A stretch of 64,000 nt of DNA, from IMG/VR virus record IMGVR_UViG_3300017987_000047; one strand, given 5' to 3'. The position numbers were made by a program, and so were the translations under genes. The DNA is from a virus (Duplodnaviria; Heunggongvirae; Uroviricota; Caudoviricetes). The stretch's first letter is position 1. Every line of letters begins with the position of its first letter. The notes beneath the pieces were generated by a model. The model ran no database searches. It saw only the letters and a program-made list of their open reading frames with translations, and was not told where the DNA came from. Positions 1 through 64,000 of this stretch are shown here, one piece after another.

Positions 1-2
1 TT

Positions 3-308
3 ACGAAGTTTGAAAGAAACGGGGGAAATCTTAAAATCCGCATCGATTACCTTTTAATTGAGAAGATTAGGTTAATCGTATCAGCAGAGAAGCCAGAAGG
101 GAGACATAAACAGGAGATTAAGGCTTTGGAAGACCTTTATAAAGAACTTCCTAGCCTTCTCACTTCACCTAGAATACCTACCCGAACCCTGGCTAAAAGG
201 TGTAGAGTTTTACGAAAGATCTTTCAAGGGGAAGACTATGAAAAAGAAAAAGCAGCCCTGACAAATACGCTAAAGAAATACGATAATCTATTTTTTAAAA
301 GGGTATAG
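3..308 (+). CDS. hypothetical protein, 5' truncated by window edge
   Basis: Frame is open from base 3 to the TAG ending at 308; carries LLTSPRIPTRTLAK motif. Confidence 0.6.
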   Translation, partial: TKFERNGGNLKIRIDYLLIEKIRLIVSAEKPEGRHKQEIKALEDLYKELPSLLTSPRIPTRTLAKRCRVLRKIFQGEDYEKEKAALTNTLKKYDNLFFKRV

Positions 309-321
309 AAAGGTTAAGAAA

Positions 322-489
322 ATGACTAAGAAAGAGGCTTTGAGCCAATTTAAGGAATTTCATATGCCAAACATTCCAAGCAACGATAAACCTGCACTTC
401 GGCAGGCTTGGAATGATTACACAGACTATCTTTGTAAAGATAAACAAATTTCATTAAAACAATATGAAACTTGGGACAATCCCTTCTAA
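322..489 (+). CDS. small hypothetical phage protein (55 aa)
   Basis: Manual translation MTKKEALSQFKEFHMPNIPSNDKPALRQAWNDYTDYLCKDKQISLKQYETWDNPF; purine-rich leader; below ORF-track cutoff. Confidence 0.65.
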   Translation: MTKKEALSQFKEFHMPNIPSNDKPALRQAWNDYTDYLCKDKQISLKQYETWDNPF

Positions 490-503
490 CCTGTGTATAT
501 TAG

Positions 504-574
504 TTTAGGGTGATAACTAAAGTATTTGGCGTTGCAAACGCACGGGCGATCCCCAAATTCAGTTATCACCCAAA
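504..574 (+). ncRNA. candidate small structured RNA (three-way junction)
   Basis: GGGTGATAACT/AGTTATCACCC 11-bp stem enclosing ATTTG/CAAAT, GCGTT-GCA-AACGC and GGG-CGAT-CCC. Confidence 0.3.
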
Positions 575-590
575 TCTATTTTAAACTCCA

Positions 591-619
591 TCGTTTATCT
601 TTTAGCCTTCCCCATATAT
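591..619 (+). promoter_or_regulatory. bipartite promoter-like motif TCGTTTAWY-N8-TTCCCYATAT
   Basis: TCGTTTATC-ttttagcc-TTCCCCATATAT; recurs with the same spacing at 9352 and 35289. Confidence 0.55.
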
Positions 620-656
620 TTATAAATGCCAATACCCCAACCGTCAAGGGGCTTCA

Positions 657-1082
657 ATGGGTTTGCCTGGATACCTAGGAATGCAAAAGTATTACGAAAA
701 CGAGGAAATAAAAAACTTGGGATATTCTTCCCGGACTATCTATACAGGCCCAGACTTTGTAATCTGGGAAGGCCGTGCAGCCCAAACGTTTGCGGACAGT
801 TACTCTTTCGTAACTATTCGGGACGAGCGTTATGATTTCGAATATTATGGAGAAACACCGCTCTTGAGCCTAATCCGCGCTATTTTGGGGACAAAAGATG
901 ATCGGCTAATTCTAAAGGGCTTAAACGCTCTTCTTATTAAAGCGTATTTAGAGTATTTCCTAAAACACCCGGAAGACTTTATAAAACATATGGAAATACT
1001 TCAAGGACAACATTTCGAAGAGGGTCGCCGCGCAAAACAAGTTGAATTCCTTAGCGTTCTCGGAATCCATGAGGAGGAATAG
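657..1082 (+). CDS. hypothetical protein
   Basis: 141-aa ORF downstream of promoter-like motif. Confidence 0.65.
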   Translation: MGLPGYLGMQKYYENEEIKNLGYSSRTIYTGPDFVIWEGRAAQTFADSYSFVTIRDERYDFEYYGETPLLSLIRAILGTKDDRLILKGLNALLIKAYLEYFLKHPEDFIKHMEILQGQHFEEGRRAKQVEFLSVLGIHEEE

Positions 1083-1088
1083 TTAAAC

Positions 1089-2408
1089 ATGGCAACTGTC
1101 CTAAAACACCGTAGGTTCGTAAAAGTCGACACGAAGAGAAATAATAACAAGTATTGGTACATCACGCTTTATGATGATGGTACGGTCAAAACAGAATATG
1201 GCCGGGTGGGTTATAACGGACAAGTTTCTTCTGATGGCCCTTTTTCCCAGCCGGCAGCCGAGAGAAAATTCGAAAGCAAAATTAAATCAAAGTTAAGGGG
1301 GAAAAAGGACGGGGAAAAGGCATATACTGAAATCGATGTTTTAGAGGCGACTTCGGATACACCCAAAACGGCCAGCAAAGCAGTAGACCAAAAGAACTTA
1401 CGGCAACTGGCAGCAGAACAGATTGGGTCGGGGGATAAGGAAGTCACAAAGCTTGTGAGTTATCTCGTCAAGCAAAATATCCACACGATTGTGGAGAATA
1501 CGACAATTCAGTATAATGCTCAAACGGGCAACTTTTCAACGGCGTGTGGGACTGTTACTCTCGACACGATTGACGATGCTCGTAAGTTTTTGGAAAAGCT
1601 TGCGAAGCACGTTTCGAACAAAAGGTTTAAGGGTAAAATCGTTGAACGGAATTTAGAAAGCTATCTCACCTTAATCCCACAACACCTCGGAATGAAGGCA
1701 CCGGCGCTTGATCGGCTTTGCCCTGATCTCGATGCTGTGAAAAAGCAAAACCAACTATTGGATTCACTGGAAGCGGGTATTAGCGTTTTCAAACAATCCG
1801 CAACTCAGGATGAAGATAAAAAAGAAGACGATACACCAAAGGTTTGGGATGTGTCCCTCGCCCGAGTTGACGCTAAGAAAGAATTAGATCGCATCCGGCG
1901 GCTTTACCGGAAAACTGCTAAGTCCATGCACACCTCTTCTAGTTTGGATGTTAAGCGGGTATTTACTGTGCGGATTAAGCAAATGGCAGATGCCTTTGAA
2001 AAGAAAGGGAAAGCGATTGGAAATATTATGCAACTCTGGCATGGCACCCGGGTTGCCAATATTCTCTCAATCCTCGCAAAAGGCTTAATCATCCCACCCG
2101 CCCGATCTTCTCACTGCACAGGGAGGATGTTTGGGAATGGAGTTTATTTCTCGGACCAGTCAACAAAAGCGTTAAACTACTCTCACGGGTATTGGGGTGG
2201 GTTCAAGGACAACAATTGTTTTATGTTCCTTGCTGATGTCGCAATGGGTAAGACGTATACCCCACGTTCTTGGAGCGAACCTTTCCCGAAGGCTGGGCAC
2301 GACTCAACCTTTGCAAAGGCAAGCGTGAGTGGCGTGATGAACAATGAGATGATCGTCTACAAGCTTGCCCAATGTAACCTAGTTTACTTGGTTGAGTTTG
2401 GTAGCTAG
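1089..2408 (+). CDS. WGR-domain poly(ADP-ribose) polymerase (PARP) family ADP-ribosyltransferase
   Basis: N-terminal WGR-like NKYWYITL...EYGRVG; catalytic LWHGT, GRMFGNGVYF and NNEMIVY give the H-Y-E triad. Confidence 0.9.
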   Translation: MATVLKHRRFVKVDTKRNNNKYWYITLYDDGTVKTEYGRVGYNGQVSSDGPFSQPAAERKFESKIKSKLRGKKDGEKAYTEIDVLEATSDTPKTASKAVDQKNLRQLAAEQIGSGDKEVTKLVSYLVKQNIHTIVENTTIQYNAQTGNFSTACGTVTLDTIDDARKFLEKLAKHVSNKRFKGKIVERNLESYLTLIPQHLGMKAPALDRLCPDLDAVKKQNQLLDSLEAGISVFKQSATQDEDKKEDDTPKVWDVSLARVDAKKELDRIRRLYRKTAKSMHTSSSLDVKRVFTVRIKQMADAFEKKGKAIGNIMQLWHGTRVANILSILAKGLIIPPARSSHCTGRMFGNGVYFSDQSTKALNYSHGYWGGFKDNNCFMFLADVAMGKTYTPRSWSEPFPKAGHDSTFAKASVSGVMNNEMIVYKLAQCNLVYLVEFGS

Positions 2409-2418
2409 GGAAACTCCA

Positions 2419-3249
2419 ATGAAATGGACCGTTAAGAAAGTGGATCTTCCCGACGTCCTTGTTAAGGTAGAAAAAGAAGGGGAAAAATCCGAGGAGTGGA
2501 AGACAATCTTCGAACTACAAGTTGTCCACTCTAAAAGAGGGAAGTACGAACCAAAGGTAGGGGACGTTCTCCAATTCGGTCAAGCAGCAGCAGGGCTTGC
2601 GAGCTTCCTCCTTGACCTAGGAGACCCAAAGAAGCTGAGGCCAAAGATCAAGGTCCATTGGTCAATGCTTATTCTGCTTATCCCTTTAATTAGCACTTTA
2701 GCGACAAGCGGGATTCAAGCAGCTCTGACTCTACTGGGGCTCTGGGCCGCTCTCTATACTTTTGTAACGCTCCATGAGCTAGGGCATATGTTTGCTGCTT
2801 CTCGGCTAGGGTACCCAACGGGAAATATCTTACTAACCCCGATTGGTGGGCTAGCAATTGTTCAAATGGAGATGCCCCCAGCATCACATGAACTTATTGT
2901 TGCTTTAGCAGGCCCCCTTGTAAATGTTATTCTCGCAGGATTATTTGCGTTGGTTTGGTGGGCATTCCCAGTAGAAGTGGTGCTTACCTTATTAATGCTT
3001 AATATAATCCTCTTTGCTTTCAATATCTTTGTCTTTGCCTTTCCAATGGACGGGGGAAGAATCTTTAGGTCGATCTTGCGTTTCTGTGGCTTGGATTTTA
3101 GAAAGGCAACAAAAGTAGCGATCTACGTATCGTTTATATTGTTAGGGGGCCTTGGAATTCTTGGGGTCTTTATTGGGCACTTCTTTATGGTAATAATCGC
3201 CGTTTTTCTCAGTCTTCTAAATGTTAAGCAATTGAAAACGTTGGGGTAA
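2419..3249 (+). CDS. site-2 protease, peptidase M50 (SpoIVFB-like)
   Basis: HELGH zinc motif, AGPLVN, FPMDGGR, several hydrophobic segments. Confidence 0.88.
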   Translation: MKWTVKKVDLPDVLVKVEKEGEKSEEWKTIFELQVVHSKRGKYEPKVGDVLQFGQAAAGLASFLLDLGDPKKLRPKIKVHWSMLILLIPLISTLATSGIQAALTLLGLWAALYTFVTLHELGHMFAASRLGYPTGNILLTPIGGLAIVQMEMPPASHELIVALAGPLVNVILAGLFALVWWAFPVEVVLTLLMLNIILFAFNIFVFAFPMDGGRIFRSILRFCGLDFRKATKVAIYVSFILLGGLGILGVFIGHFFMVIIAVFLSLLNVKQLKTLG

Positions 3250-3309
3250 TATTCACACGATTTAGGGCTTGATTAAGCCATTTTTTAGGCACGTTTACGG
3301 AGAAAGTAC

Positions 3310-3672
3310 ATGCGGGGCTTGGTTAAATTCGGAACAGTATTCGCTTATGTCCTACTTCTTTTAGCAACCCAGATGTTTATGGTTGCAAAGGACAGCAGGC
3401 TATTGAATAGCCACGCACAACTAGAAGGAGCGTTAGAAACCATTGATGTAACTGGTCCCGGAAACTATTTTGTGCCCTACAAGGGTGATCCCATTATGGA
3501 TGTTTGGGGAAATCCAATTGATATTACCTATACAGCCACGAGCTACACGAATACCGTCTTTGTTTGTTCGGCGGGGCCAGACCAAGAAATGGGTACCGAG
3601 GACGACATTGTATACGGGCGGATGTATACTCTTACTGACATGATTCCTCTAACCCTAGCCTGGGCTAACTAA
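3310..3672 (+). CDS. membrane-anchored protein with GspG/pseudopilin-like C-terminal motif
   Basis: N-terminal TM; DVWGNP...SAGPDQEMGTEDDI resembles the GspG DPWGxxY...SxGPDGxxGTxDD motif. Confidence 0.55.
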   Translation: MRGLVKFGTVFAYVLLLLATQMFMVAKDSRLLNSHAQLEGALETIDVTGPGNYFVPYKGDPIMDVWGNPIDITYTATSYTNTVFVCSAGPDQEMGTEDDIVYGRMYTLTDMIPLTLAWAN

Positions 3673-3718
3673 AACTGTTGAATCCCCCTACATGTCCTTT
3701 TGCCTAAGGAAATTGAAA

Positions 3719-3958
3719 ATGCAAGAGTACGTCAACACTAATATTTCTAATCTAATTGGTTTCGTCCCAGAACCCGAGGAGTTCTGGACCAAAACAGAAA
3801 GAATTGAAAAGGCAGAAAAACAATTAATGGAAAAATTCGATGCTGAGAAAATCAGGCTAATGCCTCCTGGTTGCGCAATGACCTGCGATTTTTGGCCAAA
3901 CCGCCTTAACCTCGTTGTTGATACAGATGGCCTAATCATATCTATCGGTAAAGGTTAG
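3719..3958 (+). CDS. peptidase inhibitor I78 family protein
   Basis: IRLMPPGCAMTCDFWPNRLNLVVDTDGLI matches the I78 pattern PGxxxTxDxxPxRLN. Confidence 0.7.
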   Translation: MQEYVNTNISNLIGFVPEPEEFWTKTERIEKAEKQLMEKFDAEKIRLMPPGCAMTCDFWPNRLNLVVDTDGLIISIGKG

Positions 3959-3994
3959 TTCTAGTTTCCCCTTCCTTCCCCTAGGAGCTTGAAA

Positions 3995-4723
3995 ATGAAT
4001 CTCGATTCACTAGTCCGTGCAGCAGTTAATCGGTTTGTCGACTTTGAGAAACCCTTCACCGCTTTCGATATTACTCGGAAGTTGCGGCATGACGGGCATA
4101 AAGTTCGTCATGGCGGCGTGAAGAAGGTTGTCCACGAAATCTTCCTTCAAGGAGATTTATCTGACGTGGGCTACGAGAGAGGGCTCATCTCCATTCCGAA
4201 TGTGAATGAACAACCTTTCTTGTACTATCCCTTTGACTTTGACATTGAAGACTACGAGTCTGAGTTCAATGATGAATTCATTGAAAACAGCAAGAAAGTT
4301 GAAGATGAGGACGAAGAGGAGGACGAGGATAACGGTAAAGCTAAGACAGCCCCAACAAAAAAATCTGCTCAAATCAAGAAACCAAAGAAACCCACTAAGA
4401 AAAATATAACCCTGCCTCCAGCAGTAAAAAGGAGAACCACTCAGGACTACCGCGTAACCATCCCAGCAAAGATCTTCCGAAAATGGGGGCTGAAACATAA
4501 GGATAAGATTTATGTCTCGGTGAATCAAAATAACCCAGTGCTGGGGCCTTGTCTGGAAATCACAGCACACCAACCTTCCTCAGCAAAAACTTTCCGAATT
4601 ACCAAACGCAATGACTGTAGGCTCCCTGGAAGTCTTCTCAAAGAAATTGCCGTAAATCATCCAGGCCAAGTTGAGATCCTCCCGAGCGTTACCACTTCTT
4701 CCCTTCTTATTACTTCTGCCTAA
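3995..4723 (+). CDS. hypothetical protein, possible C-terminal AbrB-like DNA-binding domain
   Basis: AGGAG RBS; acidic/basic linker; YRVTIPAKIFRKWGLKHKDKI resembles AbrB. Confidence 0.55.
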   Translation: MNLDSLVRAAVNRFVDFEKPFTAFDITRKLRHDGHKVRHGGVKKVVHEIFLQGDLSDVGYERGLISIPNVNEQPFLYYPFDFDIEDYESEFNDEFIENSKKVEDEDEEEDEDNGKAKTAPTKKSAQIKKPKKPTKKNITLPPAVKRRTTQDYRVTIPAKIFRKWGLKHKDKIYVSVNQNNPVLGPCLEITAHQPSSAKTFRITKRNDCRLPGSLLKEIAVNHPGQVEILPSVTTSSLLITSA

Positions 4724-4738
4724 AAAGGAGAATCATCC

Positions 4739-5914
4739 ATGGCGACGAAGAAAAAGGCCAAGAAAAAGTCTGGCACAGCACAACAACCCGACCCCACCCA
4801 GATGGCACAACCCGACCCCACCCAGATGGCACAGCCAATGGCACAACCAATGCCCGGAATGATGCCACAACAGCAGATGCCAATGCCCGGGATGCAGCAA
4901 CAGATGCCGCAGCAACAGATGCCGCAGCAACAGATGAACCCAATGGCTATGATGCAGATGATGATGCAAATGGCCGGAGGGGGTATGCAAGGCATGCAAG
5001 CGGACCCCGCTTCCGCGCCTTTCCAAGCGGGGGCCCAAACAGAACCGGACGACGATCCCGGGTTGGACTCTGGAGTTATCCGCCCCGCGACTCTAGAAGA
5101 CTTAGTAAAAACCCAGGAAGCCCTTAAGATGGGGAATATTCTTGATTTCCTCTGCTTAACGGAGGATGGAAAGAATGCTCTTGGCGGCCTCCCGATGGGT
5201 TGCACTATGGCACTCGCTGGCCCTCCCGGCAAAGGGAAAACCCGTACTGCCCTTGGCGCTTTATGCCGAATCGCAGCAACGGGAAAGAAATGTGCCTTCG
5301 TTGTTGCTGAAGAAGGTTTCCACAATGACGTTGATTCGGGCCGTGATGACCTAGCCTCCCGTCTTGCTAAGATTGGAATGCAAGTTACGGGGCTAAGCGA
5401 AAGCGATTTCCGCGAAAAAGTGCTTGAGAACATTTACGTGATGGAATCCCAATACCATCGGGGGCAGACTTGGGATGACTTTGTCACTAAGTACCGGTAC
5501 CTGGTGGAAAAAGAAGAAATCGAGTTTGTGATTGTTGATTCGCTAAACATGCTCGATCCGTCGAGAAACCATACTGCGGATAACCTGGCAGCGTTGAAAA
5601 CATACAACCACGAACAAGGGGTTACCTGCCTCTGTATCGGACAAATTAAAGATACAGGTGGCCCTGTTGGGGGTGAAGCCCTTCAACACACAGCCGATGC
5701 TGTTTTCCTCATTGAAGAGATGGGGTTAGGCAGCAAAGAAATCGCTGCGAAGTGGGGTGGGAATTATCGGGATAAGATTGATGTGGTTCGTGCAACCAAG
5801 AGTGTTACCACTCCCATCTTCTCACATCCGATTCGGATTTCGCTTTCAACAGGCGAATTGTTAGTCCACGACGACCAACCAGACGAGTATAAAGTCCTAG
5901 GTATTAAGGACTAA
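4739..5914 (+). CDS. RecA-superfamily (RadA/KaiC-like) ATPase with Gln/Met/Pro-rich N-terminus
   Basis: Walker A GPPGKGKT, Walker B VIVDS, GGEALQHTADAVFLIE similar to RadA/Sms. Confidence 0.8.
   Translation: MATKKKAKKKSGTAQQPDPTQMAQPDPTQMAQPMAQPMPGMMPQQQMPMPGMQQQMPQQQMPQQQMNPMAMMQMMMQMAGGGMQGMQADPASAPFQAGAQTEPDDDPGLDSGVIRPATLEDLVKTQEALKMGNILDFLCLTEDGKNALGGLPMGCTMALAGPPGKGKTRTALGALCRIAATGKKCAFVVAEEGFHNDVDSGRDDLASRLAKIGMQVTGLSESDFREKVLENIYVMESQYHRGQTWDDFVTKYRYLVEKEEIEFVIVDSLNMLDPSRNHTADNLAALKTYNHEQGVTCLCIGQIKDTGGPVGGEALQHTADAVFLIEEMGLGSKEIAAKWGGNYRDKIDVVRATKSVTTPIFSHPIRISLSTGELLVHDDQPDEYKVLGIKD
4784..4831 (+). repeat. 24-bp perfect tandem repeat (QPDPTQMA x2); 15-bp repeats at 4901-4930
   Basis: CAACCCGACCCCACCCAGATGGCA twice; CAGATGCCGCAGCAA twice. 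Confidence 0.9.
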
Positions 5915-5928
5915 GGGCCGATCTCTCT

Positions 5929-5954
5929 TCTACCGCCCGTGCGGTAGATTTTCT
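5929..5954 (+). terminator. probable intrinsic terminator
   Basis: TCTACCGC-CCGT-GCGGTAGA then TTTTCT. Confidence 0.55.
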
Positions 5955-5979
5955 ATCTACTAGCACAGGGAGATTAAGT

Positions 5980-6576
5980 ATGATGACCCAACCTTTTAAA
6001 GCACTAAGCCCATTCTTTTTTCGGCTAGAACTACATCTTTGCCTGGAAGTCCCAGGAGAAAAAATATGGAAAAAACGATTTATTGACCTTGTAGAAGGCG
6101 ATAATGATATTGTGCCAAAGGTCCTCTATTTTAGGGCAGAGCGAAATGTTCTAACAGAAGAGGATCTTAAGGTCATTGTTGCCCACGAATTTTACCATAA
6201 CCCTTATCATGAGTTCGGGGAGGATAAAAGGAAACTTAAAGTTAATGAAATTGATTTTATTGACTGTAGGGCTATTACTTGGAGCAAAAATACATATGGA
6301 GAAAAACAAGTATTAGAATACCCTAATCTTGGATATATCCAAATGAAATTGCGGAGAGACTTTTTGTATTCGGTCTCTCAGGTGCCATATACAACAGCGG
6401 GGACCATGACAACATTTCAGTTTGAAATTGAACAAATTAAGATTTACGAAGCCCCTCCAAAGTTAGAAACGTTTTTAACAACGCAGGATAAAGTAACGAG
6501 GGAATGGGCAAAAAGAGAGAAAGAATTTAAGGCGAGAAAAGAGGAAGAAGCAGACTCACGTCGAGGGAGATTTTAA
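5980..6576 (+). CDS. hypothetical protein
   Basis: 198-aa ORF; carries FLTTQDKVTREWAK motif. Confidence 0.65.
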   Translation: MMTQPFKALSPFFFRLELHLCLEVPGEKIWKKRFIDLVEGDNDIVPKVLYFRAERNVLTEEDLKVIVAHEFYHNPYHEFGEDKRKLKVNEIDFIDCRAITWSKNTYGEKQVLEYPNLGYIQMKLRRDFLYSVSQVPYTTAGTMTTFQFEIEQIKIYEAPPKLETFLTTQDKVTREWAKREKEFKARKEEEADSRRGRF

Positions 6577-6581
6577 TTATA

Positions 6582-6998
6582 ATGTTAATGCACGAGTCCC
6601 AAGGGATACTACGTTACGAAAAAACAGATACTTGGTACAGGCTTACTGTAGAAGTTGATCGAGGCCTCTCAGATTATTACCGTAATCTAATTCCTAAGTG
6701 GCATTACGTTCAACCACAAAAATGGCCAGCGCATATAACAGTAGTGCGGCCGATTAAAGAAACCCCCGTAACCTTAGAATATTGGGATAGGTATGAAGGG
6801 GAAGAAATTAATTTCTTTTACGAACCTTATGTTTATTCTGGAAGAGTCTATTATTGGTTGAATATCTGGTGCGCCCGGTTAGAGGACATCCGCAGAGAAT
6901 TAGGAATGCCGGTTACGAGTCCATATACTTTACCCCCAGAGGGTTTTGCAAAATGTTTCCACTGCACGATTGGGAATAAAAAAGAAAGGCCACAATGA
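6582..6998 (+). CDS. 2H phosphoesterase family protein
   Basis: Two HxT motifs: PAHITVV and FHCTIG. Confidence 0.7.
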   Translation: MLMHESQGILRYEKTDTWYRLTVEVDRGLSDYYRNLIPKWHYVQPQKWPAHITVVRPIKETPVTLEYWDRYEGEEINFFYEPYVYSGRVYYWLNIWCARLEDIRRELGMPVTSPYTLPPEGFAKCFHCTIGNKKERPQ

Positions 6999-7357
6999 AA
7001 ACGTATTTCGTTAGCGGGCATCTTAAAATATCTAGTGACGAATTTGAAGAGCATTATATCCCGCTTTTGGAAAAAGCTCTTAGCGAAGGAGCCCAGTTTG
7101 TTGTGGGTGATGCACGCGGAACAGACGCAAAAGCCCAACAATGGCTTTCTGGGCAGGGTGCTAATGCTGTTGTTTATCATATGTTTGAAAACCCCAGAAA
7201 TAATGTTGGAAACTTTCCTACCAAGGGAGGCTTCGAATCCGACTCCGAACGGGATACGGCTATGACTCAATCAAGTGATTTTGATATTGCCTGGGTTCGC
7301 CCTGGAAGAGAATCTTCGGGGACTGCAAAGAACCTGGCCAGAAGGAAAGCTAATTAA
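6995..7357 (+). CDS. SLOG superfamily (YspA-like) protein
   Basis: FVSGH, VVGDARGTD, ERDTAM, SSGTAKN motifs. Confidence 0.7.
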   Translation: MKTYFVSGHLKISSDEFEEHYIPLLEKALSEGAQFVVGDARGTDAKAQQWLSGQGANAVVYHMFENPRNNVGNFPTKGGFESDSERDTAMTQSSDFDIAWVRPGRESSGTAKNLARRKAN

Positions 7358-7420
7358 TCAGATTCTTTGCAAAAACGCTAATTCCGCAGGTAAGCTTGAA
7401 GTTAAACAGAAGGATTGAAA

Positions 7421-9328
7421 ATGAAAGTTGTTAACGAAAAAGATCTTCGTGACTGGATGCAAGATTCTGATAACTTACATAACACTATTAAGTCTATTGG
7501 GCACAAAAAGTTGAGCGATGAATATTTCTCAGAAACTATCGGGCTCCCAACCCACCTTAAATTCCTAGCTGAGGAGCTGGGAAGTATTAAACAACTTACC
7601 TCAATTCCATTCTATAGCCTTTGTAAAGGGCTTTTTCTCCCTCTCACCGGGATGTATCAGGATAAGGCCGCAAGTCTTTTTGGGGTTGAAATTGACCCAC
7701 CACTTAAAAAGGACGCAAGAGAGAAACTTCTTAGCGACTTCCTTGAGAAAGATTTAGGGCTATCTCTTGTTCAGAAAATTAGTTGTGTATTAGGGGACCC
7801 CTTCCAAGGTAAAGCAAGTAGGTTTAAAAGAGATAGCCTCCTTCGGCTACTTAAATCGTTACGTATTGTCCCTAACCAAGAAGTAATGGATCGCCTTTCC
7901 CAGGTTGGGGATATAGCAATTCTATTTTCGGAAGGAAAACAGGACCTAAAAGTCGAGCCACGTTTAACCGCCGCTGAAGTCTTGTGGGTTCTTTACCTGC
8001 TTCCAAAACAAAAGCGTAACAAGCAATTTGAATTATTACGTTCCCTCTTTGGGCGGTGTGGCAAGCTTGAGGCTTATTTCCTCTCCAAGTTAATTCTAAA
8101 GCGTGCCGGTTTTGGGTTCGATTATGAAGGGGCACAGATTGCTCAAGCAATGGGCAAGCAATACAAGGTATCTGAAGAGCTTGTAAAAAGTGCGATGGCA
8201 CTAACAGATACTTTTACGGTTGCTCATACTTTAATGGAAAAGGGCAAGAAGGGGTTAGAAGAAATTCAACTTCAACCCTTAACCCCCATTCGGCCTGCCC
8301 TTGCAATGGGCTCGTCTGATGGTGTAAAGAAATTCCCAACATGGGTTGAACGGAAGTATGATGGAATTCGTTTAATGCTTCATAAGTCAACAGACCTAAA
8401 TGGGTCTGTTCTTTGTGGGGCATATACGAGAAGAAGAAATGATTGGCTGGAGCTCGTCCCAGGGCTGGATACGACCATTAAGATGCTCCCCTGCCAAACT
8501 GCTATATTGGATGGGGAATTATATGGGACAGTCATGGATCTTGATGGGGTCCGGCTAGCTTCTGTATATGAAGTTTATGCAGCTCTTCAGGGCGCAGGAA
8601 ACTCTCCAGTTAATCTAAAATTCGCAGCCTTTGATGTAATTTATCTTAATGGGCAAGATTTAACTCAACAACCATTGAGGGCAAGACGGCAATTCCTTCA
8701 AAACTTGGTAGTACCTATTGGGGCCATGCCCTTACCAGTACCAATCGTAATGGCAGAGGGGCAACTAGCACAAGATTCCAAAGACGTTAATCGCCTTTAT
8801 CAGCACTTCCGCTCACAAGGGTACGAAGGGATTATTACAAAAGACTTAGAAGGCCCTTATCGCTTAGCCCAACGTGATCCTTCTTGGTTGAAGCGGAAAC
8901 CCGAAATCACCCTGGATCTAGTTATTTTGGGCGCTATTCTTGCTGTCACTTCAAAGAAGACAGCTGGGATGTACGGCTCTTATGTCGTTGGGGCGAAGAA
9001 TAACAAAGGCGAGTTTGTTTATGTTGGGGATGTGGCCGGGGTGGATGTTCAAAGGGACCAACAGATCCAACAAGAAATTATGCGGGAAGGGCTTATGACC
9101 GGACAAAGAATTGAAAGAACAGGCGCGGGAGGAAAACGGACTGGGTTTGAGTTGCGGCCCCATATTGTAATCACAATTAAATTTGAAGGAATCGTAAAGG
9201 ATTTCAAAACTGGGGAACTTAGCCTCCGAGACCCAAAACTGGCGTATATTCGGTCAGATAAATCGGCGCTAGAAGCCGATACGGTTAAGTCGATTGAAGA
9301 ACTGTACCTCAAACAAAGAGTTGGCTAA
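7421..9328 (+). CDS. ATP-dependent DNA ligase with N-terminal DNA-binding domain
   Basis: Motif I ERKYDG, LDGE, FDVI, EGIITK, WLKRK, C-terminal OB fold. Confidence 0.92.
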   Translation: MKVVNEKDLRDWMQDSDNLHNTIKSIGHKKLSDEYFSETIGLPTHLKFLAEELGSIKQLTSIPFYSLCKGLFLPLTGMYQDKAASLFGVEIDPPLKKDAREKLLSDFLEKDLGLSLVQKISCVLGDPFQGKASRFKRDSLLRLLKSLRIVPNQEVMDRLSQVGDIAILFSEGKQDLKVEPRLTAAEVLWVLYLLPKQKRNKQFELLRSLFGRCGKLEAYFLSKLILKRAGFGFDYEGAQIAQAMGKQYKVSEELVKSAMALTDTFTVAHTLMEKGKKGLEEIQLQPLTPIRPALAMGSSDGVKKFPTWVERKYDGIRLMLHKSTDLNGSVLCGAYTRRRNDWLELVPGLDTTIKMLPCQTAILDGELYGTVMDLDGVRLASVYEVYAALQGAGNSPVNLKFAAFDVIYLNGQDLTQQPLRARRQFLQNLVVPIGAMPLPVPIVMAEGQLAQDSKDVNRLYQHFRSQGYEGIITKDLEGPYRLAQRDPSWLKRKPEITLDLVILGAILAVTSKKTAGMYGSYVVGAKNNKGEFVYVGDVAGVDVQRDQQIQQEIMREGLMTGQRIERTGAGGKRTGFELRPHIVITIKFEGIVKDFKTGELSLRDPKLAYIRSDKSALEADTVKSIEELYLKQRVG

Positions 9329-9351
9329 AGTTCTCCAAAGTTTTAATTCTA

Positions 9352-9380
9352 TCGTTTAACATATAAGCTTCCCTATATTT
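9352..9380 (+). promoter_or_regulatory. bipartite promoter-like motif, copy 2
   Basis: TCGTTTAAC-atataagc-TTCCCTATATTT. Confidence 0.55.
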
Positions 9381-9414
9381 AGGCAAAGGCAGCCAACCTT
9401 AGGAAGGGAAACTA

Positions 9415-10371
9415 ATGCTTTTACAAGTCACAGATATTTTACAGAAATTCTTCCCCAAAGTACAACGGGAATATCTTGAAGCACATATTGACGGATGTGC
9501 TGAAGATATGGGGATCATCGGTAAAGCAATAGACCCCGATACTTTGGATGACCTTCTAAAAGAGTCGGCGATTCGGGTTGCGAAGAAATACCCAATAGCG
9601 TCCCAGGATCTTTTTCGATTCGATCCCTTACTAGAAGCAAGAGAAGCAGCAAAGGCAACAGGGGAAAACCCGCATGTCTTTTTCTTTGCGTTTGCAGACT
9701 TAAATCGTTTCTTAAAAACAAATGTGCTGAAGGCTCTAGACGATGTCTCTGAAGAATTCCTTCCCTCTGAATGGGAAAGGGTTTTAAGAAACTTCGGGTT
9801 TGAGTTGGGGTTGGAGTTGCCTTTTGAATGTGAAGGTAAAAAAGATAAACAATGCCTCTGGTACCATCCGAAAGATGGGGTCATCGTAAAATACGATACA
9901 TGGGATAATCAATCAAAGATTAACAGCGCGGAGCTTTGCTTTAATTGGCAGCCCTCAGAAGAAACATGGGAAAAAGGAAATCCTTGGCCCCCAAGTTGCG
10001 GTGGGGGTTTTCGCCACCCCGATGGTGGGCCTAACTTTCGTCGCGAGGACGAAGTTCCAAACGCCGAAATGATTTATGTGGGTTCTATCGACATACGGGA
10101 TGGAATGAGAGTTATTTTAGAGTTCCTCCGGACTAACGGGGCTTTTATTTCTCCCTGGGTTTCTTCCCCTAGTATATACTGGCTCCATTATGGGGACAAA
10201 GACCGTAAGACCGGAAAGTACCCAAAAGAGAGTAGGGTCTGGGGAAACCGCAAAAAACAACTTCCCAAGGAAATGAAGACCATCTTTGAAGAGGCCGAAA
10301 AGAAAGATACTAAAAGAAGAAAACAAAATGAAAAAGAAATGCGTCGCCGTAAAAGATGGTTCTTTTTTTAG
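9415..10371 (+). CDS. hypothetical protein
   Basis: 318-aa ORF with AGGAAGG RBS. Confidence 0.75.
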   Translation: MLLQVTDILQKFFPKVQREYLEAHIDGCAEDMGIIGKAIDPDTLDDLLKESAIRVAKKYPIASQDLFRFDPLLEAREAAKATGENPHVFFFAFADLNRFLKTNVLKALDDVSEEFLPSEWERVLRNFGFELGLELPFECEGKKDKQCLWYHPKDGVIVKYDTWDNQSKINSAELCFNWQPSEETWEKGNPWPPSCGGGFRHPDGGPNFRREDEVPNAEMIYVGSIDIRDGMRVILEFLRTNGAFISPWVSSPSIYWLHYGDKDRKTGKYPKESRVWGNRKKQLPKEMKTIFEEAEKKDTKRRKQNEKEMRRRKRWFFF

Positions 10372-10648
10372 AAGAACCCTTTTTGGGGAAAAGGCCCTCC
10401 AAAGCTTTCTTTTTTACGCAACCGATGAAACCCTTTTATATATCCAAATTGGGGAGGCTACTATTATCTCTAATGTAAGAGGGGGTATTAAAGATTTTTG
10501 GATAGGGCAGATCGAAACTAAACATGGTCTTTCAGAAATTGAAGAGATAAAACCAGAGACCTTGTTGACTAGCGAAAACCTAAGAGTTCGTAAGTATATA
10601 AAAGAAGTCTTAGAAAAAGGCGTTTTCACTTTTATAGAGGAAACCTAG
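10328..10648 (+). CDS. hypothetical protein
   Basis: ORF with LLTSENLRVRKYIK motif; start uncertain. Confidence 0.55.
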   Translation: MKKKCVAVKDGSFFRRTLFGEKALQSFLFYATDETLLYIQIGEATIISNVRGGIKDFWIGQIETKHGLSEIEEIKPETLLTSENLRVRKYIKEVLEKGVFTFIEET

Positions 10649-10649
10649 T

Positions 10650-11060
10650 ATGGGAAAAGTAAAAGTACAATTGAGGCAATTGGCCAGAGAAGGGTTAATT
10701 GATTTATTTCTTAAAGACTTTAATCTTAAAGTAGGGGTATCGAAACATGATATTAGAACTCTTTTTCTTATCTGTGAACATGTCCAAGAACATTTTGAGG
10801 AATTTTACCTCCACATCACGAAAGAGCAACGGAAAATTTTCACGCCCTATATTTGTGAATTCGGAACAATTCTGAAATACCGCAAAGATTTTAGAACGCG
10901 GATTTTGCAAGAGCTAACGGAGGAAGAGGTAAAAAAGAATTTTGATTTTATAACTAACTGGCGGAACCCTCCAACAAAACCTCAGTGGAAAGGATTAATG
11001 AAAAGATTTCCAAAGGTAAAGGAGGAGGTTCAGGCTTTCTTAAAGAAAACTTATAAATAA
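10650..11060 (+). CDS. hypothetical protein
   Basis: 136-aa ORF tightly packed behind previous gene. Confidence 0.65.
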   Translation: MGKVKVQLRQLAREGLIDLFLKDFNLKVGVSKHDIRTLFLICEHVQEHFEEFYLHITKEQRKIFTPYICEFGTILKYRKDFRTRILQELTEEEVKKNFDFITNWRNPPTKPQWKGLMKRFPKVKEEVQAFLKKTYK

Positions 11061-11073
11061 GGATTGTTATTAT

Positions 11074-12138
11074 ATGGCATCTGAAAAAATTCTTACTATA
11101 GACCTAGATGAGTATTTTAAGGAGAAAGAGAATTTTAAGAGGCTAAGGCCGAGAAGGAGATATTATAGCGGGATCGGGGAAACTCCTTTTCGAACAGGGT
11201 GGCTCCAAGCTCTGAGCGAGGATATTGTAGTTCGGGTTGACCTTCACGGTTTGCTTTCTATTTTAGAACATGAGGATTGCTCTTGGCGGCATATTAGAGG
11301 GCTAACAAATCTTTTATTAAAGCATACAGATTTAACTTCTAATCAGGTAGACGTAGTTGTAGACACTTATCTAGGAAAACGTACATCTTTTTTTGAAGAT
11401 AGAAGCCCGCTAGACAAAGAAGTGAGCAACCGGATATCAAAAGCTATCTTTGATAAGCATTTTGATTTTCTTTTGAAACAAATTCCAGAGATTCCAAAGA
11501 AAACCACTCAACGGTTTTTTCATGAGCTTGCAGGGGAAGAACAAAAAATTAAGATCTTTCAAATAGTTGAGGATACCCAACTAAAAACTGAATTTCTAAA
11601 GAAGCTCCCCAAAAAGTATGCCACGGATCAACTAACAAGTAACCTCGTAGACTTACGCCAAGAAGCAAAAGGGATTATCACCGGAAAGAAGGTTAACTTT
11701 GAAAAGAAGCTTAAAACAGCTCTTGGAGAGACCTTTGCGGAGCTTTTTCCGGAAGGAAGCAGGAAAGAAAATTCGTTTGCGGGAGTAACCCTTCCACAAT
11801 CAAGGATTTTCAATAAACATAAGGTGGATGAGATTTTCTTCAGAAAACACAGAGGGGGTGTTTCACAGAAAAAAGACCCTAACCGATTTTATCTCGTAGT
11901 CAAAATTAATTCCAAGTATCGGCAAAGACCTTATCGATTACCATCCACCTACAAATCCCCTGGATTTTATATGGAAAAGACGGGGGAACTAATAAAGCAT
12001 GAGAGAAAGATGGGATACGGAGTTGATATTATTTTATCTTTCCCGAAAACAAGTTGGGATATCTTTAATACTTGGGTAAAAGAGAATCTAAAGTCTTCTA
12101 TATTAGATTGTATTATCCAACCCCGCTCATGGTTTTAG
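11074..12138 (+). CDS. hypothetical protein
   Basis: 354-aa ORF followed by terminator. Confidence 0.75.
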   Translation: MASEKILTIDLDEYFKEKENFKRLRPRRRYYSGIGETPFRTGWLQALSEDIVVRVDLHGLLSILEHEDCSWRHIRGLTNLLLKHTDLTSNQVDVVVDTYLGKRTSFFEDRSPLDKEVSNRISKAIFDKHFDFLLKQIPEIPKKTTQRFFHELAGEEQKIKIFQIVEDTQLKTEFLKKLPKKYATDQLTSNLVDLRQEAKGIITGKKVNFEKKLKTALGETFAELFPEGSRKENSFAGVTLPQSRIFNKHKVDEIFFRKHRGGVSQKKDPNRFYLVVKINSKYRQRPYRLPSTYKSPGFYMEKTGELIKHERKMGYGVDIILSFPKTSWDIFNTWVKENLKSSILDCIIQPRSWF

Positions 12139-12147
12139 GTTTTAATG

Positions 12148-12178
12148 AAAAAAGGAACCGATTTTCGGTTCCTTTTTT
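12148..12178. terminator. bidirectional intrinsic terminator
   Basis: AAAAAAGGAACCGA-TTT-TCGGTTCCTTTTTT between convergent genes. Confidence 0.85.
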
Positions 12179-12194
12179 CTTGGCATTTTTTCCC

Positions 12195-12282
12195 TAAAAA
12201 ACAACTTAATGTTTTTAAGTTACATTAGCAACTAAAATTATATGGGGCCTTGCCCTTAAAATTAAGGCGACTCAAATGTAAA
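12195..12282 (-). repeat. spaced-box element, copy 1 (inverted relative to copy at 58870)
   Basis: Minus strand reads TTTACATTTGAGTC-N19-GGCCCC-N17-AATGTAA-cttAAAAACattAAGTTGTTTTT. Confidence 0.6.
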
Positions 12283-12347
12283 TGGGGCTACAGCGAGGCA
12301 CGTAAAGCAACAAAAAGTTATATATATAAAAGGGTTTCCCTATTGAA

Positions 12348-13325
12348 TTAATCTTCCCTCTTAACTTGTTTTGGTAACTTGTCTTCTCTCATCCCTTTGT
12401 ATACGGGGTGTCTTAATAACCCCTCTGAAGTCCAGTCAAAAAAAACTACCTCGCAAACTTTATTAGGTCTAACCCAAATAGCATTCTTAACCCCCTTAAT
12501 TTCGTTCTTAAAAGGGGATTCATTTTGGGTTAGGGGTCTTAGACTCTTCTCTAACTTTATTCTTTCTTCATTGCTAAACCCAGTTCCAACTTTCCCTGTA
12601 TAGATTAAAGCATCTTCTTCGTAGACCCCCAAGAAAAGGGCTCCGATTCCTTCTTTTTCCTCTGAATCTACTGGGGTATACCCGCCGATAACAAACTCTT
12701 GGCGCCGAGAACACTTCACTTTTAACCAATCTTTAGTTCTTTTTCCAATATAAATTGAATTTATATCTTTTGCGATTATTCCTTCTTCCCCCTTAGAGCA
12801 AACTTGCTCCAGAAGTTTTTCACCGTTTCCTGTAAAGTGTGTTGAATAAAGAATTTGTTCTGTTGGCGAAATGGTTAGAAGTGTTTTTAATTTAGCTTTT
12901 CTTTCAGATAAAGGAAATTTTCTAAGGTCTTCTCCATCTAAATAAAGTAAATCAAAGACGTAGTATCTCAAGCCACTGTAATCTTTTGTTTTAAGAACGT
13001 TTTGTAACGCTTGAAAATCCGATTTCCCTTCTTGTTCAACAATAATTTCTCCATCTAAAATAACAGAGTCTGCTTTAAGCCCTAAAGCGTCTTCTTCTAT
13101 ACTGGGATATCGCTCAGTCCAATCTTTATCGTTTCGTGTTAGCAATTGAATATTTTCGCCATCTTTCCTTAAGACAATTCTGTAACCGTCATATTTCTTT
13201 TCAAAGATCCAATCTTCCCCAACTGGGATTTGTTCGGCAAGGGTTGCTAGTTCTAGCCCTATTTTTCTAGGAACCCCAGCCGCCACATTCTTTGCTATTT
13301 TTCGTAATATATAAGATACTTTCAT
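12348..13325 (-). CDS. LigD-type ATP-dependent DNA ligase (ligase domain only)
   Basis: EKKYDGYR, LDGE, FDLL, EGIIAK, WLKVKC..RQEFVIGGY, GKVGTGF, LRHP. Confidence 0.92.
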   Translation of the reverse strand: MKVSYILRKIAKNVAAGVPRKIGLELATLAEQIPVGEDWIFEKKYDGYRIVLRKDGENIQLLTRNDKDWTERYPSIEEDALGLKADSVILDGEIIVEQEGKSDFQALQNVLKTKDYSGLRYYVFDLLYLDGEDLRKFPLSERKAKLKTLLTISPTEQILYSTHFTGNGEKLLEQVCSKGEEGIIAKDINSIYIGKRTKDWLKVKCSRRQEFVIGGYTPVDSEEKEGIGALFLGVYEEDALIYTGKVGTGFSNEERIKLEKSLRPLTQNESPFKNEIKGVKNAIWVRPNKVCEVVFFDWTSEGLLRHPVYKGMREDKLPKQVKRED

Positions 13326-13450
13326 TTTTTCGCCAGTCTTCAGTTTATATACTATAGTTCGAGTAGTGAAATACTAAAAGAAACTATCGTTTTTTCAAAA
13401 AAAGTCATTATATTTAATATATAGACCCTAAACTCTACTAGGAGATTAAA

Positions 13451-13792
13451 GTGGCCGTTGGGTTTATTATAGTAGCCGGAAGCCTGTTGTTCGCCCTAGC
13501 TCTTTTACTTAGGCACTATATTTCGATTCGAACACTAACTGTAATCCGTGCTGTGAGAGAGTTAAAGGAATATAAGATTACGATAAAAAGTTTTTCTTTC
13601 CCGGCTAAAACTTATCGTAGCTATGGCATGCGCATACCTCGTGACGATGAAATGAAATGGTGTGATATTAGATATAGAGAAGTTGATCCTGCTTCTTTTC
13701 TTTATAGTTACCTTAGTGCGTGTGCGGACGCGCTAGACATTAAAGAAGAATTAGAAGCACGGGGGCTTAAAAAAGATGAAAAGAATTACTAG
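13451..13792 (+). CDS. hypothetical membrane-anchored protein
   Basis: GGAG RBS, GTG start, N-terminal hydrophobic helix. Confidence 0.6.
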   Translation: MAVGFIIVAGSLLFALALLLRHYISIRTLTVIRAVRELKEYKITIKSFSFPAKTYRSYGMRIPRDDEMKWCDIRYREVDPASFLYSYLSACADALDIKEELEARGLKKDEKNY

Positions 13793-14249
13793 AGGGGAAC
13801 AAGTTGAAATCGAAGATCCCCAAAAAGGGAACTTGAGTAGATTCCTAACATCTCAAAACCCAAAGGTACGAAACCATGTTGCTGCGATGCTTGGGTTAAA
13901 GATCTCAGGTATCGTGTATAAACAATTAGAATTTTATGTTGAGGAGATTCACGATCTTGAAAAGAAAAAGAAAAGAACTAGAACTTCCTTTAGAATAACT
14001 TTAATTAAGGAGGAGATTAAACTAAAAATTCTATTTACCGAAACCGGGGCGGAGACAGAAGTTTTTTTCTACTACCTTTTTGCTAAGGAATCGTTACCTT
14101 ATATTGAACAAGCTAGTTCTCTGAAACTGCTTCTCCCAAAAATTAAAAGCATTTTCGATAAAGAAATCGATATTGCTGCCCTCAAACAAAAGATTACCAA
14201 AAGGCTTCTAAAAGAGGTGAACAATGCTAGGACGTCAAGACAGGCTTAA
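13776..14249 (+). CDS. hypothetical protein
   Basis: 157-aa ORF; FLTSQNPKVRNHVA motif near N-terminus. Confidence 0.6.
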   Translation: MKRITRGEQVEIEDPQKGNLSRFLTSQNPKVRNHVAAMLGLKISGIVYKQLEFYVEEIHDLEKKKKRTRTSFRITLIKEEIKLKILFTETGAETEVFFYYLFAKESLPYIEQASSLKLLLPKIKSIFDKEIDIAALKQKITKRLLKEVNNARTSRQA

Positions 14250-15702
14250 CCGACTCAATAAGATTGTAGAATCCGGGGATACCCCATATAAAGATCAGTT
14301 CACAAGAACCCACAGCCTAGAAGAGGCAGGCACGTTAGAGGATGGATTGGAAAACGTAGCTCTGGCAGGCCGAGTTATCCTTAAGAGAAATCAAGGGAAG
14401 CTCTTGTTTGGGCAGATTCAAGATTTCTATGGCCGCATTCAATTTTCAATTAAGGCCAACACTCTTAGTAAAGAAGTTATTAAGGCTTTTGATAAGACTA
14501 TTGATCTTGGGGATATTGTCGGCATTAGGGGAACGATGTGGACTACCCAGAGAGGCCAAAAGACTCTTGATGTCCACGACTATTCTCTTTTAACAAAGGC
14601 TATTAACCCTCAGCCTGAAAAGTGGCATGGCGTCCAAGACCAAGAACTTGCCTACCGTAAGCGGTATCTTGATCTTAGTGCTGCGGGTAATGATGAAAGC
14701 CGAAAACGTTTTAAGGTGGCTCTCGCTATCCCAAAGATAATCAGGGATAATCTAGAGCAGGCAGGGTTTATTGAAACGCCGACGCCAATCCTTGTCCCCA
14801 TAGCAAGTGGCGCCGCAGCCAACCCATTTCAAACCCACCACGATAAACTGGATATTCCCCTATATTTACGAATCGCGCCGGAAACATATTTGAAAAGACT
14901 TTTGATTGCCGGCTTTCCAAAGGTTTATGAACTTGGGCGTTGCTTTAGAAATGAAGGAATGTCTACCGAGCATCTCCAAGAATTTCAAATGGTAGAAGTT
15001 TATGATGCGTATTCAAACTATAAGGACACAATGAGGTATGTAGAAAACCTTGTTAAAAATATAGTACTTAATGTTTGTAACTCTTATAAATTTACCTTCC
15101 GTGGGAAAGATTATAACTTGGAGGGTAAGTTTGAAGAGGTCGATTACGTTTCTGCGGTAGAAGAGGCTACTGGGATTAATGTTTTAGAATATGATAGCTT
15201 CCAAGAGCTTTGGGGAGCCATTTCCGAGAAGAAGGGGGAAAGTTTTGCTACGGAACTACATCCCCCAGAACATATTGTGGGACTGGGGACTTTAATTGAC
15301 CTCTTATATAAGAAAACTGTTCGGCCTAACATCATGGGCCCTGCTTTTCTTATTGGTCACCCTGCTGCTGTTTCTCCCCTAGCAAGACAGAATGGCACTA
15401 ATCCTAAAATTGCTGATCGCTACCAATTAATTATTGGTGGGATTGAAGTTATAAATGGTTATTCAGAGCTCGCAGACCCACAGGAACAAGCAGCAAAGTT
15501 TGAAGAACAAGCAAAAGTTTCCGCTACTGATAACGAAGCGATAAGCGCCGAAGATTCTTTTGTGGAAGCTTTGACCTATGGTATGCCTCCCGCTAGTGGC
15601 TGGGGGATGGGCATTGAACGCCTAGCGATGATTCTAACAGACGCTCCCAGTATTCGGGATGTGGTTTTGTTCCCTACAATGAAGCCGGAAGAAAAGGGTT
15701 AG
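14224..15702 (+). CDS. lysS: lysine--tRNA ligase (class II)
   Basis: OB anticodon domain, GAAANPF, LRIAPETYLKRL, motif 2 FRNEG, motif 3 YGMPPASGWGMGIERL. Confidence 0.95.
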   Translation: MLGRQDRLNRLNKIVESGDTPYKDQFTRTHSLEEAGTLEDGLENVALAGRVILKRNQGKLLFGQIQDFYGRIQFSIKANTLSKEVIKAFDKTIDLGDIVGIRGTMWTTQRGQKTLDVHDYSLLTKAINPQPEKWHGVQDQELAYRKRYLDLSAAGNDESRKRFKVALAIPKIIRDNLEQAGFIETPTPILVPIASGAAANPFQTHHDKLDIPLYLRIAPETYLKRLLIAGFPKVYELGRCFRNEGMSTEHLQEFQMVEVYDAYSNYKDTMRYVENLVKNIVLNVCNSYKFTFRGKDYNLEGKFEEVDYVSAVEEATGINVLEYDSFQELWGAISEKKGESFATELHPPEHIVGLGTLIDLLYKKTVRPNIMGPAFLIGHPAAVSPLARQNGTNPKIADRYQLIIGGIEVINGYSELADPQEQAAKFEEQAKVSATDNEAISAEDSFVEALTYGMPPASGWGMGIERLAMILTDAPSIRDVVLFPTMKPEEKG

Positions 15703-15707
15703 AGACA

Positions 15708-16565
15708 ATGCGAGAAATTATCATACTTTCCGGGTTACCTGCAAGTGGAAAATCAACCTGGGCAAAACATATGGTCAAGGAAAACCCAGGGGTCTATAAA
15801 AGGATTAATAAAGACGACCTCCGGAAAATGCTGGACTGCAGCAAATGGTCAAAAAAGAATGAGCAGTTTATATTAAAGACTCGGGACTTCCTGATCAAAG
15901 CCGCTTTAGAAGACGGTTGGAAAGTTCTCGTCGATGATACAAATTTCAGCAAAAAACATTTTAGAAGGATTGAGCAATTAGCCAAGTCCATTGATCGCAA
16001 CATTCCGGTTACGGTCAAAACTTTTGATTGTTTGCCGACCGAAAGTATTAAAAGAGACGCAAACAGAGAAGCGAGTGTTGGCGAGAGCGTTATTAAAAGA
16101 ATGCATCAACAATTTGTTGTCCCCAGCATACAAAAGTTAGAGCAGGACGAGACCTTAGATAAAGCGATTATTTCTGATATCGATGGGACGTTAGCAATTG
16201 TTACCGATCGCAGCCCATACGACACAGCATTATGTGGACAAGACAAATTAAACGTTGACGTTGCTACAATTTTAACAATATATAAAGCAGCCGGGTATAA
16301 GATTTTACTTGTTACGGGTAGAGAAGATAGATACCGCCCACAGACAGAAGAATGGCTAGAAAAACATAACATTGAATACGGTAATCTTTGGATGCGGAAA
16401 ACAAGGGACCGTAGAAAAGATTACGACGTTAAGAAAGAAATCTACTATAGTCATATTAATGGTCGGTACTACGTCCAGTTTATTCTAGATGACCGAGACC
16501 AAGTTGTTGATTTCTGGAGAGCTACTGGCCTATCCTGCTTCCAAGTAAACTATGGATATTTCTAG
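15708..16565 (+). CDS. pseT: polynucleotide 5'-kinase/3'-phosphatase (T4 PseT-like)
   Basis: P-loop GLPASGKST, RINKDD, HAD DIDGT, TGR, DDRDQVV. Confidence 0.92.
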   Translation: MREIIILSGLPASGKSTWAKHMVKENPGVYKRINKDDLRKMLDCSKWSKKNEQFILKTRDFLIKAALEDGWKVLVDDTNFSKKHFRRIEQLAKSIDRNIPVTVKTFDCLPTESIKRDANREASVGESVIKRMHQQFVVPSIQKLEQDETLDKAIISDIDGTLAIVTDRSPYDTALCGQDKLNVDVATILTIYKAAGYKILLVTGREDRYRPQTEEWLEKHNIEYGNLWMRKTRDRRKDYDVKKEIYYSHINGRYYVQFILDDRDQVVDFWRATGLSCFQVNYGYF

Positions 16566-16573
16566 GAATACCC

Positions 16574-17029
16574 ATGAATAGGCACCTCTTAAAATATCTG
16601 ACCTGTAACAGCCCTCTTTTAAGAAATTGGGTTAAAGAGAGAATTTATAGGGAAGATATTAGATTTGAAGTTATTGAAGGGGATATCGAATATGTCCCCG
16701 AAGAGACTCAATACGTTCGTGGAGAAATTGATATTACTGGTAGAAGACTTAAAAAGATAGATAGAAAAGTAATTTTTTGTGAGTTCCTGTTTTGTTGGAA
16801 TAACCAATTGTCTGAGCTTCCGGAATTACCTGTTTGTAGGTTATTAATTTGTTCAAGCAACCGACTGACTCGACTTCCGGAATTGCCTGTTTGTGAAAGC
16901 TTGATTTGCCACCATAATCAATTAGCATCCCTTCCTCGGCTGCCCGTTTGTACACATTTGGATTGTTCAGATAATAGGTTACCTGCTGGGTTATCCTTTT
17001 CAAAAAATGAAAACAATTTATCGCGTTAG
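16574..17029 (+). CDS. leucine-rich repeat protein
   Basis: Repeats of LxxLPxLPVCxxLxCxxNxL; N-terminal YLTCNSPLLRNWVK. Confidence 0.85.
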   Translation: MNRHLLKYLTCNSPLLRNWVKERIYREDIRFEVIEGDIEYVPEETQYVRGEIDITGRRLKKIDRKVIFCEFLFCWNNQLSELPELPVCRLLICSSNRLTRLPELPVCESLICHHNQLASLPRLPVCTHLDCSDNRLPAGLSFSKNENNLSR

Positions 17030-17402
17030 TCTGTACCAAGAACTGGATTTTAAGGCTAGGGAAACTTTCTTGTTTGAATGTTTGCCCGACCTTGATGAAC
17101 TATTACTATTCCTCCTTGATTTCATTTCCAAGTCTTTCTTCTACAAAGCCGAATTTTTACAGCTTATTCGGTACAAAAAAGAATTTCACAGCTTGTCTGG
17201 GGTTGGACAAATCGAGATGGAAGTTTGGGTGGACCCTTTGGAAAAAGAAAAGAAACCTTGGCGTTGTTTAATCCGGGCTTCAATCTCAGAAGTATCTTTC
17301 ACCCCCCTGGAAAGAAAAGAAACCTATTTAACTAACAAAAATTCAGAAGTAAGGTCATTAGCAAAAAACCTAAGTCAAAAGGCAGACCGCGATGAGGGAT
17401 AA
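17007..17402 (+). CDS. hypothetical protein
   Basis: 131-aa ORF; C-terminal YLTNKNSEVRSLAK. Confidence 0.65.
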   Translation: MKTIYRVSLYQELDFKARETFLFECLPDLDELLLFLLDFISKSFFYKAEFLQLIRYKKEFHSLSGVGQIEMEVWVDPLEKEKKPWRCLIRASISEVSFTPLERKETYLTNKNSEVRSLAKNLSQKADRDEG

Positions 17403-17796
17403 ACATATAAATGCTTTACCGAATGGGCAATTCGAGCTTGCAGATGAATACGTTATCAACTTCGAAGCGGAAACCCATGCTTCGTATAAAAGGTTATCTC
17501 GTTGCCAACTTTATTTTGTTATCTTCGTTTTTATAAACCTCATGCTTGCATTAGTTTCCTATCTATTCGGTATCTTCTGGCTTGTTATGAGCACAATTAC
17601 TTTATGTGTTTTCGAAAAAAAGGAGCGGGGACTTAAAAAAAGAAATGCAGACCGATTAAGAATGTTTGGGGATTCAGATTACGCCCTAACCCAAGCTTTA
17701 CCTTCCCTCGGCTTAAAGTATAAAGAAGTAACAAAATCTTTATTAACGCATCCTAGTAAAGAAGTTAGAAAAACAGCAAAGAAAGTTTTAAGTTAA
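17392..17796 (+). CDS. hypothetical membrane protein
   Basis: Hydrophobic segment; C-terminal LLTHPSKEVRKTAK. Confidence 0.65.
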   Translation: MRDKHINALPNGQFELADEYVINFEAETHASYKRLSRCQLYFVIFVFINLMLALVSYLFGIFWLVMSTITLCVFEKKERGLKKRNADRLRMFGDSDYALTQALPSLGLKYKEVTKSLLTHPSKEVRKTAKKVLS

Positions 17797-17797
17797 A

Positions 17798-18376
17798 ATG
17801 ATATTCTTTACCGCGGATTGTCATTTCTTCCACGCAAACATAATTAAATATTGTAAACGCCCATTCTCTTCCGTCGAAGAGATGAACAAAACGCTTATTG
17901 CGAATTGGAATTCAGTCGTTCGCCCCAGCGATTCAATCTATATCTTGGGCGACTTTGCATTTCAAGGACATACTAAAATTCTTCCTAAGTTAAATGGAAC
18001 CAAATTCTTTATCTTTGGTAACCACGATAAGCGCAGGGAGGTTAGGAAAGCGCAGGATGAAAATTTATTGGAATGGGCACGGGAAAGTTATGGACTAAAG
18101 TGGGAAAATAAATTCTTTGAACTTTGCCATTACCCCATGAGATCTTGGAATAGGAAATTCCATGGGGCTATTCATCTCTATGGGCACACACATGCCACTC
18201 TCCCCCCTTACGATTTATCTTTTGATGTCGGAGTAGATGCGTGGGATTATTACCCAATTAGCATTACACAGGTCATACAAGTTGCAGATAAACTAGAAGA
18301 ACACCTAAAGGCACAGCCCCGAAATGATGGTTTGCCTTCCCCAAGTTGGAGTGGGAATGAATTTTTAGATGGATAA
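17798..18376 (+). CDS. calcineurin-like metallophosphoesterase
   Basis: ADCH, LGDF, GNHD, CHYP, GHTH. Confidence 0.9.
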   Translation: MIFFTADCHFFHANIIKYCKRPFSSVEEMNKTLIANWNSVVRPSDSIYILGDFAFQGHTKILPKLNGTKFFIFGNHDKRREVRKAQDENLLEWARESYGLKWENKFFELCHYPMRSWNRKFHGAIHLYGHTHATLPPYDLSFDVGVDAWDYYPISITQVIQVADKLEEHLKAQPRNDGLPSPSWSGNEFLDG

Positions 18377-18899
18377 GTTAAACGATTACTTTAAGAGCCT
18401 TCAACCCAAGGACATTGATTATTCCTTTGGAAAATTAGAACTAAGGGGGAAAGGCTTTGAAATTCCTTTCGATAATAATTTTCGAAACCACCTTGGCCCC
18501 CAGGCCAAAGAACGGGTATATGCTCTTGAACTTGTTTTCCCAGATTTTAAGTGGGAACGGGTATATGTGATAATCGAAACAAACAAAAAGAAATTTAACT
18601 GGAAAAAGCTTCGCGAAGATTCCCGAACATATTATAAATACGTTATAGTAGGGCAAACAAAACAGGGAGAGACCCTTCAATACGAAAAAACTAATCCATA
18701 TTTTAGGCTTCTTAAAAATGGGGAGAGGGAAGCTAAGGATAAAACCTTTCTTTTAGTTCTCCCTGCCATAGAGGCTATTCGCCAAATTAAGGAGTTTGGC
18801 CATAAAAAAACAAAACTAAAACGTTGGCTAACCTCCAATAACAGATATCTTCGAATATTGGCTAAAAAGAAATTAGAAGGGGTTTGGCATGGAATCTGA
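18369..18899 (+). CDS. hypothetical protein
   Basis: 176-aa ORF; C-terminal WLTSNNRYLRILAK. Confidence 0.65.
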   Translation: MDKLNDYFKSLQPKDIDYSFGKLELRGKGFEIPFDNNFRNHLGPQAKERVYALELVFPDFKWERVYVIIETNKKKFNWKKLREDSRTYYKYVIVGQTKQGETLQYEKTNPYFRLLKNGEREAKDKTFLLVLPAIEAIRQIKEFGHKKTKLKRWLTSNNRYLRILAKKKLEGVWHGI

Positions 18900-19221
18900 A
18901 TTAGCCCAACATCTCACCTCAGCCTGCCCACTTATACGGAAACTAGCGAAAAATGCGTCTCAAATAGATGGAATCAAGCATCTTTGTCTTGAAAATTATG
19001 CTTGTCGAATCCTATACCTTTTTGAGTATAAAGGGTATGAGTTCGAAACTTGGTATTTTGATCCTGCCGTTTATGGACGCTTTTCTTATTTGTACGAATT
19101 TAGACTTCGAAAAGCTGGTTCTCCCATTTCGGTGAGAACCGAAAAGACTAACGATAGTTCTAAAATGCTGAACGCTATCCTCCAGGCTATAGAATTTGTT
19201 AAGGAGAATCTAAGTGCCTAA
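18889..19221 (+). CDS. hypothetical protein
   Basis: 110-aa ORF; N-terminal HLTSACPLIRKLAK. Confidence 0.65.
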   Translation: MESELAQHLTSACPLIRKLAKNASQIDGIKHLCLENYACRILYLFEYKGYEFETWYFDPAVYGRFSYLYEFRLRKAGSPISVRTEKTNDSSKMLNAILQAIEFVKENLSA

Positions 19222-19543
19222 AGAAATTATTCACATTATTTATAGCTGTAGTCAATGCCCCTATCTATTATCAAATCTTGAAGAGTTTGAATCCCAAGCA
19301 CATATAAAAGTTAATTTCAGTTGTAAACTGACATCTAAATATTTAGCATCCCAGCTAGTTTTAGTGAAGCAGAAAGAAGGGGTTCCCAGTATCGAACCCG
19401 CAGGAGACCTTACAAATGGAACTCATCCCTCATGCCCCCTTCCAGACCATACTCCAGAACGAACCACAGAGAAAATAAGACTTTCGGCTGCTCCTACAGA
19501 AGCAGCCTTGGATATACCGAAGAGAAAAAATGAAAACAGTTGA
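19214..19543 (+). CDS. hypothetical protein
   Basis: GGAG RBS, GTG start, overlaps neighbours. Confidence 0.55.
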   Translation: MPKEIIHIIYSCSQCPYLLSNLEEFESQAHIKVNFSCKLTSKYLASQLVLVKQKEGVPSIEPAGDLTNGTHPSCPLPDHTPERTTEKIRLSAAPTEAALDIPKRKNENS

Positions 19544-19934
19544 CTTTTATTTAGTCCCTTTAACCCACAAAGGACCAAATTCAAAGTATTTCCCAGAAAC
19601 AAGGGTTTTGCATCCTGCCATTAGGGTAGACGACGCAATCTACGATCTTATTACTTTTAATTGGGGAAACCACGGTACGTCCGTAATTTCAGATGGGCTT
19701 CGTAAACTTCCCTCAAGGGAACCAGCTGATAGTCCGCTTTGGGATAGATATAAAGTTCCACCTTCTGTTTTTTTAACGAGTATTAGCCAATTTGCAAGAC
19801 ACCTAGCAAAGTCTTATTTAGCAGGAGATATTGACTGGGTTAGGATAGCAATTGAAATTGCTTATAGGGAACTAGGTAGGGAAATGGAATACTTTTTTCA
19901 AAAACTTCATGATAAAGGGGGATGCCTTCCATGA
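19530..19934 (+). CDS. hypothetical protein
   Basis: 134-aa ORF, ATGA coupling to next gene. Confidence 0.6.
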   Translation: MKTVDFYLVPLTHKGPNSKYFPETRVLHPAIRVDDAIYDLITFNWGNHGTSVISDGLRKLPSREPADSPLWDRYKVPPSVFLTSISQFARHLAKSYLAGDIDWVRIAIEIAYRELGREMEYFFQKLHDKGGCLP

Positions 19935-20449
19935 TAAAGAAAAATTTACCGGTCTTAGCGTATCTAATTTTAGCAGCAACTGCGAACATTGTAACAACCA
20001 GAGGGTTTGAGCTTATCGGTCCCTACATCATGCCTATTGTGGCATTTATTTTCATTGGGGTTGATATAACTTTGCGGGATAAAATTCACGAACGGTGGGC
20101 CCGCAAAGGTCTCTGGTGGAAGATGGGATTTTTAATTTGTGGCGGTTCCTTGCTTTCTTGGGTCACCTACCCAGAAGCAGGTCAGGTAGCCTTAGCATCG
20201 GCCTTGGCATTTTGTGGTGCTGGAATTGTGGATACTTTTATCTACCATATAGTAAGAAAGAAATCCAGAAGAGCTGCAATTCATACAAGTAATGTTGGTT
20301 CTGCAGCAATTGATTCACTTATCTTTCCCTTTGTTGCCTTTGGAATTTTAGCCCTTCCGATTATTGCGATGCAATTCGCGGCGAAGGTAGCAGGGGGCTC
20401 AATCTTTGAAGTTGTTTGGCATAGGGTAACTAAGGATTCTTCAAAATGA
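19931..20449 (+). CDS. VUT family (YhhQ/DUF165, queuosine precursor transporter-like) membrane protein
   Basis: Multiple TM helices; DITLRDKIHE and SNVGSAAIDSLIF match VUT motifs. Confidence 0.75.
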   Translation: MIKKNLPVLAYLILAATANIVTTRGFELIGPYIMPIVAFIFIGVDITLRDKIHERWARKGLWWKMGFLICGGSLLSWVTYPEAGQVALASALAFCGAGIVDTFIYHIVRKKSRRAAIHTSNVGSAAIDSLIFPFVAFGILALPIIAMQFAAKVAGGSIFEVVWHRVTKDSSK

Positions 20450-20919
20450 TAACCCTAGCTTCTCTTTTAACTATGGGGCGCGGCGAACATCTCTTTGCTA
20501 AAGAAATAATTCCCATTCTTGGAAAAAACTTCGAGGTTTTTGGGGTGGAAAAAAGGTCAAAGAGAAACTTTAGGGTTTATCTTACAAAATATTTTTGGGT
20601 TGATGTTTCCCCGCAAATTTACGTAGTTTGGAACCGCACTTTGCCCGAATTCCAATACTCTGTTATAACCTACAAGGAAGTTATATATAGGGTCAATAAC
20701 CCTTTTGAACCAGAATATTCCTTTATTCGGGGTTTAGATGAGGTATTACGCGAAATCAAAAATGAATTTAAGTCTAAGTTAAAACGATTTTGGCATTCCT
20801 TTCATTTTAACAGACACCTTAAAAACTCTCTTTTTAATCGGAACCTTAAAAACCCACCTTTCGCTTCTTCCGCCTTATCCCCTTCGTTAAAATTTCTTGT
20901 TGAAAATCAGAGGAAATAG
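20446..20919 (+). CDS. hypothetical protein, paralog A
   Basis: Aligns along its length with 20950..21390. Confidence 0.7.
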   Translation: MITLASLLTMGRGEHLFAKEIIPILGKNFEVFGVEKRSKRNFRVYLTKYFWVDVSPQIYVVWNRTLPEFQYSVITYKEVIYRVNNPFEPEYSFIRGLDEVLREIKNEFKSKLKRFWHSFHFNRHLKNSLFNRNLKNPPFASSALSPSLKFLVENQRK

Positions 20920-20949
20920 GTTTATACTAAAGCAAACCCAGAATATTCA

Positions 20950-21390
20950 ATGGCAATGAAATTAGCAACTTTGTTAACCATGAAACGGCCTGTCGCCCTT
21001 TTCGCAAAGAAGGTAATTCCAATTCTTGGAAAGGATTTCAAGCTTTTTGCGGTAGAGAAGAACGATGAATGTTCACAATTTATCATTTGTTTCACCGAGT
21101 ACTTTTGGGTTGAAATTTTCCCCCAATACTTGATATCCACCAACCCTAATTATATTCTACCGGAATATCAATATATTGTTAAGACTTATAAGGATATTAA
21201 GAATTATGGATATCTAAATTATTCATTGGTTAGAGACCTGGGTAGCGTGCTCCAGGAAATTAAAACAGAATTAAAACCAAAGCAAAAACGATTTTGGCAT
21301 TGTTTTCGTTTTCTCTTTTTTGTTAAAAATTCTGTAAGATGGAAATACGCCAGGGAAGACAAAGTTGTTCCAACTAAGCGAAACCCTTAA
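20950..21390 (+). CDS. hypothetical protein, paralog B
   Basis: LLTM..LFAK..IPILGK.F..F.VEK...FWVE..PQ..PEYQY...KQKRFWH.F.F shared with paralog A. Confidence 0.7.
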   Translation: MAMKLATLLTMKRPVALFAKKVIPILGKDFKLFAVEKNDECSQFIICFTEYFWVEIFPQYLISTNPNYILPEYQYIVKTYKDIKNYGYLNYSLVRDLGSVLQEIKTELKPKQKRFWHCFRFLFFVKNSVRWKYAREDKVVPTKRNP

Positions 21391-21682
21391 AGTCCCTAAA
21401 AATGTCAGAAAACCCGAGAGGCTTATTAACGGGTAGGCCATCATCTATTTCAACTTGAAGAATTTTTCTAACCCGAGGATAAGTTTTTTTCCGGCGAATA
21501 TACCGGGGTTTCACACTAAATGGGTGATCCAGTTGCATTAAAAATTGGTAAACTTCTTCTCCCGAATCAAAGAAAAGGCAAAACCGTTTTCTCTTTGCTT
21601 TTGGGTTCCCAGAAATGCAACCATATTTTTTGTAATCTCTAGATGTTGGTCTTAATTCTACTTCTATTTGTGGTCGTTTCAT
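21374..21682 (-). CDS. hypothetical protein
   Basis: 102-aa minus-strand ORF filling a gap between plus-strand genes. Confidence 0.5.
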   Translation of the reverse strand: MKRPQIEVELRPTSRDYKKYGCISGNPKAKRKRFCLFFDSGEEVYQFLMQLDHPFSVKPRYIRRKKTYPRVRKILQVEIDDGLPVNKPLGFSDIFRDFKGFA

Positions 21683-21790
21683 ATATCACCTTTATTGTGC
21701 CTACCAATTATATACAATTGGATCCTTCGTTTTTCAAGGAAATATCCCTATATATTTTTTAACGGCAGGAATAAAAACAAAGGAGTTAAG

Positions 21791-22318
21791 ATGACTTTCA
21801 TGCCAAATTGTAGAGCCGCCGTTGCCGTACTAATACTACGGCCCTTAGACCAAACAACGGCGACTAATCAATACCTAGCAATCCGCAACGCTAAGCGGGA
21901 TGTTTGGGAATGCCCTGGAGGAAAAATCGAACCGGGGGAAACCCCAACCCAAGCCGCAATCCGAGAAGTAGCAGAAGAAACGAACTTGCGGCTGAATCCT
22001 CAGAAATTACGACTTGAGAGAGTCTACGCCAACCCAACCGAGGATGGACAAACTTTTATAATGTTCTTTTTTCACTATAACATAGGGGAAGAGCTGCATC
22101 AATTAGATTATCTCAAATTAAGCGAGGAACACACTGACTTCTCTTGGAAGAAGTTAACAGACTTGCTAAATCTTAGCCCCGAGGATGCCGCACCCCGGTT
22201 TTTAGACTATATCCGAAGCCACTTTTACGTAAACCGTTCAACCCCGGATATCGATGTGACTCAAAAATCTTGGTATCCGGGCGAAGCCCCAACCGCCGGT
22301 TTTTCGAAAGGGAGCTAA
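21791..22318 (+). CDS. Nudix hydrolase
   Basis: Nudix box GGKIEPGETPTQAAIREVAEETNL; AGGAG RBS. Confidence 0.92.
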   Translation: MTFMPNCRAAVAVLILRPLDQTTATNQYLAIRNAKRDVWECPGGKIEPGETPTQAAIREVAEETNLRLNPQKLRLERVYANPTEDGQTFIMFFFHYNIGEELHQLDYLKLSEEHTDFSWKKLTDLLNLSPEDAAPRFLDYIRSHFYVNRSTPDIDVTQKSWYPGEAPTAGFSKGS

Positions 22319-22320
22319 AA

Positions 22321-23472
22321 ATGATCACAAGCCTCCTCGACAACGATCTCTACAAATACACGATGCAACAAGCGGTGCTTGAACGCTACTACGGCGTTGA
22401 AGTTGAATACCGCTTCACAAATCGGGGGAAACAAAGATTCTCTCCAGAATTCCTTGAGATGTTGAAACAAGCGATCAAGGACATGGAGAAAATTAAACTC
22501 ACCCCGCAAGAGTACGTCTGGTTGCGGGACAATGTTGCGTTCATCAAACCCCAGTATCTTGAGTACCTAAGAAGTTATCGCTTTAATGCCAACGAAGTGT
22601 CTCTTTCCCTTACGGAAGAGAATGATCTTGAGTTGACAATCAAGGGCCCGTGGCATTCAACAATTCTCTGGGAAGTTCCACTGCTTGCCTTAATTAGCGA
22701 ATGCTACTTTAAGACCGTCGACACTTCTTGGGACGCGGAAGGCCAAACAGATAAAGCAAGAAACAAAGCTAAGCGTCTTAAAGACGCAGGATGCCTTTTC
22801 GCAGATTTCGGGACGCGGAGACGTCGCTCCAGGTGGAACCACGCAATTGTCTTGAAGGGACTTAATTCAACCGACGCTTTTGTTGGGACAAGCAACGTCC
22901 TCTTTGCTAAAAAATTGGGCTGTAAGCCAATTGGGACGATGGCACATGAGTTTTGCCAGGCAATGGCTGTGCTAGAAAGCCTAAACCACCCCAATAAGCA
23001 TATGATGAAGAAATGGTACTCTGTCTATAACGGACGGCTAGGAATTGCCTTGACAGATACCTATGGGCTCGAAGCCTTCTTGGGAGACTTTAACCTAAAA
23101 CTTGCTAAGCTCTTTGATGGGGTTCGGCACGACTCGGGATGCCCATTCAAGTTCACAGATCAAATCATTGCCCATTACGAGAGGCTGGGTATTGACCCTA
23201 AATCAAAAACAATTGTTTTTAGCGACGGCCTAAACGTGGACAAAGCCATTGAATTGAATGATTATTGTAAAGGAAGGATCAAATGCTCTTTCGGAATTGG
23301 TACTTTCTTCACCAACGATTTTGAAGAGAGCAAAGCATTAAATATTGTCATTAAACTTTATAAAGCCAATGGAAAGCCCGTTGTAAAATTAAGCGATGAC
23401 CCAGGAAAGGCCATTGGCGAACCTGACGCCGTGCGCGTAATGAAGTGGCTTTTCTTTGGAGAAGCACTTTAA
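22321..23472 (+). CDS. pncB: nicotinate phosphoribosyltransferase
   Basis: DNDLYKYTMQQ, DFGTRRR, GTSNV, GTMAHE, DTYG, GVRHDSG, FSDGL, SFGIGT, KLSDDPGK. Confidence 0.95.
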   Translation: MITSLLDNDLYKYTMQQAVLERYYGVEVEYRFTNRGKQRFSPEFLEMLKQAIKDMEKIKLTPQEYVWLRDNVAFIKPQYLEYLRSYRFNANEVSLSLTEENDLELTIKGPWHSTILWEVPLLALISECYFKTVDTSWDAEGQTDKARNKAKRLKDAGCLFADFGTRRRRSRWNHAIVLKGLNSTDAFVGTSNVLFAKKLGCKPIGTMAHEFCQAMAVLESLNHPNKHMMKKWYSVYNGRLGIALTDTYGLEAFLGDFNLKLAKLFDGVRHDSGCPFKFTDQIIAHYERLGIDPKSKTIVFSDGLNVDKAIELNDYCKGRIKCSFGIGTFFTNDFEESKALNIVIKLYKANGKPVVKLSDDPGKAIGEPDAVRVMKWLFFGEAL

Positions 23473-23575
23473 CCGGAAAGAAGAAAAATGAATCTTGGTA
23501 TTAAAGATATCAGAAAAGCCGATTAAGAAACGATACAGTCTGCTTCCTGGATTAGGCCCTAGCAGGAGAAAAACA

Positions 23576-25366
23576 ATGAAAGTTAAGCTTGGCGAAATCA
23601 ATACTACCCCTAACGACTTTGATGGGAACCGCGACAGTATTCTCACAGTCTTAGAAGAGGCGAAAAAAGAAAATGCAGACCTTACAGTTTTCCCCGAGCT
23701 TGCAATTTGTGGGTACCTTTCAAAGGACCTACTTTACCAAAAAGGGTTCATCCAGAGGAATCTAGAGGCACTGCGTCATATCCAAAATTGGAGTGCTGAA
23801 AACCACGGCATGGCTATTGTTGTTGGCTATGCTAGTTGGAATAACGGGGGAAAAGGCAAGCCCTTTGCTAACATGGCGGCAGTTGTCCGAGATGGAATGA
23901 TTATTGGCACCTATCAAAAACACCTTTTACCGTTCTACGATGTTTTCGATGAAGGGAGATATTTTGAACCTGGGACCAATCTTTGTGTTGTAAATATCGC
24001 CGGGAAAAAATGTGGCATTACGATTTGCGAAGATGTATGGAACGACAAGGGTGCTGATGATTATTCTTACGAGGATAACCCCGTGGGAAGGTACCGCAAA
24101 GTTGGGGTTGAGGTGCTTATTAATATTAGCAGCTCTCCTTTCGCCCAAAGAAAATCGCGGAAAAGGTTTGGGGTGCTGTCTAAAATTCCAACATTAGAGC
24201 CAATTACTGCTCTAATTTATGTTAATCAGCTTGGCGGGCAAGATGAGCTTGTATTTGATGGAAAAAGCTGTATTATAACCCGGAATAGTTCTTTCGTCAC
24301 AGAGGCGCCAGGCCGAAAAGTTGGTGGGGGGATCGAGAGTCAAAAAATTGCCCCAGCGCGGGCCTTAGAAAATATCAGCGGATGGCCGCTAAACGACTTT
24401 GACCGGCCGTACGAAGATATTTATAAAGCAATTATCCTAGGCTTGTCCGATTATGTAAAGAAATCAGGATTTAAGAAAGTTGTTCTTGGGAGTTCTGGGG
24501 GAGTTGATTCCGCCTTAGTTGCTGCTCTGGCAGCCCATGCGGTAGGACCCAAAAACGTTCATTGTATTATGATGCCGGGGCCACACTCAAGCGAAGGGTC
24601 AGTTAAGGACGCACAAAAGTTGCACCGAAATTTAGGATGTGTTGAGCATACGGTTCCAATTCGGGCGGAAGAGGAATTGGGGCATATCAACCAACAGATC
24701 AAACTAAAAAGCCCATATGACCCTATTGCGGATGAAAATATTCAGGCACGACTTCGGGGTCTTACCGTGATGCATTTCTCCAATGCCTATGGTGCTTTGC
24801 CTCTCTCCACCGGAAATAAAACGGAACTTGCAGTTGGGTATTGCACTCTGTATGGTGATATGAACGGGGGTTTTAACCCAATCGGGGACCTCTATAAGCT
24901 TCAGGTCTATCAAGTTGCAGACTTTATCAACGAATATTACAACGCTGGAAAGTATACCCCAGTTATTCCAAAGGAAATCCTACAGAAAGCACCAAGTGCT
25001 GAACTTGCGCCCGACCAAACAGACGAGAAAAGCCTACTCCCCTACGAAATTCTTGATTTTATCGCAATGGCTTATCTTGAATATTATATCGACGATTTCC
25101 AGGAATTCTTCAACTGGGTTGTGTTTGGAACGCTCCAAGAAAAGTATCCTGTCCTGGCTTCTTGGGAAAACCCATTCGTTAAAGTTCGTCTCTGGGTGGA
25201 CGAAAAGGGATCCGAAGAAGAATTCTATAAGATCATTCGGCGTATCGATGCAGTAGAGTTTAAACGGCGCCAGGCAGCGCCCTGTATTAAACTAAGCAAA
25301 GTTTCTTTCGGAACGGGTCGGCGCCTCCCAATCGTCCAAAAGCTCCGTGACATCCCTCACGCGTAG
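23576..25366 (+). CDS. nadE: glutamine-dependent NAD+ synthetase
   Basis: Nitrilase domain (FPEL, QKHLLP, ICEDVW) plus synthetase domain (SGGVDS, NIQARLRG, TGNKTE, KAPSAEL). Confidence 0.95.
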   Translation: MKVKLGEINTTPNDFDGNRDSILTVLEEAKKENADLTVFPELAICGYLSKDLLYQKGFIQRNLEALRHIQNWSAENHGMAIVVGYASWNNGGKGKPFANMAAVVRDGMIIGTYQKHLLPFYDVFDEGRYFEPGTNLCVVNIAGKKCGITICEDVWNDKGADDYSYEDNPVGRYRKVGVEVLINISSSPFAQRKSRKRFGVLSKIPTLEPITALIYVNQLGGQDELVFDGKSCIITRNSSFVTEAPGRKVGGGIESQKIAPARALENISGWPLNDFDRPYEDIYKAIILGLSDYVKKSGFKKVVLGSSGGVDSALVAALAAHAVGPKNVHCIMMPGPHSSEGSVKDAQKLHRNLGCVEHTVPIRAEEELGHINQQIKLKSPYDPIADENIQARLRGLTVMHFSNAYGALPLSTGNKTELAVGYCTLYGDMNGGFNPIGDLYKLQVYQVADFINEYYNAGKYTPVIPKEILQKAPSAELAPDQTDEKSLLPYEILDFIAMAYLEYYIDDFQEFFNWVVFGTLQEKYPVLASWENPFVKVRLWVDEKGSEEEFYKIIRRIDAVEFKRRQAAPCIKLSKVSFGTGRRLPIVQKLRDIPHA

Positions 25367-25386
25367 AGGTAAGAAAGAAGGATAAA

Positions 25387-25899
25387 ATGCAAAGCCGAAT
25401 TGGAGTTTACGCAGGATCGTTTGACCCCATCACAAAAGGGCACCTTGCTTTAATTTCAGTAGGTTCATCTCTGTTTGATGAGCTTATTGTTTTAGTTGCG
25501 AATAACCCTAAGAAAAAATACTTATTCTCTACTACCCAACGCTTACTCCTCGTTAAAGACGCTATTAAGGAAATACAAGAACATATCTTAACAAATGTCC
25601 GGGTCGAGTTGATGGAAGTTGGGTCAACTGCACGACATGCGAAGGCATTGGGGGCAAACTTCTTATTACGAGGGATGCGCAACGGTAAAGATTTTGAGGA
25701 GGAGCGAGAGATAGATTTTATCAATAGGAAGCTTAACCCGGACCTTCAAACAATTTATCTTTTCACTTCGAAGGATCTTGGGGAAATCAGTTCTAGCTCT
25801 GTAAAAGCATTGATGTCCATTTCTGCTCGTGACGTTGTCGAAGAAATGGTAACGAGAAATGTATATAGAGCGCTCTTGGGGGAATTTGAATGTCAATAG
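25387..25899 (+). CDS. coaD: phosphopantetheine adenylyltransferase
   Basis: YAGSFDPITKGH, NPKKKYLFS, LRGMRNGKDFEEE, ISSSSVK. Confidence 0.85.
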   Translation: MQSRIGVYAGSFDPITKGHLALISVGSSLFDELIVLVANNPKKKYLFSTTQRLLLVKDAIKEIQEHILTNVRVELMEVGSTARHAKALGANFLLRGMRNGKDFEEEREIDFINRKLNPDLQTIYLFTSKDLGEISSSSVKALMSISARDVVEEMVTRNVYRALLGEFECQ

Positions 25900-26510
25900 C
25901 ACTTTTTGGGGGTGCCTTTAACCCTGTAACGCTAGGACATCTCCAAACCGCGAAATTCATTCTAGAGCACTGCCCTAGCATCAGCGAAGTCTGGTTAACC
26001 CCTTGTTATAAACACCAATATGGAAAGGGCCTAGCCCCAGATAACCAAAGACTTGAGATGCTCACTTTAGCAACCGCGGAGGAAAAGCATATACAAGTCT
26101 TTGATTACGAAATCGCTTATACCTTGCCGGGGGATACCTATACCTTTTTATCCCGGCTTCTCGTTGATCGGGCCTATGGGGAATTCCAATTTTATATGGC
26201 AATTGGAATGGATAATGCTGCTACCTTTGCTCGATGGTATAGGGCGGAGGAGGTAAAGAAATTAGTTCCTTTCATAATTCTGCCACGAAAGGGGTATGAA
26301 GCCCCACAAAATCCTTGGTATAAGCATGGAGAAGGGAACTTCCACTTAGACTTAACTCGAAAACCCCATCCGCCTATGGAAGTTTCTTCAACACAGGTAA
26401 GAGAAGCTATCGCTAAGCAAGATATCTCATATCTTAAAACCTCGTTGGACTTTAAGGTATTGGATTATATTATAACAAATAAACTTTATGGGCATAACGA
26501 TGGAATTTGA
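25890..26510 (+). CDS. nadD: nicotinate-nucleotide adenylyltransferase
   Basis: FGGAFNPVTLGH, RLEML, IGMD, VSSTQVRE. Confidence 0.9.
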   Translation: MSIALFGGAFNPVTLGHLQTAKFILEHCPSISEVWLTPCYKHQYGKGLAPDNQRLEMLTLATAEEKHIQVFDYEIAYTLPGDTYTFLSRLLVDRAYGEFQFYMAIGMDNAATFARWYRAEEVKKLVPFIILPRKGYEAPQNPWYKHGEGNFHLDLTRKPHPPMEVSSTQVREAIAKQDISYLKTSLDFKVLDYIITNKLYGHNDGI

Positions 26511-26530
26511 TTTTTCAATTAGTTTTAGCG

Positions 26531-26932
26531 ATGAAAAAATTCAAGAGGAAATCGCTTGGAACCTTTCAGAAGCCGCGTCCCTTGACGTCTATGAGGGAAA
26601 AACTCTTCCAGAAAAAAACAGATAAGGTTATAGGAGAAATACGTAAAATGCGTAAAATGCTCTACACGTTAGGACATACTAAAAGCTATCTCCAATATTT
26701 TGAAGAAGATTCGCAACCAATGAAAAAAGGAAGGGATCTCTCAGAAAATTATCCTGGAGGATCCGTTTGGAAAACATTTAAAGAAGCGGAAGCCCATGCT
26801 AAACTGGATCCTGATTTTAGCGTCTTCGGTGTTGATGCTGATTGGGAAAAAGATACAGAACCATCTAAAGAAAAGGATGCTAACTGGAACGATCTTCTAT
26901 TTAATAAACCACTTATTAAATTAGAAATTTAA
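26531..26932 (+). CDS. hypothetical phage protein
   Basis: Lys-rich ORF ending YTLGH...KKGR...YPGGSVW...DADWEKD. Confidence 0.6.
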   Translation: MKKFKRKSLGTFQKPRPLTSMREKLFQKKTDKVIGEIRKMRKMLYTLGHTKSYLQYFEEDSQPMKKGRDLSENYPGGSVWKTFKEAEAHAKLDPDFSVFGVDADWEKDTEPSKEKDANWNDLLFNKPLIKLEI

Positions 26933-27020
26933 ATGATTGAAAAATATTTAACGCATTCAAATCTAGAAGTACGAAAAGTTATTAAAAAATCCTAGAGGAA
27001 GATAGACCAGTGAACCTATA

Positions 27021-28274
27021 ATGTCCGAGTTTCGAAAGGTATCCCTACCCAAAGGAAGAACTGAGATGAAGTCAACACACAAAGCATTTGTCGAGCCAAT
27101 TATTCTAAAGGAGCATCCCAATGCGGATTCCCTTTCGCTTGTAACAATTAAGGAAGTCTGGAATGTAGTTGTTCGGACTGAAGATTGGCAAGGGGTTGAC
27201 CGGGGGGTTTTCATCCAGCCGGATACCCTAGTTCCTGACACAGACCATTTTTCATTCCACTTCAAAAAAACTTACCGTCTAAAGTCTGATAAAAATACGA
27301 GGGTTGCCGCAAGAACAATAGAAGAAGCTTTAGAGCTCCTAACAGAACAAGGGATTACTGTAACGGAGAAAGACCTTGAGACAGTTCTCTCAAATTCTCG
27401 TTATACAATGATGCCTGACGGGACCTCTATAAAAAGGGAAGATGGCGCATACGCGCGTGTCACTGTTAAAAAATTCAGAGGAATTAAATCTTTTGGGCTC
27501 CTGGTTCCAGCCCCAGAAGGAGCCGAGATCGGGGATAATTTAGCAGAGGAGCTCGGGCTCCAACATTACGAAGCCGCAATTAGCGCAGTAGGGGGAGAAA
27601 GCGAACGGGGACCCTCAGGTGTAACAGCTCCAAAATATGACGTTGACGCACTAAAGAATAACATCAAAGCTTTTGAAGAAGGGGAATTAGTTTCGATTTC
27701 TGAAAAAATTCACGGAACTAACGCTCGGTTCTTTTATGGGAAAGACTCTGATGAAGTGGAGAGGATGTTTTGCTCTTCTCATTATCATTGGAAAAAGGAT
27801 TCTCCCGCTTCTGTTTGGTGGCGAGCCCTCCGAGCACACCCCGAAGTTGAGCAATTTTGTAAAGAGAATCCTGACGTCGTAGTCTATGGGGAAGTCTACG
27901 GCAACCCGGTTCAAGGTTCTTACGATTATGGTCTTGACGACGCAGCCGTTGGTATCTTTGTCTTTGATCTTTTCCGGCTTCCAAAAGAAGGGGAGCCTCA
28001 AGGGCATTGGATCGATGTAAAGGAAGCCAGGGCAATTGGAAAAGATCTTCCTTGGGTTCCTTTGATCGCCCATGACGTCCCGTTTGACATGGAAAAAATC
28101 CTAGAGATGGCAGAAGGAAAGTCTACCGTTTCAGGAGTTCGGAAGGGGCATATCCGGGAAGGCGTTGTTGTTCGGCCAATGAAAGAGAGATCGATTACAG
28201 AATTAGGGCGGGTTTGTCTCAAAGTTGTTGGCTTCGGCTACTATGAGAAAAAACATAAAAAGAGAAACAAATGA
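27021..28274 (+). CDS. RNA ligase, DRB0094/Rnl2-like with N-terminal OB domain
   Basis: HPNADSL, motif I EKIHGTN, YGEVYG, FDL, REGVVVRP, LKVV. Confidence 0.88.
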   Translation: MSEFRKVSLPKGRTEMKSTHKAFVEPIILKEHPNADSLSLVTIKEVWNVVVRTEDWQGVDRGVFIQPDTLVPDTDHFSFHFKKTYRLKSDKNTRVAARTIEEALELLTEQGITVTEKDLETVLSNSRYTMMPDGTSIKREDGAYARVTVKKFRGIKSFGLLVPAPEGAEIGDNLAEELGLQHYEAAISAVGGESERGPSGVTAPKYDVDALKNNIKAFEEGELVSISEKIHGTNARFFYGKDSDEVERMFCSSHYHWKKDSPASVWWRALRAHPEVEQFCKENPDVVVYGEVYGNPVQGSYDYGLDDAAVGIFVFDLFRLPKEGEPQGHWIDVKEARAIGKDLPWVPLIAHDVPFDMEKILEMAEGKSTVSGVRKGHIREGVVVRPMKERSITELGRVCLKVVGFGYYEKKHKKRNK

Positions 28275-28588
28275 ATCTAGAATACCTCCTGGGTTTTGAT
28301 GACCTTGAGGAGAATCGTTTCTATTACATCGTCGTAAACAAGGATTCTCTTAAGAATGGTATTCCAAATTTGTTAACCCATAAGAATGAGAAAATCCGGT
28401 GGTGGGTGAAAGTAGAACATAACAAAGTTAACTTCTCGGGGGAGTGGCAACGTCTCTATAAAGAAAAACAGCTTCGGGTTATTTTTGTCGGACACACCCC
28501 TGAGAACGAGAAATCTTTTCAACAGAAGATTACCGATTGTCTCCTTTTGCGGGTACTAAAAGATATGACCGATCGTCTTGAGGCTTAG
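28271..28588 (+). CDS. hypothetical protein
   Basis: ATGA coupling; LLTHKNEKIRWWVK. Confidence 0.6.
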   Translation: MNLEYLLGFDDLEENRFYYIVVNKDSLKNGIPNLLTHKNEKIRWWVKVEHNKVNFSGEWQRLYKEKQLRVIFVGHTPENEKSFQQKITDCLLLRVLKDMTDRLEA

Positions 28589-28689
28589 AAATGTAATAGA
28601 TAATCGCGATTAATTCTCATACCCTGGCCTTTCTTCCCCGACGCAAAAGGGTATAAAAAGAAAGGTTTTTTGGTATGAAGGATTAAAAG

Positions 28690-29706
28690 ATGGAAATTAA
28701 ATTCAAGGTAACAGAAAAAGATATTGGGGGTCTGTTACAGAAAGTTTTTGCGAGTAGGAAACCCAAAATACTTCGTTACTGGCGGCTTGAGAGCGAATCG
28801 CAATTTTTGATCCGGAACAATAAAATAATCGCTTCCTTCCCTTTAGCTTGTCAAGTGAATGAAAACTATTACATCTTTAAGCCTTTCCGGGTCATTTTAA
28901 GCGAGCCAGATTACCTTCCCCAAGATGCTACCTACGACAAATCGAAAAGGTCTATAAACCTGGCCCAGTTTTTAACGACAAAGGATGAGGTCGTTCGCAA
29001 AACTGCCCGATACGCTTTAAATAACCCTCCGATAACAGTTGATTGTAAATATGAAAGCCAGTATTTCCATAACGCCGCAGAGATTAAAAAGGCGATTTCG
29101 GGCTTTAGCGGGATTACAGTTAGGAAGAAACAAAAGCGGCGAGCGTTGTCCGACTTTAGAACAATTACTCTGAATTTTAGAAACAGGGTCTTTCTAAAGA
29201 TTAATGTTGATATTAAGAGCACAACAAAGCAAGAACTTTTACAAAGGGTAAAGGAAACAAAAGAAAAAGCAGAGAAAATCTATCCGGTACTTTTGAACAA
29301 AGATGTTCTATTTGAAGAATCCCAGGTAAATGAGGGCCATTATTGGTATGACCTGGCTCCAACTTATTTTTCAAAAGAAGCTGAGATTAAAGGGGTTACA
29401 CGAACAATAAGAACTTCTGTTTTCTTTGATTGTTATGAAATTGTTTTAGATGATATAGCGGGTATCGAATTTCTTTTACACCTACATGATTTAGTTCTAC
29501 CAACACTTCAAGCTTTCTTTAAAAACCAGAAGCAAGAATTTACTCTTCTTCTTGGGAAGGAAGATCTTAGGGTCTCAGCAGTTGACCTTAAAACGCGTAT
29601 TGTCCTGGGAACCTCTATTATAGATATATCCCAACCCGCAGACCTTGTTATCCAGGAATTGGAAGATCGCCTAAACGATTTAGAAACCGCATCTCTCCCG
29701 GTTTAA
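28690..29706 (+). CDS. hypothetical protein
   Basis: 338-aa ORF; FLTTKDEVVRKTAR. Confidence 0.7.
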   Translation: MEIKFKVTEKDIGGLLQKVFASRKPKILRYWRLESESQFLIRNNKIIASFPLACQVNENYYIFKPFRVILSEPDYLPQDATYDKSKRSINLAQFLTTKDEVVRKTARYALNNPPITVDCKYESQYFHNAAEIKKAISGFSGITVRKKQKRRALSDFRTITLNFRNRVFLKINVDIKSTTKQELLQRVKETKEKAEKIYPVLLNKDVLFEESQVNEGHYWYDLAPTYFSKEAEIKGVTRTIRTSVFFDCYEIVLDDIAGIEFLLHLHDLVLPTLQAFFKNQKQEFTLLLGKEDLRVSAVDLKTRIVLGTSIIDISQPADLVIQELEDRLNDLETASLPV

Positions 29707-30819
29707 TTCAGGAACGTGTGCTTCCTTGTTATTCAGAATTGCATAGAGGCGAGAGAGTGGAACTTCATCCTCTATTTCAATTTCTTTATTATACCCGCGT
29801 TTCTTTAGCCATGCCTCTGCTTCTTCTGGGGAAAACTTTTCGAATTTTAATCTCTGTAGAGCACGTCCATCCCGAAGAAACGCAGAATCAATATCATCGA
29901 TATCATCATTTGTGGTAATAAGAAACATACACGAAAGCCCTTGGCCCAAGATCCCGTCTGTAAAGTTTAAGAGGCGGGCCATTCCATAAGTTTCATGGGA
30001 TCCACGAGCTTCCTGTAAAACTGTTCTTGGGCTATCCTCAAGAATAATTAGATTTCCCTTCTTCTCCTCTGGGGGGCCTTTTTCCGAAGGCATGGGCATT
30101 AAGCCCCCCGTTTCATTTTCTAGCAAAACCTCTTGGAGATACATTGGGTCCTTAAAAAATGCTTCTGGATCTATAATAACGTGGGGAGTTACTTTCTTTC
30201 GCCATTCCTGAAGTAGTGCCCGCAAACAATAAGTCTTGCCTGTTCCTGGGGCTCCCATCCAGAAAATCATTTTTCCAACATCCCATGGAGTTTTTAAACC
30301 AAGGAGATGTTTTATCTCAGGCTCGACTGCTGGATAATTTGCACTAATCTCATCGAAAATGGGGCATTGGATCTTCCGGGTGTAGTATGTCGCACCATTT
30401 CTTCCACGGAACCAAAACTTAACATTAATAGTATCCGCGTCATTATTAACTTCATACTTTTCAAGTAGCTTTTTAACCTCAGTGGAAACCTTAAAAAGTA
30501 ATTGCTTGTCTTCGCTGCTTATCTGGATACCAAAACCCATTTTACCACAGTCTAAGAAAAAACAAAACTTTTTATTTTCAATTTTTGTTTCCGCCATTTC
30601 ATAAAAGGGGAGATCATCTTCAAAGCATAGAAAATGAATTTTATGATCGTAGTTGTATCTATCTTTTAAGAATTGAAAAATATCATCATAGTCTTTATTC
30701 TTAAATTCGCCCCTAACGTCAATTCTATTATGGAAACAAACTTTTGGGTTATCGATATAGAATTGTTTTCTGAAAACGTCGGTGAAATCTCCGTTTGCCG
30801 GTAACACTCTTGTTCTCAT
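29680..30819 (-). CDS. AAA+ ATPase
   Basis: Walker A GAPGTGKT, Walker B ILED, LLNFTDG, TTN, DSAFLRDGR arginine finger. Confidence 0.88.
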   Translation of the reverse strand: MRTRVLPANGDFTDVFRKQFYIDNPKVCFHNRIDVRGEFKNKDYDDIFQFLKDRYNYDHKIHFLCFEDDLPFYEMAETKIENKKFCFFLDCGKMGFGIQISSEDKQLLFKVSTEVKKLLEKYEVNNDADTINVKFWFRGRNGATYYTRKIQCPIFDEISANYPAVEPEIKHLLGLKTPWDVGKMIFWMGAPGTGKTYCLRALLQEWRKKVTPHVIIDPEAFFKDPMYLQEVLLENETGGLMPMPSEKGPPEEKKGNLIILEDSPRTVLQEARGSHETYGMARLLNFTDGILGQGLSCMFLITTNDDIDDIDSAFLRDGRALQRLKFEKFSPEEAEAWLKKRGYNKEIEIEDEVPLSRLYAILNNKEAHVPELNRERCGF

Positions 30820-30961
30820 GGTTAAAACTCCTTTTTAATCTATTCTATTTATTATTACTTAGGAGATCCCTCGTAGAACTAAAAAATTCAACCATATATT
30901 AAATTAAGCTCGCCGGGTACCTATGGAGTACCGCATTCCATCCATGTTAAGGAGAAACCAA

Positions 30962-31984
30962 ATGCGCATCGAACGTTGGACTGTTAAGGTTGTTGAGGAG
31001 CTGGAAGTTTTTGTCATGGTGCAGGATCGGGTCAAAGGAACTACCGACGAGAAGTGGATGACCCATATCGAATTCCGAGCATACGCCGGACTCCCCGAAG
31101 ACCACAAAATACAGGAGAGGGAATCTCATACTATTAACGAAGAGATGCTCGAGAAGGGCGAGCGTGTCCTTAACGATGAGGAAAACGAAAGGGTCAAGGC
31201 GAGAAGAGAGGTTGAGAAGCTTCCCAAAGAAGCAATTGAGGCCTACCGAAACCTTTTCCGGGATTGCCGAGATGCCCACGATATCAAAGATACTTATGAG
31301 TCGGAGGCGTTTGCGGAACTTGTTAAGGAATATCCCCCATTCGGCGGATACAAGGACGTGCATCTTGAAGAGCTTGCTGATGACCTAAAGAAGGTTCGCC
31401 GTACCTTCGCAGATGACTTTGACCGCATACAAGTGGCATTGCTGCAAAAAGGAATTTCCGGAACGGCACGGAAAGCCCTAATTGATAATTTACGGCACTC
31501 TTGGACTCACCCCAGCATAAAAGATGCGGTTCTGGTGTATCCGGAGCTAACAGAACTCCTAGAACTCTTTGTCGCGGTGTTGGAAGATCCAGCGAAGCAG
31601 AAGGAAAATAAATGTGAGTGTGATTGTGGAGATGATGGGGAATGCCAAGAAGATTGTGCTTGCGCCGAAAAAGACAGCGCGCCGCAACCAAAGGATTTCT
31701 ACTTTGCCACAAGGGAAAAGGACCAGAAACTTTTTATTACGTGGCGCCAGTATTTCCAAGACAACGAAAAGCCCGCTGAAGATGAGAACTTCGGGTATCC
31801 CGAAGACAAAGGGGATGTGATGGAGGCTCTAATTGATGAGCTGCATTTCCCCTTTAGCCTAACAATCGCAGGAGATGGCGTTTTTAAATGGGAAAAAGCC
31901 ACAGAAGAGGAAGTCCGGGACTTTTTCCTGAAAGCAGGATTTATCCAGCAGAAGGACTTCGATGACAGGTGTGTTGAAGCCTAA
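30962..31984 (+). CDS. hypothetical acidic protein
   Basis: AAGGAG RBS before ATG 30962; Cys-rich patch CECDCG. Confidence 0.7.
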   Translation: MRIERWTVKVVEELEVFVMVQDRVKGTTDEKWMTHIEFRAYAGLPEDHKIQERESHTINEEMLEKGERVLNDEENERVKARREVEKLPKEAIEAYRNLFRDCRDAHDIKDTYESEAFAELVKEYPPFGGYKDVHLEELADDLKKVRRTFADDFDRIQVALLQKGISGTARKALIDNLRHSWTHPSIKDAVLVYPELTELLELFVAVLEDPAKQKENKCECDCGDDGECQEDCACAEKDSAPQPKDFYFATREKDQKLFITWRQYFQDNEKPAEDENFGYPEDKGDVMEALIDELHFPFSLTIAGDGVFKWEKATEEEVRDFFLKAGFIQQKDFDDRCVEA

Positions 31985-32061
31985 CCAACCATGCAGTGGG
32001 TTAAAAACCACTGCATTCTTTATGCAGTTGCATGGTCTGTGCTTAGACGAAGGACAAACGA

Positions 32062-32964
32062 ATGAGCTTCCAAATCAAGAACCACGTTGCTTCCGTTATC
32101 GAAGACAAGGATTTTTACGAGTTCCTTGTTATAAAATTGCTCCGAGAAAGGGTTCACTACGATAAAAGTAAAGGCCATATGATCCAACTTTATGGTGTAA
32201 AGATTTCAAACTTTAATTTTGAAGTTAGGAATATCTTTCACCCCCGGATTATTTCTTATCTCTTAACATTTGATATTTCAAATATCGCTTATAAAATCAA
32301 AGCAGCATCCCGCAAAGATTTTAGGGAAGTCTATGTTCCCGAAATCAAATTAAAAGTAAGTTTCTCTATTGGGTTTGACGAGGAAGAGAAAACTCTTTCT
32401 TATAAGGAAATTGATTATTTTAGCGCAGAAAACCCAAGGAATACCGGGGCTAGTTGGGGTTTTGGACGATACGGGAGACAGAAAAAGGCAATTAAACCAC
32501 TTAAAATTGATAGGAAAGCTGCTTTGACCGATAACGATGTCGGGAAAAGAGTGGTAGCGAAGAAACTAACATCGGCTGATATGCTTTACGAGCTAGTTTT
32601 CACGCGGGAACACACTATCAAAAAGAAGGAAGACTGGATTGTCTTTAATCAAAGAATTTTAGAAGAAATCAACGCCGATTTCCCAGAAGGGAAAATATTG
32701 ACCCCGGAACAAGCGGAAAAAAATAATAGACATTATATGGGCCACTCCCCAGCTACCTTTATTTTCCAGAACAAGGGCAGAATTGTAGCAGAGATTAAAT
32801 GCTATACGTTCAAGGGCATGCTAACGATCAAATTTAATTCCTATATGTCCGATACGAAAGCACATAACTTATATCTTTCCATGTTCGAGCCAAAGCAGGA
32901 AATGCAGCAAGCCGTTAGGAAATTCTACAAAACTCTCATAATTCCCCGGGTTATGGAAGCATAG
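32062..32964 (+). CDS. hypothetical protein
   Basis: 300-aa ORF with AAGGA RBS. Confidence 0.7.
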   Translation: MSFQIKNHVASVIEDKDFYEFLVIKLLRERVHYDKSKGHMIQLYGVKISNFNFEVRNIFHPRIISYLLTFDISNIAYKIKAASRKDFREVYVPEIKLKVSFSIGFDEEEKTLSYKEIDYFSAENPRNTGASWGFGRYGRQKKAIKPLKIDRKAALTDNDVGKRVVAKKLTSADMLYELVFTREHTIKKKEDWIVFNQRILEEINADFPEGKILTPEQAEKNNRHYMGHSPATFIFQNKGRIVAEIKCYTFKGMLTIKFNSYMSDTKAHNLYLSMFEPKQEMQQAVRKFYKTLIIPRVMEA

Positions 32965-33201
32965 GGAAAAAGGGGAAAAGCAGGAACTTATTTTAAGGAA
33001 GGGAACTAAGATGTCTCGGGGTACAGGGCCACGCCAAATCCAAAACGGCTCGCCCCAAAAACTAAATAAGAAGTATAAAGAATAAGCAATAACTCACTTT
33101 ATAACAAAGGAAAATATAATGTTACAAAAATCCCCACCACGACAAAAGCGAACACATAACCTTGGGTTTGGCCGTGTTTCGTTCTTGCCGTGGAGGACCT
33201 A

Positions 33202-33579
33202 ATGAATTTTAATTTCTTGGTACCAAAAGCCCAGAAGCTTTTAACAAAGAATGTCGAGAGCCGTTATCAGCATTTTACTTTTCTTCTGGGCAAGGGAAAT
33301 AAAGTTGTTTGTGTGGGGTGGAACCAAAAAACAACCCACCCAATTGCGGATGCGTATGGGTACGAAAGAAGTATTCATTCTGAAGTTCACTGTATACTAA
33401 AATCAAGACATTTTATTGGAGCAGAGCTTCGAAAATATACAATGGTAAATGTTTTGCTTAGAAAGAAACGAATAAAGATTAGCAAACCCTGCCCCCTTTG
33501 TCAGAACTTTTTACAAGATTTTATGCCTAAAGCCATTTACTACTCTTTGGAGGGTGGCGGTTGGGGGAGATTTAACTAA
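33202..33579 (+). CDS. cytidine/dCMP deaminase-like zinc protein
   Basis: HSE...SKPCPLC (HxE/PCxxC). Confidence 0.75.
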   Translation: MNFNFLVPKAQKLLTKNVESRYQHFTFLLGKGNKVVCVGWNQKTTHPIADAYGYERSIHSEVHCILKSRHFIGAELRKYTMVNVLLRKKRIKISKPCPLCQNFLQDFMPKAIYYSLEGGGWGRFN

Positions 33580-34004
33580 TGCAAGGAAAACTTGATTTAG
33601 CTAAAACGGTTGCTGCGGAAGAGGATGCCCTCTTACAAACAATATTAAAATTGATTTTGTATACTGATGTTGAAGTTGAGCGATTTTCCTTATTAGGTAA
33701 TGGGAAATTTAGCTTCTTCTTAAAGACGAAAGCGGTCGTACTTCATTTTTCTCGAATTGAAGACGATAAATTCAAGATTAAAATAACTACTTCTTCCGGG
33801 ATTACCCGAACGATACTATCAAGTGCGAATGATGTAATTCCAAAACTAAAATCCGTTCTAAACGAAATTAAGCAAACCAAAAATTCTTTCCAATGCCAGA
33901 TATGCGATTGCCCCACAGTTACAATAAAATCGAAAGAAAAATATTATGAGGTAAAATGCCTACATTGTGAACATGTCTGGGACCTAGCCAAAAGTCTCTC
34001 ATAG
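33579..34004 (+). CDS. hypothetical protein with C-terminal CxxC...CxxC
   Basis: CQICDC...CLHCEH. Confidence 0.6.
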   Translation: MQGKLDLAKTVAAEEDALLQTILKLILYTDVEVERFSLLGNGKFSFFLKTKAVVLHFSRIEDDKFKIKITTSSGITRTILSSANDVIPKLKSVLNEIKQTKNSFQCQICDCPTVTIKSKEKYYEVKCLHCEHVWDLAKSLS

Positions 34005-34014
34005 GAGCGATAAA

Positions 34015-34878
34015 ATGGGACGGAAAGTAAAACGCGTACCTCTTGATTTTGATTGGCCACTAAATACCCGTTGGGATGGTTATGTGAATCCTTACGGGGA
34101 ACCCTGTGTCGATTGTAAGGGTTATGGGTATACAAGAGGATATCAATTAATTGAGAAGCTCGCTCAAACCCTTTTATATGGGGCGAACACCTATGTACAA
34201 ATAAAGGAAAATCCTGAAAAACCCGTTGAAGGGGTTCGGTTTTCGTTTGACCACCATTACCGAGCGAGTGATTATATTTGCGATGATTTCGAAGTAGCTG
34301 ATAGAGGGGTTATGCTTTGGAAAGGGATTTTACATAAAACTGGGAAAACTAAGGAAGAGATTTTCCAGGAAGAAGTTATGGATGATACAACCCTTGAGTT
34401 CATCCAAGGTCTTGCCGGGGGGGACTTAAAACAAGATAGAGGAAGAATAGCACTACCCGCCGCAAAGGACGTTATCCACGTTATGTTAGTCTTTGCCAAG
34501 GCCGCCGGCATTATCGACTCCGTGGAAGAAGAGGATAAATTTACAGAGTGGGGAACATGCTCTACCTGTAAAGGAGAGGGCATTGCACCTGATTTTATCA
34601 AGGATTATGAAAGTTGGGCCCCAACGGCACCCCCAAAAGGGAAAGGGTACCAGATTTGGGAAACTGTGTCTGAAGGGTCTCCAATTTCTCCAGTTTTTGA
34701 AAAACCCGAGGACTTGGCACAATGGATGGTTTCTAACGATAGCCGGAAAGCAACTGCCGATATGACGTACGATAATTGGTTGGTTTTTATTACAAAAGGG
34801 CAGGTAGCGCCTACTGCCATTATTTGTAATGGAAAAATGACGTCGGGGACAAAAGCAGTAGCAGAGAAGAAAAAATAA
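34015..34878 (+). CDS. conserved phage hypothetical protein
   Basis: MGRKVKRVPLDFDWP...CxxCxG...PPKGKGYQIWETVSEGSPISPVF resembles a recurrent phage family (from memory). Confidence 0.7.
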   Translation: MGRKVKRVPLDFDWPLNTRWDGYVNPYGEPCVDCKGYGYTRGYQLIEKLAQTLLYGANTYVQIKENPEKPVEGVRFSFDHHYRASDYICDDFEVADRGVMLWKGILHKTGKTKEEIFQEEVMDDTTLEFIQGLAGGDLKQDRGRIALPAAKDVIHVMLVFAKAAGIIDSVEEEDKFTEWGTCSTCKGEGIAPDFIKDYESWAPTAPPKGKGYQIWETVSEGSPISPVFEKPEDLAQWMVSNDSRKATADMTYDNWLVFITKGQVAPTAIICNGKMTSGTKAVAEKKK

Positions 34879-34892
34879 CTTTAGGTAATAGC

Positions 34893-35285
34893 ATGGCTTA
34901 CCGTGTAGTTCGCAAAGTATTGACTATTTGGGGTTGTGGCCACGGTTCATACGAGCGGGCTACCCTGAAAAAGTTTCTTAGAATATGGCTTCCGCATCCT
35001 GTTTTAGGCGATAGTCAACGGCAGCAGTTCCCTTTCCAGAGCCAAGTACGGATTTACAACGACTACATGCCGATAGCGGAATATGCTAAACTGATTAGCA
35101 TGCCAGGGGCGGAATTAGGCTCTATGATCCGTCCCCATGCTTTCTGGGTTGGTCACTTGGACATTTATCCTGAAGACGCCTCAGATTTCCGGTGCCCTAA
35201 GTGCCGGACTTCGACGATCTGTAGCATGCTACTTAAAAATCGTTTGAAGCATGAGAGCTCGCTAAAAGCAGAGGCGAAAAAATAA
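34893..35285 (+). CDS. hypothetical protein
   Basis: 130-aa ORF with GCGH and CPKC. Confidence 0.55.
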   Translation: MAYRVVRKVLTIWGCGHGSYERATLKKFLRIWLPHPVLGDSQRQQFPFQSQVRIYNDYMPIAEYAKLISMPGAELGSMIRPHAFWVGHLDIYPEDASDFRCPKCRTSTICSMLLKNRLKHESSLKAEAKK

Positions 35286-35288
35286 CAT

Positions 35289-35317
35289 TCGTTTAATCTA
35301 GGGATTTCCCTATATAT
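35289..35317 (+). promoter_or_regulatory. bipartite promoter-like motif, copy 3
   Basis: TCGTTTAAT-ctagggat-TTCCCTATATAT. Confidence 0.55.
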
Positions 35318-35366
35318 AAATATAGGGTAATTAGCAATCGCTTTTCACTTTTCCTGGGGAAAACCA

Positions 35367-35657
35367 ATGCGTAACTTTTTGCTGATTTCGAATGGCGATT
35401 ATTTTGGCAGCGATAAAGAAGTTTCAGCTGGGAAAGCAGAATCAGCTTGGGAATTTATCAAAGGAAGTTTCTTCGGGGAGGATAAGGACGCGGTTGAGGA
35501 GTTTCTGGAAGACTCGGGCAGGAAGGATAAAGAAATGAAAGGGATGAGTGATAAAGACCTCGCAAAAACCCTTGAAAACCTGTTTATGGGCGACGGAGAA
35601 GCAACCCGCACTCTTCTGGATATTACTGACCCGAATAACCCCAAAATCCTCGCATAA
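35367..35657 (+). CDS. hypothetical acidic protein
   Basis: 96-aa ORF after promoter-like motif. Confidence 0.65.
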   Translation: MRNFLLISNGDYFGSDKEVSAGKAESAWEFIKGSFFGEDKDAVEEFLEDSGRKDKEMKGMSDKDLAKTLENLFMGDGEATRTLLDITDPNNPKILA

Positions 35658-35660
35658 GCA

Positions 35661-36200
35661 ATGAAACCAGAAACGATCTATGGTTTCCCCCGCTCTTTAA
35701 TCACTTACCAAAAGGGGAGGATTAAGAAGAGCGCAGAGGGGGTCAACCTAACTTTTAAAAAAATTCGTCCTTACCTTTCCTTAAAAACCCAAAGTAACCT
35801 AGAGATCTTTACGAAGGTTAAACAAATTACGTGGAAAAAGGTATGGGTCTTTTTCGTAAAACGAAGACGACGAGAATATTCAAAAACAAAGGTTACGTAT
35901 AAAGAATATGAAAGAGCCTCTATCCTCATTGAAGGAAAAGACGAAAAAGGAATCGTTTACCAATATTGGAGAAAAGAAACGGCCCACCCAGGAGCGGGAC
36001 AGACTCTTTTATATACTGAAGGGCGGAAACCAAAGCAAGCAATGAATATCATTGGAAACTATGCTAACGCCCATATGAAAGTTAAGCGTGCGATTAAAAA
36101 GAACGAGCTAAAGTCTTTATTAACAGACGAAGATAAATTTGTGCGAACATTCGCAAAGGAAGCATTAGGAGAACAAGATGGCGACGAAATACCCGACTGA
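35661..36200 (+). CDS. hypothetical protein
   Basis: 179-aa ORF; C-terminal LLTDEDKFVRTFAK. Confidence 0.65.
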   Translation: MKPETIYGFPRSLITYQKGRIKKSAEGVNLTFKKIRPYLSLKTQSNLEIFTKVKQITWKKVWVFFVKRRRREYSKTKVTYKEYERASILIEGKDEKGIVYQYWRKETAHPGAGQTLLYTEGRKPKQAMNIIGNYANAHMKVKRAIKKNELKSLLTDEDKFVRTFAKEALGEQDGDEIPD

Positions 36201-38202
36201 CCCTACGAAACTGTCTCAGCAGGAAATCGAGGGATTCCTCCAGGAATGGAGCGATTCTTATTATAACACGGAAGACGCTAAATCCATTGCCCCAGATAAT
36301 GTCTATGACCTATTCAAGGACTATTTGGAAGCGCAGTACCCAGACTCGACCTTCTTAAAGGTTGTCGGTGCCCCTGTTAAAGTTTCTGAATGGGAAAAGA
36401 TGGAGCATGAAATCCCTATGGGGAGTCTTGATAAAGTCCACAACGTGGATGATATTAAGGCTTGGTCTAGTTCCATCGGCGCTAAAAATTTCTGGATCAC
36501 TGAAAAGCTAGATGGCATTAGCATTGAACTTCTTTATGACGATGGAAACCTTACAGCAGCCATTACCCGAGGGAATGGTAAAGTAGGGGAAAATATCTTA
36601 GCTAATGTCCAGCGGATGAAGAACGTTAAGCGAAAATTGGCCATTCCTTTTAATGGGACAATCCGAGGCGAGATCATTCTAAGGAAAAGCGAGTTCGCTA
36701 AACTTAGCAGCGATGGGTATTCTAACCCACGAAACGCGGCAAGCGGTATCGCTCGGCGGTACGATGGGACCCAAGCAGAGCACCTTGAAATTCTTTACTA
36801 TGATATTATTGCTTATGATACTGAGCATGAAGACCAGATTACCTCCGAAGCAAGCAAAATCAAATTTATAAAAGGGCTTGGGGTCAAAGCGCTCGAAGGG
36901 GAAGTAGTCGACCTTAAGAAAGCCGATAAAGTCTACGAAGACTATAAAGCAGCAAGACGAGCAAAACTTGATTATGAAATTGACGGCCTAGTTCTAAAAG
37001 TTAATGACCTAGACATTGCCAACAAGATTAACGATACCGCAACAAGCGATAACTCAAACCCGAAAGCCCAAAGGGCTTGGAAATTTGACCAACCAATGGG
37101 GATCTCCAAGCTAAAGAAAATTCTTTGGAGTACGGGAAAAGGTGGAAGTGTAACCCCCGTTGCGTTTTTCGAGCCCATTAGTTTAGCTGGGGCTTCTGTG
37201 CAAATGGCATCAATGCACAATTTAAGCATTGCTGAAGACTTAAACGTGAACACCGGCGATGAAATTATCGTCATTCGCGCGAATGATGTCATTCCACAGG
37301 TGCTTGGAATCCATAAAAAGCATAATAATAAGAAAATTGAAGTTCCTACTGTTTGTGGAGAATGTGGGAAAAACCTACATCTTGAAACTTCCCAGACAAA
37401 AGATCGGGTAATTAAGACGCTTCATTGCATTAACGAGGACTGCCCAAAATTGAAACTTGGGAAAATTATCCGGCTTATCGAGGTCTTTGAAATTAAGGAT
37501 TTTAGCGAGTCTCGGATCCAGGCTTTATATGATGCTGGTTTTGTAAAAGATGCGGCCGATTTGTTTACATTTGACCGCGCCAAGGCAGCAAACCTCGAAG
37601 GCTTTGGAAAACGAATCTTTGATAAATTGGATAAACACCTAGAAGAAAAATCAAAGGTTTCGCTATCGCAGTTTCTTGCGGCTCTAGGAATTCGAACCCT
37701 TGGCCGCCGGCAATGGAAGAAAGTAGTTGATGCTGGGCATGACTCGTGGGATAAGATCGAGACCTTGATGCACCTCCCAGAACAAAATTTCGTAACGGAG
37801 CTTAGCAAAATCAAAGGGCTGGGGGAAGAAATTTGTAAAATGATGTACCAAGGCTTAGTAAAAAATAAAAGCTTTGCATCTAAACTTCTCCAACACCTAA
37901 CGATTAAAAAATCTGGGACTGCTGATGGGAAACTCAGAGGGTTAAACCTTTGCTTTACGGGGTTGCGCAAATTCAACGGAGTTGACCTAGCAAAGCTTAT
38001 TCAAAGCGAGGGTGGGGCAGTTCGGAACTCGGTTAGTAAAAACTTGGATATGCTAATCGTTGCAGATTTAAACTCCGGCAGCTCGAAGATGAAGAAGGCA
38101 AAGGATCAGGGAGTTAAGTGTATTGAAGTGGAAGACTTCTTTAAGCAGTTCGGATTTGAAGCTGAAAAACCCAAAGCAGACGAGGAAGAAGACATCATCT
38201 AG
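36178..38202 (+). CDS. ligA: NAD+-dependent DNA ligase
   Basis: EKLDG, TRGNG, RGE, NPRNAASG, DGLVLK, AWKF, C4 zinc finger, HhH, BRCT. Confidence 0.95.
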   Translation: MATKYPTDPTKLSQQEIEGFLQEWSDSYYNTEDAKSIAPDNVYDLFKDYLEAQYPDSTFLKVVGAPVKVSEWEKMEHEIPMGSLDKVHNVDDIKAWSSSIGAKNFWITEKLDGISIELLYDDGNLTAAITRGNGKVGENILANVQRMKNVKRKLAIPFNGTIRGEIILRKSEFAKLSSDGYSNPRNAASGIARRYDGTQAEHLEILYYDIIAYDTEHEDQITSEASKIKFIKGLGVKALEGEVVDLKKADKVYEDYKAARRAKLDYEIDGLVLKVNDLDIANKINDTATSDNSNPKAQRAWKFDQPMGISKLKKILWSTGKGGSVTPVAFFEPISLAGASVQMASMHNLSIAEDLNVNTGDEIIVIRANDVIPQVLGIHKKHNNKKIEVPTVCGECGKNLHLETSQTKDRVIKTLHCINEDCPKLKLGKIIRLIEVFEIKDFSESRIQALYDAGFVKDAADLFTFDRAKAANLEGFGKRIFDKLDKHLEEKSKVSLSQFLAALGIRTLGRRQWKKVVDAGHDSWDKIETLMHLPEQNFVTELSKIKGLGEEICKMMYQGLVKNKSFASKLLQHLTIKKSGTADGKLRGLNLCFTGLRKFNGVDLAKLIQSEGGAVRNSVSKNLDMLIVADLNSGSSKMKKAKDQGVKCIEVEDFFKQFGFEAEKPKADEEEDII

Positions 38203-38203
38203 A

Positions 38204-38464
38204 ATGACTAAAGAAAAAACAGAAGAACAAATATGTATTACTTGTGGGCAACCAATTCACCCATTGCGACTCAAAGCAATGCCAAACGCAAAGCAATGCG
38301 TCCAATGCGTACGCGGACTGGAAACTAGAAAAGGAGCCCCTCTTGGAGTTATGGTTTATGACCATAAAACCGGAGGACATATGCAAATTGTAAATTCTGA
38401 CCAATTGCTTGAGATGAACCGTATGGACCGTCGAGGAATTCCCCGAAAGAAATTAGAAAGATAA
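38204..38464 (+). CDS. TraR/DksA C4 zinc-finger protein
   Basis: CITCGQPIHPLRLKAMPNAKQCVQC. Confidence 0.85.
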   Translation: MTKEKTEEQICITCGQPIHPLRLKAMPNAKQCVQCVRGLETRKGAPLGVMVYDHKTGGHMQIVNSDQLLEMNRMDRRGIPRKKLER

Positions 38465-38471
38465 ATTTATA

Positions 38472-38714
38472 ATGAAAGACCGAGCAACCGCAGAAGAATA
38501 TTTAGAAAAGGTGCTCTCTAAAGTAACCTTGCCAGAGAAAGCAGATCTGAGAATTTACCAGGACCAGTCTGGGAATTATCGGCTCTCGATTTACTCTCGC
38601 CATAATACAATGGCTATTCAAAAACTCGCCCAAAAATTAGAGACGTTGTTGCCCGGAGGCACAGCAGATTATGACGTAGCAATCTATGGTAAGACTAGGG
38701 TTAAGAAAAAATGA
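38472..38714 (+). CDS. hypothetical protein
   Basis: 80-aa ORF in operon-like run. Confidence 0.55.
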   Translation: MKDRATAEEYLEKVLSKVTLPEKADLRIYQDQSGNYRLSIYSRHNTMAIQKLAQKLETLLPGGTADYDVAIYGKTRVKKK

Positions 38715-39085
38715 AATTAACTTATTGGGGGATAGATGACGCTATCCGTTTTGTTGAGATAGATGATAAGTCTTATGTTATTTACAACACGTCGATTTGT
38801 CGGGTGCACTCCTTTCTAAAGGAAAGTTTTAAGACTTACGACCCAGAATACATCTTAACGATCCGAGCAACCCCAATGGCTCGCTTTTTGGCAGAGCTTG
38901 ATATCCTTGGAGAAACGAGCTGGATTGAGCTTGTAGTTGAGATAAATGAAAGGAACGAGGCAAAGTGGCAATACGAAGAAGAACTCGCGATGATAGCATA
39001 CGAAGCCTCAGCGTGGTTTGGTTCTAAGGGTCCCCCTTATTCCGATAGGGACCGTTTAATTGCTAAACGACCAAAAAGAAGTTAA
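38711..39085 (+). CDS. hypothetical protein
   Basis: 124-aa ORF overlapping previous gene. Confidence 0.55.
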   Translation: MKLTYWGIDDAIRFVEIDDKSYVIYNTSICRVHSFLKESFKTYDPEYILTIRATPMARFLAELDILGETSWIELVVEINERNEAKWQYEEELAMIAYEASAWFGSKGPPYSDRDRLIAKRPKRS

Positions 39086-39096
39086 GATGGCCTCAG

Positions 39097-40590
39097 ATGG
39101 CCTCAAAAAAGCAAAAGAGAAAAAACCAATCTGGGGAATTAAGCCCAGAGAAGAGCGCAAGGCAGCTTGGTTTTGCGTCTTTTGCGGATTACCGTGAGTT
39201 TTGCCAGCGGCATCAAATCAAGCCAGGATTTTGGCCCGCCGATAGGATTAAGGCAATTCGAAAAGAAGAAGCACTAAAGAAGGCGGTCAAGCAAAAAAGA
39301 AAAGGCAGAAAAACAAAAAACGTTATCGAACAAATCTTTAGTGCTACAGCAACAAGCGAAATCGTTGACGCACATAAATTGAATACGGGGGCACTGCTTA
39401 AGTATAAGAAATCACTCGGGGCGCAGGCACAAAAAGACCTACTTGACTTTATCCTTTACCTTGATAAGAAGTCTAAGCTTGTTAACGAAGAGTATCTTCC
39501 CAGTCTTTTATTATTCTTTAAGTATAAGAAGTTTTGGATTTCTGAGTACGAGGGGTGGAAAGCGCCTTCTCATAATAAAGATAAGCAACTTAGCTCCCTA
39601 GCCCGGCACTTGTTTACAAAATATCCAATTCCCACTTTTATGGATAAAGCCTGGCAAGATGGGCTTAACTACTTCGACTTAAAGATAGAAAGCGAAGAAT
39701 ACCGAAAATATAGGGAATGGTTTATTGAGCTAGGAAATGGAAAGAATCTCAGAAAGCTTAACAACTTACCATTCCCAATAACGAAAAAAGTTGCCCACCA
39801 CTTCCTTAAAGCTCCTTCCCACTTTCGGATTATGGATGCTTTCCGTTGGGGGCAAGTCCATGCTTTAGGAGGGGATGGGAGGTTGGTAGGGTATTTGTTA
39901 GGCTCCTCCTTAAGACAAAATTACGCTCACCACGAATTTTGGGAAACGGTAATTAAGTTCTTTATCGATAATCCAATGCTTGATTACTCCCATGTCGGGC
40001 CTATTATTGATTACATTAAAAATCAAAAGTTTGAACAACAACAGACCTACGTTAATGGGCAATGGCAAACAGAACCACCACCGCAACCAAATTTCTGTAT
40101 GCGGGGCCGTAACCCAGAAACTTTATTGCGTCAAGTTGAGGGGTGGCACCGGGCCCTGCAGAAGTTAAAGGGCTCCCCAGACTCTTCTTGGGAACACTCT
40201 AACTTTAAGGACTATGAATATATAGAGAAAGCAGGAAAACAAAGAATTATCTGGAGAATTACTGAGTTATGTAATAAGAAAGAGCTTGCTGAAGAAGGGC
40301 GAAAAATGCACCACTGTGTTGGGTCCTACGCTTCTTCCTGTGCTAGACGCCGTGTCGGTATTTGGTCTCTCACGGGAGAAACGCGGGACTCAACCGAAAT
40401 GCATGAAAATAAACCGCCAGCTCCAGATATAAGCAGAACTAAACGTTTCGCAACAATTGAAGTCGATTTAGAAAATAAAACGATTGTTCAAGCACGGGGT
40501 AAATATAATGAAAAGGTTTCGGGGAAAGCTCGGAATATTATGACAAGGTGGGCTGGAGTTGAAAAGTTAAAAGTTGGAAGATACTTCTAA
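39097..40590 (+). CDS. PcfJ domain-containing protein
   Basis: C-terminal EGRKMHHCVGSY...TIEV...IVQARGKYN. Confidence 0.85.
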   Translation: MASKKQKRKNQSGELSPEKSARQLGFASFADYREFCQRHQIKPGFWPADRIKAIRKEEALKKAVKQKRKGRKTKNVIEQIFSATATSEIVDAHKLNTGALLKYKKSLGAQAQKDLLDFILYLDKKSKLVNEEYLPSLLLFFKYKKFWISEYEGWKAPSHNKDKQLSSLARHLFTKYPIPTFMDKAWQDGLNYFDLKIESEEYRKYREWFIELGNGKNLRKLNNLPFPITKKVAHHFLKAPSHFRIMDAFRWGQVHALGGDGRLVGYLLGSSLRQNYAHHEFWETVIKFFIDNPMLDYSHVGPIIDYIKNQKFEQQQTYVNGQWQTEPPPQPNFCMRGRNPETLLRQVEGWHRALQKLKGSPDSSWEHSNFKDYEYIEKAGKQRIIWRITELCNKKELAEEGRKMHHCVGSYASSCARRRVGIWSLTGETRDSTEMHENKPPAPDISRTKRFATIEVDLENKTIVQARGKYNEKVSGKARNIMTRWAGVEKLKVGRYF

Positions 40591-40667
40591 AGAAATAAAA
40601 AACCAACGATAATCAAAGAGATTTCCCCATATAAAATAAAGGAGATAAAAAACCCCAAGGGAGGAGA

Positions 40668-41042
40668 ATGCTTCGGATGGACGACGTATATGAATTACGG
40701 ATTATCTTTCGGGAAGAAACTAGAGTTGTAGCATGTTATTATCTGAAAGAGATTCCATCCGAAACTGAAGTATTTGCGATGACCTTAAGTTTCATAAGCA
40801 CTCTTTATTATGTGACCGAAATAAAGATGGGGATTAGCCGGGGCCTCTTTTCGGTTAAACGAAAAAGACAGGTGTTTAGTGAGGTCCCCGGCTGGTCTTT
40901 TTATCGGGTAGAAGGACGAAAGATAGCAGCACAGAGACATAAACAATTTTGTCCTATACCAAACCTAAAAGAATTCCTGACTCACAAAGCTCCGGCAGTA
41001 CGAAACACTACCAAAAAATATTTAAATTTTTCTAAAAAATAG
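40668..41042 (+). CDS. hypothetical protein
   Basis: GGAGG RBS; C-terminal FLTHKAPAVRNTTK. Confidence 0.65.
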   Translation: MLRMDDVYELRIIFREETRVVACYYLKEIPSETEVFAMTLSFISTLYYVTEIKMGISRGLFSVKRKRQVFSEVPGWSFYRVEGRKIAAQRHKQFCPIPNLKEFLTHKAPAVRNTTKKYLNFSKK

Positions 41043-41472
41043 AACGGAAGAAAGGAGTATTACTAAGTATGAATGCCAGAGGACCTCCGATTGGTTATTA
41101 AAGACCGACAGGAAAAACTAATGATGGCTCGATATCGAGCGGTGATTTCCTTATGGTTATTTCCCCTGCGGTATCAGCACGAAGATCTTAAGGTTAGTTT
41201 GTAGCAACCTTGTTGACTACCTTAGGGCTGCGAAAACGCTACAAAAGGCAACAACTAAAATGGAGAGTTAGCGATGCCTTAGGAAAGACTAGAACGAAGA
41301 CAAAGACAGAGGACAGTAAAAAATAATTGATGTGGCAAGGACGTGAAAACCTCGCTTGTTGCATACTAAATCTCGGGGTTCTTGAAGTATATAAGGGCCC
41401 GCCATATAAAGTAAGTGTATAAAAAGTAACGTTCGAAAAAACCGGCCTCACCTCATAGGGGTGGGGCCACTT

Positions 41473-41555
41473 GCCGGGGTGGCGAAATTGGCAGACGCGA
41501 CAGATTTAAGATCTGTTTCCCTTTGGGAGTGAGGGTTCAAATCCCTCCCCCGGCA
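41473..41555 (+). tRNA. tRNA-Leu(UAA)
   Basis: GCCGGGG/CCCCGGC acceptor, ACAGA-TTTAAGA-TCTGT anticodon arm, long variable arm, TTCAAAT T-loop, A73; CCA not encoded. Confidence 0.95.
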
Positions 41556-41564
41556 TGTGAATAA

Positions 41565-41819
<255 letters not shown>

Positions 41820-41831
<12 letters not shown>

Positions 41832-42686
41832 CTTAAATTTATTTGGATTATGTTCTTCTCTATGGCAATTCCCACAAAGAAGAATACATTTTTCTAATTC
41901 TTTTCCCAACTTTGCTTTATTTTTATAATTACCAAGCAAGATGTTAATTTCTGAATCTTTTTCTCCATTATGGTGAAATTCTAAAATAGTTTTATTTACA
42001 GGCTTTAACCCACATTTGGAACATTTATTCCCAAGCTTGATTAAGGCTTCTTCTCTTATTTGTAACCTTCTAATTTTGCTTTGTAAATGAACTCTCTTAT
42101 TATCTGTTTTTCTTTTACATTCTTTCGAACAAAATTTGCTTCTAGCTTTAGGAAGTTTTACACCACAACAAACACATTTACCTTTTTCTTGGAAATATAG
42201 AGAATTCAGTTCCTCCTTAAGAAGTGCCCCTAGTTTTCCGGAGTGTATATTTCGATGACAATTTACGCAAGCTAAAATACACTTCTCCAACTCCTTTAAG
42301 AGAATTTCTCTTTTTCTATCTAATTTATCTGCGGACAGATTGAATTTTTTGCCTCCCCCTTCTTTATGGTGAAATTCTAACGCAGCGTAATTTTTATCGT
42401 AACCACAAATAGAACATTTTCCCCCTAAAATGTTAATTAGCTCTATCCTTTTTTCCAAACGCCGCTTATTTTGATGGTCAACTATTTTTCTTAGGTTCCT
42501 TTTATTAGATAATTTCATCCGGCACTTTTCGGAGCAATATTTTCGTTGCTGCCCTTTTAGGGCTTTACCACAAACTAAGCAGTTTGTAGCTTTACAAAAA
42601 TCACAAATTTTTCGATACGAGGTTTTCCACCCCTCGGTAATAAATATTTGATTACAAGAAGTACATTTTCTTTTATATTTTTTCAT
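41820..42686 (-). CDS. HNH endonuclease with two tandem Zn-finger+HNH modules
   Basis: Twice CxxC...YCS..C then CxxCG...LEFHH...ELEKCIL.CxNCH; stop codon lies inside the tRNA-Arg 3' end; RBS before ATG 42686. Confidence 0.88.
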
Positions 42687-42751
42687 GATTCCCCTTCCTT
42701 CTAAAAAAGATAGAGTCATAAAATATTAACCGGAACATACCGGGTGTGCTT
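41821..42751. mobile_element. HNH cassette bounded by 14-bp direct repeats of the tRNA-Arg 3' end
   Basis: TACCGGGTGTGCTT at 41821-41834 and 42738-42751. Confidence 0.7.
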
Positions 42752-42914
42752 CGCGTACGTGTTTGCTCTCGGGAGTTTCCCGAAAAATCTCTTTTATAGA
42801 CATACTTCGTAACTTTTACCCCTTGGGGTAAAAAATTGTGTGTCTATTATATTATTTTATCTATAAAAGATAAAATTGAGGAAACTTCGACGGCAAACAC
42901 GTATAACAACTTTA

Positions 42915-42979
42915 GGTAGGCTATGATCAAGCTTCCTTCTACAATCTTTAAATGACTTTAGCTTGGTCGCTTCCCTACC
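42915..42979 (+). ncRNA. structured repeat RNA, unit 1
   Basis: GGTAGG-CTAT-GATCAAGCT-TCCTTCTA-loop-AGCTTGGTC-GCTTC-CCTACC. Confidence 0.7.
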
Positions 42980-42997
42980 CATAAACCTATCATTTTT

Positions 42998-43073
42998 AAG
43001 TGCAGGCTATGAGTGGTCTTCCTTCTAAATTTCACTCAATGAAGAAAATTAGGCCATTCGCTTTCCTGCACTT
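42998..43073 (+). ncRNA. structured repeat RNA, unit 2
   Basis: AAGTGCAGG-CTAT-GAGTGGTCT-TCCTTCTA-loop-AGGCCATTC-GCTTT-CCTGCACTT. Confidence 0.7.
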
Positions 43074-43083
43074 TTCAATTTTC

Positions 43084-43162
43084 GAGGGCTATGGATAAGC
43101 TTCCTTCTACTACTTAACTCAGCCGCAAGGCTGAATTCATACTTAGCTTTCCGCTTTCCCTC
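43084..43162 (+). ncRNA. structured repeat RNA, unit 3
   Basis: GAGGG-CTAT-GGATAAGCT-TCCTTCTA-loop with TCAGCC-GCAA-GGCTGA-AGCTTTCC-GCTTT-CCCTC. Confidence 0.7.
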
Positions 43163-43186
43163 AACAAAAAAACCCAAGAGGAGTTA

Positions 43187-45355
43187 ATGATGTTGAAGCA
43201 AATTATCAAAAAGACTTTTCGTGTTCCTGTTACTACAAACTCCCCAGGCAAAGGATCAACGTTGGCGAGACAACTTGATGTTGCCTTGATGGGAAACGGC
43301 TTTAAACTCTCTGGACAACTCCTTGAATATTTAAGCGACCTACATCCCTCTTCCGTAAAAGGGATTGCAAAGTATATCCTCGACGCAGCAAAAGAATTAG
43401 TTGGAGGACATGTTAAGCACAATTCTTATTTTAAGTCTTTCCCCAATAATATTCCGGATACAGAACAATTCTGGTTGGAGTGCATTATTAATGCTCTCTA
43501 TACCCCGGAAAGCGCCGCCAAGGTTTCTTTTCAGCTAGAAACTGGGGTAGTTAATCTTCTTGATCTACCAACGTATGGACGCTACCAGCATACCTACGAG
43601 GAAATGTTGGAAGCACACGAGCAATTAATCGATTCTGCAAAAAATAAAATAAAGGTTCTCCATTTAGGGAAAGAATTAGCGGAGGAAACGGTTGCTCTAT
43701 ATCACTCGCTTGCGGGAAGCCGAATCCCATTAAATGAGGAAGATCGCGCTTTGTTAGCAGAGCTAGCTGAATGTTGTATCGATGATGAACAGCCAGAACA
43801 AATCCCGATTCGGGAAAACAAGGCGATTGTTAATAAAATTCGTATTGAGAATGCCCACGCAATTCTAGCAGACACTCCAACTGATGTTCTTCGTCTGGCG
43901 AGTTATTTGTCGGGGAATGATTCCACCTTGGATACAAAGCCTCGCTTTATTTCATTCCCAAAGAAAACGCGGCGGGTTCTTTTGGCGGCACTAAATCAGA
44001 TTGTCGACGAAAACCCAGCTAAGCTAGAAGAAGTCGTTCGTTATTCCGGGTATTGGAAACGGCTCGGAGAATTTCTCCACCCACGGGAATACGCAAACCG
44101 CTACGACAAGGCACAAGATATTTTTGCGATTGCTCGAGGGGATAAAAGGGTAAAGACCCACGCGGCGAAGGTAGAACTCGCTTTCATTAATAACGAGATT
44201 GCAAAAGCAGTTAAGTTATTAGAGCAAAAGCCGGGCGTATTTATCCGTAGCCTTGATCGGATCCTAAGGTCTGGGAAAGCACCAATTGTTCTGGGGAATA
44301 GCCTTACCTCTAGTATTGAACGGGTTTCTACCCGCGTAATTCTCTCTGTTCGGGAGCATCTAGCTAACCGGATTAAGGGAAATGTATCAAAACGCATTTT
44401 TGCGAATAGCAAAGGAACTGCCTGGACCGTCGCGGAAGACCGTGAACCCCTTCCAAAGATTGCGACGAAAAAGGTTATCGATATTCTCGATAAAGAAATT
44501 GTGCGGCGGATGCCAGTTCACAAGCACTTAGTTGTTGATGAAAAGGTGCTTAACCTAGCAATTCCGCTTAGCGATAAAGCAAAATCTACAGGATTTAATA
44601 TCTTGCCCCGTGGGTCTTTAATGCCCGCTCCGGAAGAAATCCTGCGCTTTTTCATCTATTGGAAGCAAAAGCAACACAGAACGGATTTTGATCTTTCAGC
44701 TATTGCGTTGGATGAGAATTTCAATAGTTGCTTCCATCTCTCGTATACACATCTTTCGCATGGGGAACACGTCCATAGTGGCGACATTACGGAAGCACCA
44801 AGAGGGGCGTCCGAATTTATTGATGTCAAGTTGCCCTCGCTTTCAGCACAGTGCAAATATATTGTGCCACAAATTTATGTCTACTCCGGAGAGGGGTTCG
44901 ATGAAGTAGAAGAATCCTTCTTTGGGTACATGGCCCGAACCCAAGCTGAGATGGGCAGGCCATTTGAAGCAAAAACAGTTCAGGCTAAGTCCGATTTACG
45001 TGGACCCAACAAGGTTGCAATCCCATTGATCTTCGTTAAGAACGAGGATGGTTCCTGGGAAGCCAAGTGGGCTCATCTCTTTATCAAAGGACATGCTCGC
45101 TTTAATCGCGTAGAAGAAAATAAGGATACGGTTGGGAGCTTCGTACAAGCCATTGTCGAAAAAGAATACCTCAAGGTTGGGTATCTCTTTGATCTTGCAG
45201 CTAGTGCTAAGGCAGAGAAGTACTCTAAGTATCAAAAAGGTAAGGTTTACGAAGAGCCCATTACTTTTGTAGGTATAGAGGCCCCTGAAAACCTCCCGGA
45301 AGGTTCTAAAATAATTACGCTATCTAACCTTCATGAGTTCCTTCCGGAGGAATAA
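43187..45355 (+). CDS. helical TROVE/ROT-like repeat protein with C-terminal TerD-like domain (MXAN_6230/SCO0854-like, no RING)
   Basis: TPTDVLRL, WKRLGEFLHP, PGVFIRSLD; TerD-like DFDLSA...SGDITEAPRGASEFIDV; family assignment is from memory. Confidence 0.7.
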   Translation: MMLKQIIKKTFRVPVTTNSPGKGSTLARQLDVALMGNGFKLSGQLLEYLSDLHPSSVKGIAKYILDAAKELVGGHVKHNSYFKSFPNNIPDTEQFWLECIINALYTPESAAKVSFQLETGVVNLLDLPTYGRYQHTYEEMLEAHEQLIDSAKNKIKVLHLGKELAEETVALYHSLAGSRIPLNEEDRALLAELAECCIDDEQPEQIPIRENKAIVNKIRIENAHAILADTPTDVLRLASYLSGNDSTLDTKPRFISFPKKTRRVLLAALNQIVDENPAKLEEVVRYSGYWKRLGEFLHPREYANRYDKAQDIFAIARGDKRVKTHAAKVELAFINNEIAKAVKLLEQKPGVFIRSLDRILRSGKAPIVLGNSLTSSIERVSTRVILSVREHLANRIKGNVSKRIFANSKGTAWTVAEDREPLPKIATKKVIDILDKEIVRRMPVHKHLVVDEKVLNLAIPLSDKAKSTGFNILPRGSLMPAPEEILRFFIYWKQKQHRTDFDLSAIALDENFNSCFHLSYTHLSHGEHVHSGDITEAPRGASEFIDVKLPSLSAQCKYIVPQIYVYSGEGFDEVEESFFGYMARTQAEMGRPFEAKTVQAKSDLRGPNKVAIPLIFVKNEDGSWEAKWAHLFIKGHARFNRVEENKDTVGSFVQAIVEKEYLKVGYLFDLAASAKAEKYSKYQKGKVYEEPITFVGIEAPENLPEGSKIITLSNLHEFLPEE

Positions 45356-45358
45356 ATA

Positions 45359-45886
45359 ATGGGGTATGAACTAAATCTCTACGTTGGGGAATTTTCCCTT
45401 GATTACCTAAAGACCCCAGCCCTTCTCTGCCGACCTTTTGGTTTAATAGACCTTTGCAAAATTGGAATGTCGGAAATCTCGAAGCTCAATAATCTTCGTA
45501 AGGAAAAACCTCTAACCCAGCTTCAAGCATTTCTGTATGCTGAAGACGGGAATACGAAAATATTCGAAGATCCTATTGGAGAACCTCTTCGGGTTTGTAC
45601 TTTCACTGAAACTCTTGCAGCACTAAAGACAGATGCTTCGCGTTCCAGCTATAGACGGTTCTCATGGGCTTTGGATTTATTAAGAGGAATTGAAAAAACA
45701 GAATTCGTCCCAGCCCTAACGTCCCAGCAACCCGAAATCAGAGCTTACGCAAAAAAACATTTCGAATTGCTTAAAAAGCTTGAACGAGATGGCGTGCGTT
45801 CAACCGCAATTCGGGAATTCCCTGCAGACAAAGAAAAATATATATTTGATATTCGTTGCGTTGGAGTGCTCCTTTTTGGGCACTAG
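45359..45886 (+). CDS. hypothetical protein
   Basis: 175-aa ORF; ALTSQQPEIRAYAK. Confidence 0.65.
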   Translation: MGYELNLYVGEFSLDYLKTPALLCRPFGLIDLCKIGMSEISKLNNLRKEKPLTQLQAFLYAEDGNTKIFEDPIGEPLRVCTFTETLAALKTDASRSSYRRFSWALDLLRGIEKTEFVPALTSQQPEIRAYAKKHFELLKKLERDGVRSTAIREFPADKEKYIFDIRCVGVLLFGH

Positions 45887-45915
45887 TTATTTCGTTTCCG
45901 GATTGGAGAAAACAA

Positions 45916-46221
45916 ATGGATACGACAACCTCGATTTCGCATGAAGAGTATCTTGAGATGGCCAGCCTTTTCCGCACACGCTTGCGTAATTGGGATAAAA
46001 CCCAACGCGAGTTGAAGCGGAAAGGGAATTCTGCCCGTTCAGAATTGTTTCAGAACCGGTATCGAATCTCTGCTCTGCTCAACTATTACCTCGCTTGGCG
46101 TGGGGTTGAGCCGAAACATGGGGTGCGTGAGAACTATTTCGCGTGCTGGATTTACCGGGAAGAGACAGAGAAACTAATGAAGGAATTCGGCGAGCCGAAG
46201 CCGAAGACCAGGGATTCCTAA
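45916..46221 (+). CDS. hypothetical protein
   Basis: GGAG RBS before ATG 45916. Confidence 0.6.
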   Translation: MDTTTSISHEEYLEMASLFRTRLRNWDKTQRELKRKGNSARSELFQNRYRISALLNYYLAWRGVEPKHGVRENYFACWIYREETEKLMKEFGEPKPKTRDS

Positions 46222-46230
46222 ATCCTGGTT

Positions 46231-46323
46231 GGGGGACTAGCTCAATTGGTAGAGCAGCGGGTTTATGCCCCGTGTTAGTGTCTGATAAACACAAGGTTCT
46301 GGGTTCGAGTCCCAGGTCCCTCA
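46231..46323 (+). tRNA. atypical 93-nt tRNA, anticodon UAU, long extra arm
   Basis: GGGGGAC/GTCCCTC acceptor, GCTC/GAGC D stem, GCGGG-TTTATGC-CCCGT, 25-nt variable region, CTGGG-TTCGAGT-CCCAG. Confidence 0.85.
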
Positions 46324-46337
46324 TAAGAAAAAGAAAA

Positions 46338-46730
46338 ATGGAAGCGGTCTGGATGGCGGAGCTAGAAGCTACTGGGAAATTTAAGATCTCCCGTATGCGG
46401 CATTTTAAGAAAGATCCCTCCATGCGCGAACTAGCTCTTTGGGCACTTCAAGAAGTCGAAAGATCTATACAGCATGACAAAATTTTAGACGTCTTTAATT
46501 TCCGAATACACCGCGATGTAAATAGCTATAAACCATTCTGTACAGATTTTTACATCGCCACGTCTGTTGGTTATGTTGAAGTCTCCGTAAAGAAAAAGAA
46601 ATGGGAAGTATTTGATAACCTGCCTTGTGAAGCTTATCTCACCGGCGAGGGCCAACAAACAAGAGGGATCGCAAAGAAAATTAGGGAGAAGAAAATCCTT
46701 AACATTTCAAACGAACAATTAGAAGGATAG
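46338..46730 (+). CDS. hypothetical protein
   Basis: ATG just after the tRNA; YLTGEGQQTRGIAK. Confidence 0.6.
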   Translation: MEAVWMAELEATGKFKISRMRHFKKDPSMRELALWALQEVERSIQHDKILDVFNFRIHRDVNSYKPFCTDFYIATSVGYVEVSVKKKKWEVFDNLPCEAYLTGEGQQTRGIAKKIREKKILNISNEQLEG

Positions 46731-46734
46731 CTCC

Positions 46735-46992
46735 ATGTCTGTGGAATTAATCAGGATTAGCGTTAATGCAGGAAGGGAACTTGAGCAAAAAATTGAAGCT
46801 CTAGTTTCAATGACTGCCTTTTCTTTATTAGAAGAATATGGGGATTCTCTTCCAGAGGGTGCGCACAGTTCTCTTATTGAGACTTTTTCAAACTTAAAAG
46901 CCGAAGTGAATGACGCCGTTGATCACCAACTTCGGGAACAGAGACAACAGCTTGAAGAGTTATGGAAAACCCAGATAAAGAAAGAGGATTAA
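46735..46992 (+). CDS. hypothetical helical protein
   Basis: 85-aa ORF. Confidence 0.55.
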   Translation: MSVELIRISVNAGRELEQKIEALVSMTAFSLLEEYGDSLPEGAHSSLIETFSNLKAEVNDAVDHQLREQRQQLEELWKTQIKKED

Positions 46993-47192
46993 AGGTGTCT
47001 TTAACAATCAAAGACCTAATAAAGGCGTTTGAGAAGGGGTGGTCAGCCCACGTAGAAAGCCAGCAAACTAGTTATTATGGAGTTACGCCTCCACACCCAA
47101 GCGATTTAGCATCAGATGTATTCGACCGATTTATCCGAGACAAATATCCAGATTTAGTAGCTGAATGGGAAAAAACCGTAAGAGAAGAATAA
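46962..47192 (+). CDS. hypothetical protein
   Basis: Short ORF; start uncertain. Confidence 0.45.
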   Translation: MENPDKERGLKVSLTIKDLIKAFEKGWSAHVESQQTSYYGVTPPHPSDLASDVFDRFIRDKYPDLVAEWEKTVREE

Positions 47193-47219
47193 TTTCACTT
47201 TTTGAAAAGGCGAAAGCAC

Positions 47220-48269
47220 ATGTTTAGTTTTAAAGTTTTGGGGAACAGAGTTAGTCTTGGCGACCATTTTTCGTTTTCAATTGAACGTACCCTACGTATT
47301 CCAGATGATGGTAAAGTTTATCCCCTTCCCCCAAGTTGCGGATCTTTCCCTATTTTTAAGGTTGAAGATTACCAAGATAGGGTACCCGCACATTGGGTAG
47401 AGCACGGTGGGATTTTCTTTCCGATGTACCAGCGAGAAGCTGCCTGGTTAAGTTTTAATGGAAGCTACGAAGTTCCTGTTGCAGTAATAGTTGCAGCGGG
47501 CAAGGTTTGTGCTGTCTCTGGTAAGCCTTGGTCCGGGGAACTTAATGCCGATCCGCAAAATTATTGTGTGGCAGGGGGGACCGACCCACAACATTGGATC
47601 GATGGCTTTAAAACAGAAGATGGTTCGGTTTCTCAATTTGCAGCAATGCCCCTAGGAATGGGGTATACCGTCGAGAAGCAGATTACCGGGGAAGAAAAAC
47701 ACGGCGGGATGCAGCTTCAGGTTTTTGAAATTAAAGAGGAGCACCGCAGGAAGCGCCCTATAACTCGTTCAAGAGGGCTAAGACTTGAAAGCGAAGGACT
47801 TGAAAGCTTTGGGGGTCAAATGCTTGCCTGTTGTGCGGCTTCTTTTGGAAGCCCAGAGGCTAGTCTAAGTAGCGCCGGAGCTGAAATGGGCCTTGGGGCA
47901 GGAGGCTCAATCGAACAAGCAATCAAAAAAGATCCCTATGGGGTCGACAAGTTCGACACAACCAAAACTGGAAAACTTTTTATCCATATCGTAAACTCTG
48001 TAATGTTCAAACAAATTACCGGACAGGCTCCACCAGACACTCCAATTGATGCTGCTTCTTATACTCGTCAAGGGTATCCTTGGTTCTCAACATACGAAGA
48101 GGACGCAGGAAAAGATATTAAACCACAGGAGGAGCTAGCCGAAATAAAGACGATTGCTGAAATTGATCAGCTAAAAGAAATTACTGGCCAGCAAAACGAC
48201 TCAACGATCCCGATTCACGGAAACCAGGTCAAGCAAATTGGGAAAGACCCCAAAGGTGGAGAATGCTAA
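47220..48269 (+). CDS. conserved hypothetical protein
   Basis: RTLRIPDDGKVYPLPP, PMYQREA, AMPLGMGYTVE.QITG resemble a widespread uncharacterised family (from memory). Confidence 0.75.
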   Translation: MFSFKVLGNRVSLGDHFSFSIERTLRIPDDGKVYPLPPSCGSFPIFKVEDYQDRVPAHWVEHGGIFFPMYQREAAWLSFNGSYEVPVAVIVAAGKVCAVSGKPWSGELNADPQNYCVAGGTDPQHWIDGFKTEDGSVSQFAAMPLGMGYTVEKQITGEEKHGGMQLQVFEIKEEHRRKRPITRSRGLRLESEGLESFGGQMLACCAASFGSPEASLSSAGAEMGLGAGGSIEQAIKKDPYGVDKFDTTKTGKLFIHIVNSVMFKQITGQAPPDTPIDAASYTRQGYPWFSTYEEDAGKDIKPQEELAEIKTIAEIDQLKEITGQQNDSTIPIHGNQVKQIGKDPKGGEC

Positions 48270-48503
48270 ATGAAGAAGGAACAGGGGAACTTTCAAGCTC
48301 GGGACGAAGAAGGAGGTCTAAGTTACTTTGACACTTTCAGGGAAGCTTACGATTTCGCGAAAAAAAATCCTGAGGTTTGGAAAATTAGTTTTGTCATCGG
48401 GCCCGATCGCATTCGTCTTGTCCGGGGAGTAAACGAACAATTTGTCCTCGAACAATTCTCAGATATGTTAGCGGAGATGGACTCTGAGAAGCAAATCAGC
48501 TAA
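48270..48503 (+). CDS. hypothetical protein
   Basis: 77-aa ORF directly after previous stop. Confidence 0.6.
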   Translation: MKKEQGNFQARDEEGGLSYFDTFREAYDFAKKNPEVWKISFVIGPDRIRLVRGVNEQFVLEQFSDMLAEMDSEKQIS

Positions 48504-48522
48504 GGAAACAACAGCGAAAAGC

Positions 48523-48550
48523 AGGCCCCGATTTAGGGGTCTTCTTTTTT
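48523..48550 (+). terminator. intrinsic terminator
   Basis: AGGCCCC-GATTTA-GGGGTCT then TCTTTTTT. Confidence 0.7.
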
Positions 48551-48655
48551 AGTTCAAAAAAAATAAAGTCTAATTCAATCGTTTATCATATAAAATTCAT
48601 TTTATATTTAAAAGCAGTCCATGGCAAGCAGTTTTATACGCACAAGGAAGAACCA

Positions 48656-49192
48656 ATGAAACCTGAAAAAAAGCTAAAGACGATTGCAAAAAGAATTAAA
48701 AGCAGTAAATCGCCATTTCTGCCAAAGGAACGGGTGTTAAGATGCCCTGAAGATAATTTCTATTTAGGCTTGTCCGTCGATACACCGCAAAAGGCATGGG
48801 AAAGAGCAAGAGAAATTGCTCGGGAGAAAGGGGACATTGAAAGCAGTGAGTATCTCAAAGACCGGGGGGAATTTCATATCACAGTTCTTTCCCCAAAGGA
48901 ACTACGCAAAGTTCTAAAGGACCACCCCGAGCTTAAAGAAGAGCCTGTTAAAATAACAACCACAGGTAAAAACGGGGTTAAGTATTTAGGGATTGGGCGG
49001 GCCGAGAAAAATGGTAATGTAGCATATTTCATTGTTGTCGATTGGCCCGCAGCAAGAAAACTCAGAGCAAAATATCTTGGGGAAGAAGAGGCTAACAAGC
49101 AAGAATTCCATATCACGTTAGGATTTAAGGAAAAGGATGTTTTTGGCGACCCACCGTTAAAAGGCCCAGAATCCCTCGTGGAAAAGTGGTAG
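48656..49192 (+). CDS. 2H phosphoesterase family protein
   Basis: FHITV and FHITLG motifs; basic N-terminal leader. Confidence 0.8.
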   Translation: MKPEKKLKTIAKRIKSSKSPFLPKERVLRCPEDNFYLGLSVDTPQKAWERAREIAREKGDIESSEYLKDRGEFHITVLSPKELRKVLKDHPELKEEPVKITTTGKNGVKYLGIGRAEKNGNVAYFIVVDWPAARKLRAKYLGEEEANKQEFHITLGFKEKDVFGDPPLKGPESLVEKW

Positions 49193-49209
49193 CTTTTTTC
49201 GGGTGTGCA

Positions 49210-49636
49210 ATGCCTGATATTATCATAAATAAGCCGACAGAAGAGGATCTCAAATCGCTCCCGGAATTCTGCAATATCGCAGTAATTAATGGAGCCCACA
49301 CAAAGTGGCTGCTCAGAGAATTCCAGGACGAAATTGGTTCTTTCTCTGTGGGTATCACGTTTATGCTAAATACTATTATCTAGACAACTACGCTTTAGTA
49401 GAAAATAATATAGAAGTCGAAGCGCGCTGTCTTGGGATACACGTATAGTAAGAATAAACCCCTCTTCCGTGATAAGAATCGCTGACTGGTTACCAGACCA
49501 TATTCAAGCTATCCAATCAAATCCGCGGAGGTATTTAACCGGGGAAAGTGCAGTTACCCGAACCTTAGCTAAAACCTATTTAAAGCAAAATGAATTACAA
49601 CTGGACAAAAAGCAAAGAGCGAATCCTTCTTTCTAA
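49210..49636 (+). pseudogene. possible frameshifted or degraded ORF
   Basis: Short open stretches in three frames; the last carries YLTGESAVTRTLAK but has no clear start. Confidence 0.35.
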
Positions 49637-50054
49637 GCTCTTGACTTCTCAAAAATTTAATCATGGAGTTACCTGCTTTTTTGTTCCCCTAACAAAAGTA
49701 ATTGGGGCTAAGTTATTTGAACACTCTAAAGAACGAAACCAAGCTTTAACATTACAAAAGAAAGCCGCCAAGCATGGCCTAGCACCGAAGGCAGGGGAAA
49801 AGTTTTCTTTTTCTTGGAGAGTCTTTCCTTGGGATCTTTTTGAGGATGAACCCCAAGTTATAAAAATTTATGGGTATCTAACACAAATAGCAGAAACCCC
49901 CATTACTTTATCCCCGAAGGAAGAGGAAGAGCTGGAAAAACGTCTTAGGGATATTGGAATTAGTGCTTTTGATTTACACGAAGATAATATTGGTAAAATC
50001 GGTAAAAATATTCTATGTATAGACTTCGACCACGAAAGCGTTGAAGCTATTTGA
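49590..50054 (+). CDS. minimal protein-kinase-like fold protein
   Basis: DLHEDNIG...CIDFD catalytic and Mg-binding loops; IGAKLF. Confidence 0.65.
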   Translation: MNYNWTKSKERILLSKLLTSQKFNHGVTCFFVPLTKVIGAKLFEHSKERNQALTLQKKAAKHGLAPKAGEKFSFSWRVFPWDLFEDEPQVIKIYGYLTQIAETPITLSPKEEEELEKRLRDIGISAFDLHEDNIGKIGKNILCIDFDHESVEAI

Positions 50055-50066
50055 AAAGGAAAATCA

Positions 50067-51011
50067 ATGGATTTGATTTTGGATGCGAATAATCTAGAAT
50101 ACCGTAGTTTTTGGATTGGGAAAACTTTTGGGAAAAAGAATCCCAAGGAAGCAGAAGAGATCGAGATTTCCGAGGATGGAGAAAAGAAACCGGGATTCGG
50201 GGGTATTTATATCTTCCTTGGCACTTTGCGTAAACTAGTCGAAGAGTTTCGCCCCGAAAGGGTTTGGGCATGTTGGGATAAGAAATTAATCTGGCCTTCG
50301 TCTAATTTTAGAAAAGATATGCTGAAGGGAGAATATAAGGCAACAAGAGATAATGAAGCCGCATTCTCCGAGATGTATAGCCAAGAAGATCTCTTGATAG
50401 AGGTTTTAAAAGTTTTGGGCTGTATTAACATGCATCCCAGGGTTCTTGAGGCCGATGACGTTATTAGTTGGTTAAGCCGCAAGGCTCCAGCAGACAACAT
50501 GGTTGTTAGTACTGATAATGACCTTTACCAGCTGATTTCTGAAAGAACTAGCTTCTATAACCTGAATAAGAAAAGTGTTATCTGTTTAGCGAATTTTGAG
50601 AGTGAAATTGGGATTGAGCCAGAACACTTTGTTAAGTGGAAATCGATCCAAGGCGACAAGTCCGATAATATTTCGGGATTAAAAGGTTTTGGGAAAAAGA
50701 AAGCAGCAAAGCTTGCGCGTGCCTGGGATACGGAAGCGGCTAAGCTTTCTCCAGAACAACAAGAACTTGTGGATAGAAATATTACCGTTATTGATTTAAG
50801 CAAAAGTTGGGAAATGGAAGACGGGGAGGAAGATTTTTATGACCTCCAGTTCGAGGACGCGAGATGCCAACAAGACCTGAGCGTTTTCAAAGGAATCTGT
50901 GAAAAAATGAACTTCCAAAGATTCCTGAAAAACTTCGATAAATGGGTGAGACCCTTTAAAAGTCTTACCGAAGCCCCCCAACCACTAGAAGTGGAAGACG
51001 ACTTGCTTTAG
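50067..51011 (+). CDS. 5'-3' exonuclease / RNase H (PolA N-terminal, T4 Rnh-like)
   Basis: LDANN, YKATR, EADD, STDND, GDKSDNISGLKGFGKKKA. Confidence 0.92.
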   Translation: MDLILDANNLEYRSFWIGKTFGKKNPKEAEEIEISEDGEKKPGFGGIYIFLGTLRKLVEEFRPERVWACWDKKLIWPSSNFRKDMLKGEYKATRDNEAAFSEMYSQEDLLIEVLKVLGCINMHPRVLEADDVISWLSRKAPADNMVVSTDNDLYQLISERTSFYNLNKKSVICLANFESEIGIEPEHFVKWKSIQGDKSDNISGLKGFGKKKAAKLARAWDTEAAKLSPEQQELVDRNITVIDLSKSWEMEDGEEDFYDLQFEDARCQQDLSVFKGICEKMNFQRFLKNFDKWVRPFKSLTEAPQPLEVEDDLL

Positions 51012-51022
51012 GAGAGTAAGAC

Positions 51023-51463
51023 ATGCCAGACAAAGAGATTAAATTCTACGGCCCTACTGACGAATACGGGTTCTTCTCAAACTTCTCCGCCCATCCGATT
51101 AGCCTAAAAGGAAAGGTCTGGCCTACCTCCGAGCATTACTACCAAGCACAGAAATTTGCGGGCACGGAAATCGAAGAAAAGATTCGATGGCTACCCGCTC
51201 CTGGAAAAGCCTTTCGGGAAGCTCGAAAACATAAATTGAGGGAGGACTGGGAAGAAGTAAAAGTTGATGTAATGCGCGATGCATTGCTTGCGAAATTCAC
51301 CCAACACGGGGACCTTAGACGAATTCTTTTAGGGACTAAGGATGCCCTTTTAATCGAGCACACTCCCCGCGATTCTTTTTGGGGGGATGGCGGGGATGGT
51401 AGTGGAAAAAATATGCTCGGAACTCTTCTTATGGAACTGAGAGAAAAGCTAAGGGGACAATAA
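51023..51463 (+). CDS. NADAR (YbiA-like) protein
   Basis: FFSNF, WPTSEHYYQAQKF, AKFTQH, IEHTPRDSFWG, GKNMLG. Confidence 0.93.
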   Translation: MPDKEIKFYGPTDEYGFFSNFSAHPISLKGKVWPTSEHYYQAQKFAGTEIEEKIRWLPAPGKAFREARKHKLREDWEEVKVDVMRDALLAKFTQHGDLRRILLGTKDALLIEHTPRDSFWGDGGDGSGKNMLGTLLMELREKLRGQ

Positions 51464-52615
51464 ATGGAATTGCCTTTGAAGGTTATCCTAGACCTTAACC
51501 CGTTAGCAGCAGAACTGTATGAAGAGTTAAAGTTCCCAACGGAGATTAGGGTTTGGCCTGATATGCAAAGAGTTTTTTCGGGCGAACAAAAACTTGCTTC
51601 CATGAAAGGAGGTTTGGGATTTGCAAAACTTCCCGTAATCATTCAAGCAGATTTTGCATATCAAGTTTCCAGAACTATTTTTATGGATGTCCCTTTAGAG
51701 ATTAGAGGGGCGAACACGAGCGAGATAGTACTAAAACCCCGTAAAGTTTGTGGAGTCACGCGAAGTTTCATTGGGAAAATCCATGAAAATCTGACTTCAA
51801 ATATTCCAGAAATTCGAACACAAGTAAAACGCGCAGTTAAAACAGAGCCACAAATTTTCAGATTTCCTGAAGGGGAAGAGCATCTTCCAACACTCAAAAT
51901 CTGCGAGAAATTAAACGACAAGCTACAACACTTTACTTTAGAGCCCCGGGAAGCGGTGGATCGAGAAACGGACGTAGATATTGTTTGTACTCTAGCTCCA
52001 GTTAACGTAACTGTGAGTGCTAAATCTCTCGGGACCCTCCGCGAAATTAAATTTTCAAAGATCTTAGAATTCTTCACCTCTCTTGATTGTTATTGTGCTC
52101 AGCTCGCGCAAACAACCCTAAATTACAAAATTACTGAGTTTGACCTTAGCTGCTGTATCTCTTATGAGCAGGAAGAGTTTACTGCCCATTGGACTGTAGA
52201 CCCAATTTTTGGGGTAAGCACTTACGGCCAAATGTTTAGAACAATATCTAACACTTTTGGAAATATCGATTTACTTGTAAGAGTGGAGAAAAACCCGGGG
52301 TTTGAGACTGGTTCTGATTTGGCGACGTACCTTATAACCCTTGAAATGTTTATTGCAGCCCTAAGCTCCCTCTGGGTGTCTAACCCATGTAGTATACATA
52401 AATTTATTGCAATTAAATTTTCGCCCGGCAATGGGGAAGAATTAGAAGTATCCCTTATATCTCTAGCAATCTCGGTTGACCCCTGTAGTGGTTATAGTAA
52501 TAATCCCTATAACTATCACGACACGCTTCAGAGGTTGCTTGGGGATGAAAAAACGGGGAAGCGTCGGATGTCTCTTTATGCTTTTAATGATATGATTAGC
52601 GAAATAATCAATTAA
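51464..52615 (+). CDS. hypothetical protein
   Basis: 383-aa ORF directly after the NADAR stop. Confidence 0.7.
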   Translation: MELPLKVILDLNPLAAELYEELKFPTEIRVWPDMQRVFSGEQKLASMKGGLGFAKLPVIIQADFAYQVSRTIFMDVPLEIRGANTSEIVLKPRKVCGVTRSFIGKIHENLTSNIPEIRTQVKRAVKTEPQIFRFPEGEEHLPTLKICEKLNDKLQHFTLEPREAVDRETDVDIVCTLAPVNVTVSAKSLGTLREIKFSKILEFFTSLDCYCAQLAQTTLNYKITEFDLSCCISYEQEEFTAHWTVDPIFGVSTYGQMFRTISNTFGNIDLLVRVEKNPGFETGSDLATYLITLEMFIAALSSLWVSNPCSIHKFIAIKFSPGNGEELEVSLISLAISVDPCSGYSNNPYNYHDTLQRLLGDEKTGKRRMSLYAFNDMISEIIN

Positions 52616-52646
52616 TCTTATTTTCCTTAAAAAGGAAATAAGGACT

Positions 52647-53180
52647 ATGCTTTCTAAAAATATTCAAAAAATAGCTTTCGATTTAATCGCGAAATCCCAA
52701 AAAAGATGCGAATCGGCAGGGCTTTTCTTGCCCCTCCCGAAACATATTGCAAAGCATTTTCCCCATAAACCAGAAGATACATCTCCTCCCCATGTGACGC
52801 TACTTTATATTGGGGATGTCCCCGAAGTAGATGCCATTCTTTATAAAAAGATAGCAGAAGTTGCTGCAGCAAAAAATCCCGTTGGGAAGATGAAACTAAA
52901 GGACCCTTCCTTCTTCAAAAATCAGCATGATCAATGGATAGCGCACAACCCAATCGAATGCCCAGGGCTAGAGGACCTACGCAAAGCAATCTGGGATGCT
53001 TGTGATAAAATTGGATTAGAAGTCCAAGATAGTTTCAAAAAGTTTAAGCCTCATGCCACATTAGCTTACCTTGATAAAAAGAAGTATGACGGAGATTTCT
53101 TTATTGGGGACTTCCAACCCACATCTGTCGAACTATGGGGCTTTGGAAAGAAACATAAAATCCCCTTAATCCCTAACTAA
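52647..53180 (+). CDS. 2H phosphoesterase (2'-5' RNA ligase/ThpR-like)
   Basis: PHVTLLYIG and FKPHATLAY. Confidence 0.88.
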   Translation: MLSKNIQKIAFDLIAKSQKRCESAGLFLPLPKHIAKHFPHKPEDTSPPHVTLLYIGDVPEVDAILYKKIAEVAAAKNPVGKMKLKDPSFFKNQHDQWIAHNPIECPGLEDLRKAIWDACDKIGLEVQDSFKKFKPHATLAYLDKKKYDGDFFIGDFQPTSVELWGFGKKHKIPLIPN

Positions 53181-53267
53181 TTATAATCTAAAAATCCAAC
53201 GAGGTACGAAGCAACCTCATTATATATTTAAGGTAACCTACCCCAACTAAGGAAGTTCCCTTAAAAA

Positions 53268-53831
53268 ATGGATTATCAAAATCTCTATACAGAGCTGAGA
53301 AATGGGACCCTAACCGAGGAAACACTCGAGGAGTTCCAAGGCTTGCTGGAGCTTCGGCTTCGCCAGAAGTACAAAAATGTTGCTCTCCTCGCATCTATTT
53401 TTGGTATGAGCCCACCTGATCTTATTCAGGAACTTTTAATTAAGGCGCTGCTCGCTGCTCGAACTTTCGATGAAGAAAAAACAGTTTTCACTACTTATCT
53501 CTACCGCTGTATAGATAACGAAATTTATAGTCGGCATCAAAGTTTTAGGCGAAACCTTAACAAAGGGGCTTTAGTCCAAAGGGAAGACGAAGACGTTCCT
53601 ATTACCGAACAAGGGTTTAATGAAATCGACAGTAAAGAGGAGTTAACTTTTCTTTTACAAAATCTCCCCAGACTTCCTGAGCGGGAGGAAATAATTCTCA
53701 GTTTAAGGTTGGTGGGCTTTACGTTTGAAAAGATTGGGAAAACGTTCGGCATATCTCGGGAAGCCGTGCATCAACGCTTCCATAAAAGCATCCTCCCGAA
53801 ATTGAGAGGCATCTTAAATGGGCGAATATAA
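53268..53831 (+). CDS. sigma-70 family RNA polymerase sigma factor
   Basis: Region 2 DLIQE...FTTYLYRCI; region 4 LPEREEIILSLR...FEKIGKTFGISREAVHQ. Confidence 0.85.
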   Translation: MDYQNLYTELRNGTLTEETLEEFQGLLELRLRQKYKNVALLASIFGMSPPDLIQELLIKALLAARTFDEEKTVFTTYLYRCIDNEIYSRHQSFRRNLNKGALVQREDEDVPITEQGFNEIDSKEELTFLLQNLPRLPEREEIILSLRLVGFTFEKIGKTFGISREAVHQRFHKSILPKLRGILNGRI

Positions 53832-54228
53832 AATAGAAGAAATTAAGCAAGTAAGTTTTATTTTCACAGACGGCCTCCCTTTATGGGATTCGAATCTTAC
53901 TTCTTTTCTTCTTACCGAAGATATAACAGTAAAAAGGCTTGGGCAAGCCTTGCTTTATTGCCTACAAGCAATGCCACCCCGCAAAGACCCTTCCAAGCTT
54001 AAAATTACCGAAATAATAGCAGGAAAGCTTTATAACCTTAGTTATTCTGTGGTTGATAAACTTTGTGGAGAACAGATAGAATATAGCAGCTCTTATGCTA
54101 TCAAGGTTAGCCCTTTTCTCCTCTCCCACTTTGTAAACACAACCACACTAAAAATCGCTCATGCAACTTCGCTGACATCGGAGATGATTGGGGCCCGGAC
54201 ATTCGCCAAGGCGCTAAACAATGATTAA
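53818..54228 (+). CDS. hypothetical protein
   Basis: C-terminal SLTSEMIGARTFAK. Confidence 0.6.
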   Translation: MGEYKIEEIKQVSFIFTDGLPLWDSNLTSFLLTEDITVKRLGQALLYCLQAMPPRKDPSKLKITEIIAGKLYNLSYSVVDKLCGEQIEYSSSYAIKVSPFLLSHFVNTTTLKIAHATSLTSEMIGARTFAKALNND

Positions 54229-54640
54229 AGTTCTTTTCAGGCATTTTAAGGGCTATTACATCTCTTCCCCAGCATCCGTATTCTCTAAAATACTGGAAGT
54301 GCAGGATATCGAGGAGTCCACAATACGAGCCCTTGTGCTCAAAATGTTTGAACAAGAAATAGAAGAATTAGACGAACTTAAACTTATTCCGCCTTCTGCC
54401 TTAACTCTTGATGAATTAGCTCATTTTTCTACGGAAGAACAGAAAACCTTACGGGAGAGTGCTTTCCTTGTAAGAGCTAAGCTCTTGACCCCATCTGGAG
54501 AATCCCAATATATAATTCAGTACCCAGAGGTTGAAGTATATATACCAGATTTCGCTGCAGTGAAATCTTTGCTTACCCATTCGCACCCAGGAATTAGAAA
54601 TTTTGCCAAAGAAACGTTGGGAGATTCTAATGACGACTGA
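54221..54640 (+). CDS. hypothetical protein
   Basis: C-terminal LLTHSHPGIRNFAK. Confidence 0.6.
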   Translation: MIKVLFRHFKGYYISSPASVFSKILEVQDIEESTIRALVLKMFEQEIEELDELKLIPPSALTLDELAHFSTEEQKTLRESAFLVRAKLLTPSGESQYIIQYPEVEVYIPDFAAVKSLLTHSHPGIRNFAKETLGDSNDD

Positions 54641-54911
54641 CACCGACATTGAAGAACTTATCGATATAGAAACCGATACGGAGAACCCTTGGAAAGTTTT
54701 GCTTTTCAATGACGAAGACCATAGCTTTGATGAGGTAATTCTCCAGGTGCAAAAAGCCAAGGGCTGTACTCTTGAAGAAGCAATTGAGATTACACTAACA
54801 GCACACAGCTCAGGCCAAGCGATAGTTAAAGTAGATACAATGGAAGAATGTGAAAGGGTAGCGGGTGTGTTGCAACAAATTCAACTCCGTACTTGTATCG
54901 AGCGTGCTTAA
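54630..54911 (+). CDS. clpS: ClpS-like Clp protease adaptor
   Basis: WKVLLFNDEDHSFDEV...A..I...AHSSGQAIV. Confidence 0.85.
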   Translation: MTTDTDIEELIDIETDTENPWKVLLFNDEDHSFDEVILQVQKAKGCTLEEAIEITLTAHSSGQAIVKVDTMEECERVAGVLQQIQLRTCIERA

Positions 54912-54921
54912 AAGGAGAAAA

Positions 54922-55644
54922 ATGATGAATTGGCCACTAGTTCCCCATCGCCGCCCTGGTTTCCTTGACTTCGATCTGGAAGAAGACCTAGAAGAAGCAT
55001 CCCACGCTGATATTTTGGCAGAATTTTTGAGGCTTGAGAAAAAAGCCGAGGACTTAAAGTTTAAGTTAAAGCAACAGTTTGGCATTAAGAGGGAAGAGTT
55101 TTCCCTTGAGCCGGAGACAACAAAAACCCCGTGTTTTAGAACAACAAGTTTAGTCGATGTGGATTCTTTTCTTGCTGGGGTCGCTGCCCAGAAAAAAGCA
55201 ACTCAAGATGAAGCGCGGTTAAAGGAAGCAAGCAAGCGCAGAGAAGAACAAGAGGAGCAATTGCGGGCACAAAAAATAAAAGCTCTTGGAGAACTTAAGG
55301 AGTGGTTAGAGAACTCAAAATTCGAGAAGCACGAAAAAGCATTAGCCACGGTACTATATAATGAATTCTTCGAAGGATCAGAGGGGTTTGTGGCGTGGTC
55401 GCTGACCAGTACTGATGTGCCACATGACGCAGCTCAATTCGACAGTTGCAATAAAATGCTCGTTAAAGCTCGTAATATCGATTTAGATAAGGCTAAAACA
55501 GCATTAGCTAAGTTAACCCCTGTTTCTTTACAGTGGGCAGCAATTGTCTCAAAGTGGGATGAGATCAAGTGGGTTTATAACTCTTCAAATAGAAACAGAA
55601 AAATCCAAGCTATTCTCAAAAAGGCAAAACGCCAGAAGAAATAA
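54922..55644 (+). CDS. hypothetical helical protein
   Basis: AAGGAG RBS before ATG 54922. Confidence 0.7.
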   Translation: MMNWPLVPHRRPGFLDFDLEEDLEEASHADILAEFLRLEKKAEDLKFKLKQQFGIKREEFSLEPETTKTPCFRTTSLVDVDSFLAGVAAQKKATQDEARLKEASKRREEQEEQLRAQKIKALGELKEWLENSKFEKHEKALATVLYNEFFEGSEGFVAWSLTSTDVPHDAAQFDSCNKMLVKARNIDLDKAKTALAKLTPVSLQWAAIVSKWDEIKWVYNSSNRNRKIQAILKKAKRQKK

Positions 55645-55717
55645 TCCTACCTCACAAGGTTAAATTACTTCCAGCTGAACAATTCTGGATAAGAGACTAG
55701 CTAATTCAGGAGAACCA

Positions 55718-56110
55718 ATGAGCCGGATTATTGATAAAGCTGTGGCTGATAATAAATTGCTGCTAATTGAAGTAGATGAGTGGGATACCTACCTAGTAGA
55801 CCCCTCAGAAATTGTAGTAGACGCTGAAACTCAAATGTTTCTAATTGCTACAGGAAGAATGCAGGCATTTGATTGTGATATGTATACAGTCGCTAAGCAC
55901 TACAAAACTGTAGAGTATATCACTATCCCATGTGCCGAGTGCAGGATTCAACTCCTAGACCGTCCTCCGCACTGGTCCTACGTGACTGTGGAAGAGGCTA
56001 AGCTTAGAGCAAGGCGTATGCGCTTTGTGAGGAAGCATAAGCCCTCTAATCCCATTCGGTGGATTAGTAAGAAGCTCATAAAGTTGTATCGCAGTATTGG
56101 TAAAAAATAA
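55718..56110 (+). CDS. hypothetical protein
   Basis: AGGAG RBS, 130 aa. Confidence 0.6.
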   Translation: MSRIIDKAVADNKLLLIEVDEWDTYLVDPSEIVVDAETQMFLIATGRMQAFDCDMYTVAKHYKTVEYITIPCAECRIQLLDRPPHWSYVTVEEAKLRARRMRFVRKHKPSNPIRWISKKLIKLYRSIGKK

Positions 56111-56286
56111 ACAAGGTTAAATTTATGATTTCCCTACCTTATATTATAGGGCATTATACCACGAAATTAGGAGGTCCGCCTGCCAGAGCAGAAATGAAAA
56201 AATTGACAGCTTAGAAGGAAAGGAGTTTGGTAGCAAGAGATTTTTGAGTATCACAGATTCCCCCTATCCATTCAAAGGAGATTCGC

Positions 56287-56853
56287 ATGATCCGCACACT
56301 GACCCTTCTCGCTTTTGTTGTCGTATTGTTTCTCGGTTGCACGAACGAGGAAACTCCTTCCCCTGAAGAGAGTGGGACCGTTGCTGAGGGAGAGGCCACT
56401 CTTGCAATTGATATTTACGAAGAATGCCTTCAAACAGCAACAGAAGTTAAGGGAGATAATCCCCAACTTGAGGAATGCTACGAACTTCTTCAGCGTGGGA
56501 AGTCGTATCTGGAGCAAGACCCCCCACGCTACATGCAAGCTTCCGAAATTCTAAACCTCATCTACAACTCGAACGAAACCAACGCAAAAAGCGTTGGCGA
56601 AACCGGCGAGTTCTTCCAGTTGGTTTATGTCCGCGGCGAAGAACTTCACGAAGAAGTGTTACAAAACCTCAACTCCTGGGTGGAGCGCCTTAACGGCTTA
56701 GAGGAGGGACAAGCCGAATTTTATCGGGAAGAGATCTTCCCCCGTTTCGCTGGTCAAAGTAATTGTGCTCGTGGCATAATGATTGAGCTGGCGACCCTTG
56801 TGGAAGAAGAAGACTTTTGTGCCGCGAACATCGAAACCCTGTACACTGACTGA
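56287..56853 (+). CDS. putative lipoprotein
   Basis: Signal peptide MIRTLTLLAFVVVLFLG-C with lipobox; acidic body. Confidence 0.7.
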   Translation: MIRTLTLLAFVVVLFLGCTNEETPSPEESGTVAEGEATLAIDIYEECLQTATEVKGDNPQLEECYELLQRGKSYLEQDPPRYMQASEILNLIYNSNETNAKSVGETGEFFQLVYVRGEELHEEVLQNLNSWVERLNGLEEGQAEFYREEIFPRFAGQSNCARGIMIELATLVEEEDFCAANIETLYTD

Positions 56854-56869
56854 AAGGAAAGGTAACCCA

Positions 56870-58024
56870 ATGGGCAGGACGAAAAAGAAAAAATCAAAAC
56901 CCCCAATTCCGAAGGAGCCTGAAATGCCCGCATCATCCGACGAAGTGCCGAAGAAGCTAATCGCCTTGCTTATCCTCGGTTTCCTTTCCCTGGTTATCTT
57001 GCTTAACAGCTTCTCCTGCGTTGAGTCTGGGCACGTTAGGGTCGTGACTCAGTTTGACGCGGTACTGGATGATAATACCCTCTCAGAAGGGGCGAACTTC
57101 ATCTGGTTCTGGCGAGGAACTGTTGATGTGAATTGCCAGGCGCAAAACGAAAGCGTTGGGGCGACCTGGAGCGATCAAAAGGCAGCCGTCAGCCGCGATA
57201 CTCAATCGCTTGGGTTCCAGCTGGACATTGGGTGGTGTGTAAACAAACCCGCCGCGCCACATCTTGTTCGGCACTACTCGGCCTCAACGGAGACCTGGAG
57301 CGAAACAATCATTATTCACTGTATGTGGCAAGCAGTGAAAAATGTGATGTCGAACTACTCCGTCGTTGAAGTTACGCAGCAGCGGGAAACGGTGAAGAAC
57401 GAGATCGAGGAACAGCTCGTGTTGCTTATTAATGAGCGGCTTGTTAATAAAGACCCGGTGCTGGAAAATGCGGTCACTATTACTCAGGTAAACCTTTCGA
57501 ATATTGAGTATAGTGACGGGTATGAGCAAGCCATTGAAGCAAAGCAAGTCTTGGAGCAAGAGGTGCAACGAGAGGAACGCGAATTAGAGCGTATCCGAAT
57601 CAACGCACAACAGCAAGTTGCCCAGGCTGAGGCTGAGCGAGATGCTATGGTACAGCGGGCTAATGGTGAAGCCCTTTCACGGATTGTCCGGGCAGAGGCT
57701 GAAGTAAAAGCTTACCTTTGGCTTCTCCAAGTGGGCGTTGACCCTATGACAAACCGTTTTTATGATACTTGGGACGGAGTTGTTCCTACCGTTTGGGGTG
57801 GTGGGGGTGGGTCAATTGAGATGTTAATCCCGGCCTCCTGCGGGGAGAGCGGAATCTCCGCAGAAAACCTACAATTGCTGCTCCGCTCAATGCAAGAAGA
57901 ACGTGAGGCTATTGAAGAACGCATGACGCAGACCCAGGAGGATGAAGCAAACGCCCGGGAAACGCCTAACGCGGAGCCTCGTGAGGAGGAAGAAGAAACT
58001 CAGACCCAACCCGATGAGGAGTAA
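56870..58024 (+). CDS. SPFH/Band 7/prohibitin domain membrane protein
   Basis: TM helix, VESGHVRVV, YEQAIEAKQV..Q, coiled coil with AEAE. Confidence 0.88.
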   Translation: MGRTKKKKSKPPIPKEPEMPASSDEVPKKLIALLILGFLSLVILLNSFSCVESGHVRVVTQFDAVLDDNTLSEGANFIWFWRGTVDVNCQAQNESVGATWSDQKAAVSRDTQSLGFQLDIGWCVNKPAAPHLVRHYSASTETWSETIIIHCMWQAVKNVMSNYSVVEVTQQRETVKNEIEEQLVLLINERLVNKDPVLENAVTITQVNLSNIEYSDGYEQAIEAKQVLEQEVQREERELERIRINAQQQVAQAEAERDAMVQRANGEALSRIVRAEAEVKAYLWLLQVGVDPMTNRFYDTWDGVVPTVWGGGGGSIEMLIPASCGESGISAENLQLLLRSMQEEREAIEERMTQTQEDEANARETPNAEPREEEEETQTQPDEE

Positions 58025-58056
58025 AACGCGGCTAAAAAGTTAGCCGAAGGTTGAGT

Positions 58057-58095
58057 AAAAAAGGGGGTGCCACAGACGTGGCACCCCCTTTTTTT
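58057..58095. terminator. strong intrinsic terminator
   Basis: AAAAAAGGGGGTGCCAC-AGAC-GTGGCACCCCCTTTTTTT. Confidence 0.9.
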
Positions 58096-58132
58096 ATGAA
58101 GGGATTTACCATAAAGCAGGGTGAGCTGAAAA

Positions 58133-58426
58133 ATGAAAAAAGTATTAACCTTTATGGACGAAGATGCACACATGCATGTCTATGATGTTTCAACCGACGC
58201 AAAACTTGAAAATGTTATTTTCGCTATTCTCCAAACTCACCTTGAGGGAAATTATATCCGGGGGGAGGATGCGAAAAGGGCGAAGGAAGCAATTAAGGAA
58301 AAAGACGTAGACTCCGCAATTGATTTAATTGACGATTCGGATGGGGTTGGGTTTGAACGTAGCCGTGGCGGTAGAATGTATATTGTAGATGTTAAGTCCA
58401 ACTGGGACCAAAAAGCAGGATATTAA
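58133..58426 (+). CDS. hypothetical protein
   Basis: 97-aa ORF. Confidence 0.6.
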   Translation: MKKVLTFMDEDAHMHVYDVSTDAKLENVIFAILQTHLEGNYIRGEDAKRAKEAIKEKDVDSAIDLIDDSDGVGFERSRGGRMYIVDVKSNWDQKAGY

Positions 58427-58430
58427 AAAA

Positions 58431-58748
58431 ATGGATTATGTGATTCTATTTGGAATTGATAAAAATGTTAACCGGTGTGGTGTTATTTACAAAAAATTAG
58501 AAAATGCAATAGCTCAAGCAACAGGAACAGATAAGATTGTTAAAACACTAAATGGAGCAAAAATCTTAGACGCGTATGAACCCTTAAGAGATGTCCTCTT
58601 GGAGAAAGTACCCGAGCGGTACCAGACATCAGAGGCAATGACAAGAGTCTGGGAAAAGGACCAACAATGGAAAGTTAGTGTACTACAGGAACAGCTGGAT
58701 CTTTTAATTGCGGAAGGTGGCACAGAGATTGTTGAGGTTAAAGTTTAA
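58431..58748 (+). CDS. hypothetical protein
   Basis: ATG 4 nt after previous stop. Confidence 0.6.
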   Translation: MDYVILFGIDKNVNRCGVIYKKLENAIAQATGTDKIVKTLNGAKILDAYEPLRDVLLEKVPERYQTSEAMTRVWEKDQQWKVSVLQEQLDLLIAEGGTEIVEVKV

Positions 58749-58869
58749 TGTTGAGGATGAAAAAGATAGAAGAGGGATGGCCCACGGTGGAAGCTACACG
58801 GACATCATTATCCCTACTAAAATCCTCTCCGCCCTTATATTTGCACAAGAAAATGCCCCAAAACATTAG

Positions 58870-58955
58870 TTTACATTTGGGTCAAAGAAAATATAATATA
58901 ATGGCCCCCTAAAACCCTTGAAGCCAATGTAAATAAAAAACTAAAGTTGTTTTTA
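58870..58955 (+). repeat. spaced-box element, copy 2
   Basis: TTTACATTTGGGTC-N19-GGCCCC-N17-AATGTAA-atAAAAAACtaAAGTTGTTTTT; also TTTACA-N16-TATAAT promoter-like. Confidence 0.6.
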
Positions 58956-59003
58956 TTTTACATTTAAGTTAGCCCCTTTAACCCCTGGCCAAAGGAGCCC
59001 AAA

Positions 59004-59189
59004 ATGAGCCCGATCCTTGTTCTTGCTTATTCCATGATTGCAGTTTCCCTCACCGCCGTCGCGATTTGCGGCGTTGTTTTCCTGAAAATCCAAGCACGGG
59101 ATAAGAAAAAGTTAGCAGAGCTTCAAGAAGCAGACACCTGGATTGGCGAACTCGATTCGGAGGCAAAAGAACTTTTACAAGGAAATTAG
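59004..59189 (+). CDS. small membrane protein
   Basis: AAGGAG RBS; one TM helix. Confidence 0.65.
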   Translation: MSPILVLAYSMIAVSLTAVAICGVVFLKIQARDKKKLAELQEADTWIGELDSEAKELLQGN

Positions 59190-59190
59190 T

Positions 59191-59604
59191 ATGAACAAAG
59201 CGATAGAGGAAGTCTTAAATTGTAAACAGAGTATTGTAAATCTCACAGCTCAACATTTCTCTTACTCCTTGGAAGAAAAGAGGACACTAAAAAAATACAA
59301 GGAATTCTACGAGTATCTTGAAAATGCGTGTTGTGGTGTGGAGTTAGAGGCTCTTACGGAAGAAGATCTTTCGCGCCTAGGGTGGGGGAAGTGGGACGAC
59401 GATGGGTTGATGTTAGCCCCGCTCTATTGGTATAAAGCCTTGCTTAGGAAAGAACGGCTAATTTTGACGAGCATTAGTGGGGAGGATCGCGTTATTGGGA
59501 TCGACGAGATAGACAAGGATTCTCGTTTTGGTTGCCTAGCTTACGGAATTTTTCCAGGAAAGGTTAAATACGCTCCAGTCTTCCATGCCAAGGAGACAGG
59601 ATAA
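59191..59604 (+). CDS. hypothetical phage protein
   Basis: LSRLGWGKWDD...IDKDSRFGCLAYG. Confidence 0.65.
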   Translation: MNKAIEEVLNCKQSIVNLTAQHFSYSLEEKRTLKKYKEFYEYLENACCGVELEALTEEDLSRLGWGKWDDDGLMLAPLYWYKALLRKERLILTSISGEDRVIGIDEIDKDSRFGCLAYGIFPGKVKYAPVFHAKETG

Positions 59605-59605
59605 A

Positions 59606-59845
59606 ATGGGCTTAATTAAGAAGATAAGAGGGTTTTTCAAGAACCGGGCGATGGATATTGCAGCCGAAGATTTATCTGGCTTATTAGGCTCACTGGGGTA
59701 TAACGTAATTGAAGTGAATGCGCTTTACGAAGAAGAAAAACTAGAAGCGTTACTACAAAACCCTATCCTAGATAGAGTAAGAGCGTTATATCCTGTATAT
59801 AGAGGGTATGAAGTAGTTTATGTCGCAGTTTCTGAGCCCATCTAA
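59606..59845 (+). CDS. hypothetical protein
   Basis: Short ORF before terminator. Confidence 0.55.
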   Translation: MGLIKKIRGFFKNRAMDIAAEDLSGLLGSLGYNVIEVNALYEEEKLEALLQNPILDRVRALYPVYRGYEVVYVAVSEPI

Positions 59846-59857
59846 AAAGACCTTAAA

Positions 59858-59895
59858 AAGAAAAAACCTCTCCATTTTCGGAGAGGTTTTTTCTT
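59858..59895. terminator. bidirectional intrinsic terminator
   Basis: AAGAAAAAACCTCTCC-ATTTTC-GGAGAGGTTTTTTCTT between convergent genes. Confidence 0.85.
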
Positions 59896-59906
59896 CGTTT
59901 TTATTT

Positions 59907-60380
59907 TTAACGGTCTAAAACATAAAATGTATAAGTTTTTTGATCCGTATTACTAAGCAAATCGCTCGCGCCAATTGTTAGCGATACCCCAGATAAGAGA
60001 TTTGATGTTGAAGTTCCGCTAATAACCCCACCGGAACTAAAGTTAAACCCAAAACCTGAAATTGACCCAGATACAATACTCCAAGAAACATCTCCATAAG
60101 CATTTATCGAAGTTAGCTGGTAAGTATAAGGCTCGTTCGTAATAGCACCCGGCAAAACTTCTGTAGTGATCTGAAAGCTATTATCGGCAGGGCTATAGAA
60201 AGCATTAAAAGGATACAGCGAATCTTTATTATGGAATAAAGGGCTACTTCCTCGCCGGGGGTGGGCGGCAGAATATTTTGATGCGGCAGCAGCAAGGTCT
60301 CGCAGACTCTCGCCAATTAAACCATTACCTAAGGCCCCTCTTTCTTTTCTTAGGGCTTTTTCTCCTGGGTCTAATGTCAT
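59907..60380 (-). CDS. putative Ig-like (He_PIG-type) domain protein
   Basis: ITTEVLPGAITNEPYTYQL...WSIVSGS...GVISGT...IGASD. Confidence 0.7.
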   Translation of the reverse strand: MTLDPGEKALRKERGALGNGLIGESLRDLAAAASKYSAAHPRRGSSPLFHNKDSLYPFNAFYSPADNSFQITTEVLPGAITNEPYTYQLTSINAYGDVSWSIVSGSISGFGFNFSSGGVISGTSTSNLLSGVSLTIGASDLLSNTDQKTYTFYVLDR

Positions 60381-60381
60381 T

Positions 60382-60939
60382 TTAAACCTCTTTTAGTTCC
60401 TTGAAAATATTATGAAGTTCTTGTAAAGAGTTTACTAAATCTTTGTTATTTTTAGCCTCTATCGCTCGATTATCAAACTCTCTTAAGGTCGGATGAATCC
60501 CAGTCCCAGGGAGCATCCCCAAAACTTCGCTTTTCTTATATAAGATATCTCTGATTTCCTTAAATAAGATATCAGCCTGCTCTTCGATAACTTTTAACAC
60601 TCTTGGGTCATATTCTTCGATTATAGGAGGGACTTCTAAAACTTCTCTAAAGTTTTCCCACCTCAAAAGAATTTTTTCGAACGGGCGAGGCATCGGATCA
60701 AAAATATCTTGATTCTTAAAATAGAGATCTGCTAAAGCTCCCTCATTCCCATCAGAAAAGGCACTATACAAGGCAGCTGCAAGATCCACATGTTCTGGCA
60801 AGACCTTTCCAGGTTTATCTGATTTTTCCAGTAGTTTCCCTCGTAATAAATTATAAGCGAGACCGAAAATTGGAAAATCCGCTGCAAGAACCAAAGCTTT
60901 AGCCAGTTTTGTTAGTTTTGTTGATAGTTTCATTAGCAT
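60382..60939 (-). CDS. hypothetical protein with basic amphipathic N-terminal leader
   Basis: MLMKLSTKLTKLAKALVLAA; GAGG RBS. Confidence 0.65.
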   Translation of the reverse strand: MLMKLSTKLTKLAKALVLAADFPIFGLAYNLLRGKLLEKSDKPGKVLPEHVDLAAALYSAFSDGNEGALADLYFKNQDIFDPMPRPFEKILLRWENFREVLEVPPIIEEYDPRVLKVIEEQADILFKEIRDILYKKSEVLGMLPGTGIHPTLREFDNRAIEAKNNKDLVNSLQELHNIFKELKEV

Positions 60940-60986
60940 AGCATACCTCTTTTTAAAAGAAGGATTAACACAATATTAAGGAAAAA

Positions 60987-61508
60987 GTGATGAATCTAGA
61001 GAAATTCGAGCCAGTTGCATATTATGATTATGGCACTATTTCTTATGGCCTTTATGCTGAAGGTTGGGGCTATTACGCAGATGCTATATTTATGTTGTTG
61101 TGCTTTACTAAAAAGTGTAGGCTTCCACAACTCTTAACGAAAGATACGAATCAAATAGAAATATCAACACGGCCAGAAAAATTTAAGGGACTAAGGGAAG
61201 AATGTGTTGGGAAGCAGCAATTTTTTAGGTGGGAACCTTCCCCAGCAGAATATAAACTAATTATTCATGAACTAGTTAGGGAGGTTACTGCTACAACAAG
61301 CGCAGAGCGGAGAAAAAAATATAAGGAGGGGCTAAATTGCTTACAAAAGAACAGAAAAAATAAAAGTAGGGAGGCATTCTCCTTAAAAGAGATTTATAAT
61401 AAGGTACGTCAAAAACTTTACGAAGAGCGTCTAATTCTTATGGGAAGTTCAACGGGAGTTGGCACTACTTATATCATTTGCGACACGACTAATAGCACGG
61501 TGGGCTAA
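60987..61508 (+). CDS. hypothetical protein
   Basis: 173-aa ORF. Confidence 0.55.
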   Translation: MMNLEKFEPVAYYDYGTISYGLYAEGWGYYADAIFMLLCFTKKCRLPQLLTKDTNQIEISTRPEKFKGLREECVGKQQFFRWEPSPAEYKLIIHELVREVTATTSAERRKKYKEGLNCLQKNRKNKSREAFSLKEIYNKVRQKLYEERLILMGSSTGVGTTYIICDTTNSTVG

Positions 61509-61790
61509 AATTTGTAAACTGCGACGCTTGCTAGTTAGGTGAGCCGGGTCGGTTTGTAACTTTCTTAGGTGGTCTAAACAAGTTCCCGAGAAGAGACCAT
61601 TTTTTGTGTCCCAAGGTAGAATCTTTATGTCGGCGCTATCCCGACGAAGTGTATACAAAGCCTTAGTAGATTTTACCTGAAAATAGGTGACTCTATCTTC
61701 GGAAACCTCTTCCACAACTCCATAGATAAAATGAGGGAGATCGTACGTTTCCATAATAACAAGGATGGGATCTCCCACTTTGAAAGTCAT
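61449..61790 (-). CDS. hypothetical protein
   Basis: AGGAG RBS; C-terminal HLTSKRRSLQILAH. Confidence 0.6.
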   Translation of the reverse strand: MTFKVGDPILVIMETYDLPHFIYGVVEEVSEDRVTYFQVKSTKALYTLRRDSADIKILPWDTKNGLFSGTCLDHLRKLQTDPAHLTSKRRSLQILAHRAISRVANDISSANSR

Positions 61791-61901
61791 TTCATTTTCT
61801 CCTAATAATTATACAAAAGCCTACGAAGGTTCAAACGTAGTTCTAAAAAAATTCAAAATATAAATAATAACAGGGTGAATTGCCTAACGTAGGAGTATAT
61901 A

Positions 61902-62207
61902 ATGCTGGAGAAGAAGGACCCCGAAGCTTGCCTTAATACGTTATTTTGGGTGAAAGAAAAGGGCTTTCCTCCCAAGTATTGGTATCTAACTGAAAAGCAT
62001 TTTATCGTTTTAAAAGAAAACGAAATCCCCGATAACCAGATTAAAGCGTATAAAAAAGGGACAGCCGCGTATACGCAACACATAGAGATTATCTCTGGCA
62101 AAAAAGTCGACCTTGAGATAGAAATAAAAAAAGATACGATTAAAACATTACTGAGGTCCCCTTCGCGGTTAATCCGCCTCTGGGCTAATCAGGAAAGATA
62201 TATTTAA
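61902..62207 (+). CDS. hypothetical protein
   Basis: AGGAG RBS; C-terminal LLRSPSRLIRLWAN. Confidence 0.6.
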   Translation: MLEKKDPEACLNTLFWVKEKGFPPKYWYLTEKHFIVLKENEIPDNQIKAYKKGTAAYTQHIEIISGKKVDLEIEIKKDTIKTLLRSPSRLIRLWANQERYI

Positions 62208-62452
62208 TGCAAGTAACAGCAAAGACACTAGAAAAGTTAGGGTTTCGTAAAATCCCCTGGAAGGAACAGGGTAAACGAGAAATAGCGTACCAGTACAAAA
62301 CCGTAACCTTAACCCAATACACTTTTCGAGAAGGCTTCTTTTATTCCTCTTGTGGCGAAGATACGCCGATCAGCTCCGAAGAACACTTACTAGCCGTTGT
62401 AGAAACCCTTCACGGAGAATCGTTAAATGCCTCTGGCGACTTACCTAAATGA
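62207..62452 (+). CDS. hypothetical protein
   Basis: TAATG overlap with previous gene. Confidence 0.55.
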   Translation: MQVTAKTLEKLGFRKIPWKEQGKREIAYQYKTVTLTQYTFREGFFYSSCGEDTPISSEEHLLAVVETLHGESLNASGDLPK

Positions 62453-63656
62453 GAACTTCCCTTCTAGCGATGGAATTGAAGAACATTTCATGGAAAAGTT
62501 TGGCGTAAAGGTCAAACAAGAAAATGATTTGTTTCTCTTTCAATATGATATGTTAGCCGCGAAGTGGTTAGAACCAATTACCCATGTATGCCGAGGCACG
62601 ATCCTTCGGCTTAGTGGTGGGTCTTGGGAAGTCCTTTCTCGCCCCTTTGATAAGTTCTTCAATCAAGGCGAAGGGCATTGCAAGCTTTTTGAGACTTCTG
62701 CGTTTGAAGCAGCAATAGGCTCTCTTGCTTTTATCGAAAAAGCAGATGGAACTTGCATCCAAGTCTGGTTCGACGATATTAAGGAAGAGTGGAGAATCTC
62801 TACGCTGGGGACGATAACAACCTGGTATGCTGGGGATTCCAATTTGACCTTCGATCAGCTCTTCTTCCATGTTCTCGGGAAGGGCGAGCTTGAAATACCA
62901 AACGAGCTCCGGGGGCATACTTTGCTATTCGAGCTTTGCAGCATTGAGAACCGCATAGTCACCCAGTACGAAAAAGATACGATCTTCCTGCTAGCAATTC
63001 GAAACATTAAAACTGGGGATTATGTAGACCGGGAACAGCTGAAGGGTGTTGCAGATACCCTAGGAGTTCGTGTACCCGCACAAGAAAAACTAACTTCCTT
63101 AGGCATTCAAACTCTCAAGGAAGCTGTCGCCTACGTCGAAAAAGAGAGCGAAAAGCATGAAAAATACGGGAATTACCCCGAGGGAATGGTAATTTATAAA
63201 GAAGGCGTGCCGGTCTGTAAAATGAAGAATGAGCGGTATGTCCAACTTCACCACGCAGTTGGTGCGGGGGATTTGCTTTGCACCCGGAATAAAATTATCG
63301 AAGCATACTTTTCCGGAAACATCGACGATCTTATGCCCGTGTTAATACCAACGATGGTGAAGTTTGCCGAGACAGTAAGAAGTTGGTGGGCATCCCAACT
63401 TGCCAAACTGTTACCCATTGTAGCGGAGTTGGCAGCGGATGAATACGAAACACAGAAAGACTACGCACTTAAGGTACAAGCGATAGTCCCTAAACAGTAT
63501 ATGGGATTTTTCTTCGTCAATAAGGAAAAAATACTAGCACATGAAATAGATTCCGATTCCTTTGCTGCCTGGATGAAGCAAAACTCTCGGAAATTTGAGA
63601 AAGAGATAAAGGAGCTCTATCGCCCGGCAAATTCGGAAACTCCCAACAACAAGTAA
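62427..63656 (+). CDS. RNA ligase 1 (T4 Rnl1-like)
   Basis: CRG, RPFDKFFN, motif I EKADGT, FEL, EGMV, KMKNERY. Confidence 0.9.
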   Translation: MPLATYLNENFPSSDGIEEHFMEKFGVKVKQENDLFLFQYDMLAAKWLEPITHVCRGTILRLSGGSWEVLSRPFDKFFNQGEGHCKLFETSAFEAAIGSLAFIEKADGTCIQVWFDDIKEEWRISTLGTITTWYAGDSNLTFDQLFFHVLGKGELEIPNELRGHTLLFELCSIENRIVTQYEKDTIFLLAIRNIKTGDYVDREQLKGVADTLGVRVPAQEKLTSLGIQTLKEAVAYVEKESEKHEKYGNYPEGMVIYKEGVPVCKMKNERYVQLHHAVGAGDLLCTRNKIIEAYFSGNIDDLMPVLIPTMVKFAETVRSWWASQLAKLLPIVAELAADEYETQKDYALKVQAIVPKQYMGFFFVNKEKILAHEIDSDSFAAWMKQNSRKFEKEIKELYRPANSETPNNK

Positions 63657-63657
63657 A

Positions 63658-64000
63658 ATGAAAACCACGGTATTTTTCAAACAAGTAAAGAATCCTGGAG
63701 TTTTAGGAACTCTTTTCAACTATATCCGAAAGTCTCTAACCCGGAATAAGGAAACAGCCGAAGATCTTATTCAAGAGGCGTTTTTTAGTGCTTGGAAAAA
63801 CCGGGAGAAATTAGAAGAGAAGAAACTTCTCTCATGGTTAAGGGTTGTAATAAAGAATCGGTTTATTGACCTTACTCGAAGAAAATGTGAAAAGGTTCCT
63901 AGAGATACTAGTTTCGATCTTTCGGATGACCCAAGAAGACACCCCGCCACAAAGGACCCCGCTTATGTAATAACCACAACGATGGCAGTGCTTTACGATC
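63658..64000 (+). CDS. ECF-type sigma factor, 3' truncated
   Basis: Manual translation includes AEDLIQEAFFSAWKNR...SWLRVVIKNRFIDLTRR (region 2). Confidence 0.8.
   Translation, partial: MKTTVFFKQVKNPGVLGTLFNYIRKSLTRNKETAEDLIQEAFFSAWKNREKLEEKKLLSWLRVVIKNRFIDLTRRKCEKVPRDTSFDLSDDPRRHPATKDPAYVITTTMAVLYD

Follow-up and report, generated by a model that had tools for sequence, protein, structure and literature searches.

F-box proteins, and poxvirus ankyrin proteins with PRANC or F-box-like ends, form expanded, fast-evolving families in which a variable binder part (LRR, WD40 or ankyrin) is combined with a short helical module that docks all members onto one adaptor. The F-box has 40–50 residues in three helices, binds Skp1, and belongs to the eukaryotic ubiquitin system. 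In MIT-MIM interactions, short C-terminal helices of ESCRT-III proteins are bound by the N-domain of Vps4-type AAA ATPases, while encapsulin cargo-loading peptides, encapsulation peptides of bacterial microcompartments, and the MIX and RIX markers of type VI effectors are short terminal marks that assign unrelated proteins to a single destination or carrier. Among phages, one account of the T-even internal proteins describes a short conserved peptide, the capsid targeting sequence (CTS), as the sole common element of proteins that are hypervariable, small and in many cases basic (PMC3012670). The CTS has approximately 10 residues, is strictly N-terminal, and is cut off by the prohead protease.

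The window analyzed here, a 64,000-nucleotide stretch of DNA from a huge uncultured phage, contains a 19-residue peptide, predicted to form a helix-turn-helix, at one end of the proteins encoded by about one quarter of its genes. Like the CTS as that account presents it, this tag is one short peptide shared by hypervariable small basic phage proteins. Unlike the CTS, it occurs at either end or internally, has no cleavage motif, and is found on membrane proteins too; no sequence similarity was seen between the two. The tag resembles the F-box and PRANC modules in joining a short helical module to a variable binder in an expanded family, but no sequence match to the F-box was found, and the adaptor is known for the F-box and only putative for the tag. 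Like the MIM peptides, it presents a short amphipathic helix at a terminus that features Arg/Lys and Leu positions, and the window includes a phage AAA gene. However, MIM1 is a single helix with a different consensus, whereas the tag is a hairpin, and a reading of the tag by the phage AAA protein is a conceivable analogy. The encapsulin, microcompartment and MIX/RIX peptides have other sequences and do not form HEAT-type hairpins. In structure and in profile searches, the tag comes closest to HEAT, HEAT_2 and HEAT_PBS (PBS-lyase type) repeats and their designed derivatives, alphaRep and designed armadillo repeats, a group that has the same hairpin register, L-x-[D/S/H]-x2-P-x-[V/I]-R-x2-A-x3-L. 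Those repeats build tandem solenoids, whereas the tag is a single terminal unit per protein, shortened to about 19 residues, has an invariant Thr after the Leu and a Lys in place of the second Ala, and is attached to unrelated bodies.

Twenty-three copies of the tag were found in the window (Table 1), with the consensus [F/Y/L]-L-T-x5-[V/I/T/L]-R-x2-[A/V]-K. They comprise the 18 copies listed in an earlier note on this DNA, all of them recovered in the ORFs and with the residues reported, and five further ones. The strict motif LT-x6-R-x2-AK was observed 15 times, compared to a mean of 0.026 and a maximum of 1 when the residues of the 95 ORF products were shuffled 2000 times. The relaxed [A/V]K form gave 18 matches at a spacing of 6 and none at any other spacing from 2 to 10, in agreement with the fixed spacing claimed previously, and the back-translated DNA pattern gave 15 matches where 0.22 were expected. 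A profile built from the copies scored 21 of them at 21–30 bits and the two weaker ones at 15.6–16.9 bits. All 23 lie in plus-strand ORFs, and the three reverse frames, scanned with the same profile, contained no copy, the top match reaching 6.1 bits. A chance origin of this recurrence is excluded. One minus-strand gene immediately outside the window is also a carrier, indicating that the tag tracks gene orientation and not the DNA strand. The one-residue-shorter variants noted previously in ORFs 20446 and 20950 are real; both have an N-terminal LLTM....LFAK without the Arg, and the two proteins are paralogs. The "weaker copies" that had been proposed at 61790 (minus strand) and 61902 are not demonstrable, because they scored 1.6–2.7 bits. 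The start-less fragment 49409–49636 is probably a decaying tagged gene, because gene callers skip 49193–49589.

Table 1. Tag copies, variants, candidate partner genes and the AAA gene in the window.
Feature	Coordinates	Strand	Context
Tag core LTSPRIPTRTLAK	159..197	+	5'-open ORF 3-308; 23.2 bits
Tag LTTQDKVTREWAK	6475..6513	+	C-terminal, ORF 5980-6576 (198 aa); 26.2 bits
Tag LTSENLRVRKYIK	10565..10603	+	C-terminal, ORF 10286/10328-10648; 27.0 bits
Weaker internal tag LTSNLVDLRQEAK	11632..11670	+	ORF 11074-12138 (354 aa); 15.6 bits; new here
Tag LTSQNPKVRNHVA	13845..13883	+	N-terminal, ORF 13776-14249 (157 aa); 26.4 bits
Tag LTCNSPLLRNWVK	16598..16636	+	N-terminal, LRR protein ORF 16574-17029 (151 aa)
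Tag LTNKNSEVRSLAK	17328..17366	+	C-terminal, ORF 17007-17402 (131 aa)
Tag LTHPSKEVRKTAK	17743..17781	+	ORF 17392-17796 (134 aa), C-terminus 4 residues away; strongly hydrophobic segment at residues 42-74
Tag LTSNNRYLRILAK	18828..18866	+	C-terminal, ORF 18369-18899 (176 aa)
Tag LTSACPLIRKLAK	18913..18951	+	N-terminal, ORF 18889-19221 (110 aa); 47 nt past the preceding tag, in a different frame
Tag LTSISQFARHLAK	19773..19811	+	ORF 19530-19934 (134 aa); 22.2 bits; new here
Variant LTMGRGEHLFAK	20467..20502	+	N-terminal, ORF 20446-20919; 1 residue shorter, no Arg
Variant LTMKRPVALFAK	20974..21009	+	N-terminal, ORF 20950-21390; 48% identity to ORF 20446
20-codon ORF MIEKYLTHSNLEVRKVIKKS, the tag alone	26933..26995	+	Core LTHSNLEVRKVIK at 26948; 28.1 bits; in-frame start immediately 3' of the TAA stop of ORF 26507-26932; new here
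Tag LTHKNEKIRWWVK	28373..28411	+	ORF 28271-28588 (105 aa)
Internal tag LTTKDEVVRKTAR	28972..29010	+	Residue 95, ORF 28690-29706 (338 aa)
Classical AAA gene	29680-30819	-	N-domain without assignment
Acidic protein (353 aa), untagged	30923..31984	+	pI 4.8, net charge -29
Weaker internal tag LTDNDVGKRVVAK	32524..32562	+	ORF 32062-32964 (300 aa); 16.9 bits; new here
Tag LTDEDKFVRTFAK	36120..36158	+	C-terminal, ORF 35661-36200 (179 aa); kept in 66%-identity ortholog
Tag LTHKAPAVRNTTK	40977..41015	+	C-terminal, ORF 40668-41042 (124 aa); 29.8 bits
Tag LTSQQPEIRAYAK	45716..45754	+	ORF 45359-45886 (175 aa)
Tag LTGEGQQTRGIAK	46638..46676	+	C-terminal, ORF 46338-46730 (130 aa); longer ORF version from 46143 overlaps tRNA-Ile gene
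Tag LTGESAVTRTLAK	49535..49573	+	Start-less fragment 49409-49636
Internal tag LTSNIPEIRTQVK	51791..51829	+	Residue 110, ORF 51464-52615 (383 aa); new here
Tag LTSEMIGARTFAK	54172..54210	+	C-terminal, ORF 53818-54228 (136 aa)
Tag LTHSHPGIRNFAK	54572..54610	+	C-terminal, ORF 54221-54640 (139 aa); last codons overlap ClpS start
Phage ClpS (93 aa)	54630..54911	+	Directly 3' of tagged ORF 54221-54640
Possible degenerate copy LTSKRRSLQILAH	61500..61538	-	ORF 61449-61790; 1.6 bits, not significant
Possible degenerate copy LRSPSRLIRLWAN	62151..62189	+	C-terminus, ORF 61902-62207; 2.7 bits, not significant

The tag is restricted to a lineage and retained across deep divergence. The same 335-kb phage contig has 15 more copies in 20.8 kb located approximately 86 kb upstream, a second lineage (lineage B, 35% GC) has 16 copies on a 43-kb contig, and other metagenome samples, one of them labeled marine sediment, contribute further tags on small contigs. 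The tag was absent from the closest relative in GenBank (485 kb) and from the 50,697 GenBank phage records searched. Homologs with 66%, 27%, 25% and 28% identity have retained it. Lineage B encodes a 379-aa protein, syntenic with ORF 51464–52615, with the tag at residue 118, and its homologs of ORF 11074–12138 keep L-S-x6-R-x2-AK at the aligned site.

At the sequence level the carriers are unrelated, as the earlier note had proposed. All-against-all BLASTP with the tag masked gave zero links among tagged proteins at E<0.05. Searches of the window carriers with Pfam and PHROGs found no named body besides the LRR of ORF 16574. The statement that recognizable enzymes lack the tag holds within the window, but not elsewhere in the genome, where a nucleotidyltransferase-like protein carries it. 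Among 49 strict copies at three loci, 43 were terminal (30 C-terminal and 13 N-terminal) and 6 internal, consistent with the description of the tag as lying near a terminus. As few as 4 residues can precede the Leu and as few as 2 can follow the Lys, and the stop codon lies 2 to 43 codons away. The tag is present exactly once in more than 95% of carriers; P0006, P0008 and P0012 have two tags approximately 21–29 residues apart, or one in each half of an internal duplication. The carriers are basic (median pI 9.3, compared to 6.8), as is the tag itself, with a mean net charge of +2.5 over 25 residues. Among 56 tagged proteins, 4 or 5 have a strong transmembrane segment; such proteins occur in both lineages, and basic residues flank the side on which the tag lies, suggesting that its partner is cytoplasmic. 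Sub-families are found among the carriers, namely the 20446/20950 pair and the 11074 family, which has three paralogs in lineage B. Overall, there are more than 100 different tagged proteins per genome, and they form a fast-evolving accessory set.

Modeling of the tag by AlphaFold2, using an alignment of 44 tags, predicted a helix at 7–15, a turn, and a helix at 19–29, with a core pLDDT of 91–94. The closest solved hairpins were those of designed armadillo repeats, alphaRep and the HEAT repeats of PP2A-A, with an rmsd of 0.3–0.5 Å over 23–24 residues and 25–52% identity. The conserved positions L0, polar 2, P5, V/I7, R8, A11 and L15 agree with those of the HEAT consensus, and the few database matches of the tag profile include true HEAT_PBS solenoids with ALTDEDxxVRxxAA repeats. 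This supports the likeness to a single HEAT/PBS-lyase unit that had been pointed out from the sequence. The tag scores 14.8 bits, under the Pfam threshold of 23.5 bits. The tag is predicted to be one such repeat unit, with the end of the A helix, a six-residue turn and the B helix, and minimally about 19 residues, from -4 relative to the Leu to +2 relative to the Lys. The invariant Thr and Arg could have a purely structural role, like the Arg in ordinary HEAT repeats, and would then be uninformative about the partner. When 1.84 billion proteins were searched with the profile, none from a phage had multiple tag-like repeats and might thus act as a matching solenoid receptor, a result that counts against the docking reading given below.

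At the invariant positions every synonymous codon is in use, six for Leu, four for Thr and six for Arg, indicating that selection acts on the peptide and not on the DNA. Third-codon-position identity among copies is near background (0.32, compared to 0.26 in control coding segments), and no two of the 60-nt tag segments exceed 62% identity. These results refute for practical purposes a DNA-level element that is translated only incidentally, whether a promoter, a recombination site, or the scar of a gene-shuffling cassette that the earlier note had suggested. The variable distance to the stop codon speaks against it as well; the frequent location of tags close to gene boundaries is all that speaks in favor of this explanation, and we give it almost no weight. 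It is also quite improbable that the tag has no common partner, being an intramolecular cap or stabilizer, or a repeat left as the remnant of one very diverged paralog family. Helical caps are frequently needed by LRR proteins, the sub-families fit a family origin, and gene birth and decay can be seen at fragment 49409 and at the split at 26933. However, the identical peptide occurs N-terminally, C-terminally or internally on bodies as different as LRR, nucleotidyltransferase-like, membrane and orphan proteins, which have zero detectable similarity outside it, and about 40 residues separate it from the repeats in the LRR protein. An equally slender chance belongs to association between tags, in which the hairpins would pair or stack into hetero-oligomers or a condensate, in effect building a solenoid in trans. 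Split designed armadillo proteins illustrate that repeat-protein fragments are able to reassemble, and the three double-tag proteins imply that adjacent units are tolerated, but the single copy in nearly all carriers, and the lack of an obvious use for promiscuous pairing among so many proteins, argue against it.

The charge of the tag and its carriers is compatible equally with nucleic-acid binding and with an acidic protein partner. A basic hairpin could hold accessory proteins on phage DNA or abundant RNA through the phosphate backbone, by contacts that would involve Thr/Ser, Arg and Lys where helix B begins. Arg8 and Lys12 are one helical turn apart, AlkD-type glycosylases bind DNA by HEAT-like repeats, enzymes of DNA and RNA repair are abundant in the window, and a weak profile match that is not significant (E 0.11) pairs the tag with the rRNA-binding helix of eL36, which shares its R-x2-AK-x2-L pattern. 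This explanation nevertheless seems rather unlikely to us, given that a lone hairpin would have very low affinity, that a Gly-rich loop and other known signatures of nucleic-acid binding are missing, that Glu is common in helix A and the rule at -3 in lineage B, and that the window enzymes acting on nucleic acids are untagged. The tag might instead be a capsid-targeting signal, by which a diverse set of small, basic proteins directed at the host would be loaded onto the scaffold or the inside of the capsid for injection with the DNA. Among phages, the T-even internal proteins come closest to a precedent for many unrelated proteins sharing one short tag, and the carriers here are likewise small, hypervariable and basic. 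Capsid loading is made less likely by the recurrence of tagged membrane proteins, and the varied tag position without a conserved cleavage motif alongside, the number of tagged proteins per genome, and the neighbors of the tagged genes, which are repair and metabolism genes and not head genes, also count against it; we regard it as unlikely.

We think it somewhat probable that the tag is a portable docking handle, linking these accessory proteins to one conserved, putative cytoplasmic partner. The portable peptide tag proposed in the earlier note accords with the selection on the peptide, the terminal position at either end, the unrelated bodies, and the retention at 25–28% identity; a single common protein partner, and the function of that partner, we infer. 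The tag is attached to either end, and seldom to the middle, of unrelated accessory proteins, among them a nucleotidyltransferase-like enzyme, LRR binders, small proteins anchored in the membrane and numerous orphans. Since a lone repeat this small cannot bury its hydrophobic face, the tag would fold on binding and dock in trans onto the partner. Two candidates for that partner are suggested by their phyletic pattern, which covers two tag-bearing lineages and one tag-less genome. The second tag-bearing lineage has conserved the 353-aa acidic protein (p30923), which GenBank phages lack. The phage ClpS, for which adjacency also speaks, is present in both tag-bearing lineages right behind a tagged gene, and is absent from the tag-less 485-kb relative. 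Our leading guess for the hub, a tentative one, is proteostasis or remodeling, with the phage ClpS or an AAA+ protein as a possible entry point; tagged proteins could then act like F-box substrate receptors, or be delivered for timed turnover. If the docking reading is correct, each tagged protein would be a client or adaptor of a common hub, joined to it by a docking handle of a kind that has not been described so far.

The tag, a short peptide of the form [F/Y/L]-L-T-x5-[V/I/T/L]-R-x2-[A/V]-K numbered from its invariant leucine (position 0), is a strongly non-random and real feature of the window. All 18 copies listed in the earlier note were found again, together with five others, at nucleotides 19773, 26948 and 51791 and, in weaker form, at 11632 and 32524. 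With a profile made from the tag copies, the two weaker copies score about 16 bits and the other 21 score 21-30 bits, and nothing in the reverse frames of the window exceeds 6.1 bits. The strict pattern LT-x6-R-x2-AK was counted 15 times, where 2000 residue shuffles predict 0.026, and among spacers of 2 to 10 residues every length except 6 gave zero matches; a degenerate DNA pattern of the motif likewise has 15 matches, against 0.22 expected. The consensus comprises L/I at -4, an aromatic residue or Leu at -1, L0, T1, S/H at 2, often P5, V/I/T at 7, R8, a hydrophobic residue at 10, A/V at 11, K12 and L15. ORFs 20446 and 20950, named like all ORFs here by their start in the window, are paralogues with an N-terminal variant of the tag that is shortened and lacks the arginine. 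No description of such a tag was found in the literature searched.

The proteins that carry the tag had been described as unrelated, and this description held: when the tag was masked, an all-against-all BLASTP search at E<0.05 joined no two carriers. Pfam and PHROGs recognise a single carrier body (the protein minus its tag), the leucine-rich repeats (LRR) of ORF 16574, whose tag is N-terminal and for which AlphaFold2 without an alignment gave a mean pLDDT of 38. ORF 17392 combines a strongly hydrophobic stretch of about 33 residues with a tag at its C-terminus; this tag lies on the side of the stretch flanked by basic residues. Strong transmembrane segments occur in four or five of 56 carriers, both in the lineage of the window and in lineage B, a second tag-bearing phage lineage, and a nucleotidyltransferase-like protein elsewhere in the genome also bears the tag. 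Some carriers do form small sub-families, such as that of ORF 11074, which has three paralogues in lineage B. The masked comparison, the LRR, hydrophobic and nucleotidyltransferase-like bodies, and the small size of these sub-families therefore indicate that the carriers belong to numerous families whose bodies differ in kind, and not to the one diverged paralog family that the earlier note had named as the outcome contrary to its own reading.

At the invariant positions, leucine is encoded by all six of its codons, threonine by all four and arginine by all six. Identity at third codon positions among the copies is 0.32, compared with 0.26 in random in-frame segments of other genes, and no two 60-nt tag segments exceed 62% identity. 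This is proof that selection acts on the peptide, at the codon level. A DNA-level origin of the tag is thereby excluded, and the suggestion that it is the scar of a gene-shuffling cassette is set aside, given the use of all synonymous codons, third-position identity near that of the control, and DNA identity of at most 62%. Any promoter-like reading of the motif was set aside on the same codon usage and DNA dissimilarity; in particular, L-T (TTG ACN) as a -35-like box was rejected because all six leucine codons occur. Nearly all genes of the window are on the plus strand, and one minus-strand tagged gene was found just outside it.

Structurally, the tag is a single HEAT-type repeat. AlphaFold2, run on 44 aligned natural tags, predicted a helix at residues 7-15, a three-residue turn and a second helix at 19-29, with core pLDDT of 91-94; the modelled hairpin corresponds to the antiparallel A-helix, turn and B-helix of the HEAT repeat (PF02985, PF13646, PF03130). 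Its nearest neighbours among solved structures are single units of designed armadillo proteins, alphaRep proteins and the PP2A A subunit, on which the model superimposes at 0.3-0.5 A over 23-24 residues with 25-52% identity, the E-values of these matches being non-significant because the query is so short. Against the PDB, the tag profile matches a designed helical-repeat protein (E 1e-5). Neighbours of the tag region in the ESM Atlas are consistently HEAT, PBS-lyase and LRV proteins; the whole-protein models there are poor (pLDDT 0.46 for p54221, the product of ORF 54221, and 0.50 for p30923, an untagged acidic protein of 353 residues), and the tag region was the only one to give consistent neighbours. 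Among 1.84 billion representative proteins the tag profile matched only 22 at E<=1e-3, consisting of genuine HEAT_PBS solenoids whose repeats follow ALTDEDxxVRxxAAxALG, tagged phage orphans of small size, and a few translations of simple repeats. A multi-repeat phage protein, which might be a receptor, was absent from the results of this profile search.

The residues of the HEAT consensus fall in register with the tag (L0, a polar residue at 2, P5, V7-R8, A11 and L15), whereas Thr1, which never varies, and Lys12 are peculiar to the lineage. The likeness to a single HEAT/PBS-lyase unit remarked on earlier is thus borne out by fold and residue register together, for a unit that is non-tandem and below the Pfam cut-offs. 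For HEAT the best score was 14.8 bits (curated threshold 23.5) and for HEAT_2 it was 14.7 bits (threshold 27.7), and only 2 of 20 tags gave any match at all in the Pfam scan. HEAT arrays have three or more units in a solenoid; all 23 carriers in the window are single-copy, and a few proteins outside it have two copies.

The anatomy of the module was examined in 49 strict copies, taken from the window, from L022 (a 20.8-kb locus on the same phage contig) and from the contig of lineage B. As had been noted, the tag usually sits near a terminus, being C-terminal in 30 copies, N-terminal in 13 and internal in 6. The shortest N-terminal lead has four residues before the leucine (MDSLLT...) and the shortest C-terminal tail two residues beyond the lysine (...FAKEL, ...VIKKS), which indicates a functional unit of about 19 residues. 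Since this is too small for a stable domain, we infer that the tag folds on binding. The 20-codon ORF at 26933-26995 encodes the tag and no more; it may have arisen when a nonsense mutation detached a C-terminal tag, or it may be a read-through extension or a free tag peptide that acts as competitor. The fragment at 49409-49636 falls in a stretch (49193-49636) in which gene callers place no gene, and it is probably the remnant of a tagged gene in decay; together these two features show turnover of tagged genes. At 18828-18951 two tags in different frames are separated by 47 nt, one at the C-terminus of ORF 18369 and the other at the N-terminus of ORF 18889, a pair that may hint at splitting or adjacent birth of tagged genes.

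A search of related phages, as the earlier note had advised, showed that the tag is present in a second lineage and retained by homologues with 25-66% identity. The L022 locus, about 86 kb upstream of the window, has 15 copies in 20.8 kb, with about 115 kb of the 335-kb genome sampled in total. The lineage B contig (Logan SRR23332761_215337; 43,078 bp, 35% GC) has 16 copies, and short contigs of other metagenome samples, one of them labelled marine sediment, carry more. The tag is kept at the aligned position between ORF 35661 and an orthologue (66% identity), in a nucleotidyltransferase-like pair (27%), in the ORF 11074 family (25%) and in a pair of 372 and 373 residues (28%). In a syntenic pair of 383 and 379 residues, the tags are at residues 110 and 118 and the bodies can no longer be aligned. 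Neither profile nor DNA pattern detected the tag in the 485-kb 'uncultured phage' LR745208.1, with a positive control run, and about 170 kb of related metagenomic (JGI) and IMG/VR loci have none either; a tblastn search of 50,697 GenBank phage records with a double tag gave matches at chance level only.

The window corresponds to about 185,417 to 249,416 of ENA contig ERZ27256770 k141_416325 (335,479 bp). In the stretches fetched, the JGI, Logan and ENA assembly copies match the window exactly or with a 2-base difference over 22 kb, and a 384-kb contig also carries one window protein. The closest GenBank record is LR745208.1, with 46-49% amino-acid identity over one 722-aa protein, and the window therefore belongs to a huge phage. 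Its gene content is summarised in the table below. Because a long ORF from 46143 overlaps the Ile-type tRNA, 46338 is the most likely start of the tagged gene at that place. Comparison of the phage aminoacyl-tRNA synthetase gave no pointer to a host.

Features of the window and their positions ('window' marks features recorded for the stretch as a whole)
Feature	Position (nt)	Strand	Remark
WGR-PARP protein	window		
ATP- and NAD-dependent DNA ligases	window		
Three RNA ligases, PNKP-like kinase/phosphatase, 2H phosphoesterase	window		
NADAR and NAD salvage/synthesis block	window		
Class II aminoacyl-tRNA synthetase and 5'-3' exonuclease	window		
Sigma-70-family factors	window		n=2
ClpS, SPFH protein, classical AAA ATPase, M50 peptidase	window		
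WGR-PARP, NAD-dependent LigA	within 1089-28274 and 36178-38202		stretches unusually dense in nucleic-acid repair and NAD genes
ATP-dependent DNA ligase homologue	7415-9328	+	27% identical to the next
ATP-dependent DNA ligase homologue	12348-13325	-	
PNKP-like gene	15708		
Nudix-NAPRTase-NadE-NadD-like genes	21668-26510		
20-codon ORF, tag alone	26933-26995		MIEKYLTHSNLEVRKVIKKS; in frame directly after the TAA of ORF 26507-26932
RNA ligase	27021		
p30923	30923-31984	+	353 aa
Phage tRNA Leu(TAA)	41472-41556		
Ile-type phage tRNA, anticodon TAT	46230-46324		95 nt
Tagged fragment, no start codon	49409-49636		frame differs from short ORF 49186-49383
ClpS	54630-54911	+	93 aa
RNA ligase	62427		

Two untagged genes, those for ClpS and p30923, occur in each of the two lineages that bear the tag and are missing from the relative that lacks it. 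Sequence identifies the first product as ClpS (PF02617): it aligns to ClpS and to UBR ClpS-like domains with E-values of 3e-7 to 4e-6, and the substrate-binding motif N-D-D/E...H appears as FNDEDHSF in the window and YNDHQHTF in lineage B. The ClpS gene directly follows a tagged gene in both lineages, and ClpS is a candidate for binding the tag. The region 53268-54911 and positions 16561-19496 of L031, a lineage B locus, form part of a gene block common to both lineages, in which genes for a 5'-3' exonuclease, for a product of about 150 aa, for a tagged protein of about 380 aa and for ClpS follow in this order, with a sigma-70-family gene and a LigT-like gene inserted in the window version. 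Another lineage B locus, L025, encodes at 14535-17072 an 845-aa ClpA/ClpB-type double-AAA protein with Clp_N, beside GlnRS and MoxR/VWA-type genes. Proteostasis genes near tagged genes include those for ClpS, AAA, SPFH and M50 proteins.

The other candidate, p30923, has a net charge of -29 and 34% identity to its lineage B homologue, and no Pfam match, PHROG family, GenBank phage homologue or IMG/VR relative was found for it. A cysteine cluster and an invariant CRDAHDIKD motif were seen in the protein, and a classical AAA ATPase gene at 29680-30819 (minus strand; unassigned N-domain of about 170 residues) is divergent from its gene. Co-folding of residues 1-235 of p30923 (the conserved core, with a two-row alignment) with the 44-row tag alignment gave a score of 0.01, with the fold of the partner itself uncertain in one run, an outcome that is neutral as to binding. 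Because they come from three genomes and partial sampling, ClpS and p30923 are leads only.

The most likely role of the tag is that of a portable docking handle. Its shortness and inferred binding-coupled folding, the constraint at the peptide level, and its placement at either end of unrelated bodies all argue for a handle that serves one conserved partner, as do its near identity in two lineages that share proteins at no more than 25-47% identity and its presence on more than 100 proteins per genome. A short tag of this kind would fold as it docks on that partner, which would be met in the cytoplasm, given the transmembrane carriers and the tag of ORF 17392 on the basic-flanked side. The LRR bodies may reflect the combination of a variable binder with a constant handle, an F-box-like logic. 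The F-box and PRANC domains themselves have three helices in 40-50 residues, whereas the tag has two in about 19, and no Pfam match to either was found in 20 scanned carriers or in the tag peptides.

The nearest phage precedent is the capsid targeting sequence of T-even phages (PMC3012670). The T4-type sequence is N-terminal with a prohead-protease cleavage site, unlike the mostly C-terminal and partly internal tag, and no conserved cleavage motif was seen flanking the tag; because transmembrane carriers recur in both lineages, capsid loading is unlikely to be its general role. It is possible that the tag tethers its carriers to nucleic acid, and the basic character of both tag and carriers is compatible with such a tether. 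Assembly of tags with one another, or a purely intramolecular role within each of these dissimilar carriers, is less likely. An extension of the docking reading, to which we would give somewhat less than an even chance, is that this huge-phage lineage has its own sorting or adaptor system, in which a single HEAT hairpin that folds on binding plugs more than 100 fast-diversifying effectors into one conserved hub. The effectors would comprise LRR binders, enzymes, membrane anchors and orphans, the hub could be a new machine, and the system would give viruses of prokaryotes an equivalent of F-box/SCF or of organelle targeting signals.

The motif offers an easy means of recognising this uncultured phage clade and those of its genes that evolve fastest. 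As a rare natural single use of a repeat-protein unit, it also bears on the origin of solenoid repeats and on the design of split-repeat docking. If the docking reading is true, a quarter of the genes in this part of the phage share one address label, and the discovery of what reads it would place more than 100 orphan proteins in a functional context in a single step. That discovery would also show how giant phages organise their accessory arsenal, and would supply a compact natural tag for recruiting cargo.

Follow-up and report, generated by a model that had tools for sequence, protein, structure and literature searches.

A predicted Preiss-Handler NAD+ operon with an embedded phosphopantetheine adenylyltransferase gene in a huge aquatic phage

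Described phage and bacterial routes to NAD+

That phages can use the reconstitution of NAD+ as a strategy is proven (10.1101/2024.02.11.579819; PMC13464706). The described pathways, each of which rescues phages experimentally, are NARP1 (Adps + Namat), NARP2 (Nampt + Nmnat) and a PnuC + NadR pair to which the name NARP3 has already been given (PMC13464706). They proceed through amidated intermediates (ADPR-PP plus Nam, NMN and NR, respectively) and have no need of NadE. The five-gene operon described here resembles them as a predicted phage route to NAD+ that could offset NAD+ depletion, but it would pass through NaMN and NaAD, and would require host PncA if it started from nicotinamide. Pfam or PHROGs searches of the ~60 ORFs in the window, by which we mean the whole stretch of 64,000 nucleotides analyzed, recovered none of the NARP1, NARP2 or NARP3 gene pairs, nor any Adps/Prs-like protein, Namat, Nampt, Nmnat, PnuC or NadR, and the phosphoribosyltransferase of the window is by NCBIfam a PncB equivalog rather than Nampt or Namat. 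Its PncB, NadD and NadE are instead clear homologues of the enzymes of bacterial Preiss-Handler salvage (PncA-PncB-NadD-NadE), with all catalytic motifs, and NadE is of the same glutamine-dependent, two-domain type. The locus differs from that pathway in that the window is without PncA and the genes are gathered in one operon together with a Nudix hydrolase and a phosphopantetheine adenylyltransferase (PPAT); bacterial nadD, nadE and pncB are usually dispersed.

Similar gene sets have been published by Li et al. (Microbiome 2024; PMC11662467), who described “NAD-jumbo phages” with pncB-nadD-nadE clusters, LigA and PARP and proposed a counter-defence role for them. These huge/jumbo phages (Kuafu_71, Kuafu_19) carry LigA and PARP alongside the cluster as the present phage does, and the roles proposed for theirs would apply equally here, namely supplying the phage's own NAD+ users and possibly counter-defence. 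The present locus also falls within the NAD-jumbo definition (>200 kb, clustered pncB/nadD/nadE): pncB, nadD and nadE together span no more than 4.2 kb, and the longest contig with an identical PncB is 384,251 bp. This likeness is drawn from the published description, and differences are found in the gene order (Nudix-pncB-nadE-coaD-nadD, with the PPAT inside) and in the source, which is sediment and seawater here and animal gut for the Kuafu phages.

The arrangement is also widespread. An IMG/VR survey returned PncB relatives in 305 viral stretches, and among the best 80 of these loci, inspected over a 10-kb neighbourhood, NadE was found in 49 and both NadE and NadD in 15, so that Preiss-Handler sets occur often in viral contigs and are no rarity there. 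The closest relatives of PncB, at 57-60% identity, are on phage-like contigs that carry NadE as well. The earlier note had presented the operon as a third, undescribed NAD route, a claim to be given up if the operon was already described as a common phage module; such clusters are published for jumbo phages (PMC11662467) and common in the IMG/VR survey, and the locus is a good example of a known phage gene set, not a new pathway. What it adds is a clean, intact and selectively kept Preiss-Handler operon from an aquatic megaphage, compact enough to be cloned in one piece, which makes it a test case for phage Preiss-Handler sets against NAD-depleting defences.

Gene content, layout and conservation

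The operon occupies positions 21791-26510 of the plus strand as five tightly packed co-directional genes (Table 1), separated by gaps of 2, 103 and 20 nt and, between coaD and nadD, by none, as these two overlap by 10 nt. Coordinates, profile matches and motif checks thus agree with the earlier description of five co-directional genes with intact motifs. PncB is full length (TIGR01514 at 462.7 bits over residues 19-391 of the long ORF, cut-off 269.55; best PDB match 1yir, E 6e-84) and has both NAPRTase domains. Its motifs GTRRR at 164, GTMAHE at 205, SDGL at 301 and FGIGT at 324 are invariant in an alignment of 23 sequences; we take GTMAHE to be the phospho-His motif, holding the autophosphorylated histidine, and the others to include the PRPP-binding motifs. 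NadE exceeds the cut-off of 479 for NF010588 with 530.8 bits (best PDB match 5kha, E 1e-96), joins a CN_hydrolase domain (PF00795) to an NAD_synthase domain (PF02540), and has all of its Glu-Lys-Cys triad (FPE39/KHLLP115/CED151) and the SGGVDS307 P-loop. NadD matches TIGR00482 along its full length (1-194/194) at 109.4 bits, 3 bits under the equivalog cut-off of 112.45; all 18 of its PDB matches are NadD or unnamed family members (best 2qtr, E 2e-18), and it has the motifs GGAFNPVTLGH at 7 and SSTQVR at 166, of the (H/T)xGH and SxTxxR nucleotidyltransferase type. Because NadE is encoded in the same operon, the deamidated NaMN would be the coherent substrate for this enzyme. CoaD, the PPAT, reaches 146.9 bits against TIGR01510 (cut-off 103.3), and its PDB matches are PPATs without exception (34/34; best 3nd5, E 9e-31); the motifs GSFDPITKGH, PKKK, RGMR and ISSS are present, and the protein has 21 invariant columns in common with 13 homologues.

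Table 1. Features of the operon and of the surrounding window
Feature	Position	Strand	Length	Basis
WGR-PARP, NAD+ consumer	1089..2408	+		PF05406 WGR, PF02877 PARP_reg, PF00644 PARP, E 4e-31
5' leader, presumed promoter region	21683..21790	+	108 nt	gap from minus-strand ORF to Nudix start
Nudix hydrolase	21791..22318	+	175 aa	PF00293 E 4e-17; phrog_1198
PncB, nicotinate phosphoribosyltransferase	22321..23472	+	383 aa	TIGR01514, PDB, motifs
NadE, glutamine-dependent NAD+ synthetase	23576..25366	+	596 aa	NF010588, Pfam, PDB, motifs
CoaD-type phosphopantetheine adenylyltransferase (PPAT)	25387..25899	+	170 aa	TIGR01510, PDB, motifs
NadD, nicotinate-mononucleotide adenylyltransferase	25890..26510	+	206 aa	TIGR00482, PDB, motifs
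ORF downstream of nadD	26531..26932	+	133 aa	starts 20 nt past nadD
RNA ligase, DRB0094/Rnl5-like, downstream neighbour	27021..28274	+		PF09414, PF21189, TIGR02306, phrog_968
LigA, NAD-dependent DNA ligase, NAD+ consumer	36178..38202	+		phrog_3869, E 9e-146, full length
NADAR domain protein, ADP-ribose processing	51023..51463	+		PF08719, E 4e-41

By profiles and motifs, PncB, NadD and NadE are predicted to form a complete Preiss-Handler route from nicotinate. The earlier claim of a complete NAD route stands to that extent; it does not extend to nicotinamide, for which the window offers neither PncA nor Prs. Pfam scans of the ~60 ORFs found no PncA, and tblastn of six phage isochorismatase-family ORFs against the window gave chance matches only (E at least 0.1), in line with the earlier placing of PncA outside it. 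Prs, a niacin transporter, CoaE and CoaB (DFP) were likewise not found in the window. Since PncA, Prs, CoaE and a niacin transporter are all lacking there, both the NAD and the CoA pathway depend on host steps, and the leg from ADP-ribose to PRPP that the earlier note had drawn would be wholly the host's.

A ribosome-binding site (AAGGAG) precedes the ATG of the Nudix gene at 21791, and the leader lies between this gene and a conserved ORF on the minus strand (21374-21682), which is also called as a gene in the relative L004. From its position, the leader is presumed to hold the promoter. Scans for sigma-70 promoters and terminators gave matches at chance frequency, with no significant sigma-70 match in the leader and no terminator-like site between the operon genes, and an Rfam search at E up to 1 detected no riboswitch or other known RNA within the operon or ahead of it. 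The word CCCTATATATTTTTT in the leader was considered as promoter-like and rejected, as its single occurrence in the window is at chance level. To judge by spacing, the ORF that follows nadD is probably co-transcribed with the operon; the other assembly of this phage has it too, and it had no match in Pfam, NCBIfam or PHROG searches.

Independent assemblies of this phage, which come from four runs in three studies of sediment and seawater, show the five genes in an identical order. A relative at 75-85% identity keeps the order Vut-like/o146/Nudix/PncB/NadE. Strong purifying selection acts on PncB and NadE, whose dN/dS is 0.047 in each case against L004, an 85%-identical relative from which synonymous divergence is saturated. 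The source is a huge aquatic phage. Nearly all genes of the window are on one strand, 92% of it is coding, and many of its small ORFs belong to no family. The operon lies within an RNA-repair island of a PNK, three RNA ligases, two 2H phosphoesterases and a phage sigma factor, and the window includes a T4-type PNK (phrog_505, E 5e-89) and an RnlA-like protein (phrog_562). Proximity of an RNA ligase to PncB was seen in 7 of the best 80 of the 305 IMG/VR loci. PARP and LigA, which had been put forward as phage-encoded users of the NAD+ made, are both found in the window; together with the NADAR protein they count as its NAD+ consumers, and this speaks for a cofactor-supply role.

The Nudix hydrolase and the roles proposed for the operon

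The first gene of the operon is the least specific in its affinities. Its Nudix box (residues 44-66) is intact except that Asn replaces the penultimate Gly, and its AF2 model has a pLDDT of 73.8. Matches in the PDB and by Foldseek are divided evenly among Ap4A hydrolases, CoA pyrophosphatase, MutT, GDP-mannose hydrolase and RppH; those to ADPRases are no better than those to Ap4A, CoA and MutT enzymes, and the NCBIfam ADPRase models score 19-27 bits against cut-offs of >400. The reading of this protein as an ADP-ribose-splitting enzyme, made in the earlier note, thus finds no ADPRase preference in any of the three comparisons. The NudF-type SPGxxxE feature is absent here and present in the PncB-linked Nudix genes of other phages; classical NudF-type ADP-ribose pyrophosphatases adjoin PncB in the viral loci L053, L085 and L018. 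A proline 16 residues past the Nudix box is a mark of ADPRases, and one is present, but it is not conserved in the family of this protein and was dropped as an indicator. That family is a small phage one, whose members neighbour PncB in a second phage clade as well. ADP-ribose may still be a substrate despite the lack of specific likeness to the ADPRase subfamily, and the enzyme probably hydrolyses an NAD-related dinucleotide of some kind.

We favor, with a probability of about 0.65, the view that the five genes serve a huge aquatic phage as an auxiliary operon for cofactor synthesis, contributing NAD+ and one step of CoA synthesis. PncB would convert nicotinate and PRPP (with ATP) to NaMN, NadD would adenylylate NaMN to NaAD, and the glutamine-dependent NadE would amidate NaAD to NAD+; the nicotinate would come from the host, which would either take it up or make it with a PncA of its own, and the PRPP would also be host-supplied. 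The embedded PPAT would turn 4'-phosphopantetheine into dephospho-CoA. Because the NAD route and the PPAT are combined in one operon, the whole would enlarge the infected cell's capacity to make two adenylylated cofactors. In this predicted direction of flux, the NAD+ would most plausibly sustain the phage's heavy users, LigA, the WGR-PARP and the RNA-repair enzymes, and would in addition cushion the infected cell against a loss of NAD+, whether or not an NADase defence caused it.

Possible but doubtful, in our view, is a tentative alternative in which the operon is dedicated to counter-defence as a deamidated analogue of NARP1/2/3. A SIR2/TIR/SEFIR NADase would cleave NAD+, host PncA would convert nicotinamide to nicotinate, the Nudix enzyme would split ADP-ribose to AMP and ribose-5-phosphate, host Prs would convert the latter to PRPP, and the phage enzymes would rebuild NAD+ quickly enough for replication to be rescued. 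The proven reconstitution of NAD+ in other phages and the role suggested by Li et al. for jumbo-phage NAD genes speak for it, as do the NudF-type enzymes beside PncB elsewhere and the isochorismatase-family (PncA-like) genes found in 5/5 other PncB huge-phage records searched, 3 of them above the cut-off. Two steps that it requires, PncA and Prs, are nevertheless missing from the window, the Nudix protein here is not of the NudF type and bears no specific likeness to ADP-ribose enzymes, and the route would be dearer in ATP and longer than NARP1 or NARP2. Several NAD+ consumers of the phage's own would, moreover, account for the operon without defence.

RNA polymerase has two main adenine-containing initiating nucleotides, NAD+ and dephospho-CoA, which here would be the products of NadD/NadE and of the PPAT, and NudC removes such caps in E. 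coli. It is conceivable, if quite improbable, that the operon controls non-canonical RNA 5' caps, with the Nudix hydrolase as decapping enzyme. This would give a single rationale to the odd mixture of a Nudix gene, NAD genes and a PPAT, and the RNA-repair island around the operon is in keeping with it, as is the report that T4 RNA is NAD-capped and that T4 encodes a Nudix decapping enzyme (10.1101/2024.04.04.588121). There would be only a slim chance that the operon sets the levels of NAD+ and dephospho-CoA and its Nudix enzyme removes them, so that capping of phage or host RNA is controlled and PARP-/ART-mediated RNAylation possibly fed. The support is purely circumstantial; the Nudix protein has no detected NudC-specific feature and falls far under the cut-off of the NCBIfam RppH models, a PPAT is near NAD genes in a minority of phages only, and cofactor supply is simpler. 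Least probable to us is passive host-derived cargo, or a cellular or mis-binned contig, with no part in the phage life cycle. All five genes do belong to ordinary cellular enzyme families, the window has no capsid or terminase gene, and bacterial contamination is clear in some ‘phage’ records that have CoaD or NadD (e.g. MW495066 and many short records). Such an origin is nonetheless at odds with the strong purifying selection between two phage relatives, with a gene order repeated across runs and studies on contigs up to 384 kb, with the phage-typical neighbours of the operon, and with the phage-like contigs on which the nearest PncB relatives reside.

A PPAT inside an NAD operon

The sole unusual element of the locus is its genuine PPAT, the gene for which sits between nadE and nadD. 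The earlier note had named coaD in its title and assigned it no role. PPATs of the same family (34-40% identity) occur in other large phages, among them Caulobacter Bertelyvirus, Brevundimonas jumbo phages and Myxococcus phage Mx1, but in those annotated phages the gene is outside any NAD operon. In several viral contigs a PPAT is instead paired with CoaE; of 80 viral CoaD loci, 6 have the two side by side. On a phage-like contig, CoaE also adjoins the nearest non-trivial relative of the present protein (45% identity). As CoaE is the next step in CoA synthesis, its pairing with relatives of this protein supports a true CoA-pathway role for the phage PPAT. The context of coaD in the ‘phage’ MaAM05 was left out of these comparisons as apparent bacterial contamination (rplA, nusG, secE).

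NAD genes are near CoaD in only ~15% of viral CoaD loci, and the placement of CoaD in this operon may be an accident of local gene order rather than a functional coupling. In bacteria the PPAT step is the one controlled by CoA feedback. A search of the jumbo-phage literature turned up no functional work on a phage PPAT, and the embedded gene poses the small new question of whether giant phages boost CoA or dephospho-CoA and whether this is linked to NAD+. In Caulobacter phage C2, the PPAT gene is 4 kb from a Nampt gene, with an RNA ligase nearby.

The NAD operon and its phage lineage

Gene calling from a six-frame ORF list, with start codons and ribosome-binding sites checked, placed the five co-directional genes of the operon at gaps of 2, 103 and 20 nt followed by a 10-nt overlap. 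On the operon strand, terminator-like sites were found only within genes and at chance frequency. PncB (TIGR01514, 462.7 vs 269.6 bits), NadE (NF010588, 530.8 vs 479 bits) and CoaD (TIGR01510, 146.9 vs 103.3 bits) exceed their curated NCBIfam equivalog cut-offs, and NadD falls slightly below its own (TIGR00482, 109.4 vs 112.45 bits). Sequence searches of the PDB placed PncB nearest to 1yir (E 6e-84) and NadE nearest to 5kha, a glutamine-dependent enzyme (E 1e-96), and matched CoaD to 34 phosphopantetheine adenylyltransferase (PPAT) sequences, 3nd5 at the top, and NadD to 18 NadD-family sequences. All expected catalytic signatures are present: the Nudix box, GTMAHE in PncB, FPE/KHLLP/CED and SGGVDS in NadE, GSFDPITKGH/RGMR/ISSS in CoaD, and GGAFNPVTLGH/SSTQVR in NadD. 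The gene order, coordinates and intact motifs described in the earlier note are thereby borne out.

Features of the window and of other contigs and records (L numbers and GenBank accessions) compared with it
Record	Feature	Position	Strand	Length	Match or group
Window	WGR-PARP	1089-2408			NAD+ user/ADP-ribose processor group
Window	Synthetase-domain ORF	14224-15702		492 aa	tRNA_anti-codon, tRNA-synt_2
Window	Membrane protein	19922-20449			Vut_1 (weak)
Window	Two paralogous ORFs	20446-21390		157 and 146 aa	
Window	Nudix	21791-22318	+	175 aa	Pfam NUDIX
Window	PncB	22321-23472	+	383 aa	Pfam NAPRTase_N + NAPRTase
Window	NadE	23576-25366	+	596 aa	Pfam CN_hydrolase + NAD_synthase
Window	CoaD	25387-25899	+	170 aa	Pfam CTP_transf_like
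Window	NadD	25890-26510	+	206 aa	Pfam CTP_transf_like
Window	LigA	36178-38202			NAD+ user/ADP-ribose processor group
Window	tRNA-Leu(taa)	41472-41556			
Window	Group I intron	41589-41787			RF00028, 87.6 bits
Window	tRNA-Ile(tat)	46230-46324		95 nt	
Window	ORF overlapped by tRNA-Ile(tat)	46143-46730			
Window	2H phosphoesterase	48656-49192			2H-SAK
Window	NADAR	51023-51463			NAD+ user/ADP-ribose processor group
Window	2H phosphoesterase	52647-53180			LigT-like
L005	DFP (CoaB-like) protein	5119-6249			
L006	DFP (CoaB-like) protein	16878-17990			
L011	DFP (CoaB-like) protein	13489-14667			
L073	DFP (CoaB-like) protein	14714-15868			
L039	PncA-like to PP2C row	8206-14048			
L039	NadD	about 14050			
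LR756501.1	NadD	31133-31723			
LR756501.1	PncB relative	430275-431429			43% identity (tblastn)
MW495066.1 (L095)	coaD region	31382-41840			

The window is 92% coding, nearly all on one strand, with many small ORFs without families. Its PHROG matches are phage-typical and comprise a T4-type polynucleotide kinase (PNK; E 5e-89), an RnlA-like RNA ligase/tail-fibre attachment catalyst, two ATP-dependent ligases, LigA and an exonuclease. Contigs bearing an identical PncB reach 384,251 bp, and the operon recurs in independent assemblies from three studies whose runs sampled sediment and seawater. A 595-kb uncultured huge phage gives the sole nucleotide-level match in GenBank phages. The 64-kb window contains neither a capsid nor a terminase gene, so its status as phage DNA is strongly supported, short of proof from the window alone. 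A related JGI contig (L004) keeps the Vut-like/o146/Nudix/PncB/NadE order at 75-91% protein identity, and against it dN/dS is 0.047 for PncB and 0.047 for NadE, at a dS of about 2 where synonymous sites are saturated. There is also a CoaD copy of 82% identity (P0122). The genes are functioning parts of a phage lineage rather than cargo in decay.

Proposed cofactor supply and its precedents

In the best-supported reading, the operon would serve cofactor supply: PncB would convert nicotinate to NaMN, NadD would convert NaMN to NaAD, and NadE would use glutamine to form NAD+, while PPAT would make dephospho-CoA in parallel. The complete deamidated route claimed in the earlier note holds only in part. 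From nicotinate, the predicted pathway is complete in the operon, whereas from nicotinamide and ADP-ribose, judged on window genes, it would need host PncA and host Prs. Among about 60 window ORFs scanned with Pfam or PHROG, none matched isochorismatase/PncA, Nampt, PnuC, NadR or CoaE, nor the Prs that had been proposed as worth seeking, and tblastn with phage protein queries found no PncA-like, CoaE or DFP gene in the window; the absence of PncA from the window had been noted correctly. Since isochorismatase-family genes occur elsewhere in all five records searched of other PncB-bearing huge phages (above cut-off in three), a PncA elsewhere in the window phage's genome, which spans 384 kb or more, is quite possible.

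The PARP and LigA that the NAD+ might feed are indeed encoded in the window, where NADAR, the two 2H phosphoesterases, PNK and three RNA ligases join them as NAD+ users and ADP-ribose processors. The 2H phosphoesterases, PNK, NADAR and the RNA ligases give the window the look of an island for RNA repair and ADP-ribose processing. Self-supply would by itself be sufficient to explain the operon, and buffering against NADase defences, as first suggested, is compatible with it. Both self-supply and counter-defence against Sir2-type NAD+ depletion have been proposed, pending experiments, for the 174 "NAD-jumbo phages" of Li et al. (Microbiome 2024; PMC11662467), 90 of which carry LigA and among which PARP also occurs. 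In that study, the pncB, nadD and nadE clusters of the phages Kuafu_71 and Kuafu_19 are explicitly described as complete Preiss-Handler pathways. The NARP1/2 preprint leaves PncB, NadD and NadE unmentioned (10.1101/2024.02.11.579819), and NARP3 consists of PnuC and NadR (PMC13464706).

The supposition of an undescribed route therefore essentially falls to a module already described as common in phages, and our database survey points the same way. PncB relatives occur in only 13 of 50,697 GenBank phage records, including huge uncultured phages, Atu_ph07 and Phosso, and in 305 IMG/VR viral stretches. Within 10 kb of the best 80 of these 305 loci, tblastn with single queries, which gives lower bounds, found NadE at 49, NadD at 17 and both at 15, with a similar Nudix at nine and CoaD at two (one phage counted twice). 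The closest PncB relatives (57-60% identity) lie on phage-like contigs with NadE. The locus is real, intact and selectively maintained, and of a kind already described.

On viral contig L039, consecutive genes encode a PncA-like isochorismatase, a vWA-like protein, PncB, NadE and a PP2C phosphatase; NadD follows shortly downstream, and CoaD and a sugar nucleotidyltransferase are 4-5 kb upstream. The 735-kb huge phage LR756501.1, reported with nadD only (PMC11662467), gains a PncB relative by tblastn, 400 kb from its NadD.

The embedded PPAT

PPAT is the only unusual element of the operon and a modest point of interest. By every sequence test it is a true CoaD. Its closest relative beyond the immediate lineage (45% identity) directly follows CoaE on a phage-like contig that also has LigA, RtcB and TerD, and 6 of 80 viral CoaD loci have CoaE next to CoaD. 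The best reading is thus a true role in the CoA pathway. PPAT is no rarity among phages: there are 64 matching GenBank phage records (several contaminated) and 87 IMG/VR viral stretches. Of 80 viral loci, 13 have NAD genes no more than 10 kb from CoaD (Nampt in seven, PncB in four, NadD in four; one duplicated phage has both PncB and NadD), and in Caulobacter phage C2 PPAT is 4 kb from Nampt. The association of CoaD with NAD genes in phages is recurrent but weak, and the direct CoaD-NadD adjacency of the window operon was seen in none of 160 surveyed loci. Our search of the jumbo-phage literature turned up no functional work on a phage PPAT.

In four other viral or phage-like loci, PncB and NadE have a 370-aa protein with a DFP (CoaB-like) domain between them or to one side. 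These proteins share 43-47% identity with one another and form a second link of CoA-pathway folds to phage NAD genes. The coaD region of MW495066.1 ('Microcystis phage MaAM05') carries rplA, rplK, nusG, secE and a tRNA; it appears to be bacterial chromosome and was set aside.

The Nudix protein and neighboring genes

The Nudix protein, a predicted hydrolase whose phage family is a further modest point of interest, is a compact, single-domain member of a small family with a common E-H pair and two tryptophans. Its PDB sequence matches are weak and mixed (DR1025, MutT-like, DIPP, Ap4A hydrolases, CoA pyrophosphatase and ADPRases), and Foldseek with an AlphaFold model based on nine members of the family (pLDDT 73.8) gave near-equal scores to Ap4A hydrolases, CoA pyrophosphatase, GDP-mannose hydrolase, MutT, NudJ, RppH and one ADPRase. 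That it splits ADP-ribose, as first proposed, is a guess rather than a finding. In a second clade of phages (L027, L028, L029, L030, L035, L043, L051) the same family is found about 6 kb away from PncB. The linkage to NAD genes suggests that the substrate is a dinucleotide related to NAD. At viral PncB loci L018, L053, L085 and L056, the enzymes are instead classical NudF-type or NadM-type ADP-ribose pyrophosphatases. NAD-RNA decapping, as reported for a T4 Nudix (10.1101/2024.04.04.588121), would be an equally speculative alternative.

The membrane protein with the weak match to Vut_1 (YhhQ-type vitamin or queuosine-precursor transporter) is encoded 1.3 kb upstream of the operon and is 91% conserved in L004. 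It could import a precursor; niacin as its cargo is pure speculation. Between it and the operon sit two small, adjacent paralogous ORFs, sharing about 50% identity with one another across phages, for which no family match was found. Further upstream, an ORF with class II aminoacyl-tRNA synthetase domains, identified from precomputed Pfam matches on an identical contig, adjoins the T4-type PNK. A full-length group I intron match begins 33 nt beyond tRNA-Leu(taa), outside the tRNA as called, and the unusually long tRNA-Ile(tat) overlaps the start of an ORF.
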